This document shows, one piece after another, positions 1 to 64,000 of a stretch of DNA of 64,000 bases. Positions within the stretch are counted from its first letter, which is position 1. Every line of letters starts with the position of its first letter. The DNA lies in the IMG/VR virus record IMGVR_UViG_3300037010_001702, positions 124,001 through 188,000 of that record. The stretch is one strand, 5' to 3'. The position numbers were made by a program, and so were the translations under genes. Below the pieces are notes generated by a model. That model had not been told where the DNA came from, did not search any database, and was given only the letters and a program-made list of their open reading frames with translations.

Positions 1-1
1 T

Positions 2-1411
2 TACATTTTCATACGTAAGAGAAGAGTCATTCCACTCAATGTACTTTGGCTGACCGGCAAAGGTTCTGTTAATTGTCTTAAGCTTAAGGATCGTAGAGTC
101 CTTAAGTGGGTAGGTGTTATAGTCTTGTCCATTTACCATTCTGTTCTGTGAATAGTAAGTCGAAGGAGCTGACTGACGAATGTGTTCGATGTTCTCAGAC
201 GCGGCATTGTTTTGAATTGCCGCAGTTAGTGAGAATGTAAATCCGAATGTCTGTCCAACATTTACTTGGTTGACATAAGAGAAGCTGACTGGCTGGCCAA
301 CGATTGTGTTCTTTGGAATATTAACGTCTTGGTTAAGTGAGACACGAGTCCAAAATTGAAACGTTCCAACGGGCATGTCGCTAAAGTTACCATCCCCAAA
401 CAACAAAGCAATTGCATCATTTTCAAGAGTTGAAATTTCATACTTTTTGCGGGTTGATGTAACATCATTGAAGTAAAGGTTCTGCTCATTAAGAGCTTCA
501 ACACGAAGCCAATTCTCGAGGATGGTTCCATTGTCATCAACACGATATACCCAGACGTCGGTGTCATTTACATTAATTGGGTCAAGCTCAATTCTACGGT
601 TTGCAGTGGGAGATGCGATTAAGTAGTTAGTAAGGACCATTGACCCCTGCTTTACGAACCCCAAGAAGCCAGTAAAGTCAGAGCCATCACCCTTGCCATC
701 AGAAGCGTAGATGATATTGAACTGAGCGTTAGCATCAGGAGCCCGCTCGAACGGACCATTTGAATCAATGTCAGCTGGAACAAGTTCCATTTGAACTTGA
801 GAAGAATTACCTGCAACGCTGAAGGCGAGCACACCGTTTCTGAAAGCGTTAAGGTCATTGTTCAGCGTGTAGAGCTGCATCGACACGTCGCCAATCTGGA
901 ACGCCTTTGATGGATTACCAAACTTAGATGTCAGGGCCTTGTTCATAACAAGGAAGAACTGTTCCTTCCAGTTACTGTTGTTTGGATCATTCCACGTGAT
1001 AGTGGTGTTAGCAAGGTTGTTACCAAGAGAGTCATAAACTGCTTCTGAAGTAACTACAGTGTTAATCTTTACCAAACCTCTACCAGGAATGTTACGCGCT
1101 GCTGTGTAGGAAATAAGTCTTGCGAGCTTAAGGACAGACTGCTTGCGCTGAGCTGTAGTGATGAAATTTTCATGTACCATCGTATCAACGCGGTATGCCA
1201 AAAGTTCAGCAACGTACGCGAACATTTCAAGAACAGCGATAAGTTCAGAGCTTTCAATGAAGTCATTGAAGTGTTCAGCGTGATAAATTTTCAGGTACTG
1301 AAGAAGAGATTCCTTAACAGTATCGTAATCATATGACGTGAAATTAATCTGAGAAAAAGCATCATAAACCTTATCCCATGCTTCAGCTGCGTATGTGGTT
1401 CTAATGGTCAT
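2..1411 (-). CDS. gp6: Baseplate wedge subunit (T4 gp6-like), truncated by window edge
   Basis: Missing from the ORF track. ATG at 1411 overlaps the gp25 stop. Hand translation MTIRTTYAAEAWDKVYDAFSQINFTSYDYDTVKESLLQYLKIYHAEHFNDFIESSELIAVLEMFAYVAELLAYRVD..ENFITTAQRKQSVLKLARLISY is a typical gp6 N-terminus. Confidence 0.85.
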   Translation of the reverse strand, partial: MTIRTTYAAEAWDKVYDAFSQINFTSYDYDTVKESLLQYLKIYHAEHFNDFIESSELIAVLEMFAYVAELLAYRVDTMVHENFITTAQRKQSVLKLARLISYTAARNIPGRGLVKINTVVTSEAVYDSLGNNLANTTITWNDPNNSNWKEQFFLVMNKALTSKFGNPSKAFQIGDVSMQLYTLNNDLNAFRNGVLAFSVAGNSSQVQMELVPADIDSNGPFERAPDANAQFNIIYASDGKGDGSDFTGFLGFVKQGSMVLTNYLIASPTANRRIELDPINVNDTDVWVYRVDDNGTILENWLRVEALNEQNLYFNDVTSTRKKYEISTLENDAIALLFGDGNFSDMPVGTFQFWTRVSLNQDVNIPKNTIVGQPVSFSYVNQVNVGQTFGFTFSLTAAIQNNAASENIEHIRQSAPSTYYSQNRMVNGQDYNTYPLKDSTILKLKTINRTFAGQPKYIEWNDSSLTYENV

Positions 1412-1779
1412 TTTGTAGGTACTTCAATATTGAGGACATCACGTACGTTGAACTCAACATACAAAAGATCGGCCATCGCTAGAATGGCATTGTTGTTTGG
1501 AAGGGAGAGCACTTGAAGTGAAATAACGCTAACACGTGGATCGTAGTTAAACACTTCTGTCAGATCTGTTTCAATAATCTGGCGCGTATTATCGTCATTT
1601 GGCTCAAACACCATCATTGGAATTCTTGTGCCATAGTTAGGCATCATGAGGCGCTGACCCTTAATCGTGTAGATATGGTTCAACAAGTCTTGCTTCACAA
1701 GCTCTATATCCTTCAAGCCGAACGTTCTGTTCGCCATCCAGTTTGCAGTAGAAAAGCCATTGTAGAGTGATGTTGCCAT
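1408..1779 (-). CDS. gp25: Baseplate wedge subunit gp25-like
   Basis: T.KGQRLMMPNYGT, FEP and YDPRV motifs; lies between gp5-like and gp6-like genes. Confidence 0.9.
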   Translation of the reverse strand: MATSLYNGFSTANWMANRTFGLKDIELVKQDLLNHIYTIKGQRLMMPNYGTRIPMMVFEPNDDNTRQIIETDLTEVFNYDPRVSVISLQVLSLPNNNAILAMADLLYVEFNVRDVLNIEVPTK

Positions 1780-1800
1780 GGTATGATCGGAGTAATGAAT

Positions 1801-1808
1801 TATTTATC
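1801..1808 (-). promoter_or_regulatory. Putative T4-type late promoter (GATAAATA)
   Basis: Near match to TATAAATA about 20 nt upstream of gp25. Confidence 0.55.
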
Positions 1809-1829
1809 AGAAAAATCGACTACCGTAAA

Positions 1830-3089
1830 TCACTCCTTCCAGTTAGCTCCGCGGGTACCAGAAGTTACTGGCCGCGTCCATGGCTCATGACCTGGGATTA
1901 CAGAAGGTGAGTCTGGAAGGTCTGGGCATGAAGCATCTGAAGCTACTGCAGCTGGAGGTCCGTTAAGCTGAATGCTTGCACCTGATTGCTTGATATCCCC
2001 GCCTGCGCTGATGTTTGTATCGCTTGAGCTAGAGATAATCATCGTAGCTTTTGCCTTTAGTTCCATGTTTGAAGCCGCTGTAACCTTGATGCTTGACTCA
2101 CTGTCAATATCAAACACCCCACAAGCTGACTGCTTGATGTCCTTGTTAGCCTTTAAGTGGAATGAACCGCTTATGCCAACCTTCATGTTACCAGTCAGAG
2201 CCTTTACATTAATGTTCTTACCTGCTTCCAGGTTGATGCTTCCATCAGCTGTAAGGTTGATGTCCTTTCCAGATCTAAGACTGATGGACTCAGCTCCGAA
2301 TACGTGAAAGTGACCATCCTCGTCAAGTTCCATCCATGCTTTGCCCCTAGCTGTAGAAACGTAGATGCGTTCATTCGTGTCGTCAAAGATAACCTGATGA
2401 CCTCTACCTGTCTTAAAGCGCATTCTAGAACCTTTAGGATCATCCTGCATGATGATGGCGTGTCTGCCTGGGGTTACAATGCAGTATGTCTGTGGATCAA
2501 GATAGCTGTCAACTGGGCTGTTTGCGTAGCCATCAGTGCCATCCTTGTTCGTTTTGTTCTGCGCTGCCTGACGTTCAACCCCACCACGTGTCTTAGCTTG
2601 AGAAGTGGTCATCTTACCGTCAAACTGTTCGCGAAGGTTGTTGTACTCTGGCTGAATTGGGATGGCTTGTCCAGCATCATCTTCTGAATCACCAAATGGT
2701 CCAGGATTACCAGCATCGTCTGCATTTCTACCAGCCGGTAGTGATCTATTGCGGTGAAGGCGAAGAGTTGACGCGAAGTAAAAGCGTACTGATGGATTCG
2801 CGTTTAAGCAGAACACAAGGACAGTAGCACCGATCTTTGGTATAGCCCACATGCCATATGCAACTTGAGATTGATTTGCTACTCCACTCGTAGGATACTC
2901 AACTGTAAATCCCGCGAATGGCGAAGCATACTCTGCCCAAGGGAGAGAATCAATGTCAAAATTTTCTCCATCAAGAGTAGGTACCCACAGCTTACACCGC
3001 CCCATTTGATCAGGGTCATCTGTTGCTACGACCTGTCCTTCCATAATGAAAGGAATGCCATCATCAATGAAGTCTAGTGGGCCGCTCAT
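1830..3089 (-). CDS. gp5: Baseplate central spike (gp5/VgrG-like, no lysozyme domain seen)
   Basis: N-terminal OB-fold motifs (GQVVATDDPDQMGRCKLWVP, LPWA, PKIGATVLV), beta-helix-like C-terminus, ends PGHEPW. Confidence 0.85.
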   Translation of the reverse strand: MSGPLDFIDDGIPFIMEGQVVATDDPDQMGRCKLWVPTLDGENFDIDSLPWAEYASPFAGFTVEYPTSGVANQSQVAYGMWAIPKIGATVLVFCLNANPSVRFYFASTLRLHRNRSLPAGRNADDAGNPGPFGDSEDDAGQAIPIQPEYNNLREQFDGKMTTSQAKTRGGVERQAAQNKTNKDGTDGYANSPVDSYLDPQTYCIVTPGRHAIIMQDDPKGSRMRFKTGRGHQVIFDDTNERIYVSTARGKAWMELDEDGHFHVFGAESISLRSGKDINLTADGSINLEAGKNINVKALTGNMKVGISGSFHLKANKDIKQSACGVFDIDSESSIKVTAASNMELKAKATMIISSSSDTNISAGGDIKQSGASIQLNGPPAAVASDASCPDLPDSPSVIPGHEPWTRPVTSGTRGANWKE

Positions 3090-5137
3090 GGTTGTTTCAT
3101 TCCTTGTCCGTAGGTTATCATGTGCATGACATGATAGAACTCCCCATTTGCAAAGTGAGTGTCAATGTCTGTAATTCTGTAGATGCCCTTGTAGAAGAAC
3201 TCATCAGCAAACATGCTAGCACCATCCTTAAAGTTACCGACGTAATCAACATTGGGAGCTCTGATGTTTATCTTAGCGTAGAGCCCAAGAACAGTTGAGT
3301 CAATGCCATTTAGAAGTGGGTCGTATTTTGTCCCATTGTAGTGCGGCTTCATCACAGCATCTAAATTCTGAATTCTCTTGTTAACAAAGGTATCAATATA
3401 GCGCTGCTTTGCCGAAGCAACACCATTCTTAATAGCTGTCTGGGTTGCACCAGTGTTGTTAACATCAACATTCTTCATCAACGAGGTAAGCTCAGTCGAG
3501 GAGATGATGGTTGTGTGAGGAGGCATTCCACCGGTCGTATTCGCATCAGCTAGCTTCATGATGATATTTGGGTTACCTCTAACTGTCATTGACAGCTTTA
3601 GCGTGCTCATGTAGTTAAGGTAGGCCACGGTTTGGTTGTATTCTTGCTTTGCGCCAAGAGCTTCCTGTGATGCTCTTGAATCAATATTTTCATCTCGATG
3701 ATCAGAGTTGTTGATGCGCTGGACCTTTGTCTTCATGCCCATGAAGATAGGATCATTAGCTTGAATATCCGTTCTATCAGTTTCAGTTGAGCTTGGTTTT
3801 TCATCTGTAGCTTGTGAATCACCCTTAATAGTAGAGACCTTCTGACCACTCGCTGCTATCTCAGCAAATCTATTTCTACCAATGTGCAGTTTTTTGTCAA
3901 GTGATACTGCCGCAACTCTTCCATCAAATTCAACTCTTAGGTCCTTGATGTGAGTGTTCTTGCCAGTGAATAGGTAGTCATACGTGATAAAGTTTACCTT
4001 GTTCTCAATGATGTTTTTTGGAGACGGCATCACATGAGGATAGACATCAAAGTGAATAGTATACGTACTGTTATCGGATGTAATGACGGGACTAATTCTG
4101 AACTGTACGCCCTCACCAGCTATTCTTTTAGCGGAGCTTGACTCCTTTAGGAACTCTGATGAAAGCTCAAGGATGCTTGAGATAGCCTTGTCAATTGTAG
4201 TGCTAGCTGAGAATGCTATCTCATAGTCATCAACTATCTTATTGACTGGCTTGTAGAAGCCACGTTTAGGAAATTTCTTCTCCGTATTTCTAGCAACTGA
4301 AGCAAGGTTAGGAAGCAGTGCTCTCCATTTTGGTGGTACGGTGATCATGTACTGCACCAGCTTGCCTGGCTTTATATTTGACACTGCACTATCAGAAACG
4401 CCATTGTACTTAAGGAAGTAGGTAAGCGATTGTTCATTTAGCTGAGCTTCAAGAGAGTCAATTAGACCACCAACTGTCTTATCACGACCCTTAGTAGTGG
4501 CTGAACGGATGTCACCCATATTGAGCTGCTGATCTGAGCTAAGACCATTACCAGCTGCAACACCCTCATGATTAATGAACGCAATGTCAAACACAGAACC
4601 GGAGCTCGTGAACTCAAATGACAGGTTTGAAATCAAAAATGGTATATTGCAGGTAACTACGTGCTCTACGTTACCATTGTAGTGATGCCCGGAGAACATT
4701 ACAGTAAGCAAGAAGAACGTTGAAGATGCCGATGCATGAAGCTTGTCGGAGAACAAGTCCATAAGGTAGTTGTAAAACGTTAACCCGGTTGAATCGTGAA
4801 TCTTCATCGATCCCTGCTTACACAGCAGCATTGGGTTCTTTGGTTCTCCAACACCAGGAAAGTGGTTGAACGTTAAGTCAGTTACAGAGTACTGGGAATA
4901 CCGTCTAGTGTCAAGGACCAAGTAGGCATCTGATCCATCAATGTTCAAGCGCTGCCCAAGCTCAACGTCATGCACTCTAGCTAAGAGTGGAGAAACATTG
5001 TTGTCATCCTTACCAATAAGAGAGCGCAGGGATTCAGTGCTTGAACCAGCTGTGATGATGAAGTGATATGAGTATGTTCTAAAGTTATCCAGTGGATTTG
5101 GATAACCTGCAGCATTTGGATCAGCAGTAACTGTCAT
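3086..5137 (-). CDS. Putative baseplate hub protein (gp27-like)
   Basis: NPLDNFRTYSYH N-terminus, MTVRGNP and FYKGIYRITDIDTHFANGEFY C-terminus; adjacent to gp5. Confidence 0.6.
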   Translation of the reverse strand: MTVTADPNAAGYPNPLDNFRTYSYHFIITAGSSTESLRSLIGKDDNNVSPLLARVHDVELGQRLNIDGSDAYLVLDTRRYSQYSVTDLTFNHFPGVGEPKNPMLLCKQGSMKIHDSTGLTFYNYLMDLFSDKLHASASSTFFLLTVMFSGHHYNGNVEHVVTCNIPFLISNLSFEFTSSGSVFDIAFINHEGVAAGNGLSSDQQLNMGDIRSATTKGRDKTVGGLIDSLEAQLNEQSLTYFLKYNGVSDSAVSNIKPGKLVQYMITVPPKWRALLPNLASVARNTEKKFPKRGFYKPVNKIVDDYEIAFSASTTIDKAISSILELSSEFLKESSSAKRIAGEGVQFRISPVITSDNSTYTIHFDVYPHVMPSPKNIIENKVNFITYDYLFTGKNTHIKDLRVEFDGRVAAVSLDKKLHIGRNRFAEIAASGQKVSTIKGDSQATDEKPSSTETDRTDIQANDPIFMGMKTKVQRINNSDHRDENIDSRASQEALGAKQEYNQTVAYLNYMSTLKLSMTVRGNPNIIMKLADANTTGGMPPHTTIISSTELTSLMKNVDVNNTGATQTAIKNGVASAKQRYIDTFVNKRIQNLDAVMKPHYNGTKYDPLLNGIDSTVLGLYAKINIRAPNVDYVGNFKDGASMFADEFFYKGIYRITDIDTHFANGEFYHVMHMITYGQGMKQP

Positions 5138-5508
5138 ACGACGATGGGCGAAATTGTATTAACGTCTTGCTTAGCAGATGGAATACCGCCAAGCTTAGTT
5201 GAAAGCATAAGTGACAATCTATCCTTTGATGGAATGATCAACACTCTGCCCGCAGTTGTTTCGGTGAATGGGTTCAAGATATTGTTGTACTGAGCTATTA
5301 CCCACCAGTAACGAGGTTCATTGTAGAACGCACTGGCGATAAGATCCATTCTACCTTCATAAAAGTTCTCAACGGTGTAGGCTTGGTCAGTACTGCTAGA
5401 GTCAAACACTGTTCTTTCCCACCACTCAAGGCGACTATTTGCTACCTCTGTAACACCACCAGCTACGTAGCGAGAGTACTTGTTTTGAAGACTATCTGAA
5501 TTTGCCAT
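5134..5508 (-). CDS. gp53: Baseplate wedge protein gp53-like (LysM-like)
   Basis: GRMDLIASAFYNEPRYWWVIAQYN..GRVLIIP pattern. Confidence 0.8.
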   Translation of the reverse strand: MANSDSLQNKYSRYVAGGVTEVANSRLEWWERTVFDSSSTDQAYTVENFYEGRMDLIASAFYNEPRYWWVIAQYNNILNPFTETTAGRVLIIPSKDRLSLMLSTKLGGIPSAKQDVNTISPIVV

Positions 5509-5510
5509 TA

Positions 5511-6650
5511 TTAGATTCCTCCAGCGCCAGACTTATGTCCACCACCAGGAGACATTCCTAGGTTGGCTTTTACACCATGTAGTCCATTAGTGCCAACAGC
5601 TGAAACTGTTTTCTGAGCTGTCATCGTAGCATTAGAAGCGTACTGTTGATACTCAGCAATGGAGGCTGCGGCGCGTCTACCAACTATGGTAGGTTCATTA
5701 GTATTTACACCAACAGCATCAGGTGTTTGAGTAGCAGGTTGTTGAGCTTGCACCGCCATAAATGCATTCTGCATATCACCACTGCGATATGCGGTGATGC
5801 TAAAGCCACTGTACTCTGCTGGTGACCATGACTCTTCGAGCTGAATAGACACTGATTGAATAACTGGAAATGGTACTGCTGGTATGTCAGGTGTTGAAAG
5901 CGTTTGAATATAGTCAACATCATTTGGAAAACCCAAGCTGTACGACTTAAGCACGCACTTCACTGGTCCAATCATTTGATCGCCATAAGCGCTAAGAGTT
6001 AGAATTGGTGGAGGAGCACCAAGTAAGTCTGGGTTGGTTGATTCTGTACCTATGCCGTAGTATGGCATTACCCATGATCTAATCAGGTTAATGGCGTCCA
6101 AATTCTCAGAAGCTTCTTCTGGCGTTCTTGAGATAAGCTTAGCGCTAATGCTCCACGTTCTGCTGTCAGTGCTTCTGTACTTTAGGATTTGACCTGGGTG
6201 GTGAAGTGGTGAAAATGAATCGTATTGGGCTGTGTGGGATTCATCTATCGTGGGCATTACAGTGAAGACAACGCGTGGTTGAACACCACCAACTGGTATC
6301 GATTGCGTGATCGTAACCTTAAATTCCTCTGTTCTATCTTTCCAATTCTCATATGTTGCGGGAACGCCGCCCTGTGGATTGGAAAGAACTGGAACGAAGT
6401 TAGCCTGTGAAACGAGCGCTGAAGTAGTTGACGTGGTGATGCCTAGGTTGTCACCTACCTGAACAACTTTCACGTCGGGGGTAATCGTCTTGAATGAAAC
6501 TAGTTGTCCTGTATCCTTCAAGCACTGGACAGCCTCAGCCTTCAACTTAGAAAATGAAGCGGTAGAAAAATCTTGAATCGCGTTCAGCTCTGAACCAGCA
6601 GTTGATGATAAGCCGTCAATTGTTGGTAGGTTAAGTCCGCTAAATGCCAT
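5511..6650 (-). CDS. Putative baseplate/tail tube initiator (gp48/gp54-like)
   Basis: GAPPPILTLSAYG..PVKCVLKSYS..P.DVDY tube-fold motif; in baseplate operon. Confidence 0.6.
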   Translation of the reverse strand: MAFSGLNLPTIDGLSSTAGSELNAIQDFSTASFSKLKAEAVQCLKDTGQLVSFKTITPDVKVVQVGDNLGITTSTTSALVSQANFVPVLSNPQGGVPATYENWKDRTEEFKVTITQSIPVGGVQPRVVFTVMPTIDESHTAQYDSFSPLHHPGQILKYRSTDSRTWSISAKLISRTPEEASENLDAINLIRSWVMPYYGIGTESTNPDLLGAPPPILTLSAYGDQMIGPVKCVLKSYSLGFPNDVDYIQTLSTPDIPAVPFPVIQSVSIQLEESWSPAEYSGFSITAYRSGDMQNAFMAVQAQQPATQTPDAVGVNTNEPTIVGRRAAASIAEYQQYASNATMTAQKTVSAVGTNGLHGVKANLGMSPGGGHKSGAGGI

Positions 6651-6652
6651 TT

Positions 6653-7360
6653 TTATTCCTTTATCGCTGCTTCGATCTTAGCAAAGAGCTTCTTAGCTAG
6701 GACTGGCTTGTCAGTAAGATCCACGATCTCCGCGAACTCCTTCTCGTATCCAAGTTCAACAGCTCTACGAGCTAGTGATCCTGAGACGATGTCAGTGCCA
6801 GCGTATCCATTGCTCTTGATCTGAGAAAGAGCTGAATCCAGGGCGGCAGCTTTGTCATCCTGTTTCGTAAGAGTAGCGTCCTCATCTCTCTCAAGGTGAA
6901 TCTTGTAGTGCTTGATTTGCTGATTGTCAGGTGTCTTAAAGTTCTTATCGAGAATCTTAATGTAGTCCTCAATGCGATCTGTTCCCGCTGCAACTGCGAT
7001 AGGTTCCATTCCTTTCTCACGACATTCTGCAAGGGCGGCAAAAGCATTTACAGCTGTCATAAATGTAACACCATTTGCTTTTCCTGAACCCTTCATGAAT
7101 GAAATTCTCTCATCAACTGAGAGAGGGTTTCTCTTCTTATCAAGATCTGACTTGCTTCCGCCAATCACAACAACCACAGGTGATACATTAAGCCCAATCT
7201 GTGGATTAGCCTTGATGAACTTTTTTACAAGGTTTATAACAGCGTAGTGGCCTTTCGTGGGAGGGTTAAATCGACCAATGATGACTGCAACCTTGTTGGT
7301 GCCCATTGGTGCCAAATCTTCAAAAAGCGTTTGAATTTCAAGTTGTTCGTTAATGTCCAT
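6653..7360 (-). CDS. Cytidylyltransferase-family (HIGH-like) nucleotidyltransferase
   Basis: IIGRFNPPTKGH, NPLSVDER, AGTDR and VSGSLAR motifs. Confidence 0.8.
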   Translation of the reverse strand: MDINEQLEIQTLFEDLAPMGTNKVAVIIGRFNPPTKGHYAVINLVKKFIKANPQIGLNVSPVVVVIGGSKSDLDKKRNPLSVDERISFMKGSGKANGVTFMTAVNAFAALAECREKGMEPIAVAAGTDRIEDYIKILDKNFKTPDNQQIKHYKIHLERDEDATLTKQDDKAAALDSALSQIKSNGYAGTDIVSGSLARRAVELGYEKEFAEIVDLTDKPVLAKKLFAKIEAAIKE

Positions 7361-7386
7361 TGGATTATCCTGATGCAGTGTATGGA

Positions 7387-7394
7387 TATTTATT
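7387..7394 (-). promoter_or_regulatory. Putative late promoter (AATAAATA) for the leftward baseplate operon
   Basis: Near-consensus T4 late box about 27 nt upstream of 7360. Confidence 0.5.
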
Positions 7395-7423
7395 GGATGG
7401 GGTCAATCCAATTCTGGTCATCA

Positions 7424-7454
7424 GTTTACTAAATTACTAAGATTAGAGTATAAT
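7424..7454 (+). promoter_or_regulatory. Sigma70/T4 early-type promoter (GTTTACT...TATAAT)
   Basis: GTTTACT at 7424 and TATAAT at 7449, upstream of gp55. Confidence 0.6.
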
Positions 7455-7493
7455 ATCTTTAATCTCTATTGTTCAACATATGGAGAATTAAGT

Positions 7494-8288
7494 TTGATTA
7501 CAAAAACAATAAAAGAGAAGAAGTCTAAGCAGAAGAGAGAAAAATCTACTTCTACGAAGGGACATTATGTCACCAATGCTGTACTACTCCCAGCCGTTAT
7601 CGAAGCCAAAGCGCAAAATCTGGTAACGAACAAGCTAATCCGTATGATTCAAATGATTGCCGAGCGGTATTCCCGTAAGGCAAACTTTATCGGGTACTCA
7701 TTCAGAGAAGATATGGTGTCTGCGGCTGTAATGAACCTGTGCAATAATGCACTTAAGTTCAATCCCGAAAAGTACAACAATCCTTTCTCTTACTACACCA
7801 CTGCCATTCACAACTCCTTCCTCCAGTACCTAGCTGATGAGAAGAAGCACCGAAATCTACGCGATGCCTTGTTGATTGATGCAGGTTCGAACCCAAGCTT
7901 CAACTTTATGGACGATGAGAAGGATGAATCGTTCTTTGAAGTCAAGGAATCCGATGAGTACTTTCTTCCAGAGCTGGATGAAGATGGGCTTGCCACGCTT
8001 GATTCAGAAACTGCAGCTGAACTTGTCGTGCCAGCAGTTGAATCTATCGGTGAAGCGGACGTTGAATTCATTCCGAAGACACTGAAAGAAGCGAAGTACC
8101 GCTATCAGCACAGAATTCCTGGACCTGTTACACGTTACGGTCCGAAAGACATTGAAATTGATGCAGATGGAAACATTACAATCAAACCCAAACCTGAACC
8201 AAAGCCAAGAAAACCACGAGCACAGAAAGAAGATGTAGCACCAGTAAAGGCTGCTAAAAGGACTGCCAAAGTTGCTAAGGGTAAATAA
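7494..8288 (+). CDS. gp55: Late-transcription sigma factor gp55
   Basis: HYVTN, NFIGYSFREDMV, KFNPEK..NPFSYYTT.IHNSFLQYL..EKK; GGAG RBS with TTG start. Confidence 0.9.
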   Translation: MITKTIKEKKSKQKREKSTSTKGHYVTNAVLLPAVIEAKAQNLVTNKLIRMIQMIAERYSRKANFIGYSFREDMVSAAVMNLCNNALKFNPEKYNNPFSYYTTAIHNSFLQYLADEKKHRNLRDALLIDAGSNPSFNFMDDEKDESFFEVKESDEYFLPELDEDGLATLDSETAAELVVPAVESIGEADVEFIPKTLKEAKYRYQHRIPGPVTRYGPKDIEIDADGNITIKPKPEPKPRKPRAQKEDVAPVKAAKRTAKVAKGK

Positions 8289-8346
8289 TGAATTATACGA
8301 AAATATATAATTCATTAGTTGATAGAGCCCTGCAAAAGGAGGTCAA

Positions 8347-9369
8347 ATGAAAATAGCATTAATGACTGATATTCATTGGGGTGCTAAAAATAATTCTATT
8401 CAGCACAATCTTGATTGTGCTGAATATATAGATTGGTTTATTAAAAATTTAATTGAAAATAATTGTAAGGCTATTTGTTTTCTTGGGGATTGGTTCGAAA
8501 ATCGGAATAGTGTTAATATCCAAACACTTAATAAATCCTTTGATTCATTAGCAAAATTAGATGAACTGAATATTCCAATATATTTTTGTGTTGGCAACCA
8601 CGATTTGTTTCACCGCGAAAATAGAAATCAGTTTTCTACGTATCATTATTCTAAGTTTAAAAATATCATCTTGGTTAATGAACCTATGCAAGTTGGTAAG
8701 ATGATGTTTTTCCCATATTTGTTCAAGGACGAATATGCTAACGCTGCTAGTTTGATAGAGAAAGAAAAGCCAGATTATGTATTTGGACATTTTGAATTTA
8801 GAAATTTTGTGGTGACTGGAACTGATAGGAGAATGGACCATGGACCAGACCATTCGCTCTTTAAAATACCTAAATATCTTTTTTCTGGGCATTATCACAA
8901 ACGCCAAATGCAAGATAATGTCATTTACATCGGCAATACGTTTCCTACTAATTATGGTGATGTGTGGGATGATGCGCGAGGCATGTGTATTCTGGATGCA
9001 CAAGATGACGACGTTTCATTTATTGATTGGGGTGATTGCCCCAAGTATCGAAAGGTTAAATTGTCTGATGTGTTGAATGGTCAGCTAGATTTTCCTGCTA
9101 AGTGTCGTGTTCGTTGTTTGATTGACATCGACGTTGGTTATTCAGAAGCGCAAACACTACGAGAAGAAATGATTAAGACATTAGGACTTCGTGAATTCTC
9201 TTTAGAAGAAAACTCTGCTGAACGTAAGGAAGCAATTGCTGGTGAAGAGATGGAAGACTTTGATATGGGATCATTGAATGATGCTGTTATCAGAATGCTT
9301 CAAACAGGTATCTCCGGCACTACTACGATTAATGCTAGCAAACTTATTGAAATTTATGGCCAGCTTTAA
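8347..9369 (+). CDS. gp47: Recombination endonuclease subunit gp47 (SbcD/Mre11-like)
   Basis: Metallophosphoesterase motifs TDIHWG, LGDWF, VGNHD, GHFE, SGHYH. Confidence 0.93.
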   Translation: MKIALMTDIHWGAKNNSIQHNLDCAEYIDWFIKNLIENNCKAICFLGDWFENRNSVNIQTLNKSFDSLAKLDELNIPIYFCVGNHDLFHRENRNQFSTYHYSKFKNIILVNEPMQVGKMMFFPYLFKDEYANAASLIEKEKPDYVFGHFEFRNFVVTGTDRRMDHGPDHSLFKIPKYLFSGHYHKRQMQDNVIYIGNTFPTNYGDVWDDARGMCILDAQDDDVSFIDWGDCPKYRKVKLSDVLNGQLDFPAKCRVRCLIDIDVGYSEAQTLREEMIKTLGLREFSLEENSAERKEAIAGEEMEDFDMGSLNDAVIRMLQTGISGTTTINASKLIEIYGQL

Positions 9370-9757
9370 AGAACAATTTGATTCCGATATTACATGCTCG
9401 GACATAGAAGCGATTCATCAAGCACTACGAGTGTGTTGCTTCTATCCACACCAGAATGTTGCTTTTATAGTTCCTAAATTTTCTTTTGCTGCCCAAATAT
9501 CAAACAATATTTGGGCAGCGCATGCTACTGTTCCGGTGTGGATGGCATTTGCAAAATTAATTAGAAAAACTCGCATGATCACAGAGTTTGATAATGGAAG
9601 TAGGATACAATTCATTTATACTTCTAACCATCTAAAGGGTAGAGCACTTAGCTATGTGTTCATACATCGTTTAGTAGAGATGAATGAGGATATGGTAGGC
9701 GCTTTACTCCCGTCAATTTATCACAATAAGACACGTTCTATAGAATATTTTAAATGA
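9356..9757 (+). CDS. Degenerate terminase-ATPase-like protein
   Basis: Aligns by eye to the TerL ATPase in this window (EFDNGSRI shared); lacks Walker A; Walker B is altered. Confidence 0.6.
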   Translation: MASFKEQFDSDITCSDIEAIHQALRVCCFYPHQNVAFIVPKFSFAAQISNNIWAAHATVPVWMAFAKLIRKTRMITEFDNGSRIQFIYTSNHLKGRALSYVFIHRLVEMNEDMVGALLPSIYHNKTRSIEYFK

Positions 9758-11514
9758 GCACACCTTTTAAATTTAAATCTTTGTCTTTGCGAAATTTTTT
9801 ATCGTTTGGCAACGTGGCTATTGAAATTGATCTTTCTGATACCACGAGCACCCTTGTTCAGGGAGATAATGCAGATACTGGTGGAGCGAATGGATGCGGA
9901 AAAACAACTATTCTAAATGCAATCTGTTATGCTCTCTATAACAAACCATTCGATAACATCTCTCTGCAAAAGCTGATTAACACTACCAACAGTTCAAAGA
10001 ACACTTTGATGGAAGTTAGATTGACCTTTGAAAAGGGCAAAGATGTGTTTGAAATCCTCCGGCAACGTGGTGAAACTTTCAACATCAATATATCAATGAA
10101 TGGTGAAGATGTAACACTTGATAGTGTTACAGAGAATGATAGGTTCATATGCGAGATAGTTGGTATGAGCTACGAACTATTCACTAAGGTTGTTATCTTC
10201 TCTGGAAGTTCGACTCCATTCCTGCAAATGCCTGTCTCACAACAGCGTGCGCAAATTGAAGAGCTCTTCAACATCACCATGCTTACGGAGAAGGCGATTA
10301 AGCTAAAGGAAATCATCAAGACAACTGAAGGTAGCATTGCAATTCAAGAAGCTATCATCAAGGAACAAGAAGGCCAAGTAGCTCTCTACAATCGACAGCT
10401 AAAAGATGCGGCTGCTCGTGTATTTCGGTGGGATGAAGATCGTGAAAAGCAAGTTAACATTCTGCGCAGTGAACTTCATCGGGTGCAGCAAGTTAATATG
10501 GCTGAGGAAAAGGAACTCCACGCTCTGGTAGCTGACTTAGCAAAGCAAGAACGTGAGATAAATGCTCAGCTTCAAGTTCTTAGAACTGAAAAACTTGCAA
10601 TGTCAAATGATGCGAAGAAGCTTGATGGCGAATTAAAGCATCTGACAGAAGCTAAGTGTCCTTACTGTTTGCAAGCGTATGCAGGTGCTGCAGATAAGCT
10701 GGTAGAAAAGCAGAAGTTATTCGAGCGTAAGAAGAGCCAGCTTGCTGATCTTACTGCTAAGATTGATAACAAGACTACAGAATCTATCGAGCTAGAAGAT
10801 CAGCAGGCTGCAGCTAAAGAGGTTATGCAGTTTTCTAGCTTAGAAGCAGCAATCAAAGCAGAAAATTCTGCTCTCACCGCGCAGTCTAAGATCGATGATC
10901 TCGTTGCGTCTGCAAACCCTCACATTGAAGCTCATGAACAGCTGAAGTCGCAAGCAGTCAAGACTGTTTCGTACTCTGACTTGGATAACATTCGAAAGGA
11001 ATTAGAGCACCAGCAATTCTTGCTGAAGCTTCTTACAGATAAGAACTCGTTCATTCGTCGTAAGATTATCAGCAAGACAATTCCTTTCTTGAACAAGCAG
11101 CTTATGCTCTATACAAAAGAGACAGGTCTTCCTCACGTTGTAAAGTTTGATGATGACATGAGCTGCACAGTTTCTGAATATGGGCGTGAACTAGATTTCG
11201 GTAATCTATCTGGTGGTGAAAAGAAGCGAGTCAACCTTTCCCTATCATTAGCATTCAGAGATGTGCTTCATCACCTTCACTCATGGGTAAATTGTTTATT
11301 CATAGACGAGATTGATGCTTCATTAGACGGGTCTGGTGTTGAAAGTATTTTTAAACTACTAAAGACTAAAGCTAGAGATGAACATCTCGGGCTTTGGATT
11401 ATCTCTCACCGCCCAGAAGCAGTAGGAAGATTTGATAGAACGGTTATTGTTCGTAAAGAGAATGGCTTCTCTAGAATTCTAGATGAGAGTGGTTCTGAGT
11501 TAGGAGTAACATGA
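9754..11514 (+). CDS. gp46: Recombination endonuclease ATPase subunit gp46 (SbcC/Rad50-like)
   Basis: RNFLSFGN, Walker A GANGCGKTT, CPYC zinc hook, LSGGEKKR signature, FIDE, ISH. Confidence 0.95.
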   Translation: MSTPFKFKSLSLRNFLSFGNVAIEIDLSDTTSTLVQGDNADTGGANGCGKTTILNAICYALYNKPFDNISLQKLINTTNSSKNTLMEVRLTFEKGKDVFEILRQRGETFNINISMNGEDVTLDSVTENDRFICEIVGMSYELFTKVVIFSGSSTPFLQMPVSQQRAQIEELFNITMLTEKAIKLKEIIKTTEGSIAIQEAIIKEQEGQVALYNRQLKDAAARVFRWDEDREKQVNILRSELHRVQQVNMAEEKELHALVADLAKQEREINAQLQVLRTEKLAMSNDAKKLDGELKHLTEAKCPYCLQAYAGAADKLVEKQKLFERKKSQLADLTAKIDNKTTESIELEDQQAAAKEVMQFSSLEAAIKAENSALTAQSKIDDLVASANPHIEAHEQLKSQAVKTVSYSDLDNIRKELEHQQFLLKLLTDKNSFIRRKIISKTIPFLNKQLMLYTKETGLPHVVKFDDDMSCTVSEYGRELDFGNLSGGEKKRVNLSLSLAFRDVLHHLHSWVNCLFIDEIDASLDGSGVESIFKLLKTKARDEHLGLWIISHRPEAVGRFDRTVIVRKENGFSRILDESGSELGVT

Positions 11515-11661
11515 TAAGTAGAGTTCCAATGACACCAGGACAGCTGAATGACGCGATTTGGTTTCTGCCAACATGACAGTAAATGGACTGTAAGACTTGA
11601 TATGTGGTGGTTTGGCTACAGACTAACGTAGTCATCCTGTGCCCTTTTATTTCCCTATGCC

Positions 11662-11669
11662 TATAAATA
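11662..11669 (+). promoter_or_regulatory. T4 late promoter TATAAATA
   Basis: Exact consensus immediately upstream of the GIY-YIG gene. Confidence 0.7.
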
Positions 11670-11673
11670 CAGG

Positions 11674-12396
11674 ATGGGTGGAATATATTTTATTTTTTGC
11701 AAAACAAACAACAAGACTTATATTGGTTCAGCAAAGAACCTTCATACTCGGTGGGATGAGCATAGAGGAATGCTTATTAAGCAAACTCACTTTAACAGAA
11801 ATTTGCAAAGTGCATGGAACAAATACGGTGCGGAACAATTTGAATATTCTATTAAAGAAGAGCTGGGCGAGTATGACAAGAAATATTTCTTTCTTAGAGA
11901 GAATTATTGGATTGATTTGTATAGAGAAAGTAAAATACCGATTTTTAACATTGCTAGAGCTGAAGGTGGATGGGGCCCTGAAACATTCTTAAGAAAGAAT
12001 GAAATAGGGGCCAAGATTTCTACTTCACTTAAGGAGCATGCCAAATCCCTTACTCAAGAAGAGCGAAATGCTCTTTATGGTAAAGGGAAAAAGGGTATTG
12101 CACTTAGTGAAGAGCACAAAAGAAAAACATCTGAAGGTCTAAGGGGAATAAAGAAATCCGAAGAAACTAAAAAACGGATGTCCTTAGCTCAGCAAAATAC
12201 AAATCCTATGAGAGCAGAAAACATGGCTCACATAGGAAAACAAAATATCGGAAGAACTCCCATTAATGCAATACCAATAATTATAGATGGGGTTGAATAC
12301 AAATCCTGTCAACTAGCATCTATCGTTTTGGGAATTCCTTATAGGCAGGTAACTAAAATGAGAAAGGCTCAAAATGACAGTCGAAAAGACGGATAA
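11674..12396 (+). mobile_element. Free-standing GIY-YIG homing endonuclease with NUMOD3-like repeats (intact)
   Basis: GGIYFIFC..NKTYIGSA, RW.EH, LQSAWNKYG, RENYW, FNI; SEEHKRK and SEETKKRMS repeats. Confidence 0.9.
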
Positions 12397-12925
12397 GAAA
12401 AAGAGATTTAATTCCAAGGGGAAAGGCAATGGATTTGAATTAACAGTAGCAAAGAAATTATCAACTGCGCTTGCGCCTCTTACCTTTATACGCGCGCCCC
12501 AGAGCGGGGCGCGCGTAGGTGGTAAGAACTTCGAAATCTTTGGTAAGATGTTCGGTGAAGATGCTATGAAGCTTTTCGTGGGTGATGTTGTTCCTACAAA
12601 TGAAAAAGATACTCAAACAGTATTCCATTGGTCTATTGAATGCAAATCTTATGCTAAGTCAGATAGCTTTGAAACAATGGTTGCAGGCAACTCAAACATC
12701 TTCAAATGGTTTGAAGAATCAGTTATCGATGCTGCTAAGACTAACAAGAAACCTATCCTGGTGTTTAAATGGAACCATACACCTGTCTATGTTGCTGTTA
12801 GTGGTGAAGACAGCAGGCCCGAAAGAGAACGTATGACAATATCACAAGGTGCTCGGTCATTAGACATATTTTATCTTGATGATCTTTTGCAGGTCCCAAG
12901 CTTCTGGTATGGGAGCAGTGTATAA
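12374..12925 (+). CDS. PD-(D/E)XK nuclease, Holliday junction resolvase-like
   Basis: SKGKGNGFE..VAK, R.P.SGA, GD, IECK motifs. Confidence 0.75.
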   Translation: MTVEKTDKKKRFNSKGKGNGFELTVAKKLSTALAPLTFIRAPQSGARVGGKNFEIFGKMFGEDAMKLFVGDVVPTNEKDTQTVFHWSIECKSYAKSDSFETMVAGNSNIFKWFEESVIDAAKTNKKPILVFKWNHTPVYVAVSGEDSRPERERMTISQGARSLDIFYLDDLLQVPSFWYGSSV

Positions 12926-13584
12926 TGGATAATGCAAAGACAGTAGAGGATATTAACCGTTGGAATGCTAAACTTGATGTCTATCGTCCAACAACAGAGT
13001 TTTCAGATTTGCTTAAGATTGTCGCATGTTACTATGAACAGTATTCTCGTGCAGTAACATTCTTAGGACCATGGATAGCTAAGCAGTTCGGCAGCACGAT
13101 GTTCTTCTCACCTACGAAGGAGCAAATGGAAACAGCTTTGGGAACACAGAGACCGGCAATTAGCTTTAGAGCTAGGACAGCATTTATTGATGCGCTCATT
13201 AGTTATCTTTCTAAGAATAAAGGAAAGAAAACTTTGATCACTCCTAGCCCAAGCTCTCACCACTCTGCACAGTTCCCGTCTGGAACATTTGAGATTAGTG
13301 AAGTAAAGGATGCTCATCCTAGACTTAGAGATGATAAGATGATTAGGAAGGAAGTTAGAACGCTTCATAAGATTGAGTTTGCTAACGCGCAAGAACCAGT
13401 CTATGTAGAGAATTTGGTTATCCCTCCAGATCAAATCAGTTTTATCATCTTGCGGCCCAAGCTTGGTAAGTTAGGAACAGCAAGTGCTAATAGATGGGAA
13501 GTATTATTGTATAAGCGCCATCACGGGTATATTGTGGAGCATGTTGACTCCCATCTTAACCCTAAGTTTTCTGGCATTTTTTAG
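12925..13584 (+). CDS. Hypothetical protein
   Basis: 219-aa ORF translationally coupled to the upstream gene. Confidence 0.7.
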   Translation: MDNAKTVEDINRWNAKLDVYRPTTEFSDLLKIVACYYEQYSRAVTFLGPWIAKQFGSTMFFSPTKEQMETALGTQRPAISFRARTAFIDALISYLSKNKGKKTLITPSPSSHHSAQFPSGTFEISEVKDAHPRLRDDKMIRKEVRTLHKIEFANAQEPVYVENLVIPPDQISFIILRPKLGKLGTASANRWEVLLYKRHHGYIVEHVDSHLNPKFSGIF

Positions 13585-13586
13585 AT

Positions 13587-14014
13587 CTATTTTGAGCTGA
13601 TATTTTGAGTTTTGCTAAATGTTCTGGAGAAAATTTTCGCCCCTTTAGAGCTAAGGACTGTTTGTTTTTTTGTTTCTTCTGAAAGTTTTTTGCCTAGTTG
13701 TGCTTGAGACATATTGAACCGTGCTTCTTCTGATCTCTTTTCGCCTGTGCGTTTAAGTATGTTTTCTTCAGACATTCTTCTGCCTTTATTTGCTTTAGAT
13801 ATGCGGGCCTTAGTTTCGTCAGACGTGGCCGGCCTTTTTCTTAGTTTAGCAGATTCAGACATTTTGATTTTTGCATCTTCAGTATGAGTTTTCCCTTGCC
13901 ACCACATGATTTAGGTATGATGTGATGTTTTTCAAAAGGCTTTTGAATTTCACGGTGCTTAGCACGTTCTATTATCGAAGTGTACCAGGTAGAATATTTT
14001 GATTTATTAAGCAT
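13587..14014 (-). pseudogene. Decayed HNH/NUMOD3 homing endonuclease
   Basis: KYSTWY..II.RA..EKHHIIPKSCGG is followed, via a frameshift, directly by NUMOD3 repeats (HTEDAKIKMS, SDETKARIS); the rest of the HNH core is missing. TATAAATA lies on the minus strand at 14046-14053. Confidence 0.8.
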
Positions 14015-14062
14015 GATAAACAACGGATTAAAGTTAGAGTTAACTTATTTATAGGAAAAATA

Positions 14063-14284
14063 ATGAACAGTAAGAAAGCAAAGAAACTTCGTCAGCTCAC
14101 TAGAGTCATGCAAGACAAGGGTGTAGTAGATAAGGAATGGAAGGTGGGAGGAAGCATCTCGCATGATCGTTCTACCATGGATGATGTGGTGATGGGCACA
14201 ATGACTTCAGTAAAGCAAAGTGTGCTCAAACCAGAATGTGGTCAGGCAGTTTATAAAGCAATGAAAAAGAGGGCAATGCCGTGA
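14063..14284 (+). CDS. Hypothetical protein
   Basis: 73-aa ORF with AGGA RBS. Confidence 0.65.
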   Translation: MNSKKAKKLRQLTRVMQDKGVVDKEWKVGGSISHDRSTMDDVVMGTMTSVKQSVLKPECGQAVYKAMKKRAMP

Positions 14285-14772
14285 TCAAAGTTCTTCAACC
14301 ACCTGCAGCAGTTGAGGCGGTTAATCCAAATGTCTTGACAATATTCTTAGCTGGTTCTATTGAGATGGGAACTGCTGAAGATTGGCAGAAAAAGCTTATT
14401 TATGATCTTCATCAGTTAGTTGCAGTAGCATTTAATCCTAGACGAGATGACTGGGACCCGAAGTGGGCACAAACTATTGTGAATGATAATTTTAGAGCTC
14501 AAGTTATCTGGGAATTAGATGCACTTGACCGTGCTGATCTGGTTATATTTTATTTTGATCCTAAAACTACGTCACCCATTACTCTAATGGAACTTGGCAT
14601 GCAAGCAGAGCAGCAGCAGTTCCAACCAGATAAAACTGTAATCGTATGTTGCCCTGAAGGTTATTTTCGTAAAGGCAACGTAGATATTGTATGCAAGCGA
14701 TATGGTATACAATTAGTAGATGAATATTCAAAGCTTGTAAAAGCTATCAAGAAACATTACACTGAACTCTGA
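14281..14772 (+). CDS. Nucleoside 2-deoxyribosyltransferase-like protein
   Basis: IFLAGSI, DWQ, FNPRR, QV.WE, SPITLMELG, RKGNV. Confidence 0.85.
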   Translation: MIKVLQPPAAVEAVNPNVLTIFLAGSIEMGTAEDWQKKLIYDLHQLVAVAFNPRRDDWDPKWAQTIVNDNFRAQVIWELDALDRADLVIFYFDPKTTSPITLMELGMQAEQQQFQPDKTVIVCCPEGYFRKGNVDIVCKRYGIQLVDEYSKLVKAIKKHYTEL

Positions 14773-16028
14773 TGTTAGTATTCCACCCTGTAGAAGTAGA
14801 ACAAGATTTGAATCGTGATAATCCTCTGTTCGTCGGCAATTTCTTTAATCTTGATGGCATGTGGTGGAGAAAACGAAAGCAGCGGCAAGGTCTAATCTTA
14901 TCAATGGCTGTAGCTTGGTATCGATTAACTAAACGGAATTCTGCCGCTCCTGGTTTTATCGGCGAAGAAGTGCTAATTACCTCTTTGACTAAACAAGTCA
15001 AGGATGCGAAAGTTATCCTTGAGAAATTCTTCACGATAAACCAGATCGGTTACAATTTCGGTAATGGCAACAAGCAAGCAACTCAAATAAGCCCGAAGAG
15101 ATTGAGTGGTAAGATGATGGCAGCAATCATCAACATCATTGATGAAGTTCAATTTGCGCCAGGACTTCCACCGACAGATGAGAACCTAACTGTATCAACA
15201 GTCAAGATACAGCCAGGAATTTCAGTAGCTGTCATTCGACGCTTAGAGGATGAAGAACGTGAGGACCTTATCCCAGCTGTAAGATGGCTTCTAAAGCAAG
15301 AGACCCACAAGTTCTACTATGAACGAGCTGGCACTCTGCTTGCACGCGATAAGTCTGTTTGGCCTATCAAGGCAATTGAGATGTGGCCTGGTTGGTTGCG
15401 CACGATGCTATTTGGCAGAGTGATTGACATCGAAAATGCTTATTGCCAGTTCATTATCAAAACGATTGCACCAAAGTATAAAGACAATCCAGCAAAGATG
15501 ACGATGAAGTACCCAGACTTAGTTCGTTTGGATAAAGATAAAACAAACTATCGCGTTGAACTTTGTAGAGACCTAAAGTTAGAACCTACTGATGACAACA
15601 TTTCTCTTGTTAAAAGATTGATCATGTCCTTAGCAAATGGATCTAACGCAACCCCAGCACTCATGATGAACGGGTCTGGTAGATCTGAAGCAGTACGGAT
15701 TGTTCATGAAATGAATCCTGATTTACTACCTTCTGATCTAATCGTAATAGGGAATAAACTATCCTCTATCGCAAAGCAGTTTAAAAGCATTAAGAAAGAT
15801 TTATGCTTGCATGTGTTGAAAATTAAACCTTCACGTGAAAACCAAAAGAAAATCTTCAAGATGTATTTTGGCTGGGAGCGTGAGTGCAGATATAAAATAT
15901 GGAACATGGTTGGCCAATCTGGATTGCATTTACACGATGGAATAGATGGCGCGATTATGGTCAACCCTGAAAAAATCGTAGATGAAATATACGAGCTACA
16001 CCAATTACGCGTGAGTGTTGAAGCGTGA
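14772..16028 (+). CDS. Hypothetical protein with family-A-polymerase-like motifs
   Basis: VIDIENAY (motif A-like), VKRLIMSLANG (motif B-like), LHLHDGI (motif C-like). Confidence 0.5.
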   Translation: MLVFHPVEVEQDLNRDNPLFVGNFFNLDGMWWRKRKQRQGLILSMAVAWYRLTKRNSAAPGFIGEEVLITSLTKQVKDAKVILEKFFTINQIGYNFGNGNKQATQISPKRLSGKMMAAIINIIDEVQFAPGLPPTDENLTVSTVKIQPGISVAVIRRLEDEEREDLIPAVRWLLKQETHKFYYERAGTLLARDKSVWPIKAIEMWPGWLRTMLFGRVIDIENAYCQFIIKTIAPKYKDNPAKMTMKYPDLVRLDKDKTNYRVELCRDLKLEPTDDNISLVKRLIMSLANGSNATPALMMNGSGRSEAVRIVHEMNPDLLPSDLIVIGNKLSSIAKQFKSIKKDLCLHVLKIKPSRENQKKIFKMYFGWERECRYKIWNMVGQSGLHLHDGIDGAIMVNPEKIVDEIYELHQLRVSVEA

Positions 16029-16068
16029 CTGAAGTATTAAGGGAGGAAGAATCTTTTGACATAAATGA

Positions 16069-16236
16069 TTACTATTAGATTCACAAAATAATATTTGGCC
16101 GTTGTGCGGGAATAATTTAGACACTGAAGACGCAGTATTAGACCACTGCCATGATAGTGGTAATATTCGAGCCGTACTCCATGATCGGTGCAATAGAGCA
16201 TTAGGATTTACAGAATGGGCTATCATTCTTTCCTAG
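16069..16236 (+). pseudogene. Endonuclease VII-family (His-Me) endonuclease remnant
   Basis: Hand translation LLLDSQNNIWPLCGNNLDTEDAVLDHCHDSGNIRAVLHDRCNRALG; preceded by an in-frame stop, with no start codon. Confidence 0.7.
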
Positions 16237-16486
16237 AAGGGTGTTCAGCAGTCACTGACATGGGCCAAGTCAATGAATAGTTTATTGGTTATTGCCGGAC
16301 ACCGTCAAAAATCATTTCATCTAGACTTACAAGAGCAATGCTAACAGGCAGATATTGCCTGCCACGGTGAATTGACGTGGCATTGTGATCCCGCTAAGCT
16401 GCATGTTGAAAACACCAAATATAGAATTTATAAATTCTATAAGAACATTTACTATGCAACAATTGATTAGTATTAGTATGACGAAC

Positions 16487-16521
16487 AAAGGGCTCCTTAT
16501 TTAAGGGAGCCCTTTTCTTTT
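16487..16521. terminator. Bidirectional intrinsic terminator
   Basis: AAAGGGCTCCTTATTTAAGGGAGCCCTTTTCTTTT hairpin between convergent genes. Confidence 0.8.
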
Positions 16522-16552
16522 GCCTCTACAAGTGTCTGAATTCGAGGCGCGA

Positions 16553-16777
16553 TCAGAATACTGGGAACATTGTCTTTGAAGCTATCTTCAATCGTTCATT
16601 GATAAACTCAACGGCCATTTCACGTTCTCCTTGGGACATTAGGAGCACTTGGTGATAAGACCAAGCACCTCTTGAGTAGTATGAAATTTCAAGAGCTGAC
16701 TTAACGAGCATCTTGATCTCGGCGCCGAGCTTTACGATCAGGTTTTGCACGGCTCCAATGTCCCCCAGTCTAATCAT
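16553..16777 (-). CDS. Small baseplate assembly protein (gp51-like, tentative)
   Basis: Coupled to the gp26-like gene; YYSRGAWSY..LMS..ERE pattern. Confidence 0.5.
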   Translation of the reverse strand: MIRLGDIGAVQNLIVKLGAEIKMLVKSALEISYYSRGAWSYHQVLLMSQGEREMAVEFINERLKIASKTMFPVF

Positions 16778-17556
16778 TCGGTGAAAAAAGACACTGGGTT
16801 GATTGGAATTTCAACCTCAAAATCCTTTCCACAATCCTTGCAAGTGCACTTCCACTTAAGGTCTGGGCCCCAGCTGTTTATCTTCTCAACCTTCTCAGCA
16901 ATTCTAGCCACAAGCGGTGATGAGATGTGTCTAGCCCATTCTTCAATGTGCGCTCTGTCCGTAACACCATCAACTGACTCTATGACACCAAGCAACATCA
17001 TGATAAGGTTGGTTTGTTGGTCTTTAGGTGTAATTGCGGTTTTGTTTGTATTTGCCTTGATCAAGTTGAGAACTTCATCATAGCGATTTGGACGCAGTGT
17101 GACAACTTGTTTGTTTGGTAGCGTAATGGTGTACATCGACTGAATCATGGTTGGATCAACTGACGTCATGTTGTTTATGAGCGTGTCAATGTCAGCGAGG
17201 TAATTGTGGTTCTTTCCGTCAGTACAGAAGTGCTTAGCTGAAAATTCATAGCTTGGACCATATGTAACGACTCGAAGGAAAAGCATGATAGCATCTACAT
17301 CCTTTGACAGTAAGTCTTCAGGTTTATCGATCCCTGTAATACACTGCTTAAAGACTGTCTTAACAGCTTCACCTGAGAAAAGCTGATCAGGGTTCTTCAT
17401 GTTGATTTCGTCCAGCGCACTCATAGGGTGAACGTGAATTTCACCATCCTTTACACCTGGGGATAGTTCACCATTCTTGTAAAACATTCCTTTTGATGGA
17501 AGCTGAAAGATTCTGCCTGGTAGGCGTAGATTGGCTAAAAGTGGATTTTCTGACAT
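16774..17556 (-). CDS. gp26: Baseplate hub assembly chaperone gp26-like
   Basis: LPSKG.FY, PMSALDE, D.DAIMLFLRVVTYG, C-terminal CKDC..INPVSFF. Confidence 0.75.
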   Translation of the reverse strand: MSENPLLANLRLPGRIFQLPSKGMFYKNGELSPGVKDGEIHVHPMSALDEINMKNPDQLFSGEAVKTVFKQCITGIDKPEDLLSKDVDAIMLFLRVVTYGPSYEFSAKHFCTDGKNHNYLADIDTLINNMTSVDPTMIQSMYTITLPNKQVVTLRPNRYDEVLNLIKANTNKTAITPKDQQTNLIMMLLGVIESVDGVTDRAHIEEWARHISSPLVARIAEKVEKINSWGPDLKWKCTCKDCGKDFEVEIPINPVSFFTE

Positions 17557-17643
17557 CCTGTTCTCCTATTTTTTGTTATCTGATTATGTAATAAATAATT
17601 TGTTATTCTATATTTACATCAAACTGGACTCTTTCAGAATCAC

Positions 17644-20568
17644 ATGGCGACACTAGATCAATCAGATTTAAAACTACTAAGTAAGGCCTTCTCTGATGCT
17701 CTTCACTCTGCGGGGGCATTGGGCAAGTCTGGCTTTGGTGCTCCTTCGAAGCCATACATTGGCGATAAGGCTCGTCGATCCAACAGGGAAAATGATAGTG
17801 CTCAGGACAATGTAACAGATGGACTCAGGAAATCATTTAAGGCGCTAAAGCAATCTACGGCCAGTTTGACCAAACTAGCCGAGACGTACTACAAAGCAGA
17901 CGTTCTTTCACAAGAATATCAGAATGCCGAGAAAAAGTTCACCGAGGCAATAAAGGATTCAACTAACTACCTTGATGCATACACTACCAGGGTAGCTAAG
18001 ATGGCAAGTCTTGATCTACCAGCGCAAGCATGGGCTATCAAGCGGCTAGTCGACTCTTCCTCATCATTTTCATCTAAGCTTGCTAAGTCACAGCAGGCAG
18101 CGTCTCTTCTAAGCGCATCTCTTATTAGCAATCACAAGGGATTAGAAGAGGGCACTGGTGAATATGGTGTCTTTATTGAAAGATTATCCAATGCTGCTAA
18201 TGGAATGAGTGAGCAGTTCCTTAAGCAAGAACAGATGTGGGATGACTTGGCAGGTGGTATCAGGGATAACCTTGGACCAGAAGACTTTGCTAGACTTCGC
18301 ACTAGACTTGGCGAAGCTGGAACAACTCTCACCAAGAATTTTGAAGGACTTAGCGGACTTGGTATCAAGAACATTCATGACCTAGCTTCACTAGGTAGCA
18401 CTCAAGGCGCGACGTTCAGAGGATCAGCTGCAGCTGGGCATGAGGATGAACTCGGTAAAGTTCTTCTCGCAACGGTTAAGGAGCTTACCGTTAAGGGTTA
18501 TTCAATTAACGGTCTCAAGGCTTCTAATGGCATTGAAATTTCTGATACGGATATTAGACACTTTGTTGCTGATACAGCTACAGCAGCCGCAGCACTTTCT
18601 GACTTTGCAAAAACTGCTGAAGTAGATACTTTACGTCTTGACACTGCAGCGAAAGATGCGGCGACGGTTACTGGAAGGCTTGCCATGAAATTGCAAGGCT
18701 TTTCAAAGGATATCACTGGAACATTTTTACGGCATCTAGGATCCGATGCAGCAGCAGCAAAAGGCGCTGCAAGATTAAAGGATGGTTTAACGCAGACCTA
18801 TAATGAGTTGACATCATTCAATATGGCACAGGTGCCAGCTAGCTTTGGCCAAGTTGCAGAAATAGCTGTTAGAATGGGACTAAGCTTCGAACAAGCTACA
18901 AAGTTTCTTCAAGACAACCAGCACGCCCTAGCACTTCTTGGCCCGCAACAGTTTTCAGTTCTGCGCGCTTCTCTCGGCGAATCATTCCAAAAATTTGGCT
19001 ACAACCTTGAGCAGTCTTCAACCCTAATTGGTCCAGCTCTTCAGATGGCGATTGCTTCTGGTGGCGTTGACCTCCAAGATAAAAATGCTGTACGGGGTTT
19101 TGTTGATACAACATTAGAGTCATTCAGTAGAGTATCAGCTGCAACAGGTGCTACGGCAGATGAATTCTTCAAGGTACATACCGCGCTTCTAAATTCAGAA
19201 GGTGTATCAAGAACACTTCTTGGTCTAGGTAAGTCTCAAGCAGCTCAATATGCTAAGAGCATTACACTGGCCACCCAGGAAATTGCGGTTAGAACTGGTT
19301 CATTGGCACTTGCTCAACAGCTAGTTCAAGAACAGGAAAGTGCAAAGCGTGAGGACATTGACTCTCGTGTAACAGAAGCAGCTCAACTATCTCAACTTGC
19401 TCAACAACTGGGTTATGGTAGTGAAGACGCAAATAGACTTTACCAAACTATCCTTGCTGGTAATGCAGCCTCGCAGCAAGATCAGGAATGGATGAGAAAA
19501 ATTCTTCCTGAAATGTCAAAGCGCAATGCTGAAAATGCTAACCAATACGCCGGTACTGGAAATATTTCTGGACAGATTAGCACAGAACTTCTTCACAAGG
19601 CATTTGAACCTGATGGTGCATTTGGCAAGTTGTTGAAGGGTAATGAAGAAGTTGCGCGTCTTGGACAGTCCAACGCTCTTCTAAGTCAAGAGCAAGCTGC
19701 AGCTGCAGCTAAGGCAGCCCAAGGAAGCAAGATTGGCGCTGAAACATCATCCTTTATAAATTCAATTGGGGCATTCTTTAACAATGGCTTTGTAAAAATT
19801 ATCACTGGGACCGGCCTTGCTATTACTGCACTGGGCATTCAGTCTATCTTCGCAGCACGATCTCTTGGTAGTATGGCTGGTAGCGGACTTCTTAGCAATG
19901 TCAAATCACTTCTTGGTATGGGTGGTGCAGCAGCTACCACCGGAACAACTGTTGCTGGGTCTGCGGCAGGTGGTCTTGCTGCAGGTGGTGGGCTTCTTGC
20001 TACTCTAAAGGGCGGTGTGGGTAGTGCTGCTGCTGGAGTAGCTAATCGTGGTCCCGGTGCTCTTAAGATGGGACTTGGTGGCGCATTGCTTGGACTTGGT
20101 GGTGATCTTGCTACTGGAGCAGGATATAACAATGTTGGTGCCGTTGCAGGAATTGGAGCTGACGCTCTTTCAGGTGCAGCTCTTGGCGGTCTTCTTGGCC
20201 CAATTGGTGCAGTCATTGGTGGTCTTGCTGGAGCTGGTTACGGCCTTTACAGCCATATAGGTGAGTTTGGAAACTCAAACATACCATCTCCTAACTCTCC
20301 CTTAATCGCAGGTCAGCCTGACAATGGGTCACAAGCAGGAACAGTAAATAACCAGTCTGAACAACCAGCTCAAGCATCAGCTTCTGGAATCAATAATGTA
20401 TCTGATCCTGCGGCAATTCAACAGCTGACGATGATTGCTGAAAATACAGCTCTCTCAGCCAAGATTCTTCAGCAGATAATGGACAGCGGAACAAGAGGCA
20501 CCCAGCTCTCACCTATGGCGGCAGGTCAACGTACTACTGCTTATGATTATCAAACTGGGCGACGTTAA
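17644..20568 (+). CDS. Putative tape measure protein
   Basis: 974-aa Ala-rich helical protein with a Gly-rich hydrophobic C-terminal region; divergent from gp26-like; ATAAATA upstream at about 17591. Confidence 0.6.
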   Translation: MATLDQSDLKLLSKAFSDALHSAGALGKSGFGAPSKPYIGDKARRSNRENDSAQDNVTDGLRKSFKALKQSTASLTKLAETYYKADVLSQEYQNAEKKFTEAIKDSTNYLDAYTTRVAKMASLDLPAQAWAIKRLVDSSSSFSSKLAKSQQAASLLSASLISNHKGLEEGTGEYGVFIERLSNAANGMSEQFLKQEQMWDDLAGGIRDNLGPEDFARLRTRLGEAGTTLTKNFEGLSGLGIKNIHDLASLGSTQGATFRGSAAAGHEDELGKVLLATVKELTVKGYSINGLKASNGIEISDTDIRHFVADTATAAAALSDFAKTAEVDTLRLDTAAKDAATVTGRLAMKLQGFSKDITGTFLRHLGSDAAAAKGAARLKDGLTQTYNELTSFNMAQVPASFGQVAEIAVRMGLSFEQATKFLQDNQHALALLGPQQFSVLRASLGESFQKFGYNLEQSSTLIGPALQMAIASGGVDLQDKNAVRGFVDTTLESFSRVSAATGATADEFFKVHTALLNSEGVSRTLLGLGKSQAAQYAKSITLATQEIAVRTGSLALAQQLVQEQESAKREDIDSRVTEAAQLSQLAQQLGYGSEDANRLYQTILAGNAASQQDQEWMRKILPEMSKRNAENANQYAGTGNISGQISTELLHKAFEPDGAFGKLLKGNEEVARLGQSNALLSQEQAAAAAKAAQGSKIGAETSSFINSIGAFFNNGFVKIITGTGLAITALGIQSIFAARSLGSMAGSGLLSNVKSLLGMGGAAATTGTTVAGSAAGGLAAGGGLLATLKGGVGSAAAGVANRGPGALKMGLGGALLGLGGDLATGAGYNNVGAVAGIGADALSGAALGGLLGPIGAVIGGLAGAGYGLYSHIGEFGNSNIPSPNSPLIAGQPDNGSQAGTVNNQSEQPAQASASGINNVSDPAAIQQLTMIAENTALSAKILQQIMDSGTRGTQLSPMAAGQRTTAYDYQTGRR

Positions 20569-20584
20569 TAAAGAGAACAACTAA

Positions 20585-22201
20585 ATGGCATCTTGGACTA
20601 ATTACTGGAGAATTGTAACTCCGCCATCAAGAAAAACTTCCTATTCACAGCCAGCTACTGTGACAATGGATGATGGTATGAATTTGAATTCTGCAGGTTA
20701 CGCGGCCTTCTCAACGGTATCCTGGTTTACGAACCTCATGAAGGGAGCAACAGCTCGTCTTCAACGCTATAAGCAGTATGAAGCGATGGACCTTGGGGAT
20801 ATCTCCAGAGCGCTCGACATCATCGCTGAAGAAATGTCAAACCCAGACAAAAAGACCGGTTTGCCATTCATCATTGACTATCAGACTGAAGAGAATCAAG
20901 AAATTCCCGGCACGACAGTAACAACTCTTAGAGCTGCCCTCCGTCACTGGGCAAAGTTTCACAACCTTAACAAGCGCATCTTTAACACAGCTCGTGTCAT
21001 GGTTAAGTATGGTGACTGCTTCTTTCGCAAGACATCTGATACCAAGAAATGGGAATACGTTGATCCAACACGAGTGATCGGCATTGAAATTGACACTGAA
21101 GGTGAGAAGGTAGCTTATCATATCCGTCCATCAAGCTTCAGAAATACCGTCTCGGGAAATACTGGCAAGCAAGAGTCAGTTGAAATTACTCCTGCGGCAG
21201 CAATGATTCACTTCACCTTGTCAGATGACACTGGCGATTCGGCTCCATTCGGTCTTTCAGTACTTCAACCAGCATTCAAGGACTATCAAAAGTTATCCAT
21301 GCTGGAAGACTCATCGATTATTTACCGCATTGTAAGAGCACCAGAGCGCAGAGTGTTCTACATTGACGTTGGTAACATGCCACCTCAACGTGTCAAGCAG
21401 TACCTTGAACAGATTCGTAATGACATTCGCCAAAAGAGAATGCCAAGCCAGAACAATGCTAATCAAACTGATTCAACCTACAACCCAGAGTCAATTCAGG
21501 AAGACATCTTCTTCCCAACGACAGCAGCTGGACGTGGTTCACGAGTTGAAACTCTTCCTGGTGGTACTACGTGGGAAATTCCTGAGCTTGATTACTTCCA
21601 GAACAAGGTCTTCCGTGCTCTTCGAGTACCTACTTCCTACATGAAGGGCGCAGATGCAGCTACAGCTGGTGCAGCCTACACCGATGGTAAGACCGGTGTT
21701 GCTTACATGGAAGAACGTATCTTTGGTAACTTCATCCAGCGTCTTCAAACGTGTTTAGAAGAAGTACTTGATGAACAGTTCAAGATTTATCTTCAGGTTA
21801 CGGGTATCAACATCGATACCGACATGTTCAAGATCAAGCTTCCAGAACCACAGAACTTCGACCTTTACCGTCAAGCAGCTCTTGACACCGACTTGATTAC
21901 CTCGTTCAAGGCAATTGAAGATACGAAGTACCTGAGCCGTAGATTCATCTTGAAGCGTTACCTAGGTCTCACTGAAGATGACATCCAGATGAATGAAACG
22001 CTTCTTAAGCAAGAAACGAACATTAAGGACGCTACTGTCGGTGAACTACAACAAATTTATGACCCAGCAGTCTATGACAATCGTGAGAAGATCAGCGTAG
22101 AAGCTCCTCCAGAGGAGGAAGGTGGTGGGGCTGGAGAGGAGGAAGCTCCAGAAATCAATACAGAAGTATCCGGTGGTGAAGATGAAGCTCCAGCAACATA
22201 A
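20585..22201 (+). CDS. gp20: Portal protein gp20
   Basis: MLEDSSIIYRIVRAPERRVFYIDVGNMP, EDIFFP, VETLPGG, YFQNKVFRALRVP. Confidence 0.97.
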   Translation: MASWTNYWRIVTPPSRKTSYSQPATVTMDDGMNLNSAGYAAFSTVSWFTNLMKGATARLQRYKQYEAMDLGDISRALDIIAEEMSNPDKKTGLPFIIDYQTEENQEIPGTTVTTLRAALRHWAKFHNLNKRIFNTARVMVKYGDCFFRKTSDTKKWEYVDPTRVIGIEIDTEGEKVAYHIRPSSFRNTVSGNTGKQESVEITPAAAMIHFTLSDDTGDSAPFGLSVLQPAFKDYQKLSMLEDSSIIYRIVRAPERRVFYIDVGNMPPQRVKQYLEQIRNDIRQKRMPSQNNANQTDSTYNPESIQEDIFFPTTAAGRGSRVETLPGGTTWEIPELDYFQNKVFRALRVPTSYMKGADAATAGAAYTDGKTGVAYMEERIFGNFIQRLQTCLEEVLDEQFKIYLQVTGINIDTDMFKIKLPEPQNFDLYRQAALDTDLITSFKAIEDTKYLSRRFILKRYLGLTEDDIQMNETLLKQETNIKDATVGELQQIYDPAVYDNREKISVEAPPEEEGGGAGEEEAPEINTEVSGGEDEAPAT

Positions 22202-22234
22202 TTTATAAGGGAGCACAAGGTTCCCTTATAAATA
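22201..22234 (+). promoter_or_regulatory. Late promoter TATAAATA (22227-22234) inside an inverted repeat
   Basis: ATTTATAAGGGA..TCCCTTATAAAT arms; exact late box upstream of gp21. Confidence 0.7.
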
Positions 22235-22264
22235 ATTCATCAGAAATGCACAGGAGATTTCCCA

Positions 22265-22879
22265 GTGAAACAACAACTTCTAATTGAACACCTTACACCA
22301 GCCGCAGCGGCTCTTGTAGAATCACGCGATATGGAGAAGAATCTTTACTTGGCGGGCCGTATTATGGCTGCTGAGCAAAAGAATCTTAACCAGCGCGTGT
22401 ACCCTAAAGCTGAGATCGCCCGCGCCGTAAGTCTCATTGCTGAAAAAGCAAAGGAAGGTGCTTTCATTATGGGTGAACTTAACCACCCAGACAACCTTTC
22501 AGTTGACCTTAAAAATGTCTCTCATATTATCACAGAAGCTTGGATGGATGGCGCCAACGCTATCGGTAAGTGCAAGATTTTGAATACACCATCTGGTCTC
22601 ATCGTTCAGAATCTTATCTCCGGTGGTGTTAAGCTTGGCGTATCATCTCGGGGTACTGGCAATGTAACAACAGAGGGTGTAGTTGAAGATTTCGCTTTCG
22701 TTACTCTTGACATCGTAGCTCAACCTTCAGGCCCAGGCTGTTACCCAGATGTTGTCCGTGAATCTGTTGAAAACACAAAAATTCTTACTCTTGCAGAAGC
22801 AGTTCAGTACGACAAGAAAGCTCAGAAGTATTTGACTTCTGAAATTCAAAAGTTCATCTCTTCACTTACGAGAAAATAA
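22265..22879 (+). CDS. gp21: Prohead protease gp21
   Basis: N.NQRVYP, GELNHP, VSHII, GVSSRG.G, D.VAQPS. Confidence 0.95.
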   Translation: MKQQLLIEHLTPAAAALVESRDMEKNLYLAGRIMAAEQKNLNQRVYPKAEIARAVSLIAEKAKEGAFIMGELNHPDNLSVDLKNVSHIITEAWMDGANAIGKCKILNTPSGLIVQNLISGGVKLGVSSRGTGNVTTEGVVEDFAFVTLDIVAQPSGPGCYPDVVRESVENTKILTLAEAVQYDKKAQKYLTSEIQKFISSLTRK

Positions 22880-22881
22880 TC

Positions 22882-23145
22882 GTGCTAATTAAACAATTAC
22901 TTTGCATCAACGAAGCGTACCAAGAGTCTTCAGACTTTGATGCAGCTTATACTGCAATTCAAAAGCATCTTAAAGATGCTAAAGCTATTGTCCAGTCTGC
23001 TAATTGGAGAAAGCATATGCAAGATGCTGATAGCAATTTTGGTACATCAAGTATTCAATATTCTCAGGATGCACTTAAATCATTGAATGAAGCTATTGCT
23101 GCATTTGAAGAATTCTATAACCACATTGAAAAGGTAGCACAATGA
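22882..23145 (+). CDS. Hypothetical head-module protein
   Basis: 87 aa; N-terminus MLIKQLLCINE. Confidence 0.65.
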   Translation: MLIKQLLCINEAYQESSDFDAAYTAIQKHLKDAKAIVQSANWRKHMQDADSNFGTSSIQYSQDALKSLNEAIAAFEEFYNHIEKVAQ

Positions 23146-23744
23146 ACAACTTAAGAATTAGACAACTAGCAGGTCTTTCAACAGACCGCGCAGCCTTGGT
23201 CGAAGCAAAGAAGGCTAAGTTTATTGACACGGCAGAAACCAAGGAAGAACCACCAGAAGGTTTGTTCGCCACTGGTTCAAAGGCAAAGATCGTTAAGTGG
23301 TTGAAGTCCAACCACAAGGACCTTAAGAGCGCAATGTCTGCTCTTAACTTCTACATTAACCGTGCTGGTAAGAACCTTGATGAAGACCGTAAGGCAGTGC
23401 TTGACTCTTGCAAGGAAGCACTTGAAAAAGCATTTGCTGTTAAGGAAAGTTCAGAATTCCTTCGCAAGATTGCTGGTCTTTCACCTATCATTGAATCTGA
23501 TGAAGTTGAAGACACAGCAGATGGCGAGGGTGATGAGGGCGAGGGTGATGAGGGCGAAGAAGAACTTCCAGCCGTTATCAGGAAGATTGCCAAGGCCGCC
23601 GAAGGTAAGGAAGGCGAAGAGCTTGAAGAACTTCTTATGAAGGTCTATGAAGCTGGCCAGAAGGACGGTAAGAAGCAAGCTGAAGAAGCTGCAAGCAAGA
23701 GTGATTCGGTCGCCGATGCCGAAGATAAGCCAGCTAAAGAGTGA
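23142..23744 (+). CDS. Acidic head-associated protein with DUF3175-like segment
   Basis: PPEGLF..SAMSALNFYINRAGKNL motif; two R.(L/I)AGL motifs; GEGDE repeat. Confidence 0.65.
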   Translation: MNNLRIRQLAGLSTDRAALVEAKKAKFIDTAETKEEPPEGLFATGSKAKIVKWLKSNHKDLKSAMSALNFYINRAGKNLDEDRKAVLDSCKEALEKAFAVKESSEFLRKIAGLSPIIESDEVEDTADGEGDEGEGDEGEEELPAVIRKIAKAAEGKEGEELEELLMKVYEAGQKDGKKQAEEAASKSDSVADAEDKPAKE

Positions 23745-23984
23745 TGAAGCTTCATCAAGTCAAAGAAGGTATTAAGTCCGTTGAAGAGCTAAAAGGTCTT
23801 ACACGAGAAGCTTAGCTCTTCAACCAATAAATACCGTGCGCTCAAGACACCTGCCACTCTAAAGGGCGTGCAGAATGTCGAAGACAAGACCGAGAAAGCT
23901 CTCGATCAAAAATAATCAACGCCGTTTAAAGAGGTCGGCTAAACCTCTAAAACCCATTGGCTCATAGCCTAAGGAGATAACAAT

Positions 23985-24176
23985 ATGGATAAGCGCGAGG
24001 CCCTAAAAAGCATGCTCAACAATTTGATCAATGATAAGCCAGAAGAGGCAGCTCTTGATCTTCATGGTTACATGACAGTAAAGATGCAAGAAATTTCAGG
24101 AATTGGCAAATTAGCCACATCCGCTCCAACAGATGAAGAGCAAATTACTGTTGGTAATGAAAGTGAAACAGAGTAA
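23985..24176 (+). CDS. Small prohead core protein (gp67-like, tentative)
   Basis: Strong AAGGAG RBS; lies before the scaffold gene. Confidence 0.55.
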   Translation: MDKREALKSMLNNLINDKPEEAALDLHGYMTVKMQEISGIGKLATSAPTDEEQITVGNESETE

Positions 24177-24234
24177 GTTTGAAGTTTGATAGCATATAAA
24201 GTATGCTTGATTTTTATGGAATTTTACGCGTTTG

Positions 24235-24242
24235 TATAAATA
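24235..24242 (+). promoter_or_regulatory. T4 late promoter TATAAATA
   Basis: Exact consensus upstream of gp22-gp23. Confidence 0.75.
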
Positions 24243-24354
24243 AAATTGTACGTTTCACGCGATGTTTATTTTTAAATATTGAACGCGTTAAAGTTCTAAG
24301 CCATTAAAGACGGCTATTCAGTCTTTAATTCCCCCAACAATAAAGGAGAACTGC

Positions 24355-25233
24355 ATGGATTTAATCCTTCAGAAATTGCTAAACTCTGAGCTATTAAGCG
24401 AAGAGGCAAGAGCAGAAATCTCTACCCAATGGACAGCTTCCGTCGAACAGTATAAAACTACTGTTCGTGAAGAAGTTACCCTTGCAGTAAGAGGTGAAAT
24501 TGCTGAACAGTGGGCTAACGAACGCGACAGCTTGATTGAGAACGTCGAAACTTTCGTTGCTAAGAAACTTGAAGAAGAAATCGAAGAGCTTCGTCATGAC
24601 ATCGAACGCTTCCGCGACCTTGAAGCAGAATATGCTGAAAAGATCGTTGAAGAAAAGCATGCTATGGCTGAGACCCTTTCAGAAGAACTCGACCAATTAG
24701 TAGATAAGATGGACGCATTCTTTGACCTTCGTTTGACCGAAGAGTTCAAGGAACTTCGCGAAGATCTTGAAATCGTTAAGCAAAACGAATTTGGTCGCAA
24801 AATCTTCGAAGCATTCGCTACTGAATTCAACACTGCACATATCGACGAAGATTCAACTCAATCTAAGTTACAAGCGGCCGTAGCTAAACTAAGCGACGCA
24901 GAATCCACAATCGCTAAGCTTGAAGAATCTTCAGCTAAGTTGATTCGCGAATCTAAATTAGAAAAAATACTTGCTCCTCTTCAAGGAAAGAAACGCGAGC
25001 AAATGTCCTTCGTTCTTCAGAACGTAGAGACTGCGCGTCTTGAAGAAGCATTCAATCACTTCATTGGCCGTGTTCTAAAGGAAGAGCAATCTCCTGCAGT
25101 ACGCCAAGAAGCAGATGCTAAGGCTCTCACCGAGTCTGTTGTTGTAACTGGTGATGAGCTTTCTGCTCCAACCAAAACTGTAGCTAGCGATAAGCATTCT
25201 GAATTAAGAAGACTTGCTGGCATGAACTCTTAA
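24355..25233 (+). CDS. gp22: Prohead scaffold protein gp22
   Basis: Acidic coiled-coil protein with FGRKIFEAF; directly before the major capsid gene. Confidence 0.85.
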   Translation: MDLILQKLLNSELLSEEARAEISTQWTASVEQYKTTVREEVTLAVRGEIAEQWANERDSLIENVETFVAKKLEEEIEELRHDIERFRDLEAEYAEKIVEEKHAMAETLSEELDQLVDKMDAFFDLRLTEEFKELREDLEIVKQNEFGRKIFEAFATEFNTAHIDEDSTQSKLQAAVAKLSDAESTIAKLEESSAKLIRESKLEKILAPLQGKKREQMSFVLQNVETARLEEAFNHFIGRVLKEEQSPAVRQEADAKALTESVVVTGDELSAPTKTVASDKHSELRRLAGMNS

Positions 25234-25254
25234 TTAGTCCTAAGGAGAATTTCA

Positions 25255-26493
25255 ATGGAACTATATGAAAACTGGCAAGAAACCAAAGATACCCTTCTTG
25301 AAGGTCTATCAGAAAGCAAGAAGAGAATCTTAGCTCCGGTTCTTGACAACCAACTTCAGCACTTGCAAGAAACTGCAGCTGCTGGTACAAACACCGCTGG
25401 CGCAATCGGTAACTTCCAAAAGATCGTTATCCCTATGATTCGCCGTATTATCCCTGGCACAATTGCTACTGAACTTGTTGGTGTACAGCCAATGAGCGGT
25501 CCAGTTGGTCTTGTATACTCTATGCGTTTCTTGTTTGCAGAAACTGTAGCTACTACAGCTCTTGCAGGCACTCTTGACGGTGGTACAGCTGATGACATCT
25601 CCTCTGGCGATGAAATCTTCGGTAACAACAGCAAGACAAAGCGTTTCTACTCTACTTCTGACGTTGCTGCTCCTGCAGGTGGCCCAGCCGCTGGTACCTC
25701 TACTGGTGTTGCTGCTGCTACTTCCGACTTCGAAGCATTCGGTGGTCGTGCTCTTACTCTTGAAGTATTGAAGCAAACTGTTACAGCTGGCTCACGTAAG
25801 TTGCAAGCACGTTGGACCCCAGAAGCTATGCAGGATTTGAAGGCATCTCATGGTCTTGACCTTGAAGCTGAAATCACTGCATCTCTTTCTGCAGCAGTTG
25901 TTTCTGACGTTGACAATGAATTGATTAATGACCTTATCGCTCTTGCAGGTACAACTGCTTCCTTCGATATGGCTGGTTCATTCACTGGTGTGCCTAACTA
26001 CATTGGCGACCGTCACGCAGTTATTGGTGTTCTTATCAACAAGGTCGCTAACGAAATCGCTCGTAAGACACGTCGTGGACCAGCTAACTGGATCGTTGTT
26101 TCTCCACTTGTAGTTTCCGTTCTTCAGTCTGCTGCTAAGTCTGTCTTCGCACCAGCTGTTTCCGGTTCCTTCGATGGTCCAAACAACACGAAGCTTGTTG
26201 GTACTCTTAACGGTTCCATCAAGGTTTACACCTACATCTATCACGATCAAGGTACAGAACCAATCTTAGTGGGCTTCAAGGGTGGCTCTGGTGAAATGGA
26301 CGCTGGTTACTTCTACTGCCCATACATTCCTCTTATGTCTTCTGGTGTTGTTGTTGATCCTAATACGTTCAACCCACACGTTTCCTTGATGACACGTTAT
26401 GGTAAAGCTACCTTTACCTCAAGCGCAACGTCTCTTGGCAACTCTGCCGACTATTATGGCCGGATCAGCGTAGCTAACCTTTCATTCATTTAA
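25255..26493 (+). CDS. gp23: Major capsid protein gp23
   Basis: IRRIIP..IATELVGVQPMSGPVGLVYSMRF, SRKLQARWT.EAMQDL, YCPYIPL, MTRYG. Confidence 0.97.
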   Translation: MELYENWQETKDTLLEGLSESKKRILAPVLDNQLQHLQETAAAGTNTAGAIGNFQKIVIPMIRRIIPGTIATELVGVQPMSGPVGLVYSMRFLFAETVATTALAGTLDGGTADDISSGDEIFGNNSKTKRFYSTSDVAAPAGGPAAGTSTGVAAATSDFEAFGGRALTLEVLKQTVTAGSRKLQARWTPEAMQDLKASHGLDLEAEITASLSAAVVSDVDNELINDLIALAGTTASFDMAGSFTGVPNYIGDRHAVIGVLINKVANEIARKTRRGPANWIVVSPLVVSVLQSAAKSVFAPAVSGSFDGPNNTKLVGTLNGSIKVYTYIYHDQGTEPILVGFKGGSGEMDAGYFYCPYIPLMSSGVVVDPNTFNPHVSLMTRYGKATFTSSATSLGNSADYYGRISVANLSFI

Positions 26494-26521
26494 TCGAATA
26501 AAGAAGCTAGTAAGCTAAAGT

Positions 26522-26550
26522 AAAAAAGGAGGTCTTCGGATCTCCTTTTT
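26522..26550 (+). terminator. Intrinsic terminator with cUUCGg tetraloop
   Basis: AAAAAAGGAGGTC-TTCG-GATCTCCTTTTT after gp23. Confidence 0.9.
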
Positions 26551-26855
26551 CATGCCCCGGAACAGATAAATAATCCAGACTTTGGATTCAGGGCAAAAAT
26601 CTGCTGGTAAACCCGCTACAAGCCTGATGCCTACCACAAGAAGCATCCTAGAGAAAGACCTTACTTCAGGGGATACTCTCAAGCAACCTTTGGCAGAAGA
26701 AAGCAGATGAAGCTAGGCAGTCCTAAAGGGAGTCATGGCCTTCATTTTAAGCGTCGCAACCCACAGGTGATTAAGTACTTCAGCTGAGAGTCACCGAAGC
26801 ATCTCTACAGAGCCTTTAACCAATAAATAAAGTAATATCTTTTAGGGGTTCAAAC

Positions 26856-28253
26856 ATGCTCATCCATCAACTAACTACAATCCAAGAAGCAAAGCTTAAG
26901 CATGAAACCGCTGCTCAGGCGTTCGCGCGCTATGAAAAGCTTAAGAAGTCTAATGCTGATCCAAAAATGCTAGCTAACGTTCTTAAGCTAGCTAATGATC
27001 AGATGGATTTTGAAATGAAAGCTAAGATGAAGAACCTGGATGCTAAGTATGCAGGTGAAGATTGGTGGGAAACTGTGAAGACGTTCTACAAGGTTGAGGA
27101 GCGCAATCATGAATGGGCTATCATCTCTGATGCCAGGGATTGGAAAGAGCAGAAGGAATGGGTTTATCCTACTAAGTACGAAGCTGACGAGCAGCTCATG
27201 AAGCTAATCGGCTACAAGATAGCTGACCGCAAGAAGGGACATGGTAGCGAGGATAAGGACTTTGAACGCGCGGAAGAGCTAAAGAAGCGACGTGACGTTA
27301 AGGAAGAGTATGCTGTTGGTGACATTGTGAAGGTTTGCCAGTCAGTCAAGGGCGCTGACGATGGGCTGTACGGTAAGTTCAACATCGAGAAAATTACCCC
27401 AACAACCATCATAGTCTATGATCACAAGACAAAAGAAACAATGAAGTTTAATGCTAAGAGCCTTCGCGGCATTGGAGCATCAGACCACCTTATGATCAAG
27501 GAGTCTGAAGAAGTTTCAAAGGAAAATTCATCGTCAGAGGAAAAGGAAGAGCGCTACGCTGATGACATCGCAAAGCGCCTACCAGCTGATCTTAAAACAG
27601 AAAAGGATATCCTAGAAGCCGGAAAGAAGATGGCTGAGAAGGACATAGGCCGCAACTCAGCTAACTACTATTTTGATTACGATGAGAACTTCACTAAGGA
27701 CCTTATCGACGCATATATGGCAGTTCACCCACTTGGAGCTCTCGGAACACAGAAGCAGGAATCCTATGGTCGCAGAGTGATGAGCAAGGTCTTGGAAGCT
27801 AAGAATGAAAAGTATTCTGTACTTGCTGGTGATTTTGCCGCCAACGAGCAAGCTCAAAAGGAGCTTGACGACTGTCTTAAGCACAAGCTCCATACTGTTA
27901 GCGAGCAAAAGTGTGCTATCAAAAAGAATGAAGGCCTGAAGGAAAGTTTCCTTCAGCTGGCAGTTAAGAAGCTGCTGTGCGGGCGCCTTGATGAGGCAGA
28001 ACAGTTTAAAGGTACTAATGTCTCCCATGAGCCAGATGGGGTGATGGTACTTGTTATGGGACCAGATGCTGATGCGCAAGATGATTACTATTATGGCATC
28101 AATGTTGTTTTTGGTAAGCCGGGAACTAAGCCTGATCTCGTAACATTCGATGCACTTGGTAACAAGCAAGTGCATAAGTATAAGGCACAAATTATCGCAG
28201 CTGCGGAAAAGTGCTTGGGCAAGAAAGATAAAGAACACTTAGCGAGCCTGTAA
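26856..28253 (+). CDS. Putative internal head protein (modular, multiple xxE sites)
   Basis: ATAAATA upstream; N-terminus MLIHQLTTIQEA; highly charged. Confidence 0.55.
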   Translation: MLIHQLTTIQEAKLKHETAAQAFARYEKLKKSNADPKMLANVLKLANDQMDFEMKAKMKNLDAKYAGEDWWETVKTFYKVEERNHEWAIISDARDWKEQKEWVYPTKYEADEQLMKLIGYKIADRKKGHGSEDKDFERAEELKKRRDVKEEYAVGDIVKVCQSVKGADDGLYGKFNIEKITPTTIIVYDHKTKETMKFNAKSLRGIGASDHLMIKESEEVSKENSSSEEKEERYADDIAKRLPADLKTEKDILEAGKKMAEKDIGRNSANYYFDYDENFTKDLIDAYMAVHPLGALGTQKQESYGRRVMSKVLEAKNEKYSVLAGDFAANEQAQKELDDCLKHKLHTVSEQKCAIKKNEGLKESFLQLAVKKLLCGRLDEAEQFKGTNVSHEPDGVMVLVMGPDADAQDDYYYGINVVFGKPGTKPDLVTFDALGNKQVHKYKAQIIAAAEKCLGKKDKEHLASL

Positions 28254-28254
28254 C

Positions 28255-28650
28255 ATGGAAGACTTTTACGTGCCCCTAACAATCCTCGTATCGTTTGTCT
28301 CGGGTATGTCAGCGCTACTTGGCGGATGGGTTCTAATACCGTTCATCTCCTACTACCAAGAGTACATCTGGATAAAGTATAACCATGAGATTGACAGTGG
28401 TGTTCTCGCGCATGGTTACATTACCGCCTGCGTGGCTATTGTATCAGGCTTAAATTTCTTCTACCGTATCTACTTCATTTATACAAATGGACATGACTTT
28501 GCAGCAATGGACTGGTTGCTTCCTAATCTCTTCACTGGGGTGTTCATGTTCCTAAGCAGCTACTTCCTGCTTTCACTTTACCGTGAGCGTCGTAGGATAG
28601 AAAAGATAGTAGCAGACCGCAATGATGACCAGCTTTCAGAAATGTTCTGA
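28255..28650 (+). CDS. Membrane protein (about 3 TM segments; holin candidate)
   Basis: Three hydrophobic stretches and a charged C-terminus. Confidence 0.5.
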   Translation: MEDFYVPLTILVSFVSGMSALLGGWVLIPFISYYQEYIWIKYNHEIDSGVLAHGYITACVAIVSGLNFFYRIYFIYTNGHDFAAMDWLLPNLFTGVFMFLSSYFLLSLYRERRRIEKIVADRNDDQLSEMF

Positions 28651-28693
28651 TTGAAGTTTTTATCAGCTTGTCACTGGTTTATAATCAATCAAC

Positions 28694-28963
28694 ATGATGA
28701 ACTTCCTAAGGCGCTTGCTCGCCAGAAAAATAACCATAAAGGATAACTATATGCAGCACTTCTCACAAGAATACCTTGACAAGCTAATCGCGGAACATAA
28801 GCTTGTTTCCGCCAGCATTGGCCGCCTTCAAGGAGTTGATTACAGCCGTCAGACCCGCAGTCACGGGGTTATGAGGGTTGACAACACATTGGCTGCAATG
28901 GCAACCCGCAAGATTGAACTTGAAGCCTACATCGATACTCTAAACGAACATCTTAACGGTTAA
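28694..28963 (+). CDS. Hypothetical protein
   Basis: ORF preceded by TATAAT at 28680; start may be at 28751 (AAGGA RBS). Confidence 0.55.
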   Translation: MMNFLRRLLARKITIKDNYMQHFSQEYLDKLIAEHKLVSASIGRLQGVDYSRQTRSHGVMRVDNTLAAMATRKIELEAYIDTLNEHLNG

Positions 28964-29177
28964 AGACAGCATCGTGATGACGCACTAGAATTGGTATCAG
29001 GGCACTCATTCCTGGCTTAATAACACCAGGTGCATTTATCTGCTTGTACTCTTCAATCATAGCGTCCATCTCTTGCTTTGAGATGTCAAAGAGGTTGTAC
29101 TTCTTGATCACGCCTGATACGGTATCTCCTGGCATGTAAAGGTGCCTCTTTGCTTTTGTACGATCGTTGATGCTCAT
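28953..29177 (-). CDS. Small LysM-like protein
   Basis: H.YMPGDTVSGVIKKY...IN..GVIKPGMSALIP pattern; GGAG RBS. Confidence 0.6.
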   Translation of the reverse strand: MSINDRTKAKRHLYMPGDTVSGVIKKYNLFDISKQEMDAMIEEYKQINAPGVIKPGMSALIPILVRHHDAVFNR

Positions 29178-29292
29178 GAATGTTCTCCACTGTTTCTTTA
29201 TTTACTTGAAGTGATCCTTTAAATCTGAAAGACACCGTAATCCTGTTAGATAGCATAAATATGTGATAACAATTCACATTGTCAGGATATCA

Positions 29293-31164
29293 ATGTCAGA
29301 TCAGCTTCAACTCTCAACGCACGAGCTTTGGAATGATGGTAGAGCTATGACTCTAACCGTCATTAAGACAAACCCAACCACGCTTAGAATTTCCTGGGAC
29401 CTACCTGTTAATTCAGCAACCTATGCTGGCGCGGTAGTTCTTCTGTCAGAAGAGCGTTTTTCTGCTGTCAACTTTCCAACAGATGGTACCCGCTACATTG
29501 CATCATCAAACTGGGCAGCCCCTGCTGATAAGATCGACACAGCTCAAGTCGTTGCCGCCTTCTACGGTTTCTTCGGTGACAATATTCAACAGACGTACGT
29601 TGATGTTACTAATGTAGACCCAAATAAGATCTACTTCGCTTCGATCCATGCTGCCTCAAACATTCTTCAATACTACACGCTTGGTCAGCAATCATACCCA
29701 CTTGACTCAAACAGCGTTATTGAGAAGTCTTCTAACTCCTACGCGGGTTCGATCCCTTCTGCCATCCTCCCTCCAGACAATCCAGTCAACGGTCAAATCT
29801 ATTTTGACCCAACAGCTAACAGTGTGCTGGTATGGAATGATCAGATGTCAGCTTGGATTAAGAGTAATCAAGCTACAGTTCCAATCGGTGATTCCCTTCC
29901 AATTGAGAAGAGCATGCTGTTCTTCAACAGCATCGATCAACACCTTAAATACTTTGATGGTACGCAGTGGGTCATCTGTGACCCAACCAACACCCTTGTA
30001 AAGCTTGGAGCTGCATGGGCTCCATTCAACAGCATTGCGAGCGTTTCATCTCTTCCTACTTCAGCTGTCACTGGCGACTTTGCCTATTTATCCATCCAGG
30101 CAGTCATAGCAGCACCCGCCACCTACTCGCTTAAGTTCTACAGTCTTGGGCAGTGGTTTGATCCTTCACCTGACTTGGTTCACGTTTTCGCTGGTGGTAG
30201 CTTTGTAAGCATTGCCCAGTCTAACCTGATTGGTGGTACGTTTGACCCATACATACCGCAGATCGGTGACTTCTTCTACAATACCTCCACTTCATCCTTA
30301 ATGGTTTGGGTTGGAACGGGATGGTCTCGCGCAGACACATCTAGCGCTGGCACCCCGATCTCTGATAAGGTCGGAGTAGGTACAGACGGCTCATATGCCG
30401 AGCGTCTTCGCCTAATCAAGATTTTGAAGAACCAGCTTGGATGGCCAGCTGTCTGTAACGAGCTAAATGAAGATCACTTTAACGTTGCTATTGACAACGC
30501 GCTTGATGAATTCCGCCGTAGGGCCGACAATGCATACAGTCACCGTCACGTGTCTTACACGCTTAAGCGCGGTCAGACACTGTACTATCTAAATGATCCG
30601 CGTGACAAGACTGACAAGATCGTGAACGTGTTGAAGGTTCACCGGATTGGCCAGCTTGGCATTAGCTCCATCTCAGCTGAAAATGGTTTGTATGCTCAAG
30701 CATTCTTCAACCAGCTTTACCAGGGTTCGAACGTTGACATCCTTTCAATTCACTTGATGGCTCAGCTAGCTGAATCCTATGAGAAGATTTTCGCTGGTAA
30801 CATTGTCTTTACGTGGGATGAAGCTACTCGTCAGCTTCTTATCCTTCGCAACCTTAACCAGGAACAGGAACGCGTTGTACTTGAAGTCGTAATGGAACGT
30901 ACAGAGCAGGAACTTCTTCTTGATCGTTGGGCTAAGCAGTGGCTCCAAGGATGGGCACAGTCTGAACTTTGGGAAATGCTTGGCGAGATTCGTTCCAAGT
31001 ACACGAGCTCTCTTCCAGGTGCAAATGGTGGCATCACCTTGAATGGTGAAAGCCTGCTTCAGCGCTCCACCGAACAACAGACAGAGCTTCTTCGACAGAT
31101 CACCGACTATGAAGTTGGTAATGGTGGTCTTAATTTTGGTAACGCGGCACTTTTCTTTGGCTAG
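29293..31164 (+). CDS. gp13: Neck protein gp13-like with N-terminal extension
   Basis: C-terminal QLGWPAVCNEL...LGEIRSKY..LPGANGGITLNG; CATAAATA at 29254. Confidence 0.8.
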   Translation: MSDQLQLSTHELWNDGRAMTLTVIKTNPTTLRISWDLPVNSATYAGAVVLLSEERFSAVNFPTDGTRYIASSNWAAPADKIDTAQVVAAFYGFFGDNIQQTYVDVTNVDPNKIYFASIHAASNILQYYTLGQQSYPLDSNSVIEKSSNSYAGSIPSAILPPDNPVNGQIYFDPTANSVLVWNDQMSAWIKSNQATVPIGDSLPIEKSMLFFNSIDQHLKYFDGTQWVICDPTNTLVKLGAAWAPFNSIASVSSLPTSAVTGDFAYLSIQAVIAAPATYSLKFYSLGQWFDPSPDLVHVFAGGSFVSIAQSNLIGGTFDPYIPQIGDFFYNTSTSSLMVWVGTGWSRADTSSAGTPISDKVGVGTDGSYAERLRLIKILKNQLGWPAVCNELNEDHFNVAIDNALDEFRRRADNAYSHRHVSYTLKRGQTLYYLNDPRDKTDKIVNVLKVHRIGQLGISSISAENGLYAQAFFNQLYQGSNVDILSIHLMAQLAESYEKIFAGNIVFTWDEATRQLLILRNLNQEQERVVLEVVMERTEQELLLDRWAKQWLQGWAQSELWEMLGEIRSKYTSSLPGANGGITLNGESLLQRSTEQQTELLRQITDYEVGNGGLNFGNAALFFG

Positions 31165-31209
31165 GGCACATTTTTGCAATGTTCTATAAAAATTTCACAA
31201 GGAGAAATT

Positions 31210-31910
31210 ATGAATAGAGCTGAACAGAGAAAATATCATGCAATTTATAAAACGACGTGCATTGTCGCCAAGAAGTTTTATTTGGGCATGCACTCGACAG
31301 ATAATTTAGATGGTGGGTATTTAGGAAGTGGTTCAATTCTATCACGTTCAATAAAGAAACACGGTAGAGAGAAACATTTTATTGAAATTCTAATAAATCC
31401 TGAACTTAGATCAGACCTTATGTGTATGAATATTAGAAGCGGTGGGACGGGAAATCAGCACGGCTCTTCTCTAAAAGAAGAGACAAAGATAAAAGTTTCT
31501 GAAGGATTGAAAAAACGTGGGCACAAAGATTGGCAGATGGCTATATAGCTCCCAAACAATCTCCAGAACAGATCACAAACAGAGTTGCTAAGAATACTGG
31601 ACAGAAACGTAGCAAAGAAGTGAGACAGAAGATGCGGACTGCTCAGAAAGAAGTTAAAGCTAGATTAGCTAATGATGAAGAGTACAAAACAAAACTTTCC
31701 AAGATCACCAGTAATAGTCTAAATAATAGATCAGATGAAGAAAAAGAAAATCATCGTAAGAAGCTGTCAGCAGCAAAGAAAAAGGCACCTATGAGTTTGG
31801 AAACTAGAGCACAAATAGCTCTTTCAAATAAAGCAAAAATTGGAATGATACGTTCACAGGATTCCTGTGAACGTATGCGTCAAGCTGCTCTAAACAGAAA
31901 GGCCGCATAA
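31210..31910 (+). pseudogene. Decayed GIY-YIG (Seg-like) homing endonuclease
   Basis: AIYKTT..KFYLGMHST..GYLGSG. The segment after FIEIL that normally carries the catalytic Glu appears deleted; frameshift at about 31530-31548 into a NUMOD3 tail. Confidence 0.8.
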
Positions 31911-31911
31911 T

Positions 31912-33816
31912 ATGCCCCAGACATTACCTTGCGAAAATGGCGCTGGAAGTATTAACAATCCAGATGGTTCTCGCGCACAGACGGGATTAAACACCTCCGC
32001 GCTAGCAACATACGCAGCTCCTACTTTAGACTCTGGCACCTGGCAGATTTCTGGTTTAACCCAAGACGTCTGTGCTGCTAATGATCAGACACGCCAGGAG
32101 ACATACGTAGCTGAACAGCTCAACATCTCTGGAGCTCCAATCAATCTCTTCAAGATGCTTGGTGTCCACGAGCAGGGTAATGGTTCAGTTCTCAGTCAAG
32201 GAAGCTTGTTCTCGTCAACGTCCTACCCTGGCTATCCTCTGTCAGGTATTAATTCGGGTTCCTCATCTTGGAAATCATCTCAGGTGGGAAGTGCTATCGC
32301 CGGCTTTGCCTACATTGGTATTGACTTTGGCGTAAAGACAGTTTACAGTGGTGAGTCAGAATATGACCCACAAAAGTCAAAGTGGACCAGCATTGGTTCA
32401 ATTAGCATCACACAGGCAAATACTCCTAATGAGTATGCTCGCCAAGTAAAGGTTGAAATTTCAGATGGTTCATGTGAGGCAACTTCTCCTATCTTTACTG
32501 GAACTGGTGATGGCACGATAGCTATTACCGTCCTTGGTCCTAACGTAAGTCAGGGAATGGTCAGAGCTATCGCAACCTCTCCTACTTCATTTTCTGTATC
32601 TACCACTCTTGCAAATGGTTCTATCTTGAACCTTGGAGTAGCTACCATAGGTTCACCTTTCCAAACAACCTATGCATCATTTACAATCAATCAAGGCGTT
32701 ACTAGCTTCGCTTCTGGCGATATGTTTAGCTTCCAGATCAACTACGTTTGGAAGCGCCTTGGTATGTACAACCTTATTCAATCACCGCTTCCACAGACGT
32801 TGAACTTCAAGCACGTAGTGACGACAAGAGCTGTTAGAGTTACGCCTACAATGTTTACTGGTAGCGGTAGCTGGGAAGTTATTTCCTTTGACATTACCGA
32901 CACTGTTCCGACGGACATCAACAACATTCAAGACCTGTTCTTCAATGAGAACCGCGATCGTGACTACGCTCTCGAACCAACCTTCATGAAGGCGATGTAC
33001 TCTCCTGCTGACTCAATGTCTGACTTGAGCCGCTTTGGTTTGTCCATCCTTGACTCATACTCATTCACGGTCTCCTTTGCTACAATGGTCTCATTGATAG
33101 GTAGACCTATCGTTGTCGGTGACATTGTTGAGGTTATTCCTGAGCTTCAGTACGACCAAAATCTTCGTCCAGTTAGAAAGTTCCTTGAAGTTACAGACAC
33201 TGGTTGGGCATCAGAAGGATTCAGCACGTCGTGGAGACCAACTGTCTATCGCTTTTCTGCTGCTCAAGCTCTCCCATCTCAAGAGACACGCGACATCTTT
33301 GGAACAATTGATACTCAGAAGTACCTTGTTGCTGATTCCATTCTTTCAGATGGAATTGGTGAGCAGATAGATGACACACCGCTCACACAAACAGAAGAGA
33401 TTATTACTGCCGCTGCTAACAAGGTTCCAGAAACTGGTTCCGCAGATGGTAGAGAGCTTGATGCTGTCAAGCTTCACCCTATCATGCCACCATCAAATGC
33501 AAAAGGTCAGCCACCTGCTGCTGGTTCAAGCGCTAAGCCTAATCTCTACATCGAAGATGGCCTTCCAAAAGATGGTCAACCATTCACCGAGGGATACAAG
33601 CTGCCAGACGTTACAACGGCAACCGATGGTGAGTACTACCGTCTTAACTATCCAGCGCATCTTAAGCTACCACCACGCCTTTACCGCTTCTCAATGGTAA
33701 AGAACCGCTGGTTGTACCTTGAGACTGATCGTCGTGGTGACTACAGCTCGCATAAGCCATCTGTACGAAACATTCTTCAGTCACCTACTAACCAAGCTCT
33801 TAGCACTAAAGTATGA
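31912..33816 (+). CDS. gp14: Neck/head closure protein gp14-like with inserted domains
   Basis: IQDLFFNENRDRDY, DLSRFG, GRPIVVGDIVE, GWASEGFS..W.P. Confidence 0.75.
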   Translation: MPQTLPCENGAGSINNPDGSRAQTGLNTSALATYAAPTLDSGTWQISGLTQDVCAANDQTRQETYVAEQLNISGAPINLFKMLGVHEQGNGSVLSQGSLFSSTSYPGYPLSGINSGSSSWKSSQVGSAIAGFAYIGIDFGVKTVYSGESEYDPQKSKWTSIGSISITQANTPNEYARQVKVEISDGSCEATSPIFTGTGDGTIAITVLGPNVSQGMVRAIATSPTSFSVSTTLANGSILNLGVATIGSPFQTTYASFTINQGVTSFASGDMFSFQINYVWKRLGMYNLIQSPLPQTLNFKHVVTTRAVRVTPTMFTGSGSWEVISFDITDTVPTDINNIQDLFFNENRDRDYALEPTFMKAMYSPADSMSDLSRFGLSILDSYSFTVSFATMVSLIGRPIVVGDIVEVIPELQYDQNLRPVRKFLEVTDTGWASEGFSTSWRPTVYRFSAAQALPSQETRDIFGTIDTQKYLVADSILSDGIGEQIDDTPLTQTEEIITAAANKVPETGSADGRELDAVKLHPIMPPSNAKGQPPAAGSSAKPNLYIEDGLPKDGQPFTEGYKLPDVTTATDGEYYRLNYPAHLKLPPRLYRFSMVKNRWLYLETDRRGDYSSHKPSVRNILQSPTNQALSTKV

Positions 33817-34223
33817 TAATCTTTAAAAATTTCCTAAACGAAGCCACGAAGGTAGTTGAACCTTCGTGGGTAGATGACTATGCGTTAGGTTATGCTCATC
33901 TAAGGGACATTCAGCGATGCCTGTCTGAAAAGAACATTATGCAACAGCTCTTCGTGCCAAAGCACCGTGATCCAAAGCTGATGAAGAAAAGAGCTGATGG
34001 CACACTGTGGCGAGATATAAAGCTCGAGATTCCTGATGAGCTTAAAGAAGCTTCTATTCCAGTTTCAACGAGCTTCAGAGAAACTCCACCAGGTGATAGC
34101 AAACCAGCTCACGCATTCTGGACCTCTACAGCCATCAAACTGAAGGATGGAACGTACACTTGTGATACTACAAACCTTACGGAACAAGATAAAACAAACT
34201 TTAAACGAGCATACGGAATATGA
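33813..34223 (+). CDS. Capsid-targeting-signal protein, possibly internally deleted
   Basis: N-terminus MIIFKNFLNEA; KPAHAFWTST motif followed by an abrupt end. Confidence 0.5.
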   Translation: MIIFKNFLNEATKVVEPSWVDDYALGYAHLRDIQRCLSEKNIMQQLFVPKHRDPKLMKKRADGTLWRDIKLEIPDELKEASIPVSTSFRETPPGDSKPAHAFWTSTAIKLKDGTYTCDTTNLTEQDKTNFKRAYGI

Positions 34224-34966
34224 TCACCAGCTACTTTTACGAAGGTCAACTTCGTTCCTACCTCCTTCAGTTCTGCAACATCTTCGCAGGTCTTACTGTA
34301 AAGACAGGTAAGGGCGAGTGTGCTGAAGAAGAGTTCATTTCCGTTCCTATTGCCATTGGAAGCAGGGATAGGGTAGTTGCGGCTATTCAGGCTGGTAACA
34401 CGCAGAACAAACCATTCACGGTGCCGTCAATGGTTGCTAATATGGCTGGTCTTGAAATCTCATCGCAGCGCAAGGGTATCGGCGTAGTCGATCGTAGAAC
34501 ATTTCTACCTGCTGGTGGTGTCTATCCTGCTGACCTGAAGACTGTTACTCGTGTTATGCCTATCCCATACATCATGACAACAGAGCTTGCTATAATTGCA
34601 TCTAACACGCAGCAAATGCACCAAATTTTGGAGCAGCTTCTTGTTCTGTTTGATCCCATTCTTCAGATCCAAACCTCTGACGCTGCTCTTGACTGGACGA
34701 AGATAGCCTCAGTTGAGCTCACTGGAATCAACAATGAGGAAAACTATCCTCCTGGTGGTGAACGCCGTCTTCTCATGTGGACACTTACCTTTGCGACAAA
34801 CATCTGGCTTTCAGCCCCAGTTGATATGAAGGATGATGTGGTTCGAAAAATTACGCTTAGAATCGGTGACCTGTCAAGCTTCCAGATCAACGAGTACGAT
34901 GACGAGGGTAACCTTGTTCCCTTCACCAACGGTCCAGAGTATGGAACAATCGATATAACAGGTTAA
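34220..34966 (+). CDS. gp15: Tail sheath stabiliser/terminator gp15
   Basis: YFY..QLRSYLLQF.NIF, VPI, MPIPY, QILEQLLVLF.P. Confidence 0.85.
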   Translation: MITSYFYEGQLRSYLLQFCNIFAGLTVKTGKGECAEEEFISVPIAIGSRDRVVAAIQAGNTQNKPFTVPSMVANMAGLEISSQRKGIGVVDRRTFLPAGGVYPADLKTVTRVMPIPYIMTTELAIIASNTQQMHQILEQLLVLFDPILQIQTSDAALDWTKIASVELTGINNEENYPPGGERRLLMWTLTFATNIWLSAPVDMKDDVVRKITLRIGDLSSFQINEYDDEGNLVPFTNGPEYGTIDITG

Positions 34967-35084
34967 AAGAAGCTGTTGTTCTGGCCCCGAAACCTGGAAA
35001 GAACATAAATACATAGTCACAAACGCAAATGCAGCTCAACAACCCAAGATGCATTAAAAGAGATATATTAAGGAGATATTAAAT

Positions 35085-36926
35085 ATGGCAACCCTTGTTT
35101 CCCCAGGCGTGTCAGTTACAGTTATCGATGAATCATTCTTCATCCCAGCAGCGGCATCAACAGTTCCATTGTTCTTCGTTGCAACTGAAAAGAATAAAGT
35201 TCAACCAAATGGTCTTACTATTGCATCGGGTACTACAGAGCACTCGGTTGTTCGTACAGTAACCTCTATTGGTCAGAGCACGCAGCTTTATGGTATTCCA
35301 TCGTTCAGAGCTGATTCTGCCGGTAACCAATTCCATGGCGATGCTCGTAATGAGTACGGGCTTTTTGCTCTTAACCAGTTCCTTGGTTTGGCAAATCGCG
35401 CTTACGTTGTTCGCGCAAACGTCGACTTGACAGATGCTGCAGAAACGTTTATTGCAGTTGGTATCCCGCACGCTGGTCCAACTACTCGTGTGGGTGCTGG
35501 CAATGGTATCATGACTGGCGCTGATGTATCATCCAGCCAAGTTAAGCCTGAAACAATCAACGTGGTGTTCACAAGCCCAACTGGTTACACCGTAACTGGT
35601 TCTGACACTGGCATCATTGGTACTGGTACTGTTAACACCTTATTCACGTCTTCAAAGGTTACGTTCACAATTACTTCTGGTTCAGTTGCCTTTACAGCAG
35701 ATGACTACTTTACCTTCGACATCGTTTATACGCCAAACAGCTTCACCGGAACTGGCAATGGTACGATGACTGGCTTAGTAGCTGACGTTAACGCTACAGT
35801 TGAAACATGGGTTATCACTTTTACCAGTGCAACAACCTTCTCAGTAACAGGTACAGTATCTGGTCCATCTATCATGGGTCAAGTTGGTGTTCCTTATGAC
35901 AACAACTTCATTAACTTCTTGATTAGTGCTGGAACAGTTCCATTTGTTGCCGGAGATGATTTCACCGTTTCACTTGTGATGGTTAACCTTACGGCTCCTC
36001 TTGGTGCTAATGATGCTGCTAAGAGAGTTGCTATCGCTACAGCGCTGGCTGCTGAAATTAACAGCAACCAAGAAGTACGTTCTGAAATTTATGAGTATAA
36101 CTTGATCCTTGCCCCAGGTTACCCAGAAGTTGTTAATGAACTTGTAGCTCTTTCAAACTCCATCAATGATGAAGCGTTTGTTATTGCTGATGTTCCTCTC
36201 AATAAGACTCCTGAACAAGCTGCTACATGGGCACTTACTACAGAACGCGTTACATCATCTAATGCAGCTTACTACTACCTATGGGGCATGGCATCTAATC
36301 TTGATGGTACAAATATTGTTGTTGCTCCATCCGGGATTGCAGTTCGCACCTACGCATACAGCGACAATCAGGCATATGTTTGGTTTGCTCCAGCTGGTGT
36401 CCGCCGTGGTTCAGTTACTGGTGTTACTTCTGTTGGATACGTTTCAGGAACTCTTGGAACAGCTACAACATTCATTGAGACCAACCTTAACCAAGGTCAG
36501 CGTGATAACTTGTACGAGTACTTCAAGAACATCAACCCAATTGTATTCTTCCCAGGAAACGGTTTGATTGTTTGGGGCCAGAAGACTTCCTATGGTGCAG
36601 CTTCCGCTCTTGATCGTGTTAATGTAATGCGCTTGCTTATGTACATCAAGAGAGCTCTTCGCAAGGGTGCTTTCCCATTCGTCTTCGAACCTAACGACAA
36701 GATCACTCGCGACAACCTTAAGTCAGTCGCTGATGGATTCTTGAATGACATCATGGCTAAGCATGGCTTGTATGACTTCGTAACTCTTTGCGACGAATCA
36801 AACAACACTCCAACAGTGATCGACAATAACCAGCTGATTATGGACGTTGCTCTTAAGCCAATGGATGCAGCTGAATTTATCTACATTCCAATCCGCGTTC
36901 TTTCTACTGGCGCTTCAATGCCTTAA
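35085..36926 (+). CDS. gp18: Tail sheath protein gp18
   Basis: LVSPGVSVTVIDES, WFAPAG.RRG, INPI..FPG.G..VWGQKT, ALDRVNV.RL, CDESNNT; CATAAATA at 35004. Confidence 0.96.
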   Translation: MATLVSPGVSVTVIDESFFIPAAASTVPLFFVATEKNKVQPNGLTIASGTTEHSVVRTVTSIGQSTQLYGIPSFRADSAGNQFHGDARNEYGLFALNQFLGLANRAYVVRANVDLTDAAETFIAVGIPHAGPTTRVGAGNGIMTGADVSSSQVKPETINVVFTSPTGYTVTGSDTGIIGTGTVNTLFTSSKVTFTITSGSVAFTADDYFTFDIVYTPNSFTGTGNGTMTGLVADVNATVETWVITFTSATTFSVTGTVSGPSIMGQVGVPYDNNFINFLISAGTVPFVAGDDFTVSLVMVNLTAPLGANDAAKRVAIATALAAEINSNQEVRSEIYEYNLILAPGYPEVVNELVALSNSINDEAFVIADVPLNKTPEQAATWALTTERVTSSNAAYYYLWGMASNLDGTNIVVAPSGIAVRTYAYSDNQAYVWFAPAGVRRGSVTGVTSVGYVSGTLGTATTFIETNLNQGQRDNLYEYFKNINPIVFFPGNGLIVWGQKTSYGAASALDRVNVMRLLMYIKRALRKGAFPFVFEPNDKITRDNLKSVADGFLNDIMAKHGLYDFVTLCDESNNTPTVIDNNQLIMDVALKPMDAAEFIYIPIRVLSTGASMP

Positions 36927-36931
36927 TAGAG

Positions 36932-36959
36932 GGGGGGAGGACCTTAAGGTCCTCCCCCC
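36932..36959. repeat. Perfect 28-bp palindrome after gp18
   Basis: GGGGGGAGGACCTT/AAGGTCCTCCCCCC; no U-tract. Confidence 0.85.
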
Positions 36960-36966
36960 AAATCCT

Positions 36967-37323
36967 ATGGAAAATCTTATAGCACAACTATTTGCAGCTC
37001 GTGATCTAGCACATATGCTTCATCTTCGCACGCGTTCTTTTGCACAGCATTTAGCTCTAAATGATTTGTATGAAGGCTTGCTTGAGGGTGCTGACACTGT
37101 TGCTGAACTTTACCAAGGCAAGTATGGTATTCTAAATATCCCAGCGACGACTGCACTCGTGTTTCAAACACAAGATGCACAGACATTTATTCGTGAACTA
37201 GCTATATGGGCAGAATCTTCACGCTCAGTATTTAATCCAGCAGACACTAATCTCTTAAATGAATGGGATAATGTTCTTTCTATTATCTACCGTGCAAAAT
37301 ATAAATTAGAAAACTTGACATGA
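36967..37323 (+). CDS. Ferritin/Dps-like four-helix protein (DUF5856-like)
   Basis: AHMLHLRTRSFAQHLALNDLYE..D.VAE.YQG.YG, YKLENL. Confidence 0.75.
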   Translation: MENLIAQLFAARDLAHMLHLRTRSFAQHLALNDLYEGLLEGADTVAELYQGKYGILNIPATTALVFQTQDAQTFIRELAIWAESSRSVFNPADTNLLNEWDNVLSIIYRAKYKLENLT

Positions 37324-38195
37324 GACCAAGCTTTAAAGAATTCCTTAACGAGAGCGCGGCTGTGGTTCCTCTATTCGTGAGTCTGCCCCGTATTAAGAAC
37401 GAGTGCAAGTACTTTCTTAACGAGTCTGGGGATTCCCCACTTTTAAGAGGAATTCGCGGTATAAGCGAAGATCAAGCCACCTTCTCACCAGCCTCAAAGA
37501 ATAGAGCCCCCAAGGATTCTGGTCCAGGATTCAACTTCATGTTCAACATGGGCTATCAACTTGCTTTTGGCTATAAGTCTATTCGCGCAAACTGTCTTTA
37601 CGCGACTGGTTCACAGGCGATGGCGAAGGCTTACGGACCCACCCACTTTATCTTCCCTGCTGGTGATTTTAGCTTCACCTACTCTCCAGAGTACGCTGAC
37701 TCATACGAGGAATCCTCTTCCATGTTCAGTGAAATAGCTAAAGAGCTAGGTGGATCCGTTGACGTGTACCTCGTTCAGTCAATGTTTGAAGATTTTGCTA
37801 AGAAATTTACAGTTGACGAGTTCATCAAGGGCAGTCCCGAAGTTCAAGAATATATCACCGATGTTTTAGAACACAGTGTTTCAGATGAGAAAATGGAAAA
37901 GATTGATCTGAAAACCTTTAGAGCAGAAATAGTTATGGCTACCAAGTCACTCTTTAAGCATAACTATATTGAATCAAGAGACCTTGAACACGCTATCAAT
38001 TTAAAGCACGAGATCGGTTTCTTTGACTTTCCTGGATACTGGGCTATTCCGATGTCTAAAGTGTATGAAATCCTTAAGCAGGATCAAACGGACTATGGAA
38101 CCAGATACTATCATTCATTTGATACACCCGCTGAATTAAAAGGTGATGCTAAGGGGCTCTACGAGTACCTTCTTCGGCTTATAAAGAACGCTTAG
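37320..38195 (+). CDS. Putative capsid-packaged ADP-ribosyltransferase-like protein 1
   Basis: MRPSFKEFLNE; LLRG, R.PKDS, LYATGS..A..YG..FIFP, HEIGF. Confidence 0.55.
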   Translation: MRPSFKEFLNESAAVVPLFVSLPRIKNECKYFLNESGDSPLLRGIRGISEDQATFSPASKNRAPKDSGPGFNFMFNMGYQLAFGYKSIRANCLYATGSQAMAKAYGPTHFIFPAGDFSFTYSPEYADSYEESSSMFSEIAKELGGSVDVYLVQSMFEDFAKKFTVDEFIKGSPEVQEYITDVLEHSVSDEKMEKIDLKTFRAEIVMATKSLFKHNYIESRDLEHAINLKHEIGFFDFPGYWAIPMSKVYEILKQDQTDYGTRYYHSFDTPAELKGDAKGLYEYLLRLIKNA

Positions 38196-38286
38196 CCCCC
38201 GTCAATTTTACCGAGAAATCACGATTAAGTGATAAATAACCTATGAATGAGATTAACTCTTACGACTTATCAAACAAGGAGATACT

Positions 38287-38877
38287 ATGGCAACATTAAG
38301 TCAAATGGGGATTCCGGGTGCCGGCTTTGGCGTGTTGCATCCTAAGCAACAATATAGATGGCAGGTCACCTTCGTGAATCTTGCACGCTTAGTTTCAGGT
38401 GCTTCATCTCGCGAAATTACTCGTCAAGCTGTCAAGATGGACAGACCTAACTTGTCATTTGAAGAAATAAAAATTGAGCGCTATAACAGCACGGCTTACG
38501 TTGCTGGCAAGCACTCATGGGAAGCTATTAACATTACGGTTGAAGACGATATTACTGGTCTTGCAGCTTACGCTGTCCAAGGACAACTTGAAACTCAACA
38601 ACGCTTGATTGGCGCCGACCTTGCAGGCACATGGTTGAATTCAGCAGCTACTGGTTCTGACTACAAGTTTGGTACTATCCTTCAACAGTTGGATGGTAAC
38701 GAAGGTGTTGTTGAAACGTGGAAGCTTGAAGGTTGCTTCTTGCAGAAGGCTAGCTATAGTGGCCTTGACTACGGTTCAAGCGAAGCATTAACAATTGATC
38801 TTACGATTCGTTTTGACCATGCGCGTCAAGAGCTTACCGGTCAAGGATACGGTACAGCATTGGCTGGTAACCTTTAA
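38287..38877 (+). CDS. gp19: Tail tube protein gp19
   Basis: PKQQYRWQV.F, RPNLSFEE, Y.AGKHSWE.I, DYK, ETWKLEGCF, LDY, TIRFD; GATAAATA at 38231. Confidence 0.92.
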   Translation: MATLSQMGIPGAGFGVLHPKQQYRWQVTFVNLARLVSGASSREITRQAVKMDRPNLSFEEIKIERYNSTAYVAGKHSWEAINITVEDDITGLAAYAVQGQLETQQRLIGADLAGTWLNSAATGSDYKFGTILQQLDGNEGVVETWKLEGCFLQKASYSGLDYGSSEALTIDLTIRFDHARQELTGQGYGTALAGNL

Positions 38878-38895
38878 ACTTAGGAGAAACAAATT

Positions 38896-39045
38896 ATGGC
38901 AACATCACCAACCCCTATCAAGGATCTTTTTGATTCCGTTCCCGGGGTTAAGACGGATTGGAAGGAAGATTGGAAGGAAGACGCTATAGCTGATTGGAAG
39001 GAAGATTGGGTTCCTCCAGCTCCTCCAGCATCACCAGCTTCTTAA
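38896..39045 (+). CDS. 49-aa peptide with DWKE repeats
   Basis: Missing from the ORF track. TAGGAG RBS; MATSPTPIKDLFDSVPGVKTDWKEDWKEDAIADWKEDWVPPAPPASPAS; lies between gp19 and its terminator. Confidence 0.7.
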   Translation: MATSPTPIKDLFDSVPGVKTDWKEDWKEDAIADWKEDWVPPAPPASPAS

Positions 39046-39061
39046 TAGGATAGCAACTTTT

Positions 39062-39090
39062 AAAAGGGACCGAACGGTCCCTTTTATTTT
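39062..39090 (+). terminator. Intrinsic terminator
   Basis: AAAAGGGACCG-AA-CGGTCCCTTTTATTTT. Confidence 0.85.
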
Positions 39091-39183
39091 GCTTGGCTAA
39101 ATCATCTTCCTCATAAATCATCTTCCTCATCTTCCAAGTAGTGCAGGTCCTAATAAATAAGTCATCCACATTTAGGAAATGCA

Positions 39184-40464
39184 ATGTCAGATATCTCAGG
39201 TTTAATTGGTAGCACGGGCGTAGCTCTCGAGTCAGAAGCGTACCGCCAGTTCGGGGCTGCAGTTGAAAATCAGGTTAGTGGTGAGCTTGGAAAAATATTC
39301 ACGACTGCTTCTACTCAAATAGCTGGCCCGAATGACGCTGCATCTGTCATTAAAAATGTTCAGACTGGGGTCTGGGATCCTACTCCATACGCTTCAGCTC
39401 TTACAAACTTTTCTGGTGGCTTTGATCCTAAGAATAAGTTCCTCTTCAAGGTTGAATTTAAATTCCACCCAGAGCCAGCGCAAATGGCTTCATCACTTGG
39501 CTTCAATGTCAATGACATCAGCCGAGACCTTACGTTCGTAGTTAAGTCAATCGATCTGCCAAAGGTAAAGTTTGACTATGAAGAAGTGAATATGTACAAC
39601 TTCAAAACGAAGATTCTTAAGGGCATCGCCCATGAAAACCTTAACTTGGTCTTTTATGATGACGTTGCGAATCATGCTTTAGCTTTCGTTAATGCGTACA
39701 TGATGCTCTTCAGCCCAATCACACGCAACAAACAGCAAGATGATGACAACATGGAAAACCATGGCTTCGCCTTTAATCCAAACTATCAAGGGCTTGACAC
39801 TGGTAATCGCGGTGCTATTGCAAATGGTAATCGTGGTCGAAAGGACATCTTAAAGTCATTGACAATCGACCAGTTTTACGTGAACATGTCAGATAAGACT
39901 GCCTCAAGTCTTCCAAACTTGGTGCGCGTTAACAGCTTCATTTTCACAAATCCGCGTCTAGCAGAGTACAACACTCAAAACCAAGACCATGAAAGTGGTT
40001 CTGAAGCTGCAACAATTTCAGCCTCATTCGACTATGATGCTCTTCACATCACCCTTGGTGGTGATGGTATGGGAGCAACAACGGTGCTGGGCAACACATT
40101 CCCGGGTGGTGACATATTGAATGGCTACAGCGCTACTGAAGCCAACATCATTAGAGGCCAGTCTGGTTCTGCTGCTGGTAACAATCGCAATCCATTTATT
40201 GACATCCTCGCGCGCCAAGGTTCTAGAATGGCTCAGACGACTGTTAGCAATGCTCTTCGCGGAATGTTTGGTGATGTTGCGGGTGGAGCTTTATCAACTA
40301 CAATCTCTTCAGTAAGTGGTACCCTTGGACAAGCAACGGCAAAGACTCTTGCTAATGCAGCAAGTGGTGTATCCCAAGCTATTGCCCGCCCATCTCCTAC
40401 TCTTGTCACTGACAATGCTGGAGTTACAACACCACCTTCACAGGTAATTAGCAGTTCAGAATAA
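39184..40464 (+). CDS. Tail-tube-fold protein (baseplate-tube junction, gp54-like)
   Basis: PKNKFLFKVEF, VKSIDLPK.F..E.VNMYN, L.FYDD, SFDYD. Confidence 0.65.
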   Translation: MSDISGLIGSTGVALESEAYRQFGAAVENQVSGELGKIFTTASTQIAGPNDAASVIKNVQTGVWDPTPYASALTNFSGGFDPKNKFLFKVEFKFHPEPAQMASSLGFNVNDISRDLTFVVKSIDLPKVKFDYEEVNMYNFKTKILKGIAHENLNLVFYDDVANHALAFVNAYMMLFSPITRNKQQDDDNMENHGFAFNPNYQGLDTGNRGAIANGNRGRKDILKSLTIDQFYVNMSDKTASSLPNLVRVNSFIFTNPRLAEYNTQNQDHESGSEAATISASFDYDALHITLGGDGMGATTVLGNTFPGGDILNGYSATEANIIRGQSGSAAGNNRNPFIDILARQGSRMAQTTVSNALRGMFGDVAGGALSTTISSVSGTLGQATAKTLANAASGVSQAIARPSPTLVTDNAGVTTPPSQVISSSE

Positions 40465-40940
40465 TGGCCTTTAGAGCACGATTCATTCCTAAGAATGCTT
40501 CCAAGTACGTTGGAGACATTGAAAAAATATTTGCCCGCTCTTCATGGGAGCTAACAGTAATGAAATTCTTTGACTCATCTTCAGCTGTTATCAGATGGGG
40601 ATCAGAAGAGCAGGTTATACCATACCTTAGCCCCGTAGATAGTAGAGTTCATGAGTACTGGCCTGACTTCTTTGTTGAGTACGTCGATAAGACTGGAGCT
40701 ACTAAGAAGGAAGTCGTAGAGGTAAAACCACGTCATGAATCAGTAGAGCAGTATGCTAAGTCAGAACGATCAAAGGCGGCACTTGAAGTAAATGAAGCAA
40801 AGTGGAAGGCAGCCAATATCTTCTGTGAATCAAGAGGCTGGACGTTCAGGGTAATTACAGAGCACAGCATCTACCACCAAGGCGTTAAGCAGACTAAACC
40901 TCCGAAGGTTCGAAAGAAGAAGGAGCTAGTAAGTGGCTAA
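40464..40940 (+). CDS. gp4: Head completion nuclease gp4
   Basis: F.PKN..KYVGD, RSSWE, WGSEE..IPY.SP.D...H.Y.PDF, VEVKP, N.AKW.AA. Confidence 0.9.
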   Translation: MAFRARFIPKNASKYVGDIEKIFARSSWELTVMKFFDSSSAVIRWGSEEQVIPYLSPVDSRVHEYWPDFFVEYVDKTGATKKEVVEVKPRHESVEQYAKSERSKAALEVNEAKWKAANIFCESRGWTFRVITEHSIYHQGVKQTKPPKVRKKKELVSG

Positions 40941-41418
40941 CGTAACCAGACAGTCAATCGATCCACGGTTCGCTAAATACTCAGGTCATAAGATTCCTAC
41001 ATTCAGGTCATCCTGGGAAACAGCTTACGCTGGAGCTCTTGAAAGATCACCAGCCGTAAAGTCCTGGTCTTCTGAACCATTTAGCATCACGTACTACAAT
41101 CCAATCAAGAAGCGCAACACGCTTTACTGGCCAGACTTTGTAGTTGAGTATGCTAATGGCTTTGTGTTAATAGTGGAGATCAAGCCATTGAAAGAAGCTC
41201 TTGCTGAAAAGGCTAGAACGCTTTACGATAAGGCAATGGTCCTACAGAACACGGCAAAGTGGCAGGCAGCTGCAGCATTTGCTAAGACACAAGGATGGGG
41301 ATTCAGAGTCTATACTGAGAAGGACCTCGCTGGTCTTATTAACAAGAAGCAGACAGCAAGAACGAATCCTGCGAGACCAGGAAATAGAACCATTAGAACT
41401 AGAGGTATGAGAAAATGA
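40933..41418 (+). CDS. Second gp4/TnsA-like nuclease paralogue
   Basis: FRSSWE, WSSEP..I.Y, YWPDF, VEIKP, AKWQAA, F.V.TE. Confidence 0.85.
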   Translation: MANVTRQSIDPRFAKYSGHKIPTFRSSWETAYAGALERSPAVKSWSSEPFSITYYNPIKKRNTLYWPDFVVEYANGFVLIVEIKPLKEALAEKARTLYDKAMVLQNTAKWQAAAAFAKTQGWGFRVYTEKDLAGLINKKQTARTNPARPGNRTIRTRGMRK

Positions 41419-41882
41419 AACCTGTTACATCAATGTCCCACCCACTCGAATCCGTCTTTGGAATGGAAGATGGTACTATTGACATCGCGCAGGAATATAC
41501 GGTAGCTGAACAAGTTCCGCAAGGACAGCTTACTGAAGCTCCAGTAGATCACAAGGATGAGGATGACAAGGTCATTGAAGAACGTCTCGACTTGGTCTAT
41601 GAGACTGCACTCCAAACATTCCACCAACAAACAGCTTATACCGAGATCATTGAACCTCGATATGCAGCCAGAAATGCAGAAGTTGCTGCCAATTACTTAA
41701 ATATAGCTTTAGCAGCAGTGAACAGCCGCGCTAAGGTAAAGTCAGATCGTAAGAGAGCAAACCAAGTGTTCGCACCTTATTCACCAGGTGGAGGTAAGAC
41801 AACCAACAACTTGGTGATTGCCTCCAGGGAAGAAGTATTACGTATGATCAATATTGATGGAATTAGTAAAGAGGTAAAATGA
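41415..41882 (+). CDS. gp16: Putative terminase small subunit (gp16-like)
   Basis: EPRYAARNAEVA..YL.IAL and TTNNLVIASREE patterns. Confidence 0.55.
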   Translation: MKPVTSMSHPLESVFGMEDGTIDIAQEYTVAEQVPQGQLTEAPVDHKDEDDKVIEERLDLVYETALQTFHQQTAYTEIIEPRYAARNAEVAANYLNIALAAVNSRAKVKSDRKRANQVFAPYSPGGGKTTNNLVIASREEVLRMINIDGISKEVK

Positions 41883-42820
41883 TTTCGTTCAAGCAATTCC
41901 TGTCTGAGACAGCCATAAAGAAGTGGGATGTCGAACACATTGGCCTCGAGGGTCTGGTAACGCTTCTTAATGCCCAGTTTAAGTCTGGACTTGAGTCCAT
42001 TAAGAATGGTAGCATCTTGTTTCGTGGGCTGTCTGGTGGAAAGAACGAAGCAGATGGTTATAAAATAATCGACACTACTAAAGCGCACCGAACATCTAGA
42101 GATACAAACAATATTTACCAGCTGCTAATGGATAATTCAGCGGGCTTTAAGGATTATCCAAAGAGAAAGAATTCACTTATCTGTTCAACTGGATTAACAA
42201 CAGCTGAAAACTATGGCACTGTAAATGTTTTGATTCCGATAGATGGAACAAAAATAGCAGCACTTAAACATCCTGATATTTTTTCACAATCATTGCACAC
42301 CCCACTTGTCCAATCAGGAATTGGGGTGCAGGAGGTGAGTAATGAAATTGAAATGTTTCTGAGAGAACTAGGACTGCGTGGCAATAAGGTATTTGATGAT
42401 ATGCAGGTGCTTGATGATTTTTTAACTAATGTTGCCCCGGACAAAATTATAAAAGCTATAAGTGACAGTGAAACTGGTAATTGCTTTAACTACACTGAAT
42501 GCCTTAAGCTCTTCTCACGCTGTCTTGATGATAAAAAGATGACAACTCTCGCCAATGCGTTGTTCTCTCCTACCTCAATGGACATTAGACTGCTTACAGC
42601 GGGTGATGACATTCCACCTCACAATCAATTGGGGGTTGAAGCATGGTTCTCGGGCGTGGCAGTATCAATGCCACTGGCCACCTTTGCTGATATGCTTTAT
42701 GATTTGAAGAAGAGCGGATTCCCAGTGCATAAATCATTCGACAAGTATATGAAGTTGGAACTTAAGAAGGCTGCAGAACGCTATGATGCACAGCTACGCA
42801 GGGACCAGTCAAATGAGTAA
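41879..42820 (+). CDS. Putative capsid-packaged ADP-ribosyltransferase-like protein 2
   Basis: MISFKQFLSE; LFRG, R.SRDT, SLICST...A..YG...LIP, VEAWFSG. Confidence 0.55.
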   Translation: MISFKQFLSETAIKKWDVEHIGLEGLVTLLNAQFKSGLESIKNGSILFRGLSGGKNEADGYKIIDTTKAHRTSRDTNNIYQLLMDNSAGFKDYPKRKNSLICSTGLTTAENYGTVNVLIPIDGTKIAALKHPDIFSQSLHTPLVQSGIGVQEVSNEIEMFLRELGLRGNKVFDDMQVLDDFLTNVAPDKIIKAISDSETGNCFNYTECLKLFSRCLDDKKMTTLANALFSPTSMDIRLLTAGDDIPPHNQLGVEAWFSGVAVSMPLATFADMLYDLKKSGFPVHKSFDKYMKLELKKAAERYDAQLRRDQSNE

Positions 42821-43385
42821 TATTTCCTTTAAAGAATTCCTCGCTGATGCTGTCCTTAAGAAGCGGGACCAGCAAAACTTAAGCCTTAAGCTTGTTGAGT
42901 TTGGTAAGAAGCTTCCTCTTGATCGAGAGGTTTGGTTCTCAAGCAAAGCTATTTTGACTAAGGACGACAAGTTTGATAGTATTGACGACGCGACCAAACA
43001 GCAGAAGAAAATCAAGATCGAGGAAGAAGTTAATGACAAGATTTTCTACACTGACTTCAAGAAAGAAAAGGAAATCCTCGATGGTAAGTACAAGCTAGTT
43101 GCTACTTGTGGTTGGGTAAAGATGAATGCTAAGCCAGCACACAAGAGCGAACAGTTTAGAATAGTAGCTAAAACAGCAGGCGGCACTGAGTGTGGCTGGG
43201 TAAATTTCGAGAAGCATGGTGATCATCTAGAGGCTCTTGATCTTTCTGTGCAACCAGCTCACAGACGTAAAGGCATTGCTACTGAAATGTATAAGCTCGC
43301 ACGAGAGTGCGGCAATGACGTAGCACCTTCTAAACTTCAAACAGGAATGGGTAAGACATTCTGGAATAAGGATCATTCAAAATGA
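42813..43385 (+). CDS. GNAT acetyltransferase with capsid-targeting-like N-terminus (chimeric)
   Basis: MSNISFKEFLAD; acetyl-CoA-binding motif V.PAHRRKGIATEMY; QT.MGK.FW. Confidence 0.75.
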   Translation: MSNISFKEFLADAVLKKRDQQNLSLKLVEFGKKLPLDREVWFSSKAILTKDDKFDSIDDATKQQKKIKIEEEVNDKIFYTDFKKEKEILDGKYKLVATCGWVKMNAKPAHKSEQFRIVAKTAGGTECGWVNFEKHGDHLEALDLSVQPAHRRKGIATEMYKLARECGNDVAPSKLQTGMGKTFWNKDHSK

Positions 43386-44056
43386 GATTAAAAATGAGAT
43401 TCAAAGAATTCATAACAGAGTGGTCAAACACAGCCAGTGGTATCAGAAAATCCTTAGAAAAGAAGGGCTATAAGTATATTGGCAAAGGTGTTGATCAATC
43501 TGCATATCTTGAACCAAAGACTGGTAGGGTGCTGAAAGTATTTGGCACTGGTCATGGTGGCGATGATGCTGGATTTTCTAAAGATCAATACATGTTTAAA
43601 GCCTGGGCTGCTTATTGTAAAAAGAATAGCACTAATGAATTTCTTCCAAAATTTGATGGTTGGGAATCATTTAAGTGGAAAGAAGAAATGTATCTTCAGA
43701 TCAGAATGGAAAAATTACAGAAGCTTCCAGACGATCTTGCTAACGCTCTTGAAAATATCTCAGAAGAGATTGATCGATCACATAATAAAGCAAAGACAAT
43801 CAATGACATTGTAATGCACGTGCACGAGCTAGACAATGAGGATGAATCCCCCATTCATCTTTTAAGATCACAAGCGGAAGCAATTGAAGAATTAATGGTT
43901 CTTCTAGGAGAAAAGGATTTTAGACTTCTTCTAACAACTATTGGTGATCTATCTAGAATAGCTTATGACGATGGTTATAGGTTTGATCTTCATGGCGGCA
44001 ATTTCATGCATCGTAATGACGGTATTCCCGTCATCGTTGATCCTTGGGTAATATAA
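43382..44056 (+). CDS. Protein-kinase-like enzyme
   Basis: MRFKEFITE; IGKGV Gly-loop, VLKV, DLHGGNFM, IVDP. Confidence 0.75.
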   Translation: MRLKMRFKEFITEWSNTASGIRKSLEKKGYKYIGKGVDQSAYLEPKTGRVLKVFGTGHGGDDAGFSKDQYMFKAWAAYCKKNSTNEFLPKFDGWESFKWKEEMYLQIRMEKLQKLPDDLANALENISEEIDRSHNKAKTINDIVMHVHELDNEDESPIHLLRSQAEAIEELMVLLGEKDFRLLLTTIGDLSRIAYDDGYRFDLHGGNFMHRNDGIPVIVDPWVI

Positions 44057-44059
44057 ATA
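44052..44059 (+). promoter_or_regulatory. T4 late promoter TATAAATA
   Basis: Exact consensus upstream of the zeta-like kinase. Confidence 0.6.
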
Positions 44060-44134
44060 TCTTTACACTTAGCATTCTCTATGATAGAGAAATACCATCT
44101 ACTATATTTGTTCTGAAGTAACACAAGGACTACC

Positions 44135-44869
44135 GTGCAGTTATCTTTCAAAAATTATTTATTAGAATCTAGTTCGGACAAGGGCATCCTAAAGGCTATC
44201 TTTGTTATTGGAATACCTGGATCTGGTAAGTCTTACACTACTGCACAACTAAATGGGGTGGTATCCCCAAAGATTGTGAATACTGACAAAGCTTCAGAGT
44301 TTATGTCTGCAAAAATTGATAAGAAAATTAATTCTGAAACATGGGATGATTTTAAAGACTCTGCACACCGCATAACAAAGACTATGTTAATGAATTATCT
44401 GGACGGGGTATTACCACTATTCATCGATGGTACATCTAGTAATTTGAAAAATATCCATAGACGTATTGGCATTTTAAAATCGGTGGGCTATGATATCGGC
44501 ATTATTAATGTGACTACATCACTAGAAACGGCAAAGAAGCGAGCAAAGGAACGAGAAGAAAAAATTGGTAGAGCTGTTGATGTGTCATTTATCGAAGCTA
44601 ATTTTAAGAAGAGCGCTGAAAATGCAGCCGAATTAAAAAGTCAAGTTTCATTCTTTAGAGAAATCAATAATGATTCTGGCGTACTAGATGATGCTGCTAT
44701 GAAAAAATTATTCAATGAAGTGCAAGACTTCTATTCTAAGAAAGTATCTAACCTTACTGGCCGTAGGGTTCTAGAAGAAATGAATAGCAAGAAGACCAAG
44801 TATCTTGCTCCAGAAATAATGTCAAGAAAAGAGTTAGAACTTCTTTGCAATGGATGGTACCGAGAATGA
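44135..44869 (+). CDS. Zeta-toxin-like P-loop kinase
   Basis: MQLSFKNYLLE; GIPGSGKS, VNTD, IDGT, GY, TSLETAKKR..R. Confidence 0.75.
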   Translation: MQLSFKNYLLESSSDKGILKAIFVIGIPGSGKSYTTAQLNGVVSPKIVNTDKASEFMSAKIDKKINSETWDDFKDSAHRITKTMLMNYLDGVLPLFIDGTSSNLKNIHRRIGILKSVGYDIGIINVTTSLETAKKRAKEREEKIGRAVDVSFIEANFKKSAENAAELKSQVSFFREINNDSGVLDDAAMKKLFNEVQDFYSKKVSNLTGRRVLEEMNSKKTKYLAPEIMSRKELELLCNGWYRE

Positions 44870-45510
44870 TCTCTTTTAAACAATTCTTAAGCGAAGCATC
44901 TGAGTTTGACTTAGAAAAATTCAAGAAAGAGTGTTCTGTATATCTTGCCATGCTAAAGGGTACGCATGGCCGACAGATGCTATATCGCGGCACCCACAAT
45001 ATACCGAAAGACTATCAAGTAGAAACTTGGAAAGAACGTGAAGGACCCAGAGATTCTTCATTCACTATGCATGACGGTATTAACAAATACTTCGAAGACA
45101 AGTTTGGCGTAAAGGCTAGAGACTGGATGTTCTGCTCAGGTAGTCCTAATGATGCAGCAATCTACAGTGCAAGTCGTAAAGACCTTACTATCATTTTTCC
45201 AATAGGCAATTTTGAATGGCTTTGTGCAACTGACGATGATGCTCATGATATGACTGGTTTCTACAACCGGTGCGGTGGTCGTAATGATCCAACATATGAC
45301 AATCCTGAAATTGAAAAGAGTAATAAGCTTGCTGTAGAAATTATGAAAGATAAGATGGAAAAATGGCATTGGAAAGATAGTGAGGACATTGTTGGATGCA
45401 TAAAGTCTAATAACGAAATAATGTTCAGATGTGGTAAGTTTTATGCTTTCAATCATAATGGACCTACTGCAGAAAGCCCTGAGTTTCAAGACTTCTTTCT
45501 ATCAATCTGA
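44866..45510 (+). CDS. Putative capsid-packaged ADP-ribosyltransferase-like protein 3
   Basis: MISFKQFLSE; LYRG, R.GPRDS, MFCSGS...A..Y...IFP, NEIMF. Confidence 0.55.
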   Translation: MISFKQFLSEASEFDLEKFKKECSVYLAMLKGTHGRQMLYRGTHNIPKDYQVETWKEREGPRDSSFTMHDGINKYFEDKFGVKARDWMFCSGSPNDAAIYSASRKDLTIIFPIGNFEWLCATDDDAHDMTGFYNRCGGRNDPTYDNPEIEKSNKLAVEIMKDKMEKWHWKDSEDIVGCIKSNNEIMFRCGKFYAFNHNGPTAESPEFQDFFLSI

Positions 45511-45565
45511 TCTAACCTACTTCTTCTGGACATTCGATAAATAAGCTATCATATTGGAGACACTA

Positions 45566-47722
45566 ATGAAACTTACACAGCAACTTCTTTCTATTTCAGA
45601 AGAATCAGCAGTAGCAAAGTCAGCTCAGCTGCAAGCAGACTTACTAAAGGCTCACCAGAAAGCTAAGAAGGTCAGTGCAGATCAAGGCGTAGTTCAATAC
45701 ATCAATAAGGATAAGAACACAGGTCGCATTTATGCATCTGATTGGTATGATGACGATGAAACTATTGCATCATACAACAATGGTAAGCTAAAAGGTGCAG
45801 TCAAAGAAGAAATCGTTCCTTTATCAAAATTAAAACCAGGAATGAAGATTCGTTGGGTAGAAGACGGTGACGAAAAAATAGGCACTATTATTGCTGATCC
45901 AAAATATAATGGTGGGATGAGAATCGGGGGTCGTTCTGTTAAAAATATTTTCGATCAAGGTTCTACAACAGAATTAACAATCATAAAAGAAGCTTCCGAA
46001 CTGAATGATGCCACCATTAATTACATGGAAGATAAGAAGAAAGAGGGTGCTAATAAGAATGCTGATCTAATGGAGGAAGATGATGAAGATTATGAAGATG
46101 ATGAAGATTATGAAGATGATGAAGATGATGAAGACCCAAATACTTTCTATGTAGCATTCTGTTATGAAGATGAGCACCGCTCATGGATTGGTAAAGTCAC
46201 TAAGACAAATGGTGGTAAGTGGCGTGAAGAGAAGTATCAAGGTAAGCCCGACTATCATTGGGGCACTTCATACATGAGCTACTTGAAGCCACAAGACGTT
46301 ATGAACTGGATTCATAAAGACTATAGCTCTCGTCGTGGTTTGGAAATTGAAGGTCCATTCTTTACTCCAGCAGAAGCTATTGAGTATGCAGAACACAATG
46401 GGGGTTCTATTAAAGAATCAGTTGGGATGACGGAAGCCCAAGCTTATACTGACTTTGAAGATTGGAAGCAAGCAGTTTTGAATTCATATCCACGACAAGC
46501 TAAGAAGATTAAATTCAAGGGTCGCATGGAAGGTGGTAAGGATACTATCTCTGCTGAAGTTCCAGGAGAAGACCGTTGCTATGGCGTGTGGAGTCAAGAC
46601 AAAGAGAAGGGTGTTGTTCTTTCTGAAGCTGCAAAGGACATGATTGAAGCTTATGGAATTCGTGGTATGAAGCGTACTCCGTGGCGGCGTACCTTCAAGA
46701 ATGAGGATGCTCTCATCAAGTGGGCCGAGAAGAATGATGCTGAAGTATATGGCCAGCGTGAAACTGATTATGCTATCGAGCTCAACAAGAACAGCAAGCA
46801 TAAGGGTGAGAAGGTTTCAGAAGCGTTTAAGGGTAGCTTTAACGACGACGATTGGTATGAAGTAAATCCAAAAACAAATGAGGTTGTTAAGTACGCTGGT
46901 GGTAAGGATAGCTACAAAACTGTTTATGGCGGTGAGCACAAGCTTGGCAATGGAAATGTTGTAATGCGTGGTATGAAGGCTAAGCACCTTAAGCCAATTG
47001 AAGAAGCATTAGACCTTTCTAACTTCTCACCCGAGATTCAGTGGCGCAAGAATAAGATTGCTGTGCTTGAAAAGCAGATTGAGAAGAAACCATCCGTCGC
47101 AAAGCAGATTAAAGATCCGAAAAGACAAATAAAGGAAAAGGAACTTGCAATGACATTTAACGAAGCTAAGGTGCCACGCAAGGGTTCCATTGCCTATAAT
47201 GCAATGATGAAACGCAAGGAAGAAGAGAATAAGCCAGAGAATATCAAGAATACTGAAAAGATTGGTAACACGAACCATATGGTCGGGACAGCTAAGGTAG
47301 TGCATGACGAAGCTAATGAAGGTATATCTCCTTACAAGCCAAATGCGCGAGTAAAGATCATCTCTGGGCCTAAGGACTGCATTGGTAAGGAAGGAACGAT
47401 TGGCGAGGTAGTTACTACCAATGGTCAAAAATCCTACACCGTTGACTACGATCATGACTACAAGTCAAGCAAACCTAACTTCGGTGCTAAGTCAGTGAGA
47501 CTTCAACCAAGGGACATCAAGCTTATTCGTGGGCCAGTAAAGGAAGCAAAAGATACTCAGCTTGAGGTTATTAACAGATCTCACATAGAGCATGGCCTTC
47601 CTAAGAAAGTTCTCTTCACTGGCAACAAGGAAGAGTGCTATGAATTCATGCGTAAGCACAAGTCTCTTCTCATGGATCTTATGGATAAAGCTACGGGAAA
47701 GTTGGTGTCCTATGTCCTATAA
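45566..47722 (+). CDS. Large modular putative internal head protein
   Basis: GATAAATA and GGAG upstream; MKLTQQLLSISEE; many (V/I/L)xE-A/S sites; KOW/SH3-like modules. Confidence 0.6.
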   Translation: MKLTQQLLSISEESAVAKSAQLQADLLKAHQKAKKVSADQGVVQYINKDKNTGRIYASDWYDDDETIASYNNGKLKGAVKEEIVPLSKLKPGMKIRWVEDGDEKIGTIIADPKYNGGMRIGGRSVKNIFDQGSTTELTIIKEASELNDATINYMEDKKKEGANKNADLMEEDDEDYEDDEDYEDDEDDEDPNTFYVAFCYEDEHRSWIGKVTKTNGGKWREEKYQGKPDYHWGTSYMSYLKPQDVMNWIHKDYSSRRGLEIEGPFFTPAEAIEYAEHNGGSIKESVGMTEAQAYTDFEDWKQAVLNSYPRQAKKIKFKGRMEGGKDTISAEVPGEDRCYGVWSQDKEKGVVLSEAAKDMIEAYGIRGMKRTPWRRTFKNEDALIKWAEKNDAEVYGQRETDYAIELNKNSKHKGEKVSEAFKGSFNDDDWYEVNPKTNEVVKYAGGKDSYKTVYGGEHKLGNGNVVMRGMKAKHLKPIEEALDLSNFSPEIQWRKNKIAVLEKQIEKKPSVAKQIKDPKRQIKEKELAMTFNEAKVPRKGSIAYNAMMKRKEEENKPENIKNTEKIGNTNHMVGTAKVVHDEANEGISPYKPNARVKIISGPKDCIGKEGTIGEVVTTNGQKSYTVDYDHDYKSSKPNFGAKSVRLQPRDIKLIRGPVKEAKDTQLEVINRSHIEHGLPKKVLFTGNKEECYEFMRKHKSLLMDLMDKATGKLVSYVL
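46075..46135 (+). repeat. 18-bp tandem repeat encoding an EDDEDY acidic tract
   Basis: GAAGATGATGAAGATTAT repeated. Confidence 0.8.
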
Positions 47723-48014
47723 GCCATCATTTCGCCAGTTTATTGAAGAACAGACTCTTCAAGCGACCATTAATAATGTTGCGATGCAGATGGTCGGAGG
47801 ACCGATTCAAAAGATTGACTCCATCAAGGAAAGAGATATTGAAACAGCAAGAGAACTTCTGCACCGCTTTGTAAAGGCAGCAGATGGTTCTTGGATAATC
47901 AATGTGTTCAAAGCGACATGGGGTAAGTTCATTCGAATTGACCCACCTAAGGGTTCTCCTGCACCACAGGAGTTCTATGTTCCAGTTAATAAAGAGGAAG
48001 AATATGCTACTTAA
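47712..48014 (+). CDS. Hypothetical protein with capsid-targeting-like N-terminus
   Basis: MSYKPSFRQFIEE. Confidence 0.6.
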   Translation: MSYKPSFRQFIEEQTLQATINNVAMQMVGGPIQKIDSIKERDIETARELLHRFVKAADGSWIINVFKATWGKFIRIDPPKGSPAPQEFYVPVNKEEEYAT

Positions 48015-48507
48015 ACAACTAATGGAAGTTAAGACCATCAAAGAAGGTCAGATGAAGAATGCAATTATGGATACGGTTGAAGACCAGTGCCGCAATGCAG
48101 ATATTCCAAAGGGCGCATCATATGATCAAGCAGTTGCTGCTATCGTAAAGAGCATTCGCAAAACAGACACCATAGCTGCTGAGTGCTCAGTATCAGAACT
48201 AACTGGCTATGTAAAGGAATACTTTACTGAGGACGAGTATGTTGCAGAATCTGCAGACCTTGCTAAGCAACTTGTTTGTGGCGAAGACGCGTCAATGAAT
48301 CCTAACTTTGCTTCTACTCAAGGTGAGCAACCTTCCGACGTAGCTCAAGCACCAGCTCAAGCACCACTTCCACCAGAACAAATTGGTAAGGCTGGTGATT
48401 ACCTCGTCATGCTTGATCAAAAGTCTGAAATTGTTACGATCACGAAAGGCGGACAGGTTATTACCAGCATGCCACTTGTTATTTGGACTCAACTTAAGAG
48501 AAGCTAA
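48004..48507 (+). CDS. Hypothetical head-associated protein
   Basis: GAGG RBS; MLLKQLMEVKTIKEG. Confidence 0.6.
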   Translation: MLLKQLMEVKTIKEGQMKNAIMDTVEDQCRNADIPKGASYDQAVAAIVKSIRKTDTIAAECSVSELTGYVKEYFTEDEYVAESADLAKQLVCGEDASMNPNFASTQGEQPSDVAQAPAQAPLPPEQIGKAGDYLVMLDQKSEIVTITKGGQVITSMPLVIWTQLKRS

Positions 48508-48814
48508 ATATTATCATCCAGAGAATTTCTTGCAGAAGCTGTCATTAGTAAGATGCCGGACTTTGAGGTGGTGAATGTGAAGAAAGCTATTAAAGCTTTC
48601 TTCATAAAAACTACGGAGCGCACCCACGGTGGTGGGTGCTTACAGTCCTGAAAAGACTGGTTTTAAGGTTCTCACCACTAAAACGCTCCATACCGTCTCA
48701 GAAACAACTGAAGTTTGGGTTGGTGGTAAAGTAGTTTTTATCAGACCTGACCTACTGCAAGAAGTAAAGGAAGCTCTTAACGAGCACCGATTGCCTTCCT
48801 GTCACTATAAATAA
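48508..48814 (+). pseudogene. Remnant of an ART-like paralogue
   Basis: ILSSREFLAEAVISK (eroded MLSFREFLAE) plus frameshifted YSPEKTGFKVLT..TEVWVGGKVVFI, resembling the C-terminus of 41879. Confidence 0.6.
48806..48813 (+). promoter_or_regulatory. T4 late promoter TATAAATA
   Basis: Exact consensus upstream of terL. Confidence 0.7.
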
Positions 48815-48868
48815 ATTGCAGGTTATTAAAACGTCTCACGTGTCCCTGCGATATTATAGGAGATAATT

Positions 48869-49753
48869 ATGGCAGGAAATGAGCTCATTAAACGAGCATA
48901 TACGGAATCGGAATATACCCCCGAGCTTATTCAAGAGCTCGTAAGGTGTCAAAAGGACCCCGTCTACTTTATTAGAAAGTACGTCTGGCTCCAGCACCCA
49001 AAGCGCGGTAAAATTCTATTTGACTTGTATCCCTATCAAGAGGAGCTTATTCACGCGTGTGAGAACAATACCCGTGTTATCGCTCTTATCTCCCGTCAGA
49101 TGGGTAAGACGCAGACCATCTCCATGTACCTTTTGTGGTATGCGATGTTCCACCGAGATCAAACGATTGTCATCGCTTCTAAGAACAATAGCCACGCTAT
49201 GGAAATTATGGATCGTATCCGCTTCGCGTACGAAGAACTTCCGCACTGGCTAAAGGCAGGTTGTAAGTACTATAACAAGCACAACATTGAATTCGACAAT
49301 GGTTCCCGCATTAAGTCTGAAGCTACTACCGAAAAGACTGGTCGGGGATTGGCAATTTCAAAGCTTTACCTTGACGAATTGGCCTTCATCTCACCACGCG
49401 TTCAAACTGAAATGTGGCGCTCACTATCGCCAACTCTTTCAACTGGTGGTTCTGCTATCATCTCATCTACTCCTAATGGTGATACTGACCTGTTTGCTAC
49501 TCTTTGGCGTGGTGCTAAATCAGGTGAGAACAACTTCAAGCCAGTGTTCTTCCCGTGGCACCTTCACCCTGATCGCAAGGAAGAGTACATTAAGCAGATG
49601 CAGGGCGAACTTGGTCCTGTAGGTTTCCGACAGGAAGTTCTGTGTTGCTCAAGTTGGGCCTCTATAAATACTTCTATTGGTAAAACCACTTTAGAAGAAC
49701 TTTATGAATGCCTATTAGAAGGGCAAGAGCAGGTGTATCACATCAATGTTTGA
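48869..49753 (+). CDS. gp17: Terminase large subunit, N-terminal part plus 36-aa split IntN
   Basis: DPVYF, YPYQ, Walker A SRQMGKT, LYLDE, SSTPNG; then FRQEVL|CCSSWASINTSIGKTTLEELY (IntN starts at 49643). Confidence 0.93.
   Translation: MAGNELIKRAYTESEYTPELIQELVRCQKDPVYFIRKYVWLQHPKRGKILFDLYPYQEELIHACENNTRVIALISRQMGKTQTISMYLLWYAMFHRDQTIVIASKNNSHAMEIMDRIRFAYEELPHWLKAGCKYYNKHNIEFDNGSRIKSEATTEKTGRGLAISKLYLDELAFISPRVQTEMWRSLSPTLSTGGSAIISSTPNGDTDLFATLWRGAKSGENNFKPVFFPWHLHPDRKEEYIKQMQGELGPVGFRQEVLCCSSWASINTSIGKTTLEELYECLLEGQEQVYHINV
49663..49670 (+). promoter_or_regulatory. Late promoter TATAAATA inside IntN coding sequence
   Basis: Exact consensus overlapping codons S-I-N-T. Confidence 0.6.
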
Positions 49754-50238
49754 CACGAAGGATTACAACCTGACGACTGGGGGGCATTTCAAGCATGTGG
49801 TGACCCCAGGGCGCACCTCTTCCGCACTACGGAAAACTGGACTGCTTCTTCTGATAAGTATAGAAAACATTCGAAGAACATCCGAATGTTCTTGCAGCAA
49901 GAACTAAGATAATTCACGAAGCTAACTTAAAAGCAGGTGAGGATGGTTAACGGTTACAAGCGCACTGCAAAAGGACGAAATCTATGTTCTGACGCGTGTT
50001 GAAAACAAAAAGATTATAGAGTTCTATGGTAACTATTGGTATGCTTGCCTAAAAAGTACAGACCTGATGAAGTGGTAGGTTGTAAAGGCCAAACATCACG
50101 GCAAATCTGTGACGCGGATGCCACCAAGATCAAGTTGGCAGAAGATGCATGGTATCAAGTTAAGATAGTATAAGAACCGGAATACAAGAAAAACCTAAGA
50201 AGGTGGTAGATGAATGCATAGCATGGCTCAAACAATAA
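49700..50238 (+). pseudogene. Decayed Vsr-like homing endonuclease between the terL halves
   Basis: Fragments ENKKIIEFYGNYWYA / KKYRPDE..TSRQICDADATKIKLAEDAWYQVKIV*EPEYKKN / KVVDECIAWLKQ*, broken by stops and frameshifts; start approximate. Confidence 0.7.
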
Positions 50239-51353
50239 AGAACACAAAGGGCGTTAAAGTTCAAACTCCAACTGGGATGAAGAATTTTAGCGGTATGTCT
50301 AAAAGCTGGCATGAGCAAGTTGTTGAAATAGTATCAGCAACAAGAAAAATAACGTGCGGGATGAAGCATAAATTTCTTGTTGAGCCAGGTTGGGTTGATG
50401 CTGAGCACATTGAGCCGGGTATGTCATTTACGACAATTGATGGCAAGGATGATCCTATCCTTAGTGTTCAGGTTAAAAATGATCCACAGTGGTTGTATGA
50501 TCTACTTGATGTTGAGGGTGGTAGTGCCTACATAACAGAGGGGGTCATATCGCACAACTGTGAATTTATTTCATCAGACGCGCTGTTGATGGACTCACTT
50601 AAACTGTCCTACATTAAGGCCACACCTCCGGTTACCCAGAACATGGGCTTTAACTTCTGGCGAGAGTCAATAGGTGGGCGAGGTAAGACGTACTTAGTAG
50701 GTGTAGACCCGGCTACTGGTAACAGTAAGGACTTTACTGTCATTGAAGTTATCGAGTACCCGTCAATGGAGCAGGTGGCAGAATTCAGAAGCAACACCGT
50801 TCACATTCCACTGATCTATGCTAAGCTCAAGTGGTTGTTTAAGTTCCTTCATCAACCTGATCCAAACAGGGGTAGAGCTGAAATTATCTGGTCATTTGAG
50901 CGCAACGGTGTTGGTGAAGCTCTTGTTGCAATGATTCAAAATGACGACTCTATGGATGGTGGTATCTACCTTGACGGTGTTGAACTGTACAATGAGAGCT
51001 CAACCAGTCAGCGCCTTGGTTGCTACACTACTGGTAAGTCAAAGCTTCTTGCCTGTATGCAGCTTAAGAACCTTTTGGAAAAGGGAGATGGTATCAAGAT
51101 CAACTCAGAACACTTGCTATACGAGCTTCAGAACTTCGTGGCAGTTAATGGCACCTACCAAGCTAAGCAGGGTTGTACTGATGACACGATCATGGCAATG
51201 GCGGTTGTTATGAAGGTTCTCGGCAGACTCGCATCATACGATGACAAGGCAAGAAAGCTTGTGTATGAGTCAGTTGACCCGGACTCTGACAAGCTTCCGG
51301 AGGAAAACCCAGATCAATTTGGAGATGACTACGTTCCGTTTGCAATAGTCTGA
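50223..51353 (+). CDS. gp17: Split IntC (about 112 aa) plus terminase large subunit C-terminal nuclease part
   Basis: KVQTPTG.KNF.G, TCGMKHKF, LYDLLDV..YITEGVISHN|CEF; then YLVGVDPA.G..KDFT, ERNGVG, DD.IMA. Alternative start at 50214. Confidence 0.93.
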   Translation: MAQTIKNTKGVKVQTPTGMKNFSGMSKSWHEQVVEIVSATRKITCGMKHKFLVEPGWVDAEHIEPGMSFTTIDGKDDPILSVQVKNDPQWLYDLLDVEGGSAYITEGVISHNCEFISSDALLMDSLKLSYIKATPPVTQNMGFNFWRESIGGRGKTYLVGVDPATGNSKDFTVIEVIEYPSMEQVAEFRSNTVHIPLIYAKLKWLFKFLHQPDPNRGRAEIIWSFERNGVGEALVAMIQNDDSMDGGIYLDGVELYNESSTSQRLGCYTTGKSKLLACMQLKNLLEKGDGIKINSEHLLYELQNFVAVNGTYQAKQGCTDDTIMAMAVVMKVLGRLASYDDKARKLVYESVDPDSDKLPEENPDQFGDDYVPFAIV

Positions 51354-51426
51354 TAAATAGATTCAAGATCAGTAAGGCCGGAAAGCTGTTCTGAATTTTT
51401 AATGCGACCCGGCGCATGGAGTAAAA

Positions 51427-52770
51427 ATGTCAAATAATATCACTTGGACAAGTGGTGGTACAGAAGGTATTCTCGGGAAGTCAACAATTGTTCTTCCACC
51501 TAAGACCCTTAACCAATCTTCCACATCCCTATCCCTTACTGGCAAGGGGGTCTTCAACTATGGTGAGTATCAGCAGGAAAATTTCCTGCGCATCCTCGAA
51601 AGCTTTGCATCTGCAAACATACCAGCAAACCCAACGATAGGTCAAATTTGGTTTAACACGACTGAGAGCACTCTCTATGTCTGTGCCGACTCCCAAACCG
51701 TTCCAGCTACCATGCAGCAGTACCATATAAATGGTCGCTACGTTTGGCTTAAGGCTGGTAGCTCAACTGCAATTGGGGATATTTCTGTAGGTCTAGGCTA
51801 TATCCCAGCTCCACCCGTTGCAATCGCGTCCGATTCTCAGACAGCAATGTCAGTTGCTATTACGGGTGGCGGCACCCAAACAACTCTTCACATCAACAAG
51901 TCAGATGGTACGCACGATGGTTACCTAGCAGCTGCGGACTGGTCTCGCTTTGACACCGTGCAAAGCAAGTTTCCAACAACAAGCACTGGAACCATCATGG
52001 TGACTGATGGTGACACGATGACTGGGCCACTGATCCTCGCAGGTGATCCAACTAATTCAAATGGCGCTGCTACCAAAAATTACGTTGACAACCACAGTGT
52101 ATCGAGCATCATAGCTGGAAGTAACATTACGATTGACCACAGTCAGGGTAACGTAACTATTAGCGGTATGCCGGGAACGGTTACTAGTGTTACAGTTGGT
52201 GGTACAGCTGGCAGAATTACTGGTTCTGGAACGATTACATCATCAGGCTCAATCGCTCTTGACCTAGCAACTTCTGGAGTATCCGCTGGTTACTACGGAA
52301 TGGCAAACGTAAATGTTGACGCCTACGGTAGAATCACAAGCGCAGTTCCCGGCACTCTAACAGTTCAAGGTACTGGTGCTCTTAGTGGGGGCGGAACTAT
52401 TGGATCTGGTGGCACTGCTACCCTTGACATGGCAGTAATCCATGGCGGTGGTTACTTCACTAATGCGAGCGTTCAGCTTGACGGATATGGTAGAGTAATC
52501 GGGGCTTCTTCTGGCACAAATACAGCAACAGCTCCAAATAATAGTGGTGGTATTGGATCATGGGTTGTTCTTGGTAGCGGACCGAGTGGTGATGGCGTTC
52601 CAGCCCAACTACCCCCAGGTGGAACATGGGCTTACTTTGTGATGAATATCGTGGATGATGGTAACGTAACTGATATTGAAAGTCTCGCTGGTGTTGCGGC
52701 TGGTGGTACACTTCTGGTTGGTAGCGCTGTCTTCCACTCAGGTCAAGGATTTGCTTGGAGAATTGCATAA
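51427..52770 (+). CDS. Tail fibre protein
   Basis: GKG..NYGEYQQENFL.ILE.FA, PTIGQIWF, GDTMTGPL, AATKNYVD, VDAYGRITSA; GATAAATA at 51352. Confidence 0.8.
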   Translation: MSNNITWTSGGTEGILGKSTIVLPPKTLNQSSTSLSLTGKGVFNYGEYQQENFLRILESFASANIPANPTIGQIWFNTTESTLYVCADSQTVPATMQQYHINGRYVWLKAGSSTAIGDISVGLGYIPAPPVAIASDSQTAMSVAITGGGTQTTLHINKSDGTHDGYLAAADWSRFDTVQSKFPTTSTGTIMVTDGDTMTGPLILAGDPTNSNGAATKNYVDNHSVSSIIAGSNITIDHSQGNVTISGMPGTVTSVTVGGTAGRITGSGTITSSGSIALDLATSGVSAGYYGMANVNVDAYGRITSAVPGTLTVQGTGALSGGGTIGSGGTATLDMAVIHGGGYFTNASVQLDGYGRVIGASSGTNTATAPNNSGGIGSWVVLGSGPSGDGVPAQLPPGGTWAYFVMNIVDDGNVTDIESLAGVAAGGTLLVGSAVFHSGQGFAWRIA

Positions 52771-53168
52771 TGTCTAAACTAACCAATCTTGGATTTTCTG
52801 GTCCATACAACTTAAATGCTGATGGTAGCGTTAACGCAATCTTCAAAACCTACCCATATCACATTCATGAGACTGCTACTCCTGAAGCGTGGATGGCTCT
52901 TCAAGCAGATCTTGCTGACGCTTCTTCAGGAGTGGTTCTGGTTCCTTACGTAGAACCAGTTATTAATCCTGCTGAGCAGCTTCGCATTTTAAAGTCGGCA
53001 GCAAGTGCAGCTCTCAACCAATCTGACACTGTGGTTATCCGATGTGCAGAAGCCGGTGTGGCTGTTCCTCAGGACTGGAAGGACTATCGTTCAGCTCTTA
53101 GAGCGATTATCTCTGGAACAGCAATCGTTGCTCTTCCTGTAAAACCAGCCTATCCTGCTGGAACATAA
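52770..53168 (+). CDS. Tail fibre assembly chaperone
   Basis: C-terminal WKDYRSALRAI..LPVKP.YP; coupled to the fibre gene. Confidence 0.75.
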   Translation: MSKLTNLGFSGPYNLNADGSVNAIFKTYPYHIHETATPEAWMALQADLADASSGVVLVPYVEPVINPAEQLRILKSAASAALNQSDTVVIRCAEAGVAVPQDWKDYRSALRAIISGTAIVALPVKPAYPAGT

Positions 53169-53222
53169 GATTACTTTCGGTCTGACATTGTAATATAATC
53201 TAACTTAGATTAAGGATCAGAC

Positions 53223-53441
53223 ATGTACAAATTTGCAGGATATGGTATCAAGATTGGTGGCGACATTGCTCAATTCGCCCGCAACTTTGAAATTGCCACG
53301 ACGATTAAGCAGCAAAAACATTTAAACGATGATGCTGTTGTCATGCTTTACGTCTTTGAACAGCTCAAGGAAATGGCTCCTGTTAAAACGCAAACCGACG
53401 ATGCGATAGACCTTACAAAAGAAGATGATGGAACAAATTGA
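53223..53441 (+). CDS. Hypothetical protein
   Basis: AAGGA RBS; TATAAT at 53194. Confidence 0.6.
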   Translation: MYKFAGYGIKIGGDIAQFARNFEIATTIKQQKHLNDDAVVMLYVFEQLKEMAPVKTQTDDAIDLTKEDDGTN

Positions 53442-53736
53442 AGGATTTATGGTATTTTGGATCGATGTTACTGACATCGGTTCGCGTAGTGCATTTTTCA
53501 GCCACGAAGATTATGCTGACCCAATGGGTGAAGCGATGAAGCTTATGGCTGAACTTCGTATTGAACCTCAGAACCAATTTGTTACGATGGCATCACAGAA
53601 CAAGAATTCTGTCGGTAAGTCAGGAGTTGATTCCATTGTTGATGGGAAGACTCCAGACGGTTATGCATATGAATGGTCCAAGGCGGGAAGGGCCGGTAAA
53701 ATGAAGCGTTCTCGCCACGCTGCAAGTTCCAGTTAG
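53425..53736 (+). CDS. Hypothetical protein
   Basis: 103-aa ORF overlapping the upstream gene. Confidence 0.6.
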   Translation: MMEQIEGFMVFWIDVTDIGSRSAFFSHEDYADPMGEAMKLMAELRIEPQNQFVTMASQNKNSVGKSGVDSIVDGKTPDGYAYEWSKAGRAGKMKRSRHAASSS

Positions 53737-53913
53737 AACTGCAGATCCAGCAGCGATGTCAGAAATGCTAACTGATCCGACTATTTCTACCACTTTAGAG
53801 TTCAAGTTGTAACAGAGTAACATAAAAGTAACCTTAATTTGGTTACTTTGTTACACAAATAACTGTGTTCATTTATCAGGTTCTGTTGTATAATAACTTA
53901 TCAACGGAAACAA

Positions 53914-54228
53914 ATGATGAATCTGCCTTTTAACTTTATCGGTCATTGCTACTCTTCAGACAATTTCCTTTGGAGTAAGGAATACGGTCATTTCTCCGCC
54001 AATATTGCTGAAGTTCCCTCAGTTCTCCGTCAAATGTTCAATGATTCGATGGACCTTGGTTTCGCGATGCGTTCCTCGAAGACAGGCAGCATTGTTTACT
54101 TCACTCTTGAAGATGTTTTTCGTAACTCAGATGGTGATGTTATCCGATGGGATTTTGTTCCTACTGCTGCTACAGTGAATGCACATCCAGCATTACGTTC
54201 TGTTAAGGTTACCATCTATAACGACTGA
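53914..54228 (+). CDS. Hypothetical early protein
   Basis: TATAAT at 53889 upstream. Confidence 0.65.
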   Translation: MMNLPFNFIGHCYSSDNFLWSKEYGHFSANIAEVPSVLRQMFNDSMDLGFAMRSSKTGSIVYFTLEDVFRNSDGDVIRWDFVPTAATVNAHPALRSVKVTIYND

Positions 54229-54237
54229 AAGAGGAAA

Positions 54238-54678
54238 ATGGAATTCTCAGTTGAAGGAAGCGCCAAGAATAGCAAGTTTGCAAATGCTTTGATGCCCTCG
54301 ATTATCAAGCAACTCAAGATCGAAAACAGTGTTTCTGCGGTTTGTGTGATCATTGATGATGGCTTTGGTGACAATGAGGGTATTACGGTTAACATGGGTA
54401 TTAGTGGTGTTGATTGCATCTTGGTTGTGATCAAGCCCCAACTTCTTCGTGGCAATAAGTTCTTGATTGCTCACAAGGAACTCGCTTTGTCTTTAGCACA
54501 CGAGATGGTTCATGTAAAGCAATTGGTAAAGGGTCAGTTAAAGAGTATGGCTGATGGTTCTCAGACCTGGTTAGGAAAGAGTTATCCAGCAGATACACCA
54601 TATTTGGATCGTCCATGGGAGATTGAAGCATTCTCCCGTCAAGAATTGATTATGCGGCGGGCCATAGAATTGATGTGA
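54238..54678 (+). CDS. HExxH metallopeptidase-like protein
   Basis: LAHEMVHVKQ..G.L, PYLDRPWEIEA. Confidence 0.75.
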   Translation: MEFSVEGSAKNSKFANALMPSIIKQLKIENSVSAVCVIIDDGFGDNEGITVNMGISGVDCILVVIKPQLLRGNKFLIAHKELALSLAHEMVHVKQLVKGQLKSMADGSQTWLGKSYPADTPYLDRPWEIEAFSRQELIMRRAIELM

Positions 54679-54859
54679 TTACGAAAGTTCAAGATCGTTA
54701 TAAGCACCGCGAAAGTAAGGCACCAGTGGTTGAGGTTGAATTTGGCTATGACATGATTAATTATGCATTCCTCTGTGATGCTGGTAATGGTTTCATTTAC
54801 ACTGCTCCAATTGCCGATTTTCTCAAATAGTATACCACCTATGCTAAGGTGAAATGTAA

Positions 54860-55045
54860 ATGTGGACTCTTCTTCTAGTCATTCTGATAAATGGTGGAGA
54901 ACAAACTAAATTTGAAACCCACGTTTACCAAACAGAAGAGCAGTGTATAATAGCTCAACACAGGTTTGAAACAGCAAGTACTTATGGTTATTGCAAATTA
55001 ACAAAGGAAGAATCAGATGTGCATCACCACTTTTCTCCACGATAG
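54860..55045 (+). CDS. Small hypothetical protein (hydrophobic N-terminus)
   Basis: MWTLLLVILI; two Cys. Confidence 0.5.
   Translation: MWTLLLVILINGGEQTKFETHVYQTEEQCIIAQHRFETASTYGYCKLTKEESDVHHHFSPR
54923..54951 (+). promoter_or_regulatory. Early-type promoter GTTTACC...TATAAT
   Basis: Same architecture as 7424, 56138 and 57826. Confidence 0.5.
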
Positions 55046-55358
55046 TGAATTGAATGTTCCTACCTCTAATGAGGAGTTGAACAAGATATTAAAGACTGTT
55101 CGTGATGAGACCAAAGAAGATTGGCAGGTTATCGAACGCTCTTATGTTCAACGTAAGATTTTCAAGAAGCCTGTTGTTGTAAAGTATTTTGAACTTTACA
55201 AGTGGATTGGCGGATTCGGTCCTTGGCAGTTGATAAACTTTTATCGGGCCAATTCCGAAACATCAATCAATACTGAGAATTCTGCAGATGTCGTGGTATC
55301 GTTTCTGATGGGAATTCGTTCTGGCTTTTATACTAAAGGTGCAAAAAATGCAAGTTGA
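55017..55358 (+). CDS. Hypothetical protein
   Basis: AAGGA RBS; 113 aa. Confidence 0.6.
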   Translation: MCITTFLHDSELNVPTSNEELNKILKTVRDETKEDWQVIERSYVQRKIFKKPVVVKYFELYKWIGGFGPWQLINFYRANSETSINTENSADVVVSFLMGIRSGFYTKGAKNAS

Positions 55359-55677
55359 TCAAATCAAGACCCAAATCGAACTAGCTCTTCAAGCTGCACG
55401 GGCTGCAGCTCAAAAGATGATCAATGATAATCCAGATGTCTGGTATCCTTGCGGTTTTGCATGGGTAAAGATTCGTCCAGCTCGTGGTCCAGTTGTAAAG
55501 GCTCTCAAAGAGATGGGTCTTGGAAAGGTAGATAGCTACGCTGGCGGATACATGGTTTATAACCCAAGTGGTAATGCTACTCAATGGATGGATGCAAAGA
55601 TTGAAGGGGCCCGTGCTTTTGCTGGTGTGCTCAAGAAGATGGGAGTCAATGCAACTGTACAATCTAGAATTGATTGA
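55348..55677 (+). CDS. Hypothetical phage protein
   Basis: CGFAWV..K..GARAFA.VL...SRID. Confidence 0.65.
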   Translation: MQVDQIKTQIELALQAARAAAQKMINDNPDVWYPCGFAWVKIRPARGPVVKALKEMGLGKVDSYAGGYMVYNPSGNATQWMDAKIEGARAFAGVLKKMGVNATVQSRID

Positions 55678-55886
55678 TGGAGCAGCATTTCAAGCACATG
55701 GCTCCAGAGGCATCGAGATTTTATACTCGATGTGTAAATGAGATTTTACTGAACATCTTTGCTGTTCGAGCTGGTCATTATGGACGATACATGCAAGAGA
55801 TGAAGGATGATGAAGACCTCCAAGAATGGAGGGAATGTTTACCTTTAGTAACAGCCATTATGGCATATAGAATGGGACAAATATGA
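55674..55886 (+). CDS. Hypothetical protein
   Basis: Coupled ORF in the early cluster. Confidence 0.5.
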   Translation: MMEQHFKHMAPEASRFYTRCVNEILLNIFAVRAGHYGRYMQEMKDDEDLQEWRECLPLVTAIMAYRMGQI

Positions 55887-56155
55887 TGAAAAACATAGCA
55901 AGGCAAGTCAAGATTTATCCGAAGTTTTCTGCTGGAGAGTGGCAGCTGAACACTGCTTCCAGGGATTGTAAACCTGCTGCAGATGCTTTGAATAAAGCTC
56001 TCAGGCTGGCAGTGAATACTGATGGTAGCACCAAAGACACTGCCCAAGAATACATGATGAGCATCATGCGACAGTTTGCTGAGTATGGTGCTTATGATTC
56101 AGAACCTATCTGGTTTTTGCGGGATGTTCTAACTCAAGTTTACAAACGACCCTAA
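55883..56155 (+). CDS. Hypothetical protein
   Basis: Coupled ORF with GAYDSEP motif. Confidence 0.6.
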   Translation: MMKNIARQVKIYPKFSAGEWQLNTASRDCKPAADALNKALRLAVNTDGSTKDTAQEYMMSIMRQFAEYGAYDSEPIWFLRDVLTQVYKRP

Positions 56156-56167
56156 TAAGATTATAAT
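56138..56167 (+). promoter_or_regulatory. Early-type promoter GTTTACA-N17-TATAAT
   Basis: Canonical spacing upstream of the HD gene. Confidence 0.65.
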
Positions 56168-56182
56168 GGAATTTTGGAGATA

Positions 56183-56791
56183 ATGTTGTCTGATGTACAA
56201 GAACGTTTCGATGCTTTCTTTAAGCGTTTTCGAATGACTCAAATGTGGCGCGACATGGTTAACACTCGTGAAGATAGCACATGGCATCGTGAAGAGAACG
56301 TGTCAGTGCATACGCGCATGTTGCTGGATTGGTACAAAGATAACCTGTTCAACTATCGTAATGATGTGCAGCGTGTTTTGACAATGGTAGCCTGTCTGTT
56401 TCATGATGTGGGTAAGCCACCAGCTCAAGTGGTAAAGACCTCTGCCGAGCGTGGTGAGTATCGTTCCTACCATGGTCATGAGCAATTGTCTGCTCGCATG
56501 TGGATAGATTATGCGATGTCTAACCAAGAGATGGTAAAGGAAACCCTGAGACTGTCCAACTTAGATATCTCCAACATAGCGCTGATGATCGAGTATCACG
56601 TTCCATTTATGCTGAAGGATAAGAAGAAGCGTAAGGCTCTAAAGGAATCTCTGATTAATCGAATGGGTAATGCTGGGCATCAAGCGTGGCTGGATATGCT
56701 GCTGTGTGATACCCATGGCCGTAACTCTGATGATCAAGCTGAAAATCTGGCCGCTGTAGATGCCTGGATGAAGGGCTGGGAAATAGTATAA
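56183..56791 (+). CDS. HD-domain phosphohydrolase
   Basis: WHRE.NV.VHT, LFHDVGKP, YHGHE..SA, IEYH, CD..GR. Confidence 0.85.
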   Translation: MLSDVQERFDAFFKRFRMTQMWRDMVNTREDSTWHREENVSVHTRMLLDWYKDNLFNYRNDVQRVLTMVACLFHDVGKPPAQVVKTSAERGEYRSYHGHEQLSARMWIDYAMSNQEMVKETLRLSNLDISNIALMIEYHVPFMLKDKKKRKALKESLINRMGNAGHQAWLDMLLCDTHGRNSDDQAENLAAVDAWMKGWEIV

Positions 56792-56962
56792 TACAAGATC
56801 AAGAGACGGCTGAATTGAAGCTTCAGCTTTACTCGCTCACTAGTAGATGTAAAATCGAATGGCGAAGGAGCTATTGAATTAGCGTGAGCACATAGCGTTT
56901 CATCTCTACTAGTACAACATCATTAATGGGGCTGGAATTACCAGTCAAGTCTGGAGAAGAGA

Positions 56963-57523
56963 ATGGCTAAGGTTTGTTTTGTCATGGTTGGTGTATCTGG
57001 TTCGGGCAAGTCCACGACCATATCGCGCATCAAGAAGATTGCTGGTGATGGACTACACATGGTCTTCTCCCTGGATAACTGTCGTATTCGTTTCCTGATG
57101 TCAAAGACTGGAATGGTTTCTGACCTGGATGATGAGAAGTCCATCTACGAGATGGCTTTCCAACATGCAAATGATAATCAGAAGGAGTTCGACGCATTCG
57201 TAAATGAATTGTGGGCTAAGTGCCTGGCTGCAGATATTCTGTTTGTCGACAACATGAACCTGACTCGTAAGTCTCGGGCTCGTTGGATTCAAGATGCACG
57301 TTCGAAGAAGTTTGCGATTTGGGGTGTTGAGATGATGACTCCTCTGGATACCATCCTCTCTCGTCAGTCAACTCGTACTGATAAGACTGTGCCTGAATCT
57401 ATGGTACGTGATATGTACATGCGCCAGCAATCTCTGATGGTTGGTGATGAAGTAGATTTTCTGGTTGTTGTAGACGGCTCCAAAGATCGAACAGCAACTG
57501 AAAGGTATCCTGTTCCGGGCTGA
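56963..57523 (+). CDS. Polynucleotide-kinase-like P-loop protein (AAA_33)
   Basis: MVGVSGSGKST, FSLD..R, VDNMNL..KSR, R...R.DK.VP. Confidence 0.8.
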   Translation: MAKVCFVMVGVSGSGKSTTISRIKKIAGDGLHMVFSLDNCRIRFLMSKTGMVSDLDDEKSIYEMAFQHANDNQKEFDAFVNELWAKCLAADILFVDNMNLTRKSRARWIQDARSKKFAIWGVEMMTPLDTILSRQSTRTDKTVPESMVRDMYMRQQSLMVGDEVDFLVVVDGSKDRTATERYPVPG

Positions 57524-57825
57524 TTGATATCCTGAACACTCCAAATCCTATTACTAAAACGGTGTACCTGGATGTGTTCAAAGACAAGGGTTACTACTCT
57601 AAAAGCAGCCTCATTACAAGTGGAGCTTTGCTCATACTCCTGCTGAGGCTATGTAATATGCAACTGAAAAGCGGGTACTAGAGCAAAGTGGGGTAATTCT
57701 GCATTGTCAAATTTGCTCGTCAAGGCTGAAACAAAGTCACCAATACTTCTGAAACTTGGCGAGAAGAAAGCAGCACAGGGACCCATCGAGAAGATCACTC
57801 TGACTTCTTTAATTGCAAAATAAGA

Positions 57826-57855
57826 GTTTACTACACCGCCAGCGCAGTGTATAAT
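57826..57855 (+). promoter_or_regulatory. Early-type promoter GTTTACT-N17-TATAAT
   Basis: Upstream of gp32; a late TATAAATA box also lies at 57965-57972. Confidence 0.65.
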
Positions 57856-58033
57856 AACCTTTACAGACAATGCAATGTTGTCTAGATGATGACTTTGTTC
57901 AAGAGTTCTTCTTGAACCACCCATGATGAATTTAATGTCTTAACTACATACTGGTTGAGCGTACTATAAATATTTTGTGCAATTCAATTGCACAGTTTAT
58001 TTTACTTTGATTTTTAATTTTTAGGAGAAATTT

Positions 58034-58909
58034 ATGTCCAGCGCAAAAAACAAACTTGAAGCTCTAAAGAGCGCCTTTGATAAGAAGGCCTCCACTACAG
58101 GTGGAGGCGACCAATCTTGGAAGCTTAAGTATCCCTTCTGGAAAATGCCAGATGACTCTACAGCAGTTGTTCGTTTCCTCCCCGACCTTGACGACGAAAA
58201 CAGCCTCGGATTCCTTGTTGAAAATCTTCAGCACGAGTTGATTATTAATGGGCAGAAAAAGACTGTTCCTTGCCTTTCCATGTATGGTGAAGATTGCCCA
58301 ATCTGTGCTCTTTCACGTAAGTACTACGATGAGAAGAATGAAGAGATGGGTAAGAAGTATTACCGCAAGAAGTCCTACATCGGACAGGTAATTGTTATCG
58401 AGTCCCCAATTGAACATGACCAATCTCAACTTGTTAAGTTGATCGAATTTGGACCAGCAGTGTTCAAACAAATCCAAGCTGCATTCCAGTCTGGAGACTT
58501 GGAAGTACCTCCTTACGAGCTTAAGGGTGGATACAACTTCCGCATCAAGAAGACAAAGAATGGTCAGTACGCTTCTTACACCACATCCAGCTTTGCTCCT
58601 AAGCAATCTGATTTGGAAGATGAGATTCTTGAAGCCATCAATCTTTACAACCTTGCTGACTACCGTGGTGCCAAGATGGACCGTGCTACAGTTGAAGCTC
58701 TGCTTACAGCAGACCAAACTGGTGCAGCATTCAAGGAAAGTAGTCATGATGAAGATGAAGCTCCTGCTGCAAAGCCAGCTCTAGTAGCTAAGCAAGCTCC
58801 AGCACCTACTCCTGTAGAAGAGGAAGCACCTACACCAGCTAAGACTGGTTCTGTCCTTGAACAACTCAAGGCTCGCGCTAAAGCTAAAGCAGCAGCTGAA
58901 GCTCAGTAA
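58034..58909 (+). CDS. gp32: Single-stranded DNA-binding protein gp32
   Basis: VRFLPD, CL..YGEDCPIC, FG..VFKQI, GYNFRIKK, Y.SY..S.F; T-rich leader. Confidence 0.9.
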   Translation: MSSAKNKLEALKSAFDKKASTTGGGDQSWKLKYPFWKMPDDSTAVVRFLPDLDDENSLGFLVENLQHELIINGQKKTVPCLSMYGEDCPICALSRKYYDEKNEEMGKKYYRKKSYIGQVIVIESPIEHDQSQLVKLIEFGPAVFKQIQAAFQSGDLEVPPYELKGGYNFRIKKTKNGQYASYTTSSFAPKQSDLEDEILEAINLYNLADYRGAKMDRATVEALLTADQTGAAFKESSHDEDEAPAAKPALVAKQAPAPTPVEEEAPTPAKTGSVLEQLKARAKAKAAAEAQ

Positions 58910-58919
58910 TCCACAAATA

Positions 58920-58959
58920 GGAATGCTTGGGGGATAATTACCCTCCAGCATTTCCTTTC
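58920..58959 (+). terminator. Putative terminator/hairpin after gp32
   Basis: GGAATGCTTGGGGG..CCCTCCAGCATTTCCTTTC. Confidence 0.5.
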
Positions 58960-58971
58960 ACGAGGAAAAAT

Positions 58972-60048
58972 ATGGCCGGATTATCATTTCTAAAAGATTT
59001 CCAAAAGGCTGCTAAGAAAATCAGTACGATCTCTATTGGGGTTCGACAGGTTAATGAGTGGCTTTCATCTGGAAATTATGCATTAAACTACTCGCTCACT
59101 GGCGACTGGAATAAATTTGTACCACTTGGCCGCTCTACAGCTCTTGTAGGCCCATCTGGTTCAGGCAAATCATTTCTAGCAACCTCTGCTATTCGTGAGG
59201 CACAGCGATCGGGCTGGCACGTATTGCTTCTTGATTCTGAAAATGCTCTTGACATTACTTATCTTCAAAAGATTGGTGTTAAGATTGACGAAGACTCAAT
59301 GACGTATGTCAAGGTCACCATGATTGAAGATGTGAACCAAGTTCTCTCTGAGTTCTTTAGTTCATACATCAAGAGCTATGGCACTAATAATTATGATGCC
59401 CCTCGTGTTCTTATTGTTATTGATTCTTTGGCTATGCTTGCATCTACCACTGAATTGGAAAACTATGAACGCGACGGCACTGTTAAAGGTGACCTTGGTC
59501 AGCTAGCAAAACGTCGTAAGGCAATGTTGAAGATGCTTCATGGCAAAATTGCAATGCTTCCAATGGCACTCGTGTTTACCGACCACGTCTACCCGCAAGA
59601 CATCATGATGGGAGATGGCGCATGGGCAATGACTAACAGCGTTAAGTTCTTCCCGTCTATTACTGCTTTGGCTACCAAGCTTAAGTTGAGGGAAGGTACT
59701 GACATTGTCGGTATCAGAATGCGAGTTGAAACATACAAATCGCGCTTTGCGAAAATCGGAAGTAAAGTTGAACTTGAACTTCCATACAGCACTGGATTAT
59801 CTCCATTCTCTGGTCTAGCAGAGCTTTTGGAAGATCTTGGTGTGATTACAAAATCTGATGTTCCTGGTAAGAAACAGGGATGGATGATGTCCGTTGGGCC
59901 TATTGATGGTGAAACATATTTCTTTAAGCCTGACAACATGACGCACGAAGATGCAGCAAAGCTCTTCAAGCACCCTAAGGCACAACCAACAATTGCAGCA
60001 GATGAGATGCCAGAACTTCCTGATCTCGATGCTGAAGAAGGAGAATAA
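58972..60048 (+). CDS. uvsX: RecA-like recombinase UvsX
   Basis: SSGNYALN, GPSGSGKS, LDSENA, IVIDSLAML, KSRF. Confidence 0.93.
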   Translation: MAGLSFLKDFQKAAKKISTISIGVRQVNEWLSSGNYALNYSLTGDWNKFVPLGRSTALVGPSGSGKSFLATSAIREAQRSGWHVLLLDSENALDITYLQKIGVKIDEDSMTYVKVTMIEDVNQVLSEFFSSYIKSYGTNNYDAPRVLIVIDSLAMLASTTELENYERDGTVKGDLGQLAKRRKAMLKMLHGKIAMLPMALVFTDHVYPQDIMMGDGAWAMTNSVKFFPSITALATKLKLREGTDIVGIRMRVETYKSRFAKIGSKVELELPYSTGLSPFSGLAELLEDLGVITKSDVPGKKQGWMMSVGPIDGETYFFKPDNMTHEDAAKLFKHPKAQPTIAADEMPELPDLDAEEGE

Positions 60049-60049
60049 C

Positions 60050-60250
60050 ATGGCAAAAAATACATACGGTGAATCAATCACAATCGAAATCGTTTCAGGC
60101 GGTTTCATTCTTACTTACCCAGTTAAGAGCGATCAAGCATCTGACTCTTATGACAGCGCTCAACGTGAAGTATTTGCTTCACCCCGCAAACTAAATAAGA
60201 AAATCCAAGAGGTTATCAAGGACATTGGGCTTGTAGCTGACGAAGACTAA
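60050..60250 (+). CDS. Hypothetical protein
   Basis: GGAG RBS; 66 aa. Confidence 0.7.
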   Translation: MAKNTYGESITIEIVSGGFILTYPVKSDQASDSYDSAQREVFASPRKLNKKIQEVIKDIGLVADED

Positions 60251-60262
60251 GTAACCAAACCA

Positions 60263-60288
60263 GGAGAGGGCTAAATTTAGCCCTCTCC
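60263..60288. terminator. Perfect 26-bp palindrome, probable terminator
   Basis: GGAGAGGGCTAAA/TTTAGCCCTCTCC followed by CTTTC. Confidence 0.7.
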
Positions 60289-60295
60289 CTTTCAA

Positions 60296-60583
60296 ATGAA
60301 TAATTTTTTGACGTATTGCGCTCTAGCAAAATTCAAACATCTAATTGAGTCTACGCCCGGGTGTGTAGCTGTTGCTCTCACTGCTGGTAAAGGTGGTGGG
60401 TTTGAAATAGAATTTTTGTTTTCTTCCGGGTCAAAGAGTGATATAATGATCTCTAATTCACCCAGAGTCTTTACTGATGTTCCAACCCTTCAACTCATGA
60501 AGGAAGATTCAGTAGATTTCAGTTATGATTCAGGGGAATTCATAATAACAAAGGATTCAAATGTCATTCCTGCTTTTGCTTGA
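60296..60583 (+). CDS. IscA/HesB-like fold protein lacking conserved cysteines
   Basis: VALTAGKGGGFEIEFLF..VFTD..TLQLM..SVDF..F.I resembles IscA GGCSGF..VD..SL..VD. Confidence 0.5.
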   Translation: MNNFLTYCALAKFKHLIESTPGCVAVALTAGKGGGFEIEFLFSSGSKSDIMISNSPRVFTDVPTLQLMKEDSVDFSYDSGEFIITKDSNVIPAFA

Positions 60584-61022
60584 AGAAGATAAATTAGGCG
60601 CGGTGTTGGATAGATTACCGGCCTATGAAAAGAAACTTCAAGACGCTGAGCCAATCTTCAAATTAGAAGGCAGACGTCTTGAAGAGATTGCTAGAACACT
60701 TCCACACTATCAGGCCTCTTATGATCAAACTCTTCAAGAGTTGAGAGCTCTTGAAGAGTGGTTGAACAATTTAAAAGAGAAACGTGTTGCTAAATACTGG
60801 AAAAAGTATCTGGAAGGTTATCAGCGCACACTTACCTCTCGCGATATCCAAGCATACATTGCTGGCGAAAAAGAAATTGTTGAGCTCAATCAAATCATCA
60901 TTGAAGTTGCTCTTATGAAGAGTAACGCTTTATCTATTGTAGAGGCTATTAAGAATCTTGGATGGATGGTAGGTCATATAACTAAATTGAGAGTTGCAGA
61001 AATGCAAGATGCTGTACTATGA
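60561..61022 (+). CDS. uvsY: Recombination mediator UvsY
   Basis: KKYLE.Y.R.LTSRDI..YI.GE, GW.VG.I.KLRVA; lies between uvsX and uvsW. Confidence 0.85.
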   Translation: MSFLLLLEEDKLGAVLDRLPAYEKKLQDAEPIFKLEGRRLEEIARTLPHYQASYDQTLQELRALEEWLNNLKEKRVAKYWKKYLEGYQRTLTSRDIQAYIAGEKEIVELNQIIIEVALMKSNALSIVEAIKNLGWMVGHITKLRVAEMQDAVL

Positions 61023-61161
61023 ACACACCAGGATTTACAGGAAAATTTAAAGTTGATGAAGATCTTCTTAGCTAGATTGCTGGTCTAGAAGATAAAGAGT
61101 TGTCAAAGTATTCATACACTTTTGCTGCATAACACAAACTAGAACGGCACTTCTAAATCAC

Positions 61162-62220
61162 ATGAAATGTATTCTGCGAATAACCGATGAAGTATGGTGC
61201 CAGATATCTGGTATAATGCCTGGGCATGTAGAGACATTAGTAAAAGCATTTTCTGTTCACCCAGAAGGTTATTTTTTTATGCCTGCCTTCAAGCTTGGGA
61301 GATGGAACGGATATATCCAATTTTATTCTCCAACAGGTAAGACCTATGTCCGTCTATTAGATCAGGTTATCCCTTACTTAGAGAAGTGGGGATATGACAT
61401 TGAGCTGATAGATAATCGAAAGTACTTTGAACCTCCTGTAGTTGGCGGTAAGCTTTTGACTATTGACCCTGCGGGCATTGCTCTCACTGCTTCTGGGACT
61501 AACATAATGGGCGATGATGTTGTCGTTGGCGGAAAGGTATTCAATCTCCGCCCATACCAATTACAGTGTGTTCAGATTGCTGTAGAGAATGGAAGTGGTT
61601 TCATTATCGCAGGAACTGGTGCAGGCAAAACCTCCATCACAGGTGCTCTCTCCTACTACTATGCCAATGCCGGCTATAAAGTAATCACGATTGTTCCATC
61701 CGGTGATCTTGTAGACCAAACAGCTGAGTGGTATGAACTCCTAGGTCTAGATGTAGGCACCTATTCTGGTACAGAGAAGGACCTTGACCACATGCACATC
61801 GTTGCAACGTGGCAGGCAGTACAGTATAATCCTACAATCATGCATGACTTTCAATGTCTGATTTGGGATGAGTGTTTTTGTGGTGAGACTCCTGTATTGA
61901 TGTCTGACATGACGGAAAAGAAAATAAAAGACGTTCGGGTCGGTGATTATGTTTTATCAATGGACGCAAACGGAAATTTCGAGCCTTGTAAAGTGTTAAA
62001 AACTCACATTAATTTACCAAAATCTAAGGTAAAAATGCTTCGGCTAACGTTTGATAATGGACGTTATTTAGATGTTACCGAAAATCATATTTTCTATCTA
62101 AAAGATGGTAGAAAGGTTATGGCAAAAGATTTAACTGAGCGTGATGATATATGTGAATTCTCCTTAAATAAAATGAAAGCTCATGGAGATAAAGTGAATG
62201 AAGAAGAAAATCATAAATGA
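61162..62220 (+). CDS. uvsW: UvsW helicase N-terminal part plus split IntN (115 aa)
   Basis: LRPYQ, GTGAGKT, ATWQ, IWDE|CFCGETPVLM (IntN starts at 61873), block B VTENHIF. Confidence 0.93.
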   Translation: MKCILRITDEVWCQISGIMPGHVETLVKAFSVHPEGYFFMPAFKLGRWNGYIQFYSPTGKTYVRLLDQVIPYLEKWGYDIELIDNRKYFEPPVVGGKLLTIDPAGIALTASGTNIMGDDVVVGGKVFNLRPYQLQCVQIAVENGSGFIIAGTGAGKTSITGALSYYYANAGYKVITIVPSGDLVDQTAEWYELLGLDVGTYSGTEKDLDHMHIVATWQAVQYNPTIMHDFQCLIWDECFCGETPVLMSDMTEKKIKDVRVGDYVLSMDANGNFEPCKVLKTHINLPKSKVKMLRLTFDNGRYLDVTENHIFYLKDGRKVMAKDLTERDDICEFSLNKMKAHGDKVNEEENHK

Positions 62221-63115
62221 TTTACTAGGAGATGAATTTTTAATAGATATTAAGTTTTTACCTAGAACCGGATCAGTCAGATTGCCTTTTGATTCAGCTG
62301 TATTTTCATGTGGTCGCAAGCTTAATAAAAAAGAGTTTGGTAAATTTTATAGACTATTAATGCAAGGTCATCTTGAAGAAGCTAGGACTTTTGTAGCAGC
62401 TCCACAAGAATTTGAAAAATTAAACAAACAACGAAGGCAGATTGCTGCTTCTAAAGGTGGTAGGGCTGCCATGTTAGATCCGAAAAATTATGTTTGTAAT
62501 AAAAATGGTACGCATTGGAATAGAGGGACAGTTGGATTAGTTAAGGCATGGAACAAAGGATTAACTAAAAATACTGATGTTCGATGCAAAAACATCTCTA
62601 TCGCTAAAATGGGAGCAAAAAACCCAATGTATGGTAGACCAGTATCAGCTTTAACGCGTGAAAAGTTATCATTAAAAGCAAAGCAAAATATTGAATCAGG
62701 TAAATGGACCCCTAATACGTTTAATTCTAGAACAAGAAAGCAACTTAAATTTAGAGATAAACTTTTCAGAAGTAGCTGGGAGGCTCTTTTTTATCAAGCA
62801 TTTCCACAAGCAGAATACGAAAAGATTAGAATACCGTATTTTACTGATAAGCATCACGTTTACATTACCGATTTTAAAGTTGGTAATGTAATTTATGAAA
62901 TAAAACCTGAGAAGTACGTAAAATTAAAACAACCCATTCTTGATATAGTAGCACGCTGGTGTGTTAGCAATGGATTTGAATTTGTTATATTAACTGAATT
63001 TTCTTTAACAGAACTAATACCAAAACACACTGTTAATTTTAGTGAATTTGATGAAAATACTGAAAAACTATTAAGAGGATTATATGCATCTGTTGAAAAA
63101 AGAAGAAATAGATAA
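62198..63115 (+). mobile_element. Free-standing endonuclease (NUMOD-like plus PD-(D/E)XK) between the uvsW halves
   Basis: AWNKGL, KNPMYG, FRSSWE, YE..RIPY, Y.TDF, YEIKP; AT-rich; GGAG RBS. Confidence 0.8.
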
Positions 63116-63941
63116 GCCAGAAAAAGTTTATGATTTAACTGTTGATAAACACCACAACTATATTGTTAATGGTGCTGTTGTTTCGAATTGTCACGGTATC
63201 AAAGCTACTGTTGCGCAGAAACTTGTCAATGATAATGGTAAGCACATTGCATTCCGCTTTGGCGTAACAGGAACATTCCCTAAACCAGAGTCTGAAAAGC
63301 TTTCTCTTATTACTTCAATTGGGCCTATCCTCAAAGAGATTCCTGCTGCGTGGTTAATTGACCATGGTTATCTTGCTAAGGTTCAGATTCAGCCTGTTGA
63401 ATTGAATGAGAGTTATATCGATGAAGACTTTCCTGACTATGCTGCTGAGAAATCCTTCTTAGCTAAGAGCACTAATCGAATGGAGATCATTGCTGATTTG
63501 ATCATCTCTCAATGTGCAGCGCATGGCAATACTCTTGTCCTGGTTAACTCTATTCCATTTGGTGAAAAGTTAGCTAAGCTGATTAAGGGTGCTGTCTTTC
63601 TTTATGGCGAATCACCAAAAGACTTGCGCCGCGAACATTATGATATGTTTGAAGAGAATGATGATATAATAGTAATAGCCTCAGCAGGTATTGCTTCAAC
63701 AGGCCTCTCGATTGACCGTATTTTCTGTATGATGTTTGTAGATGCAGGTAAATCCTTCATCAAAGCTATTCAATCAGTAGGGCGCGGTCTTCGTATTGGA
63801 CATGACAAAGATTCTGTTATGGTTGTCGATGTTCACTCTAAACTAAAATGGGCAGTGAGGCACTTTAAGGAACGAGTGAAGCACTACAAAGAAGCTGGAT
63901 ACCCAATAAACAAGAAACAAACTTTGAAAGTAAAAGGTTAA
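63084..63941 (+). CDS. uvsW: Split IntC (35 aa) plus UvsW helicase C-terminal part
   Basis: VYDLTV..HNYIVNGAVVSN|CHG; RFGVTGT, STGLSI, IQSVGRGLR. Confidence 0.93.
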   Translation: MHLLKKEEIDKPEKVYDLTVDKHHNYIVNGAVVSNCHGIKATVAQKLVNDNGKHIAFRFGVTGTFPKPESEKLSLITSIGPILKEIPAAWLIDHGYLAKVQIQPVELNESYIDEDFPDYAAEKSFLAKSTNRMEIIADLIISQCAAHGNTLVLVNSIPFGEKLAKLIKGAVFLYGESPKDLRREHYDMFEENDDIIVIASAGIASTGLSIDRIFCMMFVDAGKSFIKAIQSVGRGLRIGHDKDSVMVVDVHSKLKWAVRHFKERVKHYKEAGYPINKKQTLKVKG

Positions 63942-64000
63942 ACTATAACTTTGCAGCATCAAATTCTAAATGCACTTTTTAGTGGTGAGTTTTGTTATCT

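What the first reader, a model, noticed from the sequence alone, without database searches (positions are those of the whole stretch)
9356..9757. Degenerate terminase-ATPase paralogue between gp47 and gp46
Seen: the 133-aa ORF (CCFYPHQNVAFIV..AAQISNNIWAAHATVPVWM..TEFDNGSRIQF..LKGRALSYVFIHRL..ALLPSI) is collinear with this phage's own TerL (AMFHRDQTIVIAS..AMEIMDRIRFAYEELPHWL..IEFDNGSRIKS..GRGLAISKLYLDEL..SLSPTL). Walker A is absent and Walker B DE has become HR. It is an open, coupled gene in an operon with an early-type promoter. Inference: because terminase ATPase domains are recognised by Avs/STAND defence sensors, this could be a decoy or anti-defence protein, or a link between packaging and recombination.
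Basis: partly seen in the sequence, partly recalled or inferred. Interest (0 to 1): 0.7.

Follow-up and report, generated by a model that had tools for sequence, protein, structure and literature searches.

The report
Dead mini-terminase ATPase protein family
A small phage gene between the two recombination-nuclease genes encodes a shortened, catalytically dead copy of the packaging motor's ATPase core; it belongs to a previously undescribed, fast-evolving but selected family in giant T4-like phages, and its function is still unknown.

Summary
ORF 9356..9757 (+, 133 aa) is homologous to the TerL ATPase core. Support: BLASTP against the phage's own TerL (E 1e-6), PHROG 5989, a family profile against T4 gp17 structures (E 1e-11, gp17 residues 165-283), hhalign (98.4%), and an AlphaFold model (pLDDT 89) whose best PDB match is gp17 (TM 0.73).

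It begins just after the P-loop and ends before the C-motif. The Walker B acids are replaced (HR here) and vary across the family.

It is not a one-off. About 20 relatives of 99-164 aa exist in metagenomic T4-like jumbo phages. Frames are intact, four motifs are conserved, and dN/dS is 0.18-0.34 where it can be measured. These proteins evolve far faster than TerL, gp46 or gp47.

Most members end in an ATGA overlap with gp46. However, the gp47-gp46 junction is a hypervariable slot that holds unrelated ORFs with the same overlap. Close relatives lack the gene, and one subgroup sits beside NAD-salvage genes instead. A dedicated gp46/47 role is therefore weakly supported, and the complex prediction gave no answer.

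My best guess (0.35) is a non-catalytic TerL mimic made before TerL, acting in phage-host or phage-phage conflict. The decoy idea is untested, and the ATP site read by Avs2 and Avs3 is missing.

The parts
9356..9757 (+). 133-aa ORF (P0001). It is a truncated, catalytically dead homologue of the TerL ATPase core, equivalent to T4 gp17 residues about 165-283.
9356..9369 (+). 14-nt overlap of the ORF start with the end of gp47. The ATG is embedded in the conserved gp47 C-terminal codons.
   Evidence: The same 14-nt overlap is seen in the homologues P0003 and P0009.
9584..9607 (+). Motif EFDNGSRI (E77-I84), shared almost letter for letter with the own TerL (IEFDNGSRI at 49286) and with T4 gp17 (ELDNGSSI). 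G81 is invariant in the family.
9635..9640 (+). K94-G95, the (K/R)-G just before the Walker B strand. G95 is invariant, and the basic residue is kept in 10 of 13 aligned members. This is the position of the RG of TerL, where the P74-26 trans-arginine finger R139 lies (between alpha2 and beta3).
   Evidence: for the alignment. PMC5727402 for the position of R139 and the equivalent arginine in T4. The equivalence to K94 is my inference from the alignments.
9665..9670 (+). H104-R105, in place of the TerL Walker B Asp-Glu. This position varies in the family (H, D, S, Y, W) and is not conserved as an acid.
9754..9757 (+). ATGA stop-start overlap with gp46, the arrangement expected for translational coupling.
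   Evidence: The same overlap occurs in L009, L013, L014, L015, L023, L029 and L037. It also occurs for unrelated ORFs in the same slot.
8347..9369 (+). gp47, the Mre11/SbcD-like nuclease subunit (upstream neighbour).
   Evidence: PHROG 100, 3.8e-61. Metallophos on the identical gene in L001.
9754..11514 (+). gp46, the Rad50/SbcC-like ATPase subunit (downstream neighbour).
   Evidence: PHROG 77, 1.5e-93. SMC_N and AAA_23.
7494..8288 (+). First gene of the same-strand cluster. It is gp55-like by position, with only a weak Sigma70_r2 match. The best sigma-70-like promoter site lies upstream at 7425..7454.
   Evidence: E 0.0023, below the Pfam cut-off. (promoter count equals chance).
48869..49753 (+). 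The phage's own TerL, first ORF: the ATPase part with intact Walker A (SRQMGKT) and Walker B (YLDE), followed by a short N-intein. This is the comparator for the finding. A T4-type late promoter motif, TATAAATA, lies at 48806..48813.
   Evidence: (Terminase_6N 4.7e-14).
50214..51353 (+). The phage's own TerL, second ORF: a 115-aa C-intein followed by the rest of TerL, including the nuclease domain.
   Evidence: Intein_splicing at residues 81-115; Terminase_6C, weak..

Best explanation
**What it is (shown).** The ORF is a real, selected gene. It encodes a compact alpha/beta domain that descends from the ASCE ATPase core of a T4-type large terminase. It has lost the first strand, the P-loop, the Walker B acids, the C-motif, subdomain II and the nuclease domain. 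It therefore cannot bind or hydrolyse ATP the way TerL does, and must act by binding something.

It belongs to an uncharacterised family of 99-164-aa proteins in a clade of roughly 310-370-kb T4-like jumbo phages from sediments and microbial mats. The family keeps the fold-defining TerL motifs: VPxW, (E/F)DNGSRI, (K/R)G and LLP(C/S). It evolves far faster than TerL, gp46 or gp47, it is present only patchily, and it sits in accessory gene slots.

**How it most likely works (inferred).** It is an accessory protein made with the DNA-metabolism genes, probably before the late-expressed TerL. It presents a TerL-like surface without activity, acting as a molecular mimic in a conflict. The most plausible roles are interfering with a host factor that recognises the terminase ATPase fold (an anti-defence role) or with a competitor's packaging machinery. 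A role as a fixed subunit of the phage's own conserved machines is less likely.

**Confidence.** About 0.95 for the identity part. About 0.35 for the conflict-mimic mechanism, which is the figure given.
For: **Homology and fold.**, and the structure part.

**Loss of catalytic motifs.**

**It is a real gene.**
- Intact frames in about 20 homologues at 22-40% identity.
- dN/dS 0.18-0.34 in three unsaturated pairs, similar to a neighbouring gene at 0.13.
- Chance of a stop-free frame about 8e-5.

**Fast evolution against conserved neighbours.**
- Window against L009/L021: gp46 86% identity, gp47 71%, this ORF 28%.
- In the tree, TerL terminal branches are 0.02-0.22 and small-protein branches are 0.39-2.25.

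**Accessory and patchy.**
- Present in 6 of 42 IMG/VR loci that show both gp47 and gp46.
- 10 loci have a direct gp47-gp46 junction, including L025, the relative with the most similar gp47.
- The slot holds unrelated ORF families elsewhere.
- One subgroup lies about 1.5 kb downstream of NAMPT and NMNAT-Nudix genes. From my own knowledge, that gene pair is a known phage NAD-reconstitution counter-defence.

**Timing.** T4-type late promoter motifs (TATAAATA) precede TerL and other structural genes, but none precedes the 7494..11514 cluster.

**Precedent.** Terminase ATPase domains are direct targets of Avs1-3 and Upx, and T4 vs.8, a stand-alone TerL-ATPase-like protein, is recognised by EcAvs2 (PMC13601566).
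Against: - No experiment or prediction links the protein to any partner.
- Avs2 and Avs3 read the ATP-bound active site of TerL (Avs3 also reads the nuclease domain), and this protein lacks both.
- Upx is modelled to thread strands beta1, beta4, beta5 and beta6, of which at least beta1 is missing here.
- A mimic could trigger a sensor rather than block it.
- Net charge is unremarkable (pI 5.8-9.1), so there is no obvious DNA-mimic or DNA-binding signature.
- Fast evolution could also reflect weak constraint.
- The early/middle timing is inferred only from the absence of a late-promoter motif and by analogy with T4. No RNA run was listed.
- The hosts and their defence repertoires are unknown.
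Confidence: 0.35

Rival explanations
1. It is a modulator of the phage's own packaging motor. As a pseudo-subunit, it docks on the ATP-site face of a TerL ATPase domain using the retained (K/R)G 'finger' side. It would either cap or poison ring assembly, keeping terminase silent until proheads are ready, or act as a stator. The analogy is the inactive delta-prime subunit of the clamp loader, which donates an arginine finger.
For: - The fold and the inter-subunit-face motifs of TerL are retained. The basic residue before the invariant G95 is kept in 10 of 13 members. It lies at the position of the P74-26 trans finger R139 and of the T4 arginine (PMC5727402).
- Related phages carry 238-246-aa ATPase-only TerL paralogues directly upstream of TerL. 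This suggests that extra TerL-like subunits are used by this clade.
- The tree places these paralogues between the TerLs and the small proteins.
Against: - The TerL ATPase core in the clade is very conserved (terminal branches 0.02-0.22), while the small proteins diverge at 0.39-2.25. That is not expected for a tight partner of TerL.
- The gene is absent from complete genomes of the clade: G001 and G002 show only TerL.
- It is not encoded near TerL and is not behind a late-promoter motif.
- The finger residue is not invariant.
Confidence: 0.2
2. It is an accessory factor of the gp46/gp47 (Rad50/Mre11-like) nuclease, made in a fixed ratio with gp46 by translational coupling.
For: - Most members end in an ATGA overlap with gp46: the window, L009, L013, L014, L015/16, L023, L029, L037, and P0009.
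- In L015, three other ORFs lie between gp47 and the member, yet the member stays adjacent to gp46.
Against: - The slot is hypervariable, and unrelated ORF families show the same overlap with gp46.
- 10 of 42 loci join gp47 directly to gp46.
- The subgroup P0015 and P0017-19 lies beside redoxin and NAD-salvage genes, not gp46.
- All gp46-linked members come from one clade, so the synteny may simply be inherited.
- gp46 and gp47 are far more conserved than this protein.
- The complex prediction gave no answer, which counts neither for nor against.
Confidence: 0.1
3. It is an expressed but functionally idle remnant of a partial TerL duplication. It persists because it sits in a translationally coupled operon, and its frame is kept partly by constraints from the overlapping gp47 end and the gp46 start.
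For: - Very fast divergence and patchy presence.
- Catalytic residues are lost.
- The conserved residues are almost all those that TerL needs for its fold.
- The conserved C-terminal '..YF' could partly reflect the gp46 initiation region.
Against: - Frames of similar length are kept across about 20 lineages at 22-40% identity, although a random frame here would close with p about 8e-5.
- dN/dS is 0.18-0.34 in the measurable pairs, including members that are not coupled to gp46.
- The AF2 fold is confident (pLDDT 89).
- The ESM Atlas lists look-alike clusters of 62-115 viral members. This is a lead only.
Confidence: 0.1

Closest known systems
ATPase domain of the T4-type large terminase (T4 gp17 N-subdomain I; Pfam Terminase_6N; PHROG 5989)
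   Same: Homologous sequence and fold over gp17 residues about 165-283. It shares the motifs LPxW/F, DNGS-I, RG/KG and a conserved proline.
   Different: It lacks the N-terminal region, the first strand with the Walker A P-loop, the Walker B acids, the C-motif, subdomain II and the nuclease domain. It is 133 aa against more than 500 aa. It has no Pfam hit. It is encoded among DNA-metabolism genes rather than in the late packaging module, and it evolves many times faster.
T4 vs.8, a stand-alone TerL-ATPase-like protein reported to be recognised by EcAvs2 (PMC13601566)
   Same: A small protein encoded outside the packaging module of a T4-like phage that resembles the terminase ATPase domain.
   Different: vs.8 (219 aa) keeps Walker A and Walker B; this family has neither. 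There is no significant sequence relationship (hhalign E 0.08, BLASTP E 11). The function of vs.8 is also unknown.
ATPase-only TerL paralogues (238-246 aa) directly upstream of TerL in related jumbo phages (L019 P0016; G004 L066). I know of no published description.
   Same: Same clade of phages. These are the best-scoring relatives of the small-protein profile (83 and 53 bits). They share the family-like 'LLxxxxPC' and 'LPEW/F' variants, and they lie between the TerLs and the small proteins in the tree.
   Different: They keep the N-terminal region and a P-loop (intact in L066, degenerate in P0016). They are twice as long and sit next to TerL, not next to gp46.
Inactive subunits of ring ATPases that work by contributing a surface, such as the clamp-loader delta-prime subunit (analogy from general knowledge)
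   Same: An ATPase-fold protein without nucleotide binding that may keep the trans-acting basic residue.
   Different: There is no evidence here of assembly with active subunits. This is an analogy only.

Membership tests
Large terminase ATPase (T4 gp17 type, Terminase_6N) | Homologous ASCE core fold and sequence | tested here: met
   Family profile against gp17 PDB chains, E about 1e-11. hhalign against the own TerL, 98.4%. Foldseek top hits are all TerL ATPase domains, TMq 0.73.
Large terminase ATPase (T4 gp17 type, Terminase_6N) | Walker A P-loop (SRQxGK[ST]) and the strand before it | tested here: not met
   The protein starts at the position of gp17 G165-K166. No P-loop is present in any of the 13 aligned members.
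Large terminase ATPase (T4 gp17 type, Terminase_6N) | Walker B Asp and catalytic Glu (hhhhDE) | tested here: not met
   FIHRL here against YLDEL in the own TerL and YIDE in gp17. The position varies across the family.
Large terminase ATPase (T4 gp17 type, Terminase_6N) | C-motif (TTT/SST), subdomain II and the C-terminal RNase H-like nuclease domain | tested here: not met
   The protein ends at the strand that precedes the C-motif. It is 133 aa in total and has no Terminase_6C.
Large terminase ATPase (T4 gp17 type, Terminase_6N) | Reaches the Pfam gathering score | tested here: not met
   No Pfam family matched even at E up to 1.
Decoy or inhibitor of terminase-sensing immunity (Avs1-3, Upx) | Presents the features those sensors read: the ATP-bound Walker site (Avs2, Avs3), the nuclease domain (Avs3), and strands beta1/4/5/6 (Upx model) | tested here: not met
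   The P-loop, the ATP site and the nuclease domain are absent, and at least beta1 is missing. The sensor requirements are taken from PMC13601566.
Decoy or inhibitor of terminase-sensing immunity (Avs1-3, Upx) | Binds a sensor and changes the outcome of defence | not testable with these tools
Subunit of the gp46/gp47 (Rad50/Mre11-like) complex | Obligate co-occurrence and adjacency with gp46/gp47 | tested here: not met
   Present in 6 of 42 loci. Ten loci have a direct gp47-gp46 junction. One subgroup lies in another context.
Subunit of the gp46/gp47 (Rad50/Mre11-like) complex | Physical interaction | tested here: inconclusive
   Complex prediction with gp47, the two gp46 head pieces and this protein scored 0.00, with the verdict 'no answer'.
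T4 vs.8-like proteins | Sequence similarity to vs.8 and retained Walker A/B | tested here: not met
   hhalign E 0.08, BLASTP E 11. The Walker motifs are absent.

The most novel reading that the evidence does not exclude
The family is a natural mimic of the terminase ATPase fold. Jumbo phages would make it before their real terminase appears, so as to blind or jam host sensors that detect TerL. Such sensors include the Avs family, Upx-like sensors and others not yet known. Sensors that recognise the fold or partly unfolded strands, rather than the ATP site, are the likeliest targets. If so, this would be the first counter-defence aimed at terminase sensing, built from the sensed protein itself.
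Probability: 0.2. Interest if true: 0.85.

Novelty: new variant of a known kind. Interest (0 to 1): 0.55.

Why it matters
The large terminase is one of the most conserved phage proteins, and recent work shows that it is a main target of bacterial pattern-recognition immunity (Avs1-3, Upx).

A selected, fast-evolving, catalytically dead mini-copy of its ATPase core, carried in accessory slots of giant phages, is a concrete candidate for one of two things. It could be a counter-measure to that immunity, or a regulator or competitor-poison of the packaging motor.

Whichever is true, it defines an unannotated protein family with no Pfam model. It also shows a reduction series in one phage clade: TerL, then an ATPase-only paralogue, then a P-loop-less mini-domain. 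This makes the question directly testable with simple co-expression assays.

Tried and rejected
- **Isolate phages.** A DNA search of 8300..11600 against isolate phages in 'distant' mode found no match. tblastn of the protein found only weak hits to true TerL genes (E 0.3 or higher) and no small homologue.
- **Word-index protein search.** With the single protein it found only itself. The exhaustive phmmer search was needed to find the family.
- **Polymorphism.** Every contig carrying the identical protein is 100% identical in DNA to the window, so no population-level dN/dS could be calculated.
- **dN/dS within the gp46-linked subgroup.** It is saturated (dS above 1.6 or undefined), so only the redoxin-linked subgroup gave usable values.
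- **Complex prediction.** The job used this protein with gp47 and the gp46 N- and C-terminal head pieces, using my own alignments A1-A4. It scored 0.00 and the verdict was 'no answer'. This is evidence neither for nor against binding.
- **Scan of viral contigs with the family alignment.** It failed because no stretch was conserved enough.
- **T4 vs.8 as a family member.** Rejected.
- **The 123-aa ORF upstream of the member in L037 as a tandem copy.** Rejected (hhalign E 0.48).
- **Charge as a clue to DNA mimicry or DNA binding.** pI is 5.8-9.1, which is not informative.
- **Sigma-70-type promoter scan.** The number of sites equals chance.
- **RNA evidence.** No RNA run was listed. The DNA runs that hold the locus are sediment and microbial-mat metagenomes.
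- **Zn or metal site.** I considered that the recurrent His at the Walker B position and in 'HLKG' might form one. I could not test this because the model coordinates are not readable in the script box.
Full report
**Setting.** The window is bases 124001-188000 of a 239-kb IMG/VR virus record. The record encodes a T4-type portal, the gp23 major capsid protein, a tail sheath and baseplate parts, so it is a T4-like myovirus. Complete relatives with terminal repeats are 343-368 kb. The DNA is found in sediment and microbial-mat metagenomes.

The gene cluster 7494..11514 (+) contains four genes:
- a gp55-like gene, assigned by position, with only a weak Sigma70_r2 hit;
- gp47 at 8347..9369 (SbcD/Mre11-like, PHROG 100, 3.8e-61);
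- the ORF in question at 9356..9757;
- gp46 at 9754..11514 (SbcC/Rad50-like, PHROG 77, 1.5e-93).

The ORF is open and 133 aa long. It overlaps gp47 by 14 nt and gp46 by the 4 nt of ATGA. A random frame of this composition would stay open with p about 8e-5.

It aligns collinearly with the phage's own TerL, whose first ORF is 48869..49753. The evidence is as follows:
- BLASTP gives 28% identity over 99 aa, E 1e-6, and includes the shared EFDNGSRI motif.
- PHROG 5989 'terminase large subunit' matches at 1.5e-7. Pfam finds nothing.
- A profile of 13 family members hits the T4 gp17 chains 2o0h, 3cpe and 3ezk at about 1e-11, covering gp17 residues 165-283.
- The same profile hits the own TerL by hhalign at 98.4%.
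- An AlphaFold2 model built on that alignment is confident (pLDDT 89, pTM 0.83).
- The model's best PDB matches are T4 gp17 (E 2.6e-6, TMq 0.73, rmsd 2.7), followed by the P74-26, D6E and Sf6 terminase ATPase domains.
- BFVD and the ESM Atlas structure search give the same answer.

The protein begins at the last residues of the gp17 P-loop and ends at the strand before the C-motif. It therefore lacks beta1, Walker A, the C-motif, subdomain II and the nuclease domain. TerL's YLDEL aligns with FIHRL.

**It is a family, and it is a real gene.**

An exhaustive phmmer search found about a dozen proteins of 99-136 aa. A profile search added three more. Related loci added members of 133-164 aa in L023, L029 and L037.

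Identities to the window protein are 22-40%. All frames are intact and of similar length. P60, G81 and G95 are invariant, and W62, I84, P119 and F132 are nearly so.

The Walker B position is H, D, S, Y or W, so it is not maintained as an acid. The basic residue before G95 is kept in 10 of 13 members. That site corresponds to the RG of TerL, where the P74-26 trans-arginine finger R139 lies and where T4 also has an arginine (PMC5727402). The equivalence is my inference from the alignments.

All contigs carrying the identical protein are identical in DNA to the window, so no polymorphism test was possible. In a subgroup with closer members (P0017, P0018, P0019), Nei-Gojobori dN/dS is 0.18-0.34, against 0.13 for a neighbouring gene. 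Comparisons within the gp46-linked subgroup are saturated.

**Rate and origin.**

Between the window and L009/L021, gp46 is 86% identical and gp47 is 71% identical, but the small protein is only 28% identical.

In a maximum-likelihood tree of the shared region:
- The clade's TerLs form a tight group, with terminal branches of 0.02-0.22.
- The small proteins have terminal branches of 0.39-2.25.
- The small proteins fall on one side of a branch (support 96/89).
- Two 238-246-aa ATPase-only TerL paralogues lie between the small proteins and the TerLs.

Those paralogues sit directly upstream of TerL in L019 and in the complete genome G004. One has intact Walker motifs and the other has degenerate ones. 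The small-protein profile scores one of them (83 bits) above every true TerL (38-62 bits). A 154-aa intermediate occurs elsewhere in genome G003.

This looks like a reduction series within the clade: TerL, then an ATPase-only paralogue, then a P-loop-less mini-domain. The window protein is not specially close to this genome's own TerL in single-sequence score. The window's own genome has only the ORF and TerL.

**Context.**

Most members end in an ATGA overlap with gp46. In L015, three other ORFs separate the member from gp47, yet it still abuts gp46.

Several observations weaken a dedicated link to gp46:
- Across the 42 IMG/VR loci that show both genes, the gp47-gp46 spacing ranges from 0 to 1548 nt.
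- Only 6 of those loci carry the family.
- 10 loci join the two genes directly. These include L025, whose gp47 is the most similar to the window's (80% identity; gp46 76%).
- The slot elsewhere holds unrelated recurrent ORF families that show the same ATGA overlap.
- The subgroup P0015 and P0017-19 lies after a redoxin gene. In L072 it is about 1.5 kb downstream of NAMPT and NMNAT-Nudix genes, not near gp46.

So the coupling to gp46 is a property of the slot, and the synteny may simply be inherited. A complex prediction with gp47, the two gp46 head pieces and this protein gave 'no answer', which is evidence neither way.

**Timing.**

The T4-type late promoter motif TATAAATA is enriched in the window, with 8 copies against 2.5 expected. 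Copies lie just upstream of TerL (48806) and of other genes. None precedes the 7494..11514 cluster.

No RNA run was listed.

**Mechanism.**

What is shown is a folded, selected, non-catalytic TerL-core domain. Without a P-loop it must act by binding. Three features argue against a fixed partnership with the very conserved TerL, gp46 or gp47, and fit a role in conflict:
- It evolves much faster than those proteins.
- Its presence is patchy.
- It sits in accessory slots, once beside NAD-salvage genes. From my own knowledge, that gene pair is a known counter-defence.

Terminase ATPase domains are direct targets of Avs1-3 and Upx. T4 vs.8, a stand-alone TerL-ATPase-like protein that keeps its Walker motifs, is recognised by EcAvs2 (PMC13601566). 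vs.8 is not detectably related to this family.

Against a simple decoy:
- Avs2 and Avs3 read the ATP-bound active site, and Avs3 also reads the nuclease domain.
- Upx is modelled to thread strands that include beta1.
- All of these features are missing here.

I therefore put about 0.35 on 'non-catalytic TerL mimic acting in phage-host or phage-phage conflict'. I put 0.2 on a modulator of the phage's own motor, which is supported by the retained K/R-G and by the ATPase-only paralogues next to TerL in relatives. I put 0.1 on a gp46/47 accessory factor and 0.1 on an idle remnant. The remainder is unassigned.

**Novelty.**

No Pfam model matches the protein, and no source gives it a name other than 'hypothetical protein'. 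I found no paper describing P-loop-less TerL mini-domains. The nearest published item is T4 vs.8.

I rate it a new variant of a known kind: terminase ATPase paralogues, or pseudo-enzymes. It is a good, cheap experimental lead rather than an established system.

Noticed in passing
window 48869..49753 and 50214..51353 (+), with the gap 49754..50213: The phage's TerL is encoded as two ORFs that are split inside an intein. The first ORF ends with an N-intein of about 36 aa after '...FRQEVL'. The second ORF starts with a 115-aa C-intein that ends '...VISHN', followed by 'CEFISSD...' (Pfam Intein_splicing 2.4e-5). The fragment sizes match the atypical naturally split GOS-TerL intein (IntN 37, IntC 115; PMC11766414). 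A TATAAATA motif at 49663 lies upstream of the second half.
   Followed up: partly
L066:1336-2052 (-) with TerL downstream (G004); L019:840-1580 (+) with TerL at 1577-3127: Related jumbo phages carry a 238-246-aa ATPase-only TerL paralogue immediately upstream of, and overlapping, the true TerL gene. Walker A and B are intact in L066. In L019 they are degenerate (PRQIGGTS; ILDQP).
   Followed up: partly
L070:1492-1956 (-) (genome G003): A 154-aa TerL-like ORF keeps the TerL N-terminal helix motif but has lost the P-loop region. It lies next to an NAD-dependent epimerase-like gene, far from gp46 and TerL. It looks like an intermediate in the reduction series.
   Followed up: partly
gp47-gp46 junction in L024, L033, L034, L038-L044, L047, L048, L050, L059, L061, L062: The junction is a hypervariable slot of 0-1548 nt holding other recurrent small ORF families. 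Examples are proteins of about 110-120 aa beginning 'MSTYTPDSW' with 'WYGGY...WKLSSG', and 76-77-aa proteins. Many of them also end in an ATGA overlap with gp46.
   Followed up: partly
L027, L028 and L063 at 4001-4264; L051 at 797-1066: The gp46 (Rad50-like) homologues in these loci are interrupted right after the P-loop lysine ('...NGAGK|C...', '...NGSGK|C...'). This is consistent with an intein. In L051 there is a large ORF inside the interruption.
   Followed up: no
L072:1-2466 (+): In the phage lineage that carries the redoxin-linked subgroup, the small TerL-like gene lies about 1.5 kb downstream of a NMNAT-Nudix gene and a NAMPT gene. From my own knowledge, this pair is a phage NAD-reconstitution counter-defence pathway. 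The window itself has a cytidylyltransferase-like (NMNAT-like) gene at 6653..7360 (-).
   Followed up: no
window 11662..11669 and 11674..12396 (+): A GIY-YIG homing-endonuclease-like gene directly follows gp46. A T4-type late promoter motif lies 5 nt upstream of its start. A PDDEXK_15 nuclease gene follows at 12374..12925.
   Followed up: no

Follow-up and report, generated by a model that had tools for sequence, protein, structure and literature searches.

The capsid targeting sequence (CTS) of phage T4 was defined experimentally (Mullaney & Black 1996, as cited in PMC13326640; see also the review PMC3012670). As read from the T4 genome record (NC_000866), ipII and ipIII begin MKTYQEFIAE and ipI begins MKTFKEF. 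The T4 cargo consists of small basic proteins and, where a role is known, it is that of an inhibitor, IPI*, directed against GmrSD. IPII and IPIII have no known enzymatic role, and the T4 protein Alt is not known to carry a CTS of the IP type. Alt is an ADP-ribosyltransferase that is packaged in the head and injected (discussed in PMC7824862). In this it resembles what we propose below, namely a ready-made host-modifying enzyme in a T4-type head that is delivered with the DNA.

The ejection proteins and propeptides of phiKZ-like phages/SPN3US, P1 Dar and the polyvalent proteins are likewise packaged in the head, undergo prohead-protease processing and are passed to the host (PMC5694885, PMC9024508, PMC7824862), but their targeting regions are other, longer or undefined, their cleavage motifs differ and they have no sequence relation to the tag described here. 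In Agrobacterium phage Atu_ph07, gp53-gp65 were detected in purified virions, gp53-gp63 by 3-31 peptides; the study lists this array as hypothetical virion proteins, without mention of a targeting signal (PMC6102473). Similarly, ORF89 of Ralstonia phage RsoM2USA (MKTFKQFLSE) was reported as an abundant band in purified virions.

The DNA analysed here, termed the window, comprises 64,000 nt of IMG/VR record IMGVR_UViG_3300037010_001702 (record positions 124,001-188,000). An initial annotation had listed nine ORFs or relics that share an N-terminal motif among late genes, and all nine N-termini were found, on eight intact genes and one relic. The cluster, which includes three members of a large uncharacterised family here called A2, is laid out as follows (a slash marks the predicted end of the tag).

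33813..34223, + strand: tagged ORFan, 136 aa, MIIFKNFLNE/A; a 4-nt overlap joins its start to the stop of the preceding gene, which encodes a 634-aa virion protein
37320..38195, + strand: tagged A2 member, 291 aa, MRPSFKEFLNE, between sheath and tube genes (phrog_11975, 2.9e-20)
41879..42820, + strand: tagged A2 member, 313 aa, MISFKQFLSE (phrog_12810, 5.5e-22; A2 profile, 9e-48)
42813..43385, + strand: tagged GNAT-like acetyltransferase, 190 aa, MSNISFKEFLAD/A, with D replacing E (PF00583)
43394..44056, + strand: tagged protein-kinase-like enzyme of T7 gp0.7 type, 220 aa, MRFKEFITE (phrog_15752, 7.3e-13)
44052..44059, + strand: T4 late-promoter-like TATAAATA amid the cargo genes, with the zeta-like gene 76 nt downstream
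44135..44869, + strand: tagged zeta-toxin-type P-loop kinase, 244 aa, GTG start, QLSFKNYLLE (PF06414, 1.4e-13)
44866..45510, + strand: tagged compact A2 member, 214 aa, MISFKQFLSE (homologues, AF2 model)
45554..47722, + strand: untagged acidic-repeat protein, 722 aa, METLMKLTQQLLSISE, inside the cluster
47712..48014, + strand: tagged small protein, 100 aa, MSYKPSFRQFIEE (N-terminal motif)
48508..48814, + strand: relic of a CTS gene, ILSSREFLAE, with ATA replacing ATG, an F-to-S change and a shift of frame near 48640

When a strict form of the tag, [FY][KR][ENQ][FY][ILV]x[ED], was scanned in the six-frame translation of the 64-kb window, there were eight matches in total and all eight were ORF N-termini, against a chance expectation of 0.15 on average and 2 at most (300 block shuffles), confirming the N-terminal enrichment. 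Each match lies no more than six residues from the ORF start, on the + strand, between 33.8 and 47.7 kb. The tag is absent from the genes for replication and recombination (1-17 kb and 50-64 kb of the window). The ninth copy, at 48508, is without a start codon and frameshifted, in agreement with its description as eroded. Codons vary among the copies (TTT/TTC; AAA/AAG/CGC; CTA/CTT/CTG/CTC/ATA/TTA/ATT; GAA/GAG), so the motif is a feature of the protein sequence and no repeat of the DNA. The tag closes with [IL]-x-E in seven of the eight intact copies and with L-A-D in the GNAT copy, the tag Glu is followed by W in the kinase and by E or Q in some other copies, and hydrophobic signal-peptide character is absent. 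The tagged genes share the strand of the structural genes and overlap neighbouring late genes by 4-11 nt. Unlike in T4, they stand amid tail and packaging genes, at a density of eight or nine within 15 kb.

The decapeptide is nearly the same as that of the T4 internal proteins (MISFKQFLSE against MKTYQEFIAE), including the L/I-x-E end of gp21 type. In an hhalign profile comparison of family A2 with T4 IPIII, the 13-residue tag was the sole part that aligned; in T4 and the window phage alike, the tag is the sole conserved part of unrelated, variable proteins. Within the A2 superfamily alignment (19 sequences), the tag residues F4, K5 and E10 account for three of the five invariant columns. Of 139 A2-family representatives, 120 have the core tag within residues 1-13, as do 75 of 102 kinase-family homologues, against 1-10% in control segments. 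Among 195 homologues, 185 have their acidic residue at position 9 or 10. In both AF2 models, of the 44866 protein and of the 43394 kinase, disorder is confined to the tag.

As in T4, a gp21 homologue is encoded alongside a head module of T4 type.

20585..22201, + strand: gp20-type portal protein (phrog_213, 2.3e-87), context of the T4-type head module
22265..22879, + strand: gp21-type prohead maturation protease (phrog_207, 1.3e-55), the presumed tag-removing enzyme
25255..26493, + strand: major capsid protein (phrog_138, 7.5e-92; alignment to T4 gp23)

The protease is 33% identical to T4 gp21 (E 2e-20) and keeps GELNHP and GVSSRG, and the predicted propeptide boundary of the major capsid protein, HLQE/TAAAG, aligns with the T4 gp23 cleavage site FLTE/AEIGG. 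With core head proteins 27-33% identical to those of T4, the phage is a distant jumbo relative. TATAAATA sites number eight in the window against 2.5 expected, a modest excess as the observed count was reached in 2 of 100 shuffles; they include positions 22227, 24235, 44052 and 48806, and sites lie upstream of the protease gene, a scaffold gene and TerL.

Judging from sequence and by analogy with T4, we propose with a probability of roughly 0.78 that the tagged ORFs of this giant T4-like phage carry a CTS of T4 type, the products being packaged in the head, relieved of the tag by the gp21-type protease and delivered with the DNA. The reading as a capsid targeting signal, already put forward in the initial annotation, is strongly supported by the match to the T4 CTS, by the gp21-type protease and the L-x-E boundary of the major capsid protein in the window, and by tagged homologues in virions. 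In our model, the CTS would be a flexible stretch of some ten residues at the N-terminus, M-x(1-4)-[FY]-[KR]-x-[FY]-[IL]-x-E, ending in an L/I-x-E site of the gp21 family. The cargo genes would be expressed together with the interleaved late structural genes and the tag would carry each protein into the prohead scaffolding core, where the protease of 22265-22879 would cut behind the Glu at position 9 or 10. Once matured, the proteins would be retained in the DNA-filled head and pass into the cell along with the DNA. Such a cargo would be modular, with one tag per independently translated protein, and would comprise the gp0.7-like kinase, the zeta-type P-loop kinase, the GNAT-like acetyltransferase, the three A2 paralogues and two small proteins. 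We infer by the same analogy that cleavage and injection would be followed by an early action on the host, either takeover or counter-defence.

The syntenic clusters of the relatives L003 and RsoM2USA are likewise tagged. Across the RsoM2USA genome, 8 of about 14 strict matches are gene N-termini, ORF89 among them, and further tagged genes adjoin capsid and neck genes and TerL. The Atu_ph07 array (PMC6102473) is homologous to the 37320, 41879 and 44866 proteins, with gp53-gp63 matching the A2 proteins of the window at 1e-5 to 1e-16 by blastp and 1e-5 to 1e-10 by Foldseek, and gp53 is also homologous to the zeta-like protein. These tandem paralogues have a conserved N-terminal tag ending in L-x-E and are virion-associated by experiment; they differ in the tag variant, M[RK]W.QL.E, and in that zeta and family domains form one fused protein, the zeta part having no tagged gene to itself. 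The presence of tagged proteins in virions is thus established in the relatives Atu_ph07 and RsoM2USA, whose proteomes speak to presence and not to N-termini.

In contrast to that of T4, the window cargo is mostly enzyme-like (two kinases and a GNAT), together with the large uncharacterised family. With a near-copy of the T4 tag on these likely enzymes and on that family, it is probable that preformed enzymes are injected together with the phage DNA. The annotation of the 43394 protein as kinase-like held up: it shares its PHROG (7e-13) and Pfam family with T7 gp0.7, the match to PF27024 (Phage_T7_kinase) being faint, and a Foldseek search of the PDB with its AF2 model (pLDDT 90.3) gave 64 matches at E<=1e-3. 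Among the matches listed (50 of the 64), all are protein-kinase-like folds, namely eukaryotic-type protein kinases/pseudokinases, aminoglycoside phosphotransferase and fructosamine-3-kinase, at modest TM-scores of 0.3-0.4. G32, D34, E106, D198, N203 and D216 are invariant in the family and K48 is nearly so; the catalytic signature (G-loop, K48, E106, D198-x-H-x-x-N203, D216) is kept over deep divergence and is intact here, as in T7 gp0.7. T7 gp0.7 is made early after infection. Unlike it, the 43394 kinase bears a head-targeting tag and its gene lies among late genes, which would imply delivery as a protein.

The zeta-like P-loop kinase was also correctly recognised (PF06414, scoring 51.2 bits where the cut-off is 22.3, with GIPGSGKS as Walker A), its substrate possibly being UDP-GlcNAc, NAD or a polynucleotide. 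It has tagged homologues in RsoM2USA ORF254 (MTTFKEYLLE), L003 9273 and the zeta domain of Atu_ph07 gp53. For the proposed acetyltransferase, the score lies above the PF00583 cut-off and RRKGIA fits GNAT motif A (acetyl-CoA, R/Q-x-x-G-x-G/A), but the margin is slim (23.9 against 20.7 bits); PF13508 gave 4e-05 and other GNAT models stayed below their cut-offs. This protein is 64% identical to residues 230-404 of a fused L003 protein (7388-8602), in which the GNAT is joined to an A2 domain and has no tag of its own, whereas in the window it is a separate gene with its own tag. To call the cargo a post-translational-modification toolkit, as had been done, exceeds the evidence, since the substrates of zeta-type and GNAT enzymes are often small molecules or tRNA.

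The A2 proteins had been called three ART-like proteins in the initial annotation, a call that gained no significant support. The 37320 protein matches the A2 profile at 3e-59 and, by blastp, Atu_ph07 gp54-gp63 (1e-9 to 5e-15) and RsoM2USA ORF357/ORF255; the 41879 protein matches Atu_ph07 gp53/54/56/58 (1e-11 to 4e-16). Every one of the 17 homologues of the 44866 protein (37-79% identity) starts M..FK.F[IL].E. The confident AF2 model of the latter (pLDDT 87.8; residues 1-11 below 50) had no fold match in the PDB by Foldseek (best E 0.75, TM about 0.1), and its 24 matches in BFVD are all uncharacterised phage proteins, with ART-PolyVal matches there only at E >3. No Pfam match was obtained for the family up to E = 10 (17 members), nor a PDB sequence match by single sequence or by profile. 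In these searches the 37320, 41879 and 44866 proteins show no significant similarity to any ART, by sequence profile or, for the 44866 model, by structure. Two weak leads are left. A pattern resembling the [RH]-[ST]-E signature that ARTs carry on strands beta1, beta2 and beta5 can be traced: L[YF][RH]G falls on a strand, F.[ST]G closes a strand that leads into a helix, and NEI opens a strand in the 44866 and 37320 subfamilies, although the 41879 subfamily has no Glu aligned there. In addition, the best named language-model neighbour is DUF2441 (0.81-0.84, a lead only by the tool's rating), a family placed in the Pfam ART clan (PMC7955679). The A2 proteins possibly have a distant ART-clan fold, which is unproven.

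A tag that targets the prohead core need not mark injected enzymes, as the proteins might work in the producing cell or serve within the head by scaffolding, condensing DNA or balancing charge. T4 IPII and IPIII, which have no known enzymatic role, the two cargo proteins without a recognisable fold and the acidic-repeat proteins of the same cluster would suit such a function, but we consider it unlikely given that the kinase residues, the zeta Walker A and GNAT motif A are kept over deep divergence, which is not expected of filler proteins. Several tagged genes sit between tail genes (sheath, tube, gp15-like), so the peptide might instead direct proteins elsewhere, for instance to the baseplate or tail lumen or out of the producing cell. 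This seems quite improbable, as the tag ends in a gp21 cleavage motif, matches the T4 head CTS and lacks the hydrophobic character of a signal peptide, and in RsoM2USA other tagged genes are neighbours of capsid and neck genes and of TerL.

The shared N-terminus could also be a remnant of duplication or cassette recombination among neighbours, a shared 5' exon devoid of targeting function, a view that the clustering of the genes and the paralogy of three of them would favour. We give this very little credence: the tag is found on at least four unrelated folds with codons that differ between copies, no columns are better conserved than its own in a family that forms >8000 clusters at 50% identity, its register is constant (position 9 or 10) and it matches the experimentally defined T4 CTS. 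Head targeting followed by delivery with the DNA is the reading we prefer.

More tentatively, and at somewhat less than even odds, the T4 CTS may be a universal address label across environmental T4-like and jumbo phages that loads interchangeable toxin-like effector enzymes (kinases, zeta-type kinases, GNATs) into the head, the commonest cargo being a previously unrecognised enzyme family, A2, possibly a new branch of the ART clan. If so, phage heads would inject effectors from a plug-and-play arsenal, much as secretion systems deliver theirs, and scanning for the tag could reveal new injected effectors from sequence alone.

Neither of the two small cargo proteins (33813 and 47712) has a recognisable fold or assignable function in Pfam and PHROG searches, and the 33813 protein has no A2-profile match and no homologue besides itself. 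The 722-aa acidic-repeat protein gave no informative family match; it has block-wise homology to a 1453-aa L003 protein at 11009 and may be a further head-internal protein.

The window comes from a T4-like jumbo phage and covers its late/structural region together with a portion of the replication region. Its closest tail sheath is that of Ralstonia phage RsoM2USA (57% at the amino acid level), followed by those of XacN1 and the Rak2/CBB-like phages. A DNA search of GenBank phage records with positions 41400-49000 gave no match, and the phage is therefore absent from those records. PHROG scans revealed a T4-type module, listed below; neither Rfam nor a tRNA scan returned a hit in the window.

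Genes of the T4-type module identified by PHROG scans (coordinates count from the start of the window)
20585-22201: portal
22265-22879: gp21-type prohead protease
between the prohead protease and the major capsid protein: scaffold-like genes
25255-26493: major capsid protein
29263-31164: neck protein
34220-34966: gp15-like sheath stabiliser
35085-36926: sheath
38287-38877: tube
39184-40464: tube-like protein
40464-40940 and 40933-41418: two gp4-like proteins
48869-49753 and 50214-51353: large terminase, split
further downstream: SSB, UvsX and helicase

The nine similar N-termini described in the initial annotation are all in place, eight at the starts of genes 33813, 37320, 41879, 42813, 43394, 44135, 44866 and 47712 and a ninth at 48508. 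In a six-frame translation of the window, the strict pattern [FY][KR][ENQ][FY][ILV]x[ED] matched eight times, and every match lies within six residues of the start codon of a plus-strand ORF of 100-313 aa, from 33813 to 47712; shuffled sequence gave a mean of 0.15 matches and a maximum of 2 (300 shuffles). Since the codons used for the motif vary from copy to copy, it is maintained at the protein level, and an origin as a DNA repeat or recombination cassette was rejected. The ninth copy, ILSSREFLAE, has ATA in place of ATG, S in place of the aromatic residue and a frameshift about 45 codons downstream, and is therefore a pseudogene. None of the replication and recombination genes in the window has the motif.

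The window consensus, M-x-S-F-K-[EQ]-F-L-x-E/(A, S or T), is the T4 capsid targeting sequence (CTS) with conservative changes and ends in the [LI]-x-E site of gp21; here and below, a slash before a residue marks a known or putative cleavage site or junction. In the T4 genome (NC_000866), ipII and ipIII begin MKTYQEFIAE/A and ipI begins MKTFKEFTS. Between T4 gp21 and its homologue in the window, identity is 33% (E 2e-20), and the homologue retains both GELNHP and GVSSRG; in the alignment of the capsid protein with T4 gp23, HLQE/TAAAG coincides with FLTE/AEIGG, the known gp23 maturation site. With the T4 peptide match, the protease homologue and the gp23-like site all in agreement, the earlier reading of these N-termini as CTSs is well supported. 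The T-even internal proteins are likewise a diverse set with only the CTS in common, according to a review of T4 head assembly (PMC3012670).

The tag behaves as an independent module. Within the window it is carried by a kinase fold, a P-loop kinase, a GNAT, members of the A2 family (a large uncharacterised phage protein family with 8126 representatives at 50% clustering in a profile search) and two proteins without an assigned fold. Alignment of 19 A2 sequences with identities as low as 12% leaves F4, K5, E10, G42 and P112 as the invariant columns, three of the five being in the tag. Among 139 short A2 representatives taken from the best matches, the strict motif is present in 99, and the core [FYWLM][ILVM]x[ED] occurs inside residues 1-13 in 120, against 1-2% of control segments; in the kinase family the core is present in 75 of 102, and in 185 of 195 cases the acidic residue falls on position 9 or 10. 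When the A2 profile was aligned with T4 IPIII, exactly the 13 tag residues aligned and nothing more, and IPIII was thus rejected as a family member. In both AF2 models confidence is low only at residues 1-10 or 1-11, as would be expected of a flexible tag. The GNAT (42813) starts with a tag of its own. In L003, a 338,660-bp metagenomic contig syntenic with the window, its counterpart, at 64% identity, is the C-terminal part (residues 230-404) of a 404-aa protein, the N-terminal part of which is an A2 domain bearing the only tag. Each translated cargo carries one tag. Elsewhere in L003, a 326-aa protein (15788-16768) has a complete internal tag near residue 62 (GLTFKEFLDE/A) followed by an A2-family domain, and has either a miscalled start or an N-terminal extension fused before a cleavable tag.

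Tagged genes recur in relatives. L003 has at least ten at corresponding sites, three between sheath and tube and the others between a small-terminase-like gene and the large terminase (TerL). In RsoM2USA (344 kb), a genome-wide six-frame scan gave about 14 strict matches, eight of them at annotated gene N-termini (ORF61, 81, 89, 254, 255, 385, 403 and 404), and near-variants are found at ORF90, 256, 258, 275, 279 and 357; ORF254 (zeta-like, MTTFKEYLLE), ORF255, ORF256 and ORF258 form the corresponding cluster adjoining TerL. ORF89, whose N-terminus is MKTFKQFLSE, is one of ten abundant virion bands that LC-MS/MS identified, as is ORF257, an untagged protein inside the TerL-side cluster (PMC8504454). 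In Agrobacterium phage Atu_ph07, eleven tandem genes (gp53-gp63) have N-termini of the form M[RK]W.QL.E; most are homologous to window proteins (blastp 1e-5 to 1e-16), five match by Foldseek too (1e-5 to 1e-10), and gp53 combines an A2 domain with a zeta domain. All of gp53-gp65 were detected in purified virions, each by 3-31 unique peptides (Table S5, PMC6102473), in a paper that nowhere mentions a targeting signal. Our literature search found no paper in which the CTS is connected with enzyme cargo or with these phages, and Pfam searches with nine tagged RsoM2USA proteins and one from L003 returned nothing usable.

Part of the cargo list of the initial annotation stands, namely the zeta-like protein (PF06414), the T7 gp0.7-type kinase and, marginally, the GNAT. 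The zeta-like kinase (44135) scores 51.2 bits against PF06414 (cut-off 22.3) and has a Walker A motif. The kinase (43394) matches the T7 gp0.7 PHROG at 7.3e-13 and, faintly, PF27024 (Phage_T7_kinase); there is little or no variation at its glycine loop, K48, E106, D198-L-H-G-G-N203 and D216. A Foldseek search of the PDB with its AF2 model (pLDDT 90.3) gave 64 matches at E ≤ 1e-3 with modest TM-scores of 0.3-0.4, and the best 50 of the 64 are all protein-kinase-like folds (protein kinases, pseudokinases, aminoglycoside phosphotransferase and fructosamine-3-kinase). The GNAT match in Pfam is marginal, above cut-off, and motif A is present. Two tagged proteins, 33813 and 47712, have no functional assignment. 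The former matched neither the A2 profile nor any homologue except itself, for which reason it was rejected as an eroded ART; it is an orphan.

The three proteins previously called ART-like (37320, 41879 and 44866) form one family (phrog_11975, 15932 and 12810), and that label gained no significant support. Pfam searches with single proteins and with 17 family members, up to E = 10, gave no match; PDB sequence searches with single sequences and with a profile gave no match; and a confident A2 model (pLDDT 87.8) had no neighbour in the PDB by Foldseek (best E 0.75). The proteins do have an [RH]-G, [ST]-G, E pattern at plausible secondary-structure positions and a language-model proximity, with scores rated as leads only, to DUF2441, a member of the Pfam ART clan (PMC7955679). 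This pattern and this proximity are the only points in favour of an ART assignment, which we put at about even odds; since the ART test was negative at every significant level, we do not file the three proteins as ARTs. Some A2 members are giant multidomain proteins, such as P0019 (2645 aa), with five stretches matching the family profile; Pfam found no domains in seven such relatives (508-2645 aa), which may be polyproteins or polyvalent injected proteins.

In the mechanism that we propose, the tagged genes would be co-expressed late with the structural genes, as supported by their 4-11 nt overlaps with these genes and by the presence of TATAAATA sites. The tag would direct the proteins into the prohead core, the gp21 homologue would cut it off, and the mature proteins would be kept in the head and then ejected along with the DNA. 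We infer that the tagged enzymes act in the host. Because zeta, GNAT and kinase domains are classic toxin modules, a role in rapid host arrest or counter-defence is plausible. To call the cargo a post-translational modification toolkit is stronger than the evidence, since small molecules or tRNA are frequent substrates of zeta-type and GNAT enzymes. Functional analogues are T7 gp0.7 (a host shut-off kinase), T4 Alt and the phiKMV GNAT Rac, whose target is RNA polymerase (PMC7824862).

The mechanism itself is of a known kind. CTS-directed packaging with gp21 processing has been familiar from T-even phages since the 1990s, with a few small proteins as cargo so far; the novelty lies in enzymes as CTS cargo, in how large the tagged families are and in the reach into jumbo phages. 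In the distant jumbo phage studied here, the T-even tag marks cargo that is enzyme-like, and hundreds of divergent metagenome homologues have the tag as well. This offers a simple sequence rule to predict which phage proteins are delivered ready-made as infection starts, the stage that decides host defences and host takeover. It also provides a testable hypothesis, that of head-packaged and protease-processed proteins, for a very large hypothetical phage protein family and for a dozen "hypothetical virion proteins" in published proteomes. In addition, the tag could serve to package foreign proteins in non-model phage heads.

A second type of N-terminus, M-K-[LF]-L-x-[EQ]-L, also with L-x-E, occurs on untagged genes of the clusters (METLMKLTQQLLSISE, MLLKQLMEV, MKFLSEL, MKLLQEL, MKLHEISE and MRKLMKLEDL), at 45554 and 48004 in the window, 11009 and 15372 in L003, and ORF88 and ORF405 in RsoM2USA. 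This N-terminus is possibly another targeting peptide or propeptide. Between the sheath and the first tagged gene after it lies a Dps-type starvation-inducible-like gene (36847-37323, phrog_858), whose L003 counterpart matches DUF5856; as the sheath gene runs past the TTG listed as the start of this gene, the true start is probably an internal Met. The two gp4-like genes are tandem paralogues of the T4 gp4-type head completion protein and also match TnsA-like endonuclease families.

Two genes are split. A gap of about 460 nt separates the two large terminase ORFs; the first finishes with ...FRQEVL/CCSSWASINTSIGKTTLEELYECLLEGQEQVYHINV and a stop, some 36 residues past the putative junction, and the second opens with a 115-residue intein-like segment ending ...AYITEGVISHN/CEF, followed by the nuclease part. 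This arrangement resembles a natural split intein of the GOS-TerL / AceL-TerL type, whose N-fragment is short: IntN has 37 or 25 aa and IntC 115 or 104 aa (PMC11766414). The gp41-like helicase (61162-63941) is a "fractured gene": its N part ends in an intein N-fragment (WDECF/CGETPVLMSD...), its C part starts with an intein C-fragment (...NGAVVSN/CHGIKA), and between them lies a free-standing HNH-type endonuclease gene (62198-63115). Together with a homing endonuclease fragment at 31174-31548 (positions 170-306 only of the 574-position phrog_314 profile), between the neck and virion protein genes, the split terminase and helicase suggest heavy mobile-element traffic in this genome.

What the first reader, a model, noticed from the sequence alone, without database searches (positions are those of the whole stretch)
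49643..63188. Two differently split inteins in one phage imply an orthogonal pair
TerL (36 + about 112 aa) and UvsW (115 + 35 aa) inteins are split at opposite ends of the Hint fold, and both use Cys1 and Cys+1. They are probably present in the same cell late in infection, so cross-splicing should be disfavoured. They are a candidate natural orthogonal pair for three-piece protein ligation.
Basis: inference. Interest (0 to 1): 0.6.

Follow-up and report, generated by a model that had tools for sequence, protein, structure and literature searches.

The report
Two of five split inteins in one phage
A large uncultured phage from sediment and microbial-mat samples carries its terminase and UvsW helicase genes in two pieces each, joined at protein level by split inteins of known kinds; the phage has five such genes in all, and whether the inteins cross-react is untested.

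Summary
TerL is encoded as two ORFs carrying a 36-aa N-intein and a 112-115-aa C-intein (atypical split). UvsW is encoded as two ORFs carrying a 115-aa N-intein and a 35-aa C-intein (canonical split). Both use Cys1 and Cys+1. Related phages have uninterrupted alleles in which the last N-extein residue abuts the first C-extein residue in frame, which fixes all four junctions.

Both loci are "fractured genes" in the sense of Dassa et al. 2009. The UvsW halves flank an intact free-standing endonuclease gene. The 460-nt TerL spacer is the frameshifted remnant of a Vsr-like endonuclease that is intact in relatives. The TerL intein belongs to the known family of atypically split TerL inteins (AceL-TerL, GOS-TerL, Cat): it matches CatC at E=6.5e-8.

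The 239-kb phage record holds five split inteins: a second atypical one with Ser1/Thr+1 in a P-loop ATPase, and canonical ones in RNA ligase 1 and NrdA.

Orthogonality of TerL and UvsW is very likely, because one cross pair would be an incomplete fold and the overlapping parts are unrelated. It is untested, generic to unrelated inteins, and no new principle. Verdict: real, new members of known kinds, moderate to low interest.

The parts
48806..48813 (+). TATAAATA motif (same sequence as T4 late promoters) 55 nt upstream of the TerL-N start codon
   Evidence: 8 matches in the window against 2.5 expected; 2 of 100 shuffles reach 8. One search shows the sequence context. This is weak, motif-only evidence.
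48869..49642 (+). TerL N-extein (258 aa, ATPase domain), ending ...FRQEVL
   Evidence: Pfam Terminase_6N E=4.7e-14. It is collinear with the uninterrupted TerL of L010-L016 up to residue 258.
49643..49753 (+). TerL N-intein: 36 codons plus stop; Cys1; conserved core about 25 aa
   Evidence: Absent from intein-less alleles. Relatives L114, L117 and L115 have IntN of 29, 25 and 34 aa sharing C-x5-6-INTSIG-x2-(T/S)-(L/M)-E-x-LY.
49754..50213 (+). Spacer: decayed remnant of a Vsr-like free-standing homing endonuclease gene
   Evidence: blastx against the intact 332-347-aa endonucleases that sit between the TerL halves in L114, L117 and L115. The matching pieces are collinear, lie in three frames and reach E=7.8e-15. 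About 115 codons are deleted, YWHA has become YWYA, and there is an in-frame stop. The RBS AAGGTGG for TerL-C lies at its 3' end.
50214..50558 (+). TerL C-intein (115 aa; 112 from the second ATG), containing blocks B, F and G and ending HN
   Evidence: PDB sequence search: CatC 6dsl_B E=6.5e-8, VidaL 6vgv E=5.5e-4. Pfam Intein_splicing E=2.4e-5, below the curated cut-off. TIGR01443 20.8 bits, above its cut-off. There are 19 relatives at 47-86% identity; in the 16 aligned, H52, D96, H114, N115 and C+1 are invariant.
50559..51353 (+). TerL C-extein (264 aa, nuclease domain), starting CEFISS
   Evidence: Pfam Terminase_6C E=0.0049, below the curated cut-off. tblastn against jumbo-phage terminases at 29-40% identity. 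Junction shown.
61162..61872 (+). UvsW N-extein (237 aa), ending at helicase motif II ...LIWDE
   Evidence: Pfam ResIII E=1.3e-10, DEAD E=5.6e-6, UvsW_N E=1.7e-4. It lies next to gp32, UvsX and UvsY genes. Junction with intein-less alleles.
61873..62220 (+). UvsW N-intein: 115 codons plus stop; Cys1; block B TENH
   Evidence: Pfam Hint E=5e-11. TIGR01445 26.1 bits, above its cut-off. PDB matches to the hedgehog Hint domain and the gp41-1 intein. Relatives at 88% and 65% identity.
62198..63115 (+). Intact free-standing endonuclease gene (305 aa; NUMOD3 plus a TnsA-like PD-(D/E)xK nuclease). It overlaps the IntN tail by 23 nt and the IntC head by 32 nt.
   Evidence: Pfam Tn7_TnsA-like_N E=1.5e-5 and NUMOD3 E=0.0033. 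PHROG 'endonuclease' E=5.9e-22. Reduced to its last 56 codons in relative L021. GC 0.318 against 0.40-0.44 in the exteins.
63084..63188 (+). UvsW C-intein (35 aa), ending ...VVSN with a penultimate Ser
   Evidence: Pfam Intein_splicing E=2.2e-5. TIGR01443 36.7 bits. AVVSN|CHG is invariant in 8 family members. RBS AAGAGGA lies 5 nt upstream.
63189..63941 (+). UvsW C-extein (250 aa), starting CHG (completing motif II DE-CH), with the helicase C-terminal domain
   Evidence: Pfam Helicase_C E=1.4e-7. Junction: three intein-less alleles have AHG and one has CHG.

Best explanation
Both loci are fractured genes, in which a homing-endonuclease insertion has broken an intein into two separately translated pieces.

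Mechanism (inferred from class 1 intein chemistry; not assayed):
1. Each half-protein is made on its own ribosome-binding site.
2. The intein fragments associate non-covalently into a Hint fold.
3. The standard reaction follows: N-S acyl shift at Cys1, trans-thioesterification to Cys+1, Asn cyclisation, then S-N shift.
4. The products are full-length TerL (ATPase joined to nuclease at ...FRQEVL-CEF...) and full-length UvsW (helicase motif II restored as DE-CH).

The two elements are at different stages of the homing cycle.
- The UvsW element is young and probably still mobile. Its endonuclease gene is intact, it is AT-rich, and it is far less diverged from its copy in another phage than the host gene is.
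- The TerL element is old and immobilised. Its endonuclease has decayed to a 460-nt remnant, its GC content has drifted to the genome average, and it has been lost from close relatives.

The pair is part of a set of five split inteins in this phage: two atypically split and three canonically split. The TerL and UvsW fragments almost certainly do not cross-splice. This follows from the geometry of the fold for one cross pair and from sequence divergence for the other. It was not measured.
For: Shown by tool results:
- ORF structure and lengths.
- Exact junctions from intein-less alleles.
- Family assignments.
- Conservation of catalytic residues and of the split-ORF architecture: 16 aligned TerL-C relatives of 19 found, and 7 UvsW-C relatives.
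- Intact endonuclease genes between the TerL halves in relatives, and a collinear decayed remnant in the window.
- UvsW intein synonymous divergence dS 0.23-0.36, against a saturated extein pS of 0.77, in window versus L021. Relative P0028 is 73% identical in the IntC region but only 41% identical over the whole C-half protein.
- GC content of each part.
- Intein-less TerL alleles nest inside an intein-bearing clade with support 100/99.
- Identical sequence in independent assemblies.
- Five inteins in the genome, with all junctions checked.
- Negligible similarity between the TerL and UvsW intein fragments.

From the literature:
- The fractured-gene model and the atypically split terminase intein: PMC2677866.
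- GOS-TerL is 37+115 aa and AceL-TerL is 25+104 aa: PMC11766414.
Against: - No splicing was measured, and there is no RNA or protein evidence. All four runs holding the sequence are DNA.
- The UvsW intein lacks the usual penultimate His (it ends SN). The TerL block B has Gly where most inteins have Thr. Both are conserved in their families, but either could mean slow or condition-dependent splicing.
- The complex prediction for TerL IntN with IntC gave no verdict.
- Timing of expression is unknown.
- Pinto et al. 2020 found that residual cross-reactivity, where it occurred, mostly involved fragments split at atypical sites.
Confidence: 0.82

Rival explanations
1. The intein fragments no longer splice. 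They serve only as non-covalent docking domains that hold the two halves of TerL (or UvsW) together, as in the fragmented NrdA of Aeromonas phage Aeh1.
For: Gene-in-pieces enzymes assembled without splicing exist in phages (PMC3045599, listed). The UvsW intein lacks the penultimate His. The TerL endonuclease is dead, so the element is no longer selected for mobility.
Against: Residues needed only for catalysis are invariant. In the TerL family these are Cys1, the block B His, the block F Asp and the terminal His-Asn, across members down to 47% identity. In the UvsW family the terminal Asn and Cys1 are invariant. A docking-only role would not maintain the terminal Asn or Cys1.
Confidence: 0.07
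2. The co-resident inteins are not fully orthogonal. Some cross-association or cross-splicing occurs and is tolerated. The likeliest cases are between the two atypically split inteins (TerL and the P-loop ATPase) or between the RNA ligase and NrdA C-inteins.
For: TerL-IntC and ATPase-IntC are homologous: 28 of 105 residues identical, phmmer E about 4e-4. The RNA ligase and NrdA IntC are 42-44% identical and share the ...GILVHN end. In Pinto et al. 2020 residual cross-talk mostly involved atypical splits. GOS-TerL and AceL-TerL N-fragments are interchangeable (PMC11766414).
Against: The two short IntN fragments share no detectable similarity. The RNA ligase and NrdA inteins have opposite net charges: N -9 / C +3 against N +3 / C -8. 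For TerL against UvsW specifically, one cross pair lacks about 80 residues of the fold and the other has unrelated overlapping segments. Chimeras of essential proteins would be costly.
Confidence: 0.12
3. The split genes are broken genes in a defective or mis-assembled genome, and have no function.
For: The record is a metagenome assembly estimated 67% complete. No isolate or host is known.
Against: The arrangement is identical in two further IMG/VR records and in contigs of four runs. The same split architecture is conserved in many diverged relatives with intact reading frames and their own ribosome-binding sites. TerL is indispensable for a tailed phage.
Confidence: 0.02

Closest known systems
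Atypically split TerL inteins: GOS-TerL (37+115 aa), AceL-TerL (25+104 aa) and their consensus Cat (PDB 6DSL)
   Same: - The host protein is the phage large terminase.
- The N-fragment is short and the C-fragment is long and carries blocks B, F and G. The 36+115 aa sizes are almost the same as GOS-TerL.
- The IntC matches CatC at E=6.5e-8 over nearly its full length.
- A Vsr-like free-standing endonuclease sits between the halves in relatives, as in the terminase locus of Dassa et al. 2009.
   Different: - It has Cys1/Cys+1, like AceL-TerL, whereas GOS-TerL has Ser1/Cys+1.
- Identity to the Cat consensus is only moderate (35.8 bits).
- The endonuclease here has decayed.
Fractured genes (Dassa, London, Stoddard, Schueler-Furman, Pietrokovski 2009, PMC2677866)
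   Same: A conserved DNA-metabolism or packaging gene is broken at an active-site motif. The intein halves lie on the two gene pieces, and a free-standing endonuclease gene lies between them. The origin is phage. All five loci of this genome fit this description.
   Different: - UvsW, RNA ligase 1 and the P-loop ATPase are not among the eight hosts listed in that paper.
- The UvsW endonuclease is of the TnsA-like PD-(D/E)xK + NUMOD3 type, not GIY-YIG or Vsr-like.
- Here five loci are seen together on one genome. The 2009 data were short fragments.
Canonical naturally split phage inteins gp41-1, gp41-8, NrdJ-1 and IMPDH-1, and published orthogonal intein sets
   Same: The UvsW intein is split at the endonuclease insertion site (115+35 aa) and resembles gp41-1 at E=1.8e-4. 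The published set is mutually orthogonal (PMC11766414; PMC7090010).
   Different: - The UvsW intein ends in Ser-Asn, not His-Asn.
- Nothing is known of its activity or kinetics.
- The published sets were assembled from unrelated sources. They are not known to share one cell.

Membership tests
Class 1 intein (Hint fold), TerL element | Nucleophile at position 1 and at +1, and a terminal Asn | tested here: met
   Cys1 (CCSSW...)...SHN, then Cys+1 (CEF). Invariant across the 16 aligned C-half relatives and 3 N-half relatives.
Class 1 intein (Hint fold), TerL element | Block B His and block F Asp present and conserved | tested here: met
   H52 and D96 of the IntC are invariant. H52 aligns with the block B His of CatC. 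The usual Thr three residues before this His is Gly here.
Class 1 intein (Hint fold), TerL and UvsW elements | Precise in-frame insertion relative to uninterrupted alleles of the host gene | tested here: met
   TerL: L010-L016 and L018. UvsW: L022-L025.
Class 1 intein (Hint fold), UvsW element | Cys1, block B TxxH, terminal (H)N, and a nucleophile at +1 | tested here: met
   CFCGET..., TENH...VVSN|C. The penultimate residue is Ser, not His, and is invariant in 8 sequences. This is a known tolerated deviation, but it is a difference.
Split intein (trans-splicing) | The N- and C-parts lie on separate ORFs, each with its own stop or start codon and ribosome-binding site | tested here: met
   Stops at 49751-49753 and 62218-62220. 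Starts at 50214 and 63084 are preceded by AAGGTGG and AAGAGGA. The same architecture is seen in relatives.
Split intein (trans-splicing) | The fragments associate and splice in trans | not testable with these tools
   This needs an expression assay. The one complex prediction gave no verdict and is not used as evidence.
Atypically split TerL intein family (AceL-TerL, GOS-TerL, Cat) | Sequence homology of the long C-fragment | tested here: met
   phmmer against PDB: CatC 6dsl_B E=6.5e-8 covering query residues 10-114; VidaL E=5.5e-4.
Atypically split TerL intein family (AceL-TerL, GOS-TerL, Cat) | Split after about 25-37 residues, with block B on the C-fragment | tested here: met
   IntN is 36 aa (25-34 in relatives). 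Blocks B, F and G are all in the IntC.
Atypically split TerL intein family (AceL-TerL, GOS-TerL, Cat) | Same insertion point in TerL (allelic inteins) | not tested
   The GOS-TerL and AceL-TerL extein sequences were not obtainable: the paper is not held and no supplement text is held.
Fractured gene (Dassa et al. 2009) | A free-standing homing endonuclease gene lies between the two intein-bearing gene halves | tested here: met
   UvsW has an intact 305-aa endonuclease ORF. TerL has a decayed remnant here and an intact gene in L114, L117 and L115.
Orthogonal split-intein pair | Both cognate pairs are active and neither cross pair gives product | not testable with these tools
   There are only indirect arguments. 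The 36+35 aa cross pair lacks block B, and the overlapping 115-aa fragments are unrelated.

The most novel reading that the evidence does not exclude
This phage carries a naturally co-evolved, mutually orthogonal set of five active split inteins. On this reading, cross-talk is avoided in three ways: by split-site geometry (atypical against canonical), by complete divergence of the two short N-fragments within the atypical family, and by opposite charge patterns among the canonical ones (RNA ligase N-/C+ against NrdA N+/C-). The set includes an atypically split intein with Ser1/Thr+1, a class for which very few usable examples exist. It would be the first orthogonal multi-intein toolkit drawn from a single cell context, and evidence that selection against chimeric splicing shapes intein fragments.
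Probability: 0.3. Interest if true: 0.55.

Novelty: new member of a known kind. Interest (0 to 1): 0.33.

Why it matters
For phage biology, this is a clean natural series of the homing cycle within one genome and its relatives. The UvsW element is young and still carries its endonuclease. The TerL element is old and its endonuclease is a wreck. A sister phage contig (IMGVR_UViG_3300045971_000121) has no intein at TerL, UvsW or NrdA.

For protein engineering, it offers new sequences of useful kinds:
- a Cys1/Cys+1 atypically split intein whose conserved N-fragment core is only about 25 residues;
- a canonical intein with an unusual Ser-Asn end;
- outside the window, an atypically split Ser1/Thr+1 intein.

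Cysteine-independent split inteins are still scarce (PMC10189870; PMC12707363). Such pairs and schemes already exist.

Tried and rejected
- Complex prediction of TerL IntN (with 5 extein residues) and TerL IntC (with 5 extein residues) gave no verdict. The score was 0.58, but one control scored 0.39. I do not use it as evidence either way.
- Megablast of the whole region against 50,697 phage records found nothing.
- Rfam and tRNA scans of the window found nothing, so there is no sign of a group I intron in either gap.
- A PDB sequence search with the 36-aa TerL IntN found nothing.
- A metagenome-contig scan with the TerL IntC gave one weak partial hit. The word-based protein search was needed to find the family.
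- The primary GOS-TerL paper and the Dassa supplement could not be read, so I could not test whether the insertion site is shared with the published TerL inteins.
- Sigma-70 promoter and terminator scans around TerL were at chance level.
- I considered whether the two ORFs at 56174-56791 and 56963-57523 are another fractured gene. There are several stops and no intein signal between them, so they are probably just two adjacent genes.
- I did not build or search the joined (spliced) TerL or UvsW proteins. All halves were searched separately, by reference.

Full report
**1. What is in the sequence**

The window is bases 124,001-188,000 of a 239,441-bp IMG/VR virus record, estimated 67% complete. 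It encodes:
- portal, major head, tail sheath and tail tube proteins;
- a large terminase;
- a T4-like recombination block of gp32, UvsX, UvsY and UvsW.

The nearest cultured terminases are those of jumbo myoviruses, at 29-40% identity. Four sequencing runs, from sediment and microbial mat, hold the TerL region. Their contigs cover it with no difference. Two further IMG/VR records carry it at 100% identity. These runs and records may include the source sample, so they are not fully independent. Together with the conserved architecture in diverged relatives (section 3), they still exclude an assembly artefact.

**2. The two loci and their boundaries**

*TerL.* ORF 48869-49753 is the terminase ATPase domain (Terminase_6N, E=4.7e-14), followed by 36 residues that begin Cys-Cys-Ser and end at a stop. 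ORF 50214-51353 begins with 115 residues ending ...Ser-His-Asn (112 from the second ATG). It then continues as Cys-Glu-Phe and the nuclease domain.

*UvsW.* ORF 61162-62220 ends its helicase part at ...LIWDE and continues with a 115-residue Hint N-terminal region (Pfam Hint, E=5e-11). ORF 63084-63941 begins with 35 residues ending ...Val-Ser-Asn and continues as Cys-His-Gly, which restores motif II as DE-CH.

*Test of the boundaries.* I searched the N-extein, both intein fragments and the C-extein separately against related IMG/VR loci.
- In seven TerL relatives (74-94% identical) and one more distant one, N-extein residue 258 is followed directly, in frame, by C-extein residue 1. The junction reads ...RQEVL|CEFISS....
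- In four UvsW relatives, residue 237 is followed directly by residue 1. Three read DE|AHG and one reads DE|CHG.

I never built or searched the joined proteins.

**3. Evidence that both inteins function**

*TerL.* The word-based protein search with the IntC region found 19 relatives at 47-86% identity. All are 348-384 aa, which is the same 'IntC plus C-extein' ORF. In the alignment of 16 of them, these residues are invariant:
- the block B His (H52);
- the block F Asp (D96);
- the terminal His-Asn and Cys+1.

In three relatives whose context I fetched, the N-half ends with an IntN of 25-34 aa that keeps Cys1 and a motif approximating C-x5-6-INTSIG-x2-(T/S)-(L/M)-E-x-LY. The functional N-fragment core is therefore about 25 residues. 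The last 10 or so residues of the window's 36 are a variable tail.

*UvsW.* Seven relatives of the C-half keep ...AVVSN|CHG invariant. Two relatives of the N-half keep Cys1 and TENH. The penultimate Ser, where most inteins have His, is thus a stable family trait and not decay.

Splicing itself was not and cannot be shown here. The single complex prediction gave no verdict.

**4. What lies between the halves**

*UvsW.* There is an intact 305-aa ORF (62198-63115) with NUMOD3 and TnsA-like PD-(D/E)xK signatures and a PHROG 'endonuclease' match at E=5.9e-22. It overlaps both intein fragments by a few codons. In relative L021 the same split intein is present (IntN 88% identical, IntC 97%), but the endonuclease is reduced to its last 56 codons.

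*TerL.* The 460-nt spacer has no long ORF. In relatives L114, L117 and L115 the same position holds an intact 332-347-aa Vsr-like endonuclease. blastx of the window spacer against these gives collinear pieces in three frames, with E-values down to 7.8e-15. About 115 codons are deleted, the motif YWHA has changed to YWYA, and there is an in-frame stop.

Both loci therefore match the fractured-gene arrangement of Dassa et al. 2009. That paper already reported one terminase intein 'fractured at an unusual point' with a 122-residue C-part (PMC2677866).

**5. The two elements differ in age**

| Measure | UvsW element | TerL element |
|---|---|---|
| GC of intein and endonuclease parts | 0.30-0.33 | IntC 0.417, spacer 0.43 |
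| GC of exteins | 0.40-0.44 | 0.46 |
| Endonuclease gene | intact | decayed |

The genome GC is 0.424.

- Between the window and L021, synonymous divergence is 0.23-0.36 in the UvsW intein, but saturated in the C-extein (pS 0.77).
- Relative P0028 is 73% identical in the IntC region but only 41% identical over the whole C-half protein. The UvsW element has therefore moved between diverged UvsW genes.
- In a maximum-likelihood tree of TerL C-exteins, four intein-less alleles sit with the window inside an intein-bearing clade, with support 100/99. The simplest reading is precise loss in close relatives.
- One sister contig (IMGVR_UViG_3300045971_000121) is intein-free at TerL, UvsW and NrdA.

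**6. The pair is part of a set of five**

Profile searches of the whole record found three more split inteins. ORF reading and Pfam scans describe them.

| Host gene | Record coordinates | Split | Residue 1 / +1 | Endonuclease between halves |
|---|---|---|---|---|
| P-loop ATPase | about 20.7-23.7 kb | atypical, 33 + 137 aa, inserted in the Walker A motif | Ser / Thr | intact, Vsr-like |
| T4-type RNA ligase 1 | about 70.5-73.1 kb | canonical, 99 + 34 aa, inserted after KRDG | Cys / Ser | intact, on the opposite strand |
| NrdA | about 189.7-193.3 kb | canonical, 105 + 33 aa, inserted before the ...NL-C-TEI Cys | Cys / Cys | intact, GIY-YIG |

Intein-less alleles confirm all three junctions. 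A custom profile built from the five C-termini found no sixth intein.

**7. Orthogonality**

For TerL against UvsW:
- The cross pair IntN(TerL, 36 aa) + IntC(UvsW, 35 aa) totals 71 residues and lacks block B and the centre of the fold. It cannot form a Hint domain.
- The cross pair IntN(UvsW, 115 aa) + IntC(TerL, 115 aa) has redundant central segments with no significant similarity (best local alignment 5 of 10 residues).

I therefore think cross-splicing is very unlikely, but this is inference. It is also the usual outcome for unrelated inteins. Pinto et al. found 15 of 16 orthogonal, with residual cross-talk mostly among atypical splits or overlapping fragments of the same intein (PMC7090010).

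The more informative comparisons lie inside the set of five:
- The two atypical IntCs are homologous (27% identity), yet their short IntNs are unrelated.
- The RNA ligase and NrdA IntCs are 42-44% identical but carry opposite net charges: N -9 / C +3 against N +3 / C -8. UvsW is near neutral.

A charge difference between split inteins was tested as a source of orthogonality by Beyer et al. It worked for the engineered NpuDnaB mini-intein, but it did not account for the cross-activity of NpuDnaE on its own (bioRxiv 10.1101/546465). Whether it acts here is a hypothesis.

The claim that both proteins are present late in infection is unverified. TATAAATA, the sequence of T4 late promoters, is somewhat enriched in the window (8 matches against 2.5 expected). 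It lies 55 nt upstream of TerL-N and also upstream of gp32, but not upstream of UvsW-N.

**8. Comparison with what is known, and verdict**

The TerL intein is a new member of the atypically split TerL intein family:
- it matches CatC at E=6.5e-8 and VidaL at E=5.5e-4;
- its fragment sizes are nearly those of GOS-TerL, and its nucleophiles are those of AceL-TerL.

I could not test whether the insertion site is the same. The UvsW intein is a canonical phage split intein, distantly like gp41-1. In the searchable library I found no report of an intein in UvsW, which is weak evidence of novelty as a host.

Phages with several inteins are known, for example Campylobacter phage IBB_35. Split inteins in jumbo phages are also known, for example MIJ3 PolB. 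Three-segment ligation with orthogonal inteins, and the use of different split sites for it, are established.

Overall:
- The finding is a new member of a known kind.
- Its modest added value is the co-residence of five split inteins in one genome, including two atypical ones, one of them with Ser1/Thr+1.

Noticed in passing
Outside the window: G000:C1:20669-23709 (locus L030:669-3706): A third fractured gene: a P-loop ATPase of unknown family (PHROG 1250, no Pfam match) split in its Walker A motif (..AGKGG | TGKT..). The intein is atypically split, with Ser1 and Thr+1 (IntN 33 aa, IntC 137 aa), and an intact 351-aa Vsr-like (DUF559) endonuclease lies between the halves. Intein-less alleles confirm the junction. 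Its catalytic residues are cysteine-independent, a rare and sought-after type.
   Followed up: partly
Outside the window: G000:C1:70529-73142 (L031) and G000:C1:189715-193259 (L032): Two more canonical split inteins. One is in T4-type RNA ligase 1, inserted after KRDG, with Ser+1 and an endonuclease on the opposite strand. The other is in NrdA, inserted before the catalytic-site Cys of ..NL-C-TEI.., with a GIY-YIG endonuclease. Their C-fragments are 42-44% identical but have opposite net charge.
   Followed up: partly
L017:1562-4846 (IMGVR_UViG_3300002220_001052): The TerL of another phage is broken at a different site, the Walker A motif (..ARQSGK | T..). The break is made by another atypically split intein (IntN about 38 aa, long IntC ending SHN, Thr+1) with an intact 405-aa Vsr-like endonuclease between the halves. 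Atypical splitting therefore recurs at two TerL sites.
   Followed up: partly
L122:3210-3590 (IMGVR_UViG_3300027983_000058): A contiguous mini-intein, not split and without an endonuclease, that is 52-64% identical to the two fragments of this phage's RNA ligase split intein. It would be a natural cis-splicing counterpart.
   Followed up: no
L010, L022 and L128 (all from IMGVR_UViG_3300045971_000121): A sister phage contig, 85-95% identical in TerL, UvsW and NrdA, has no intein at any of the three loci. It is a natural intein-minus comparator and a likely homing target.
   Followed up: partly
window 56174-56791 and 56963-57523 (+): Two adjacent same-frame ORFs match the N-half and the C-half of one PHROG family (phrog_6931). 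The first resembles tRNA nucleotidyltransferase and the second a polynucleotide kinase. The 171-nt gap has several stops and no intein signal, so these are probably two genes that are fused in other phages.
   Followed up: partly
window 11662, 22227, 24235, 44052, 48806, 49663, 57965 (+) and 14046 (-): TATAAATA, the sequence of T4 late promoters, occurs 8 times against 2.5 expected, 7 of them on the coding strand. Sites include upstream of TerL-N and gp32, and one inside the TerL IntN coding sequence.
   Followed up: partly
window 51427-52770 and G000:C1:68767-70125: Two paralogous tail-fibre-like proteins (447 and 452 aa) share an N-terminus (..SGGTEGILGKSTI..). One lies directly downstream of TerL-C and the other directly upstream of the fractured RNA ligase gene.
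   Followed up: no
G000:C1:23765-24595 (L030:3765-4592): A further free-standing NUMOD3-containing endonuclease-like ORF lies directly downstream of the ATPase C-half. The genome is rich in homing-endonuclease genes.
   Followed up: no
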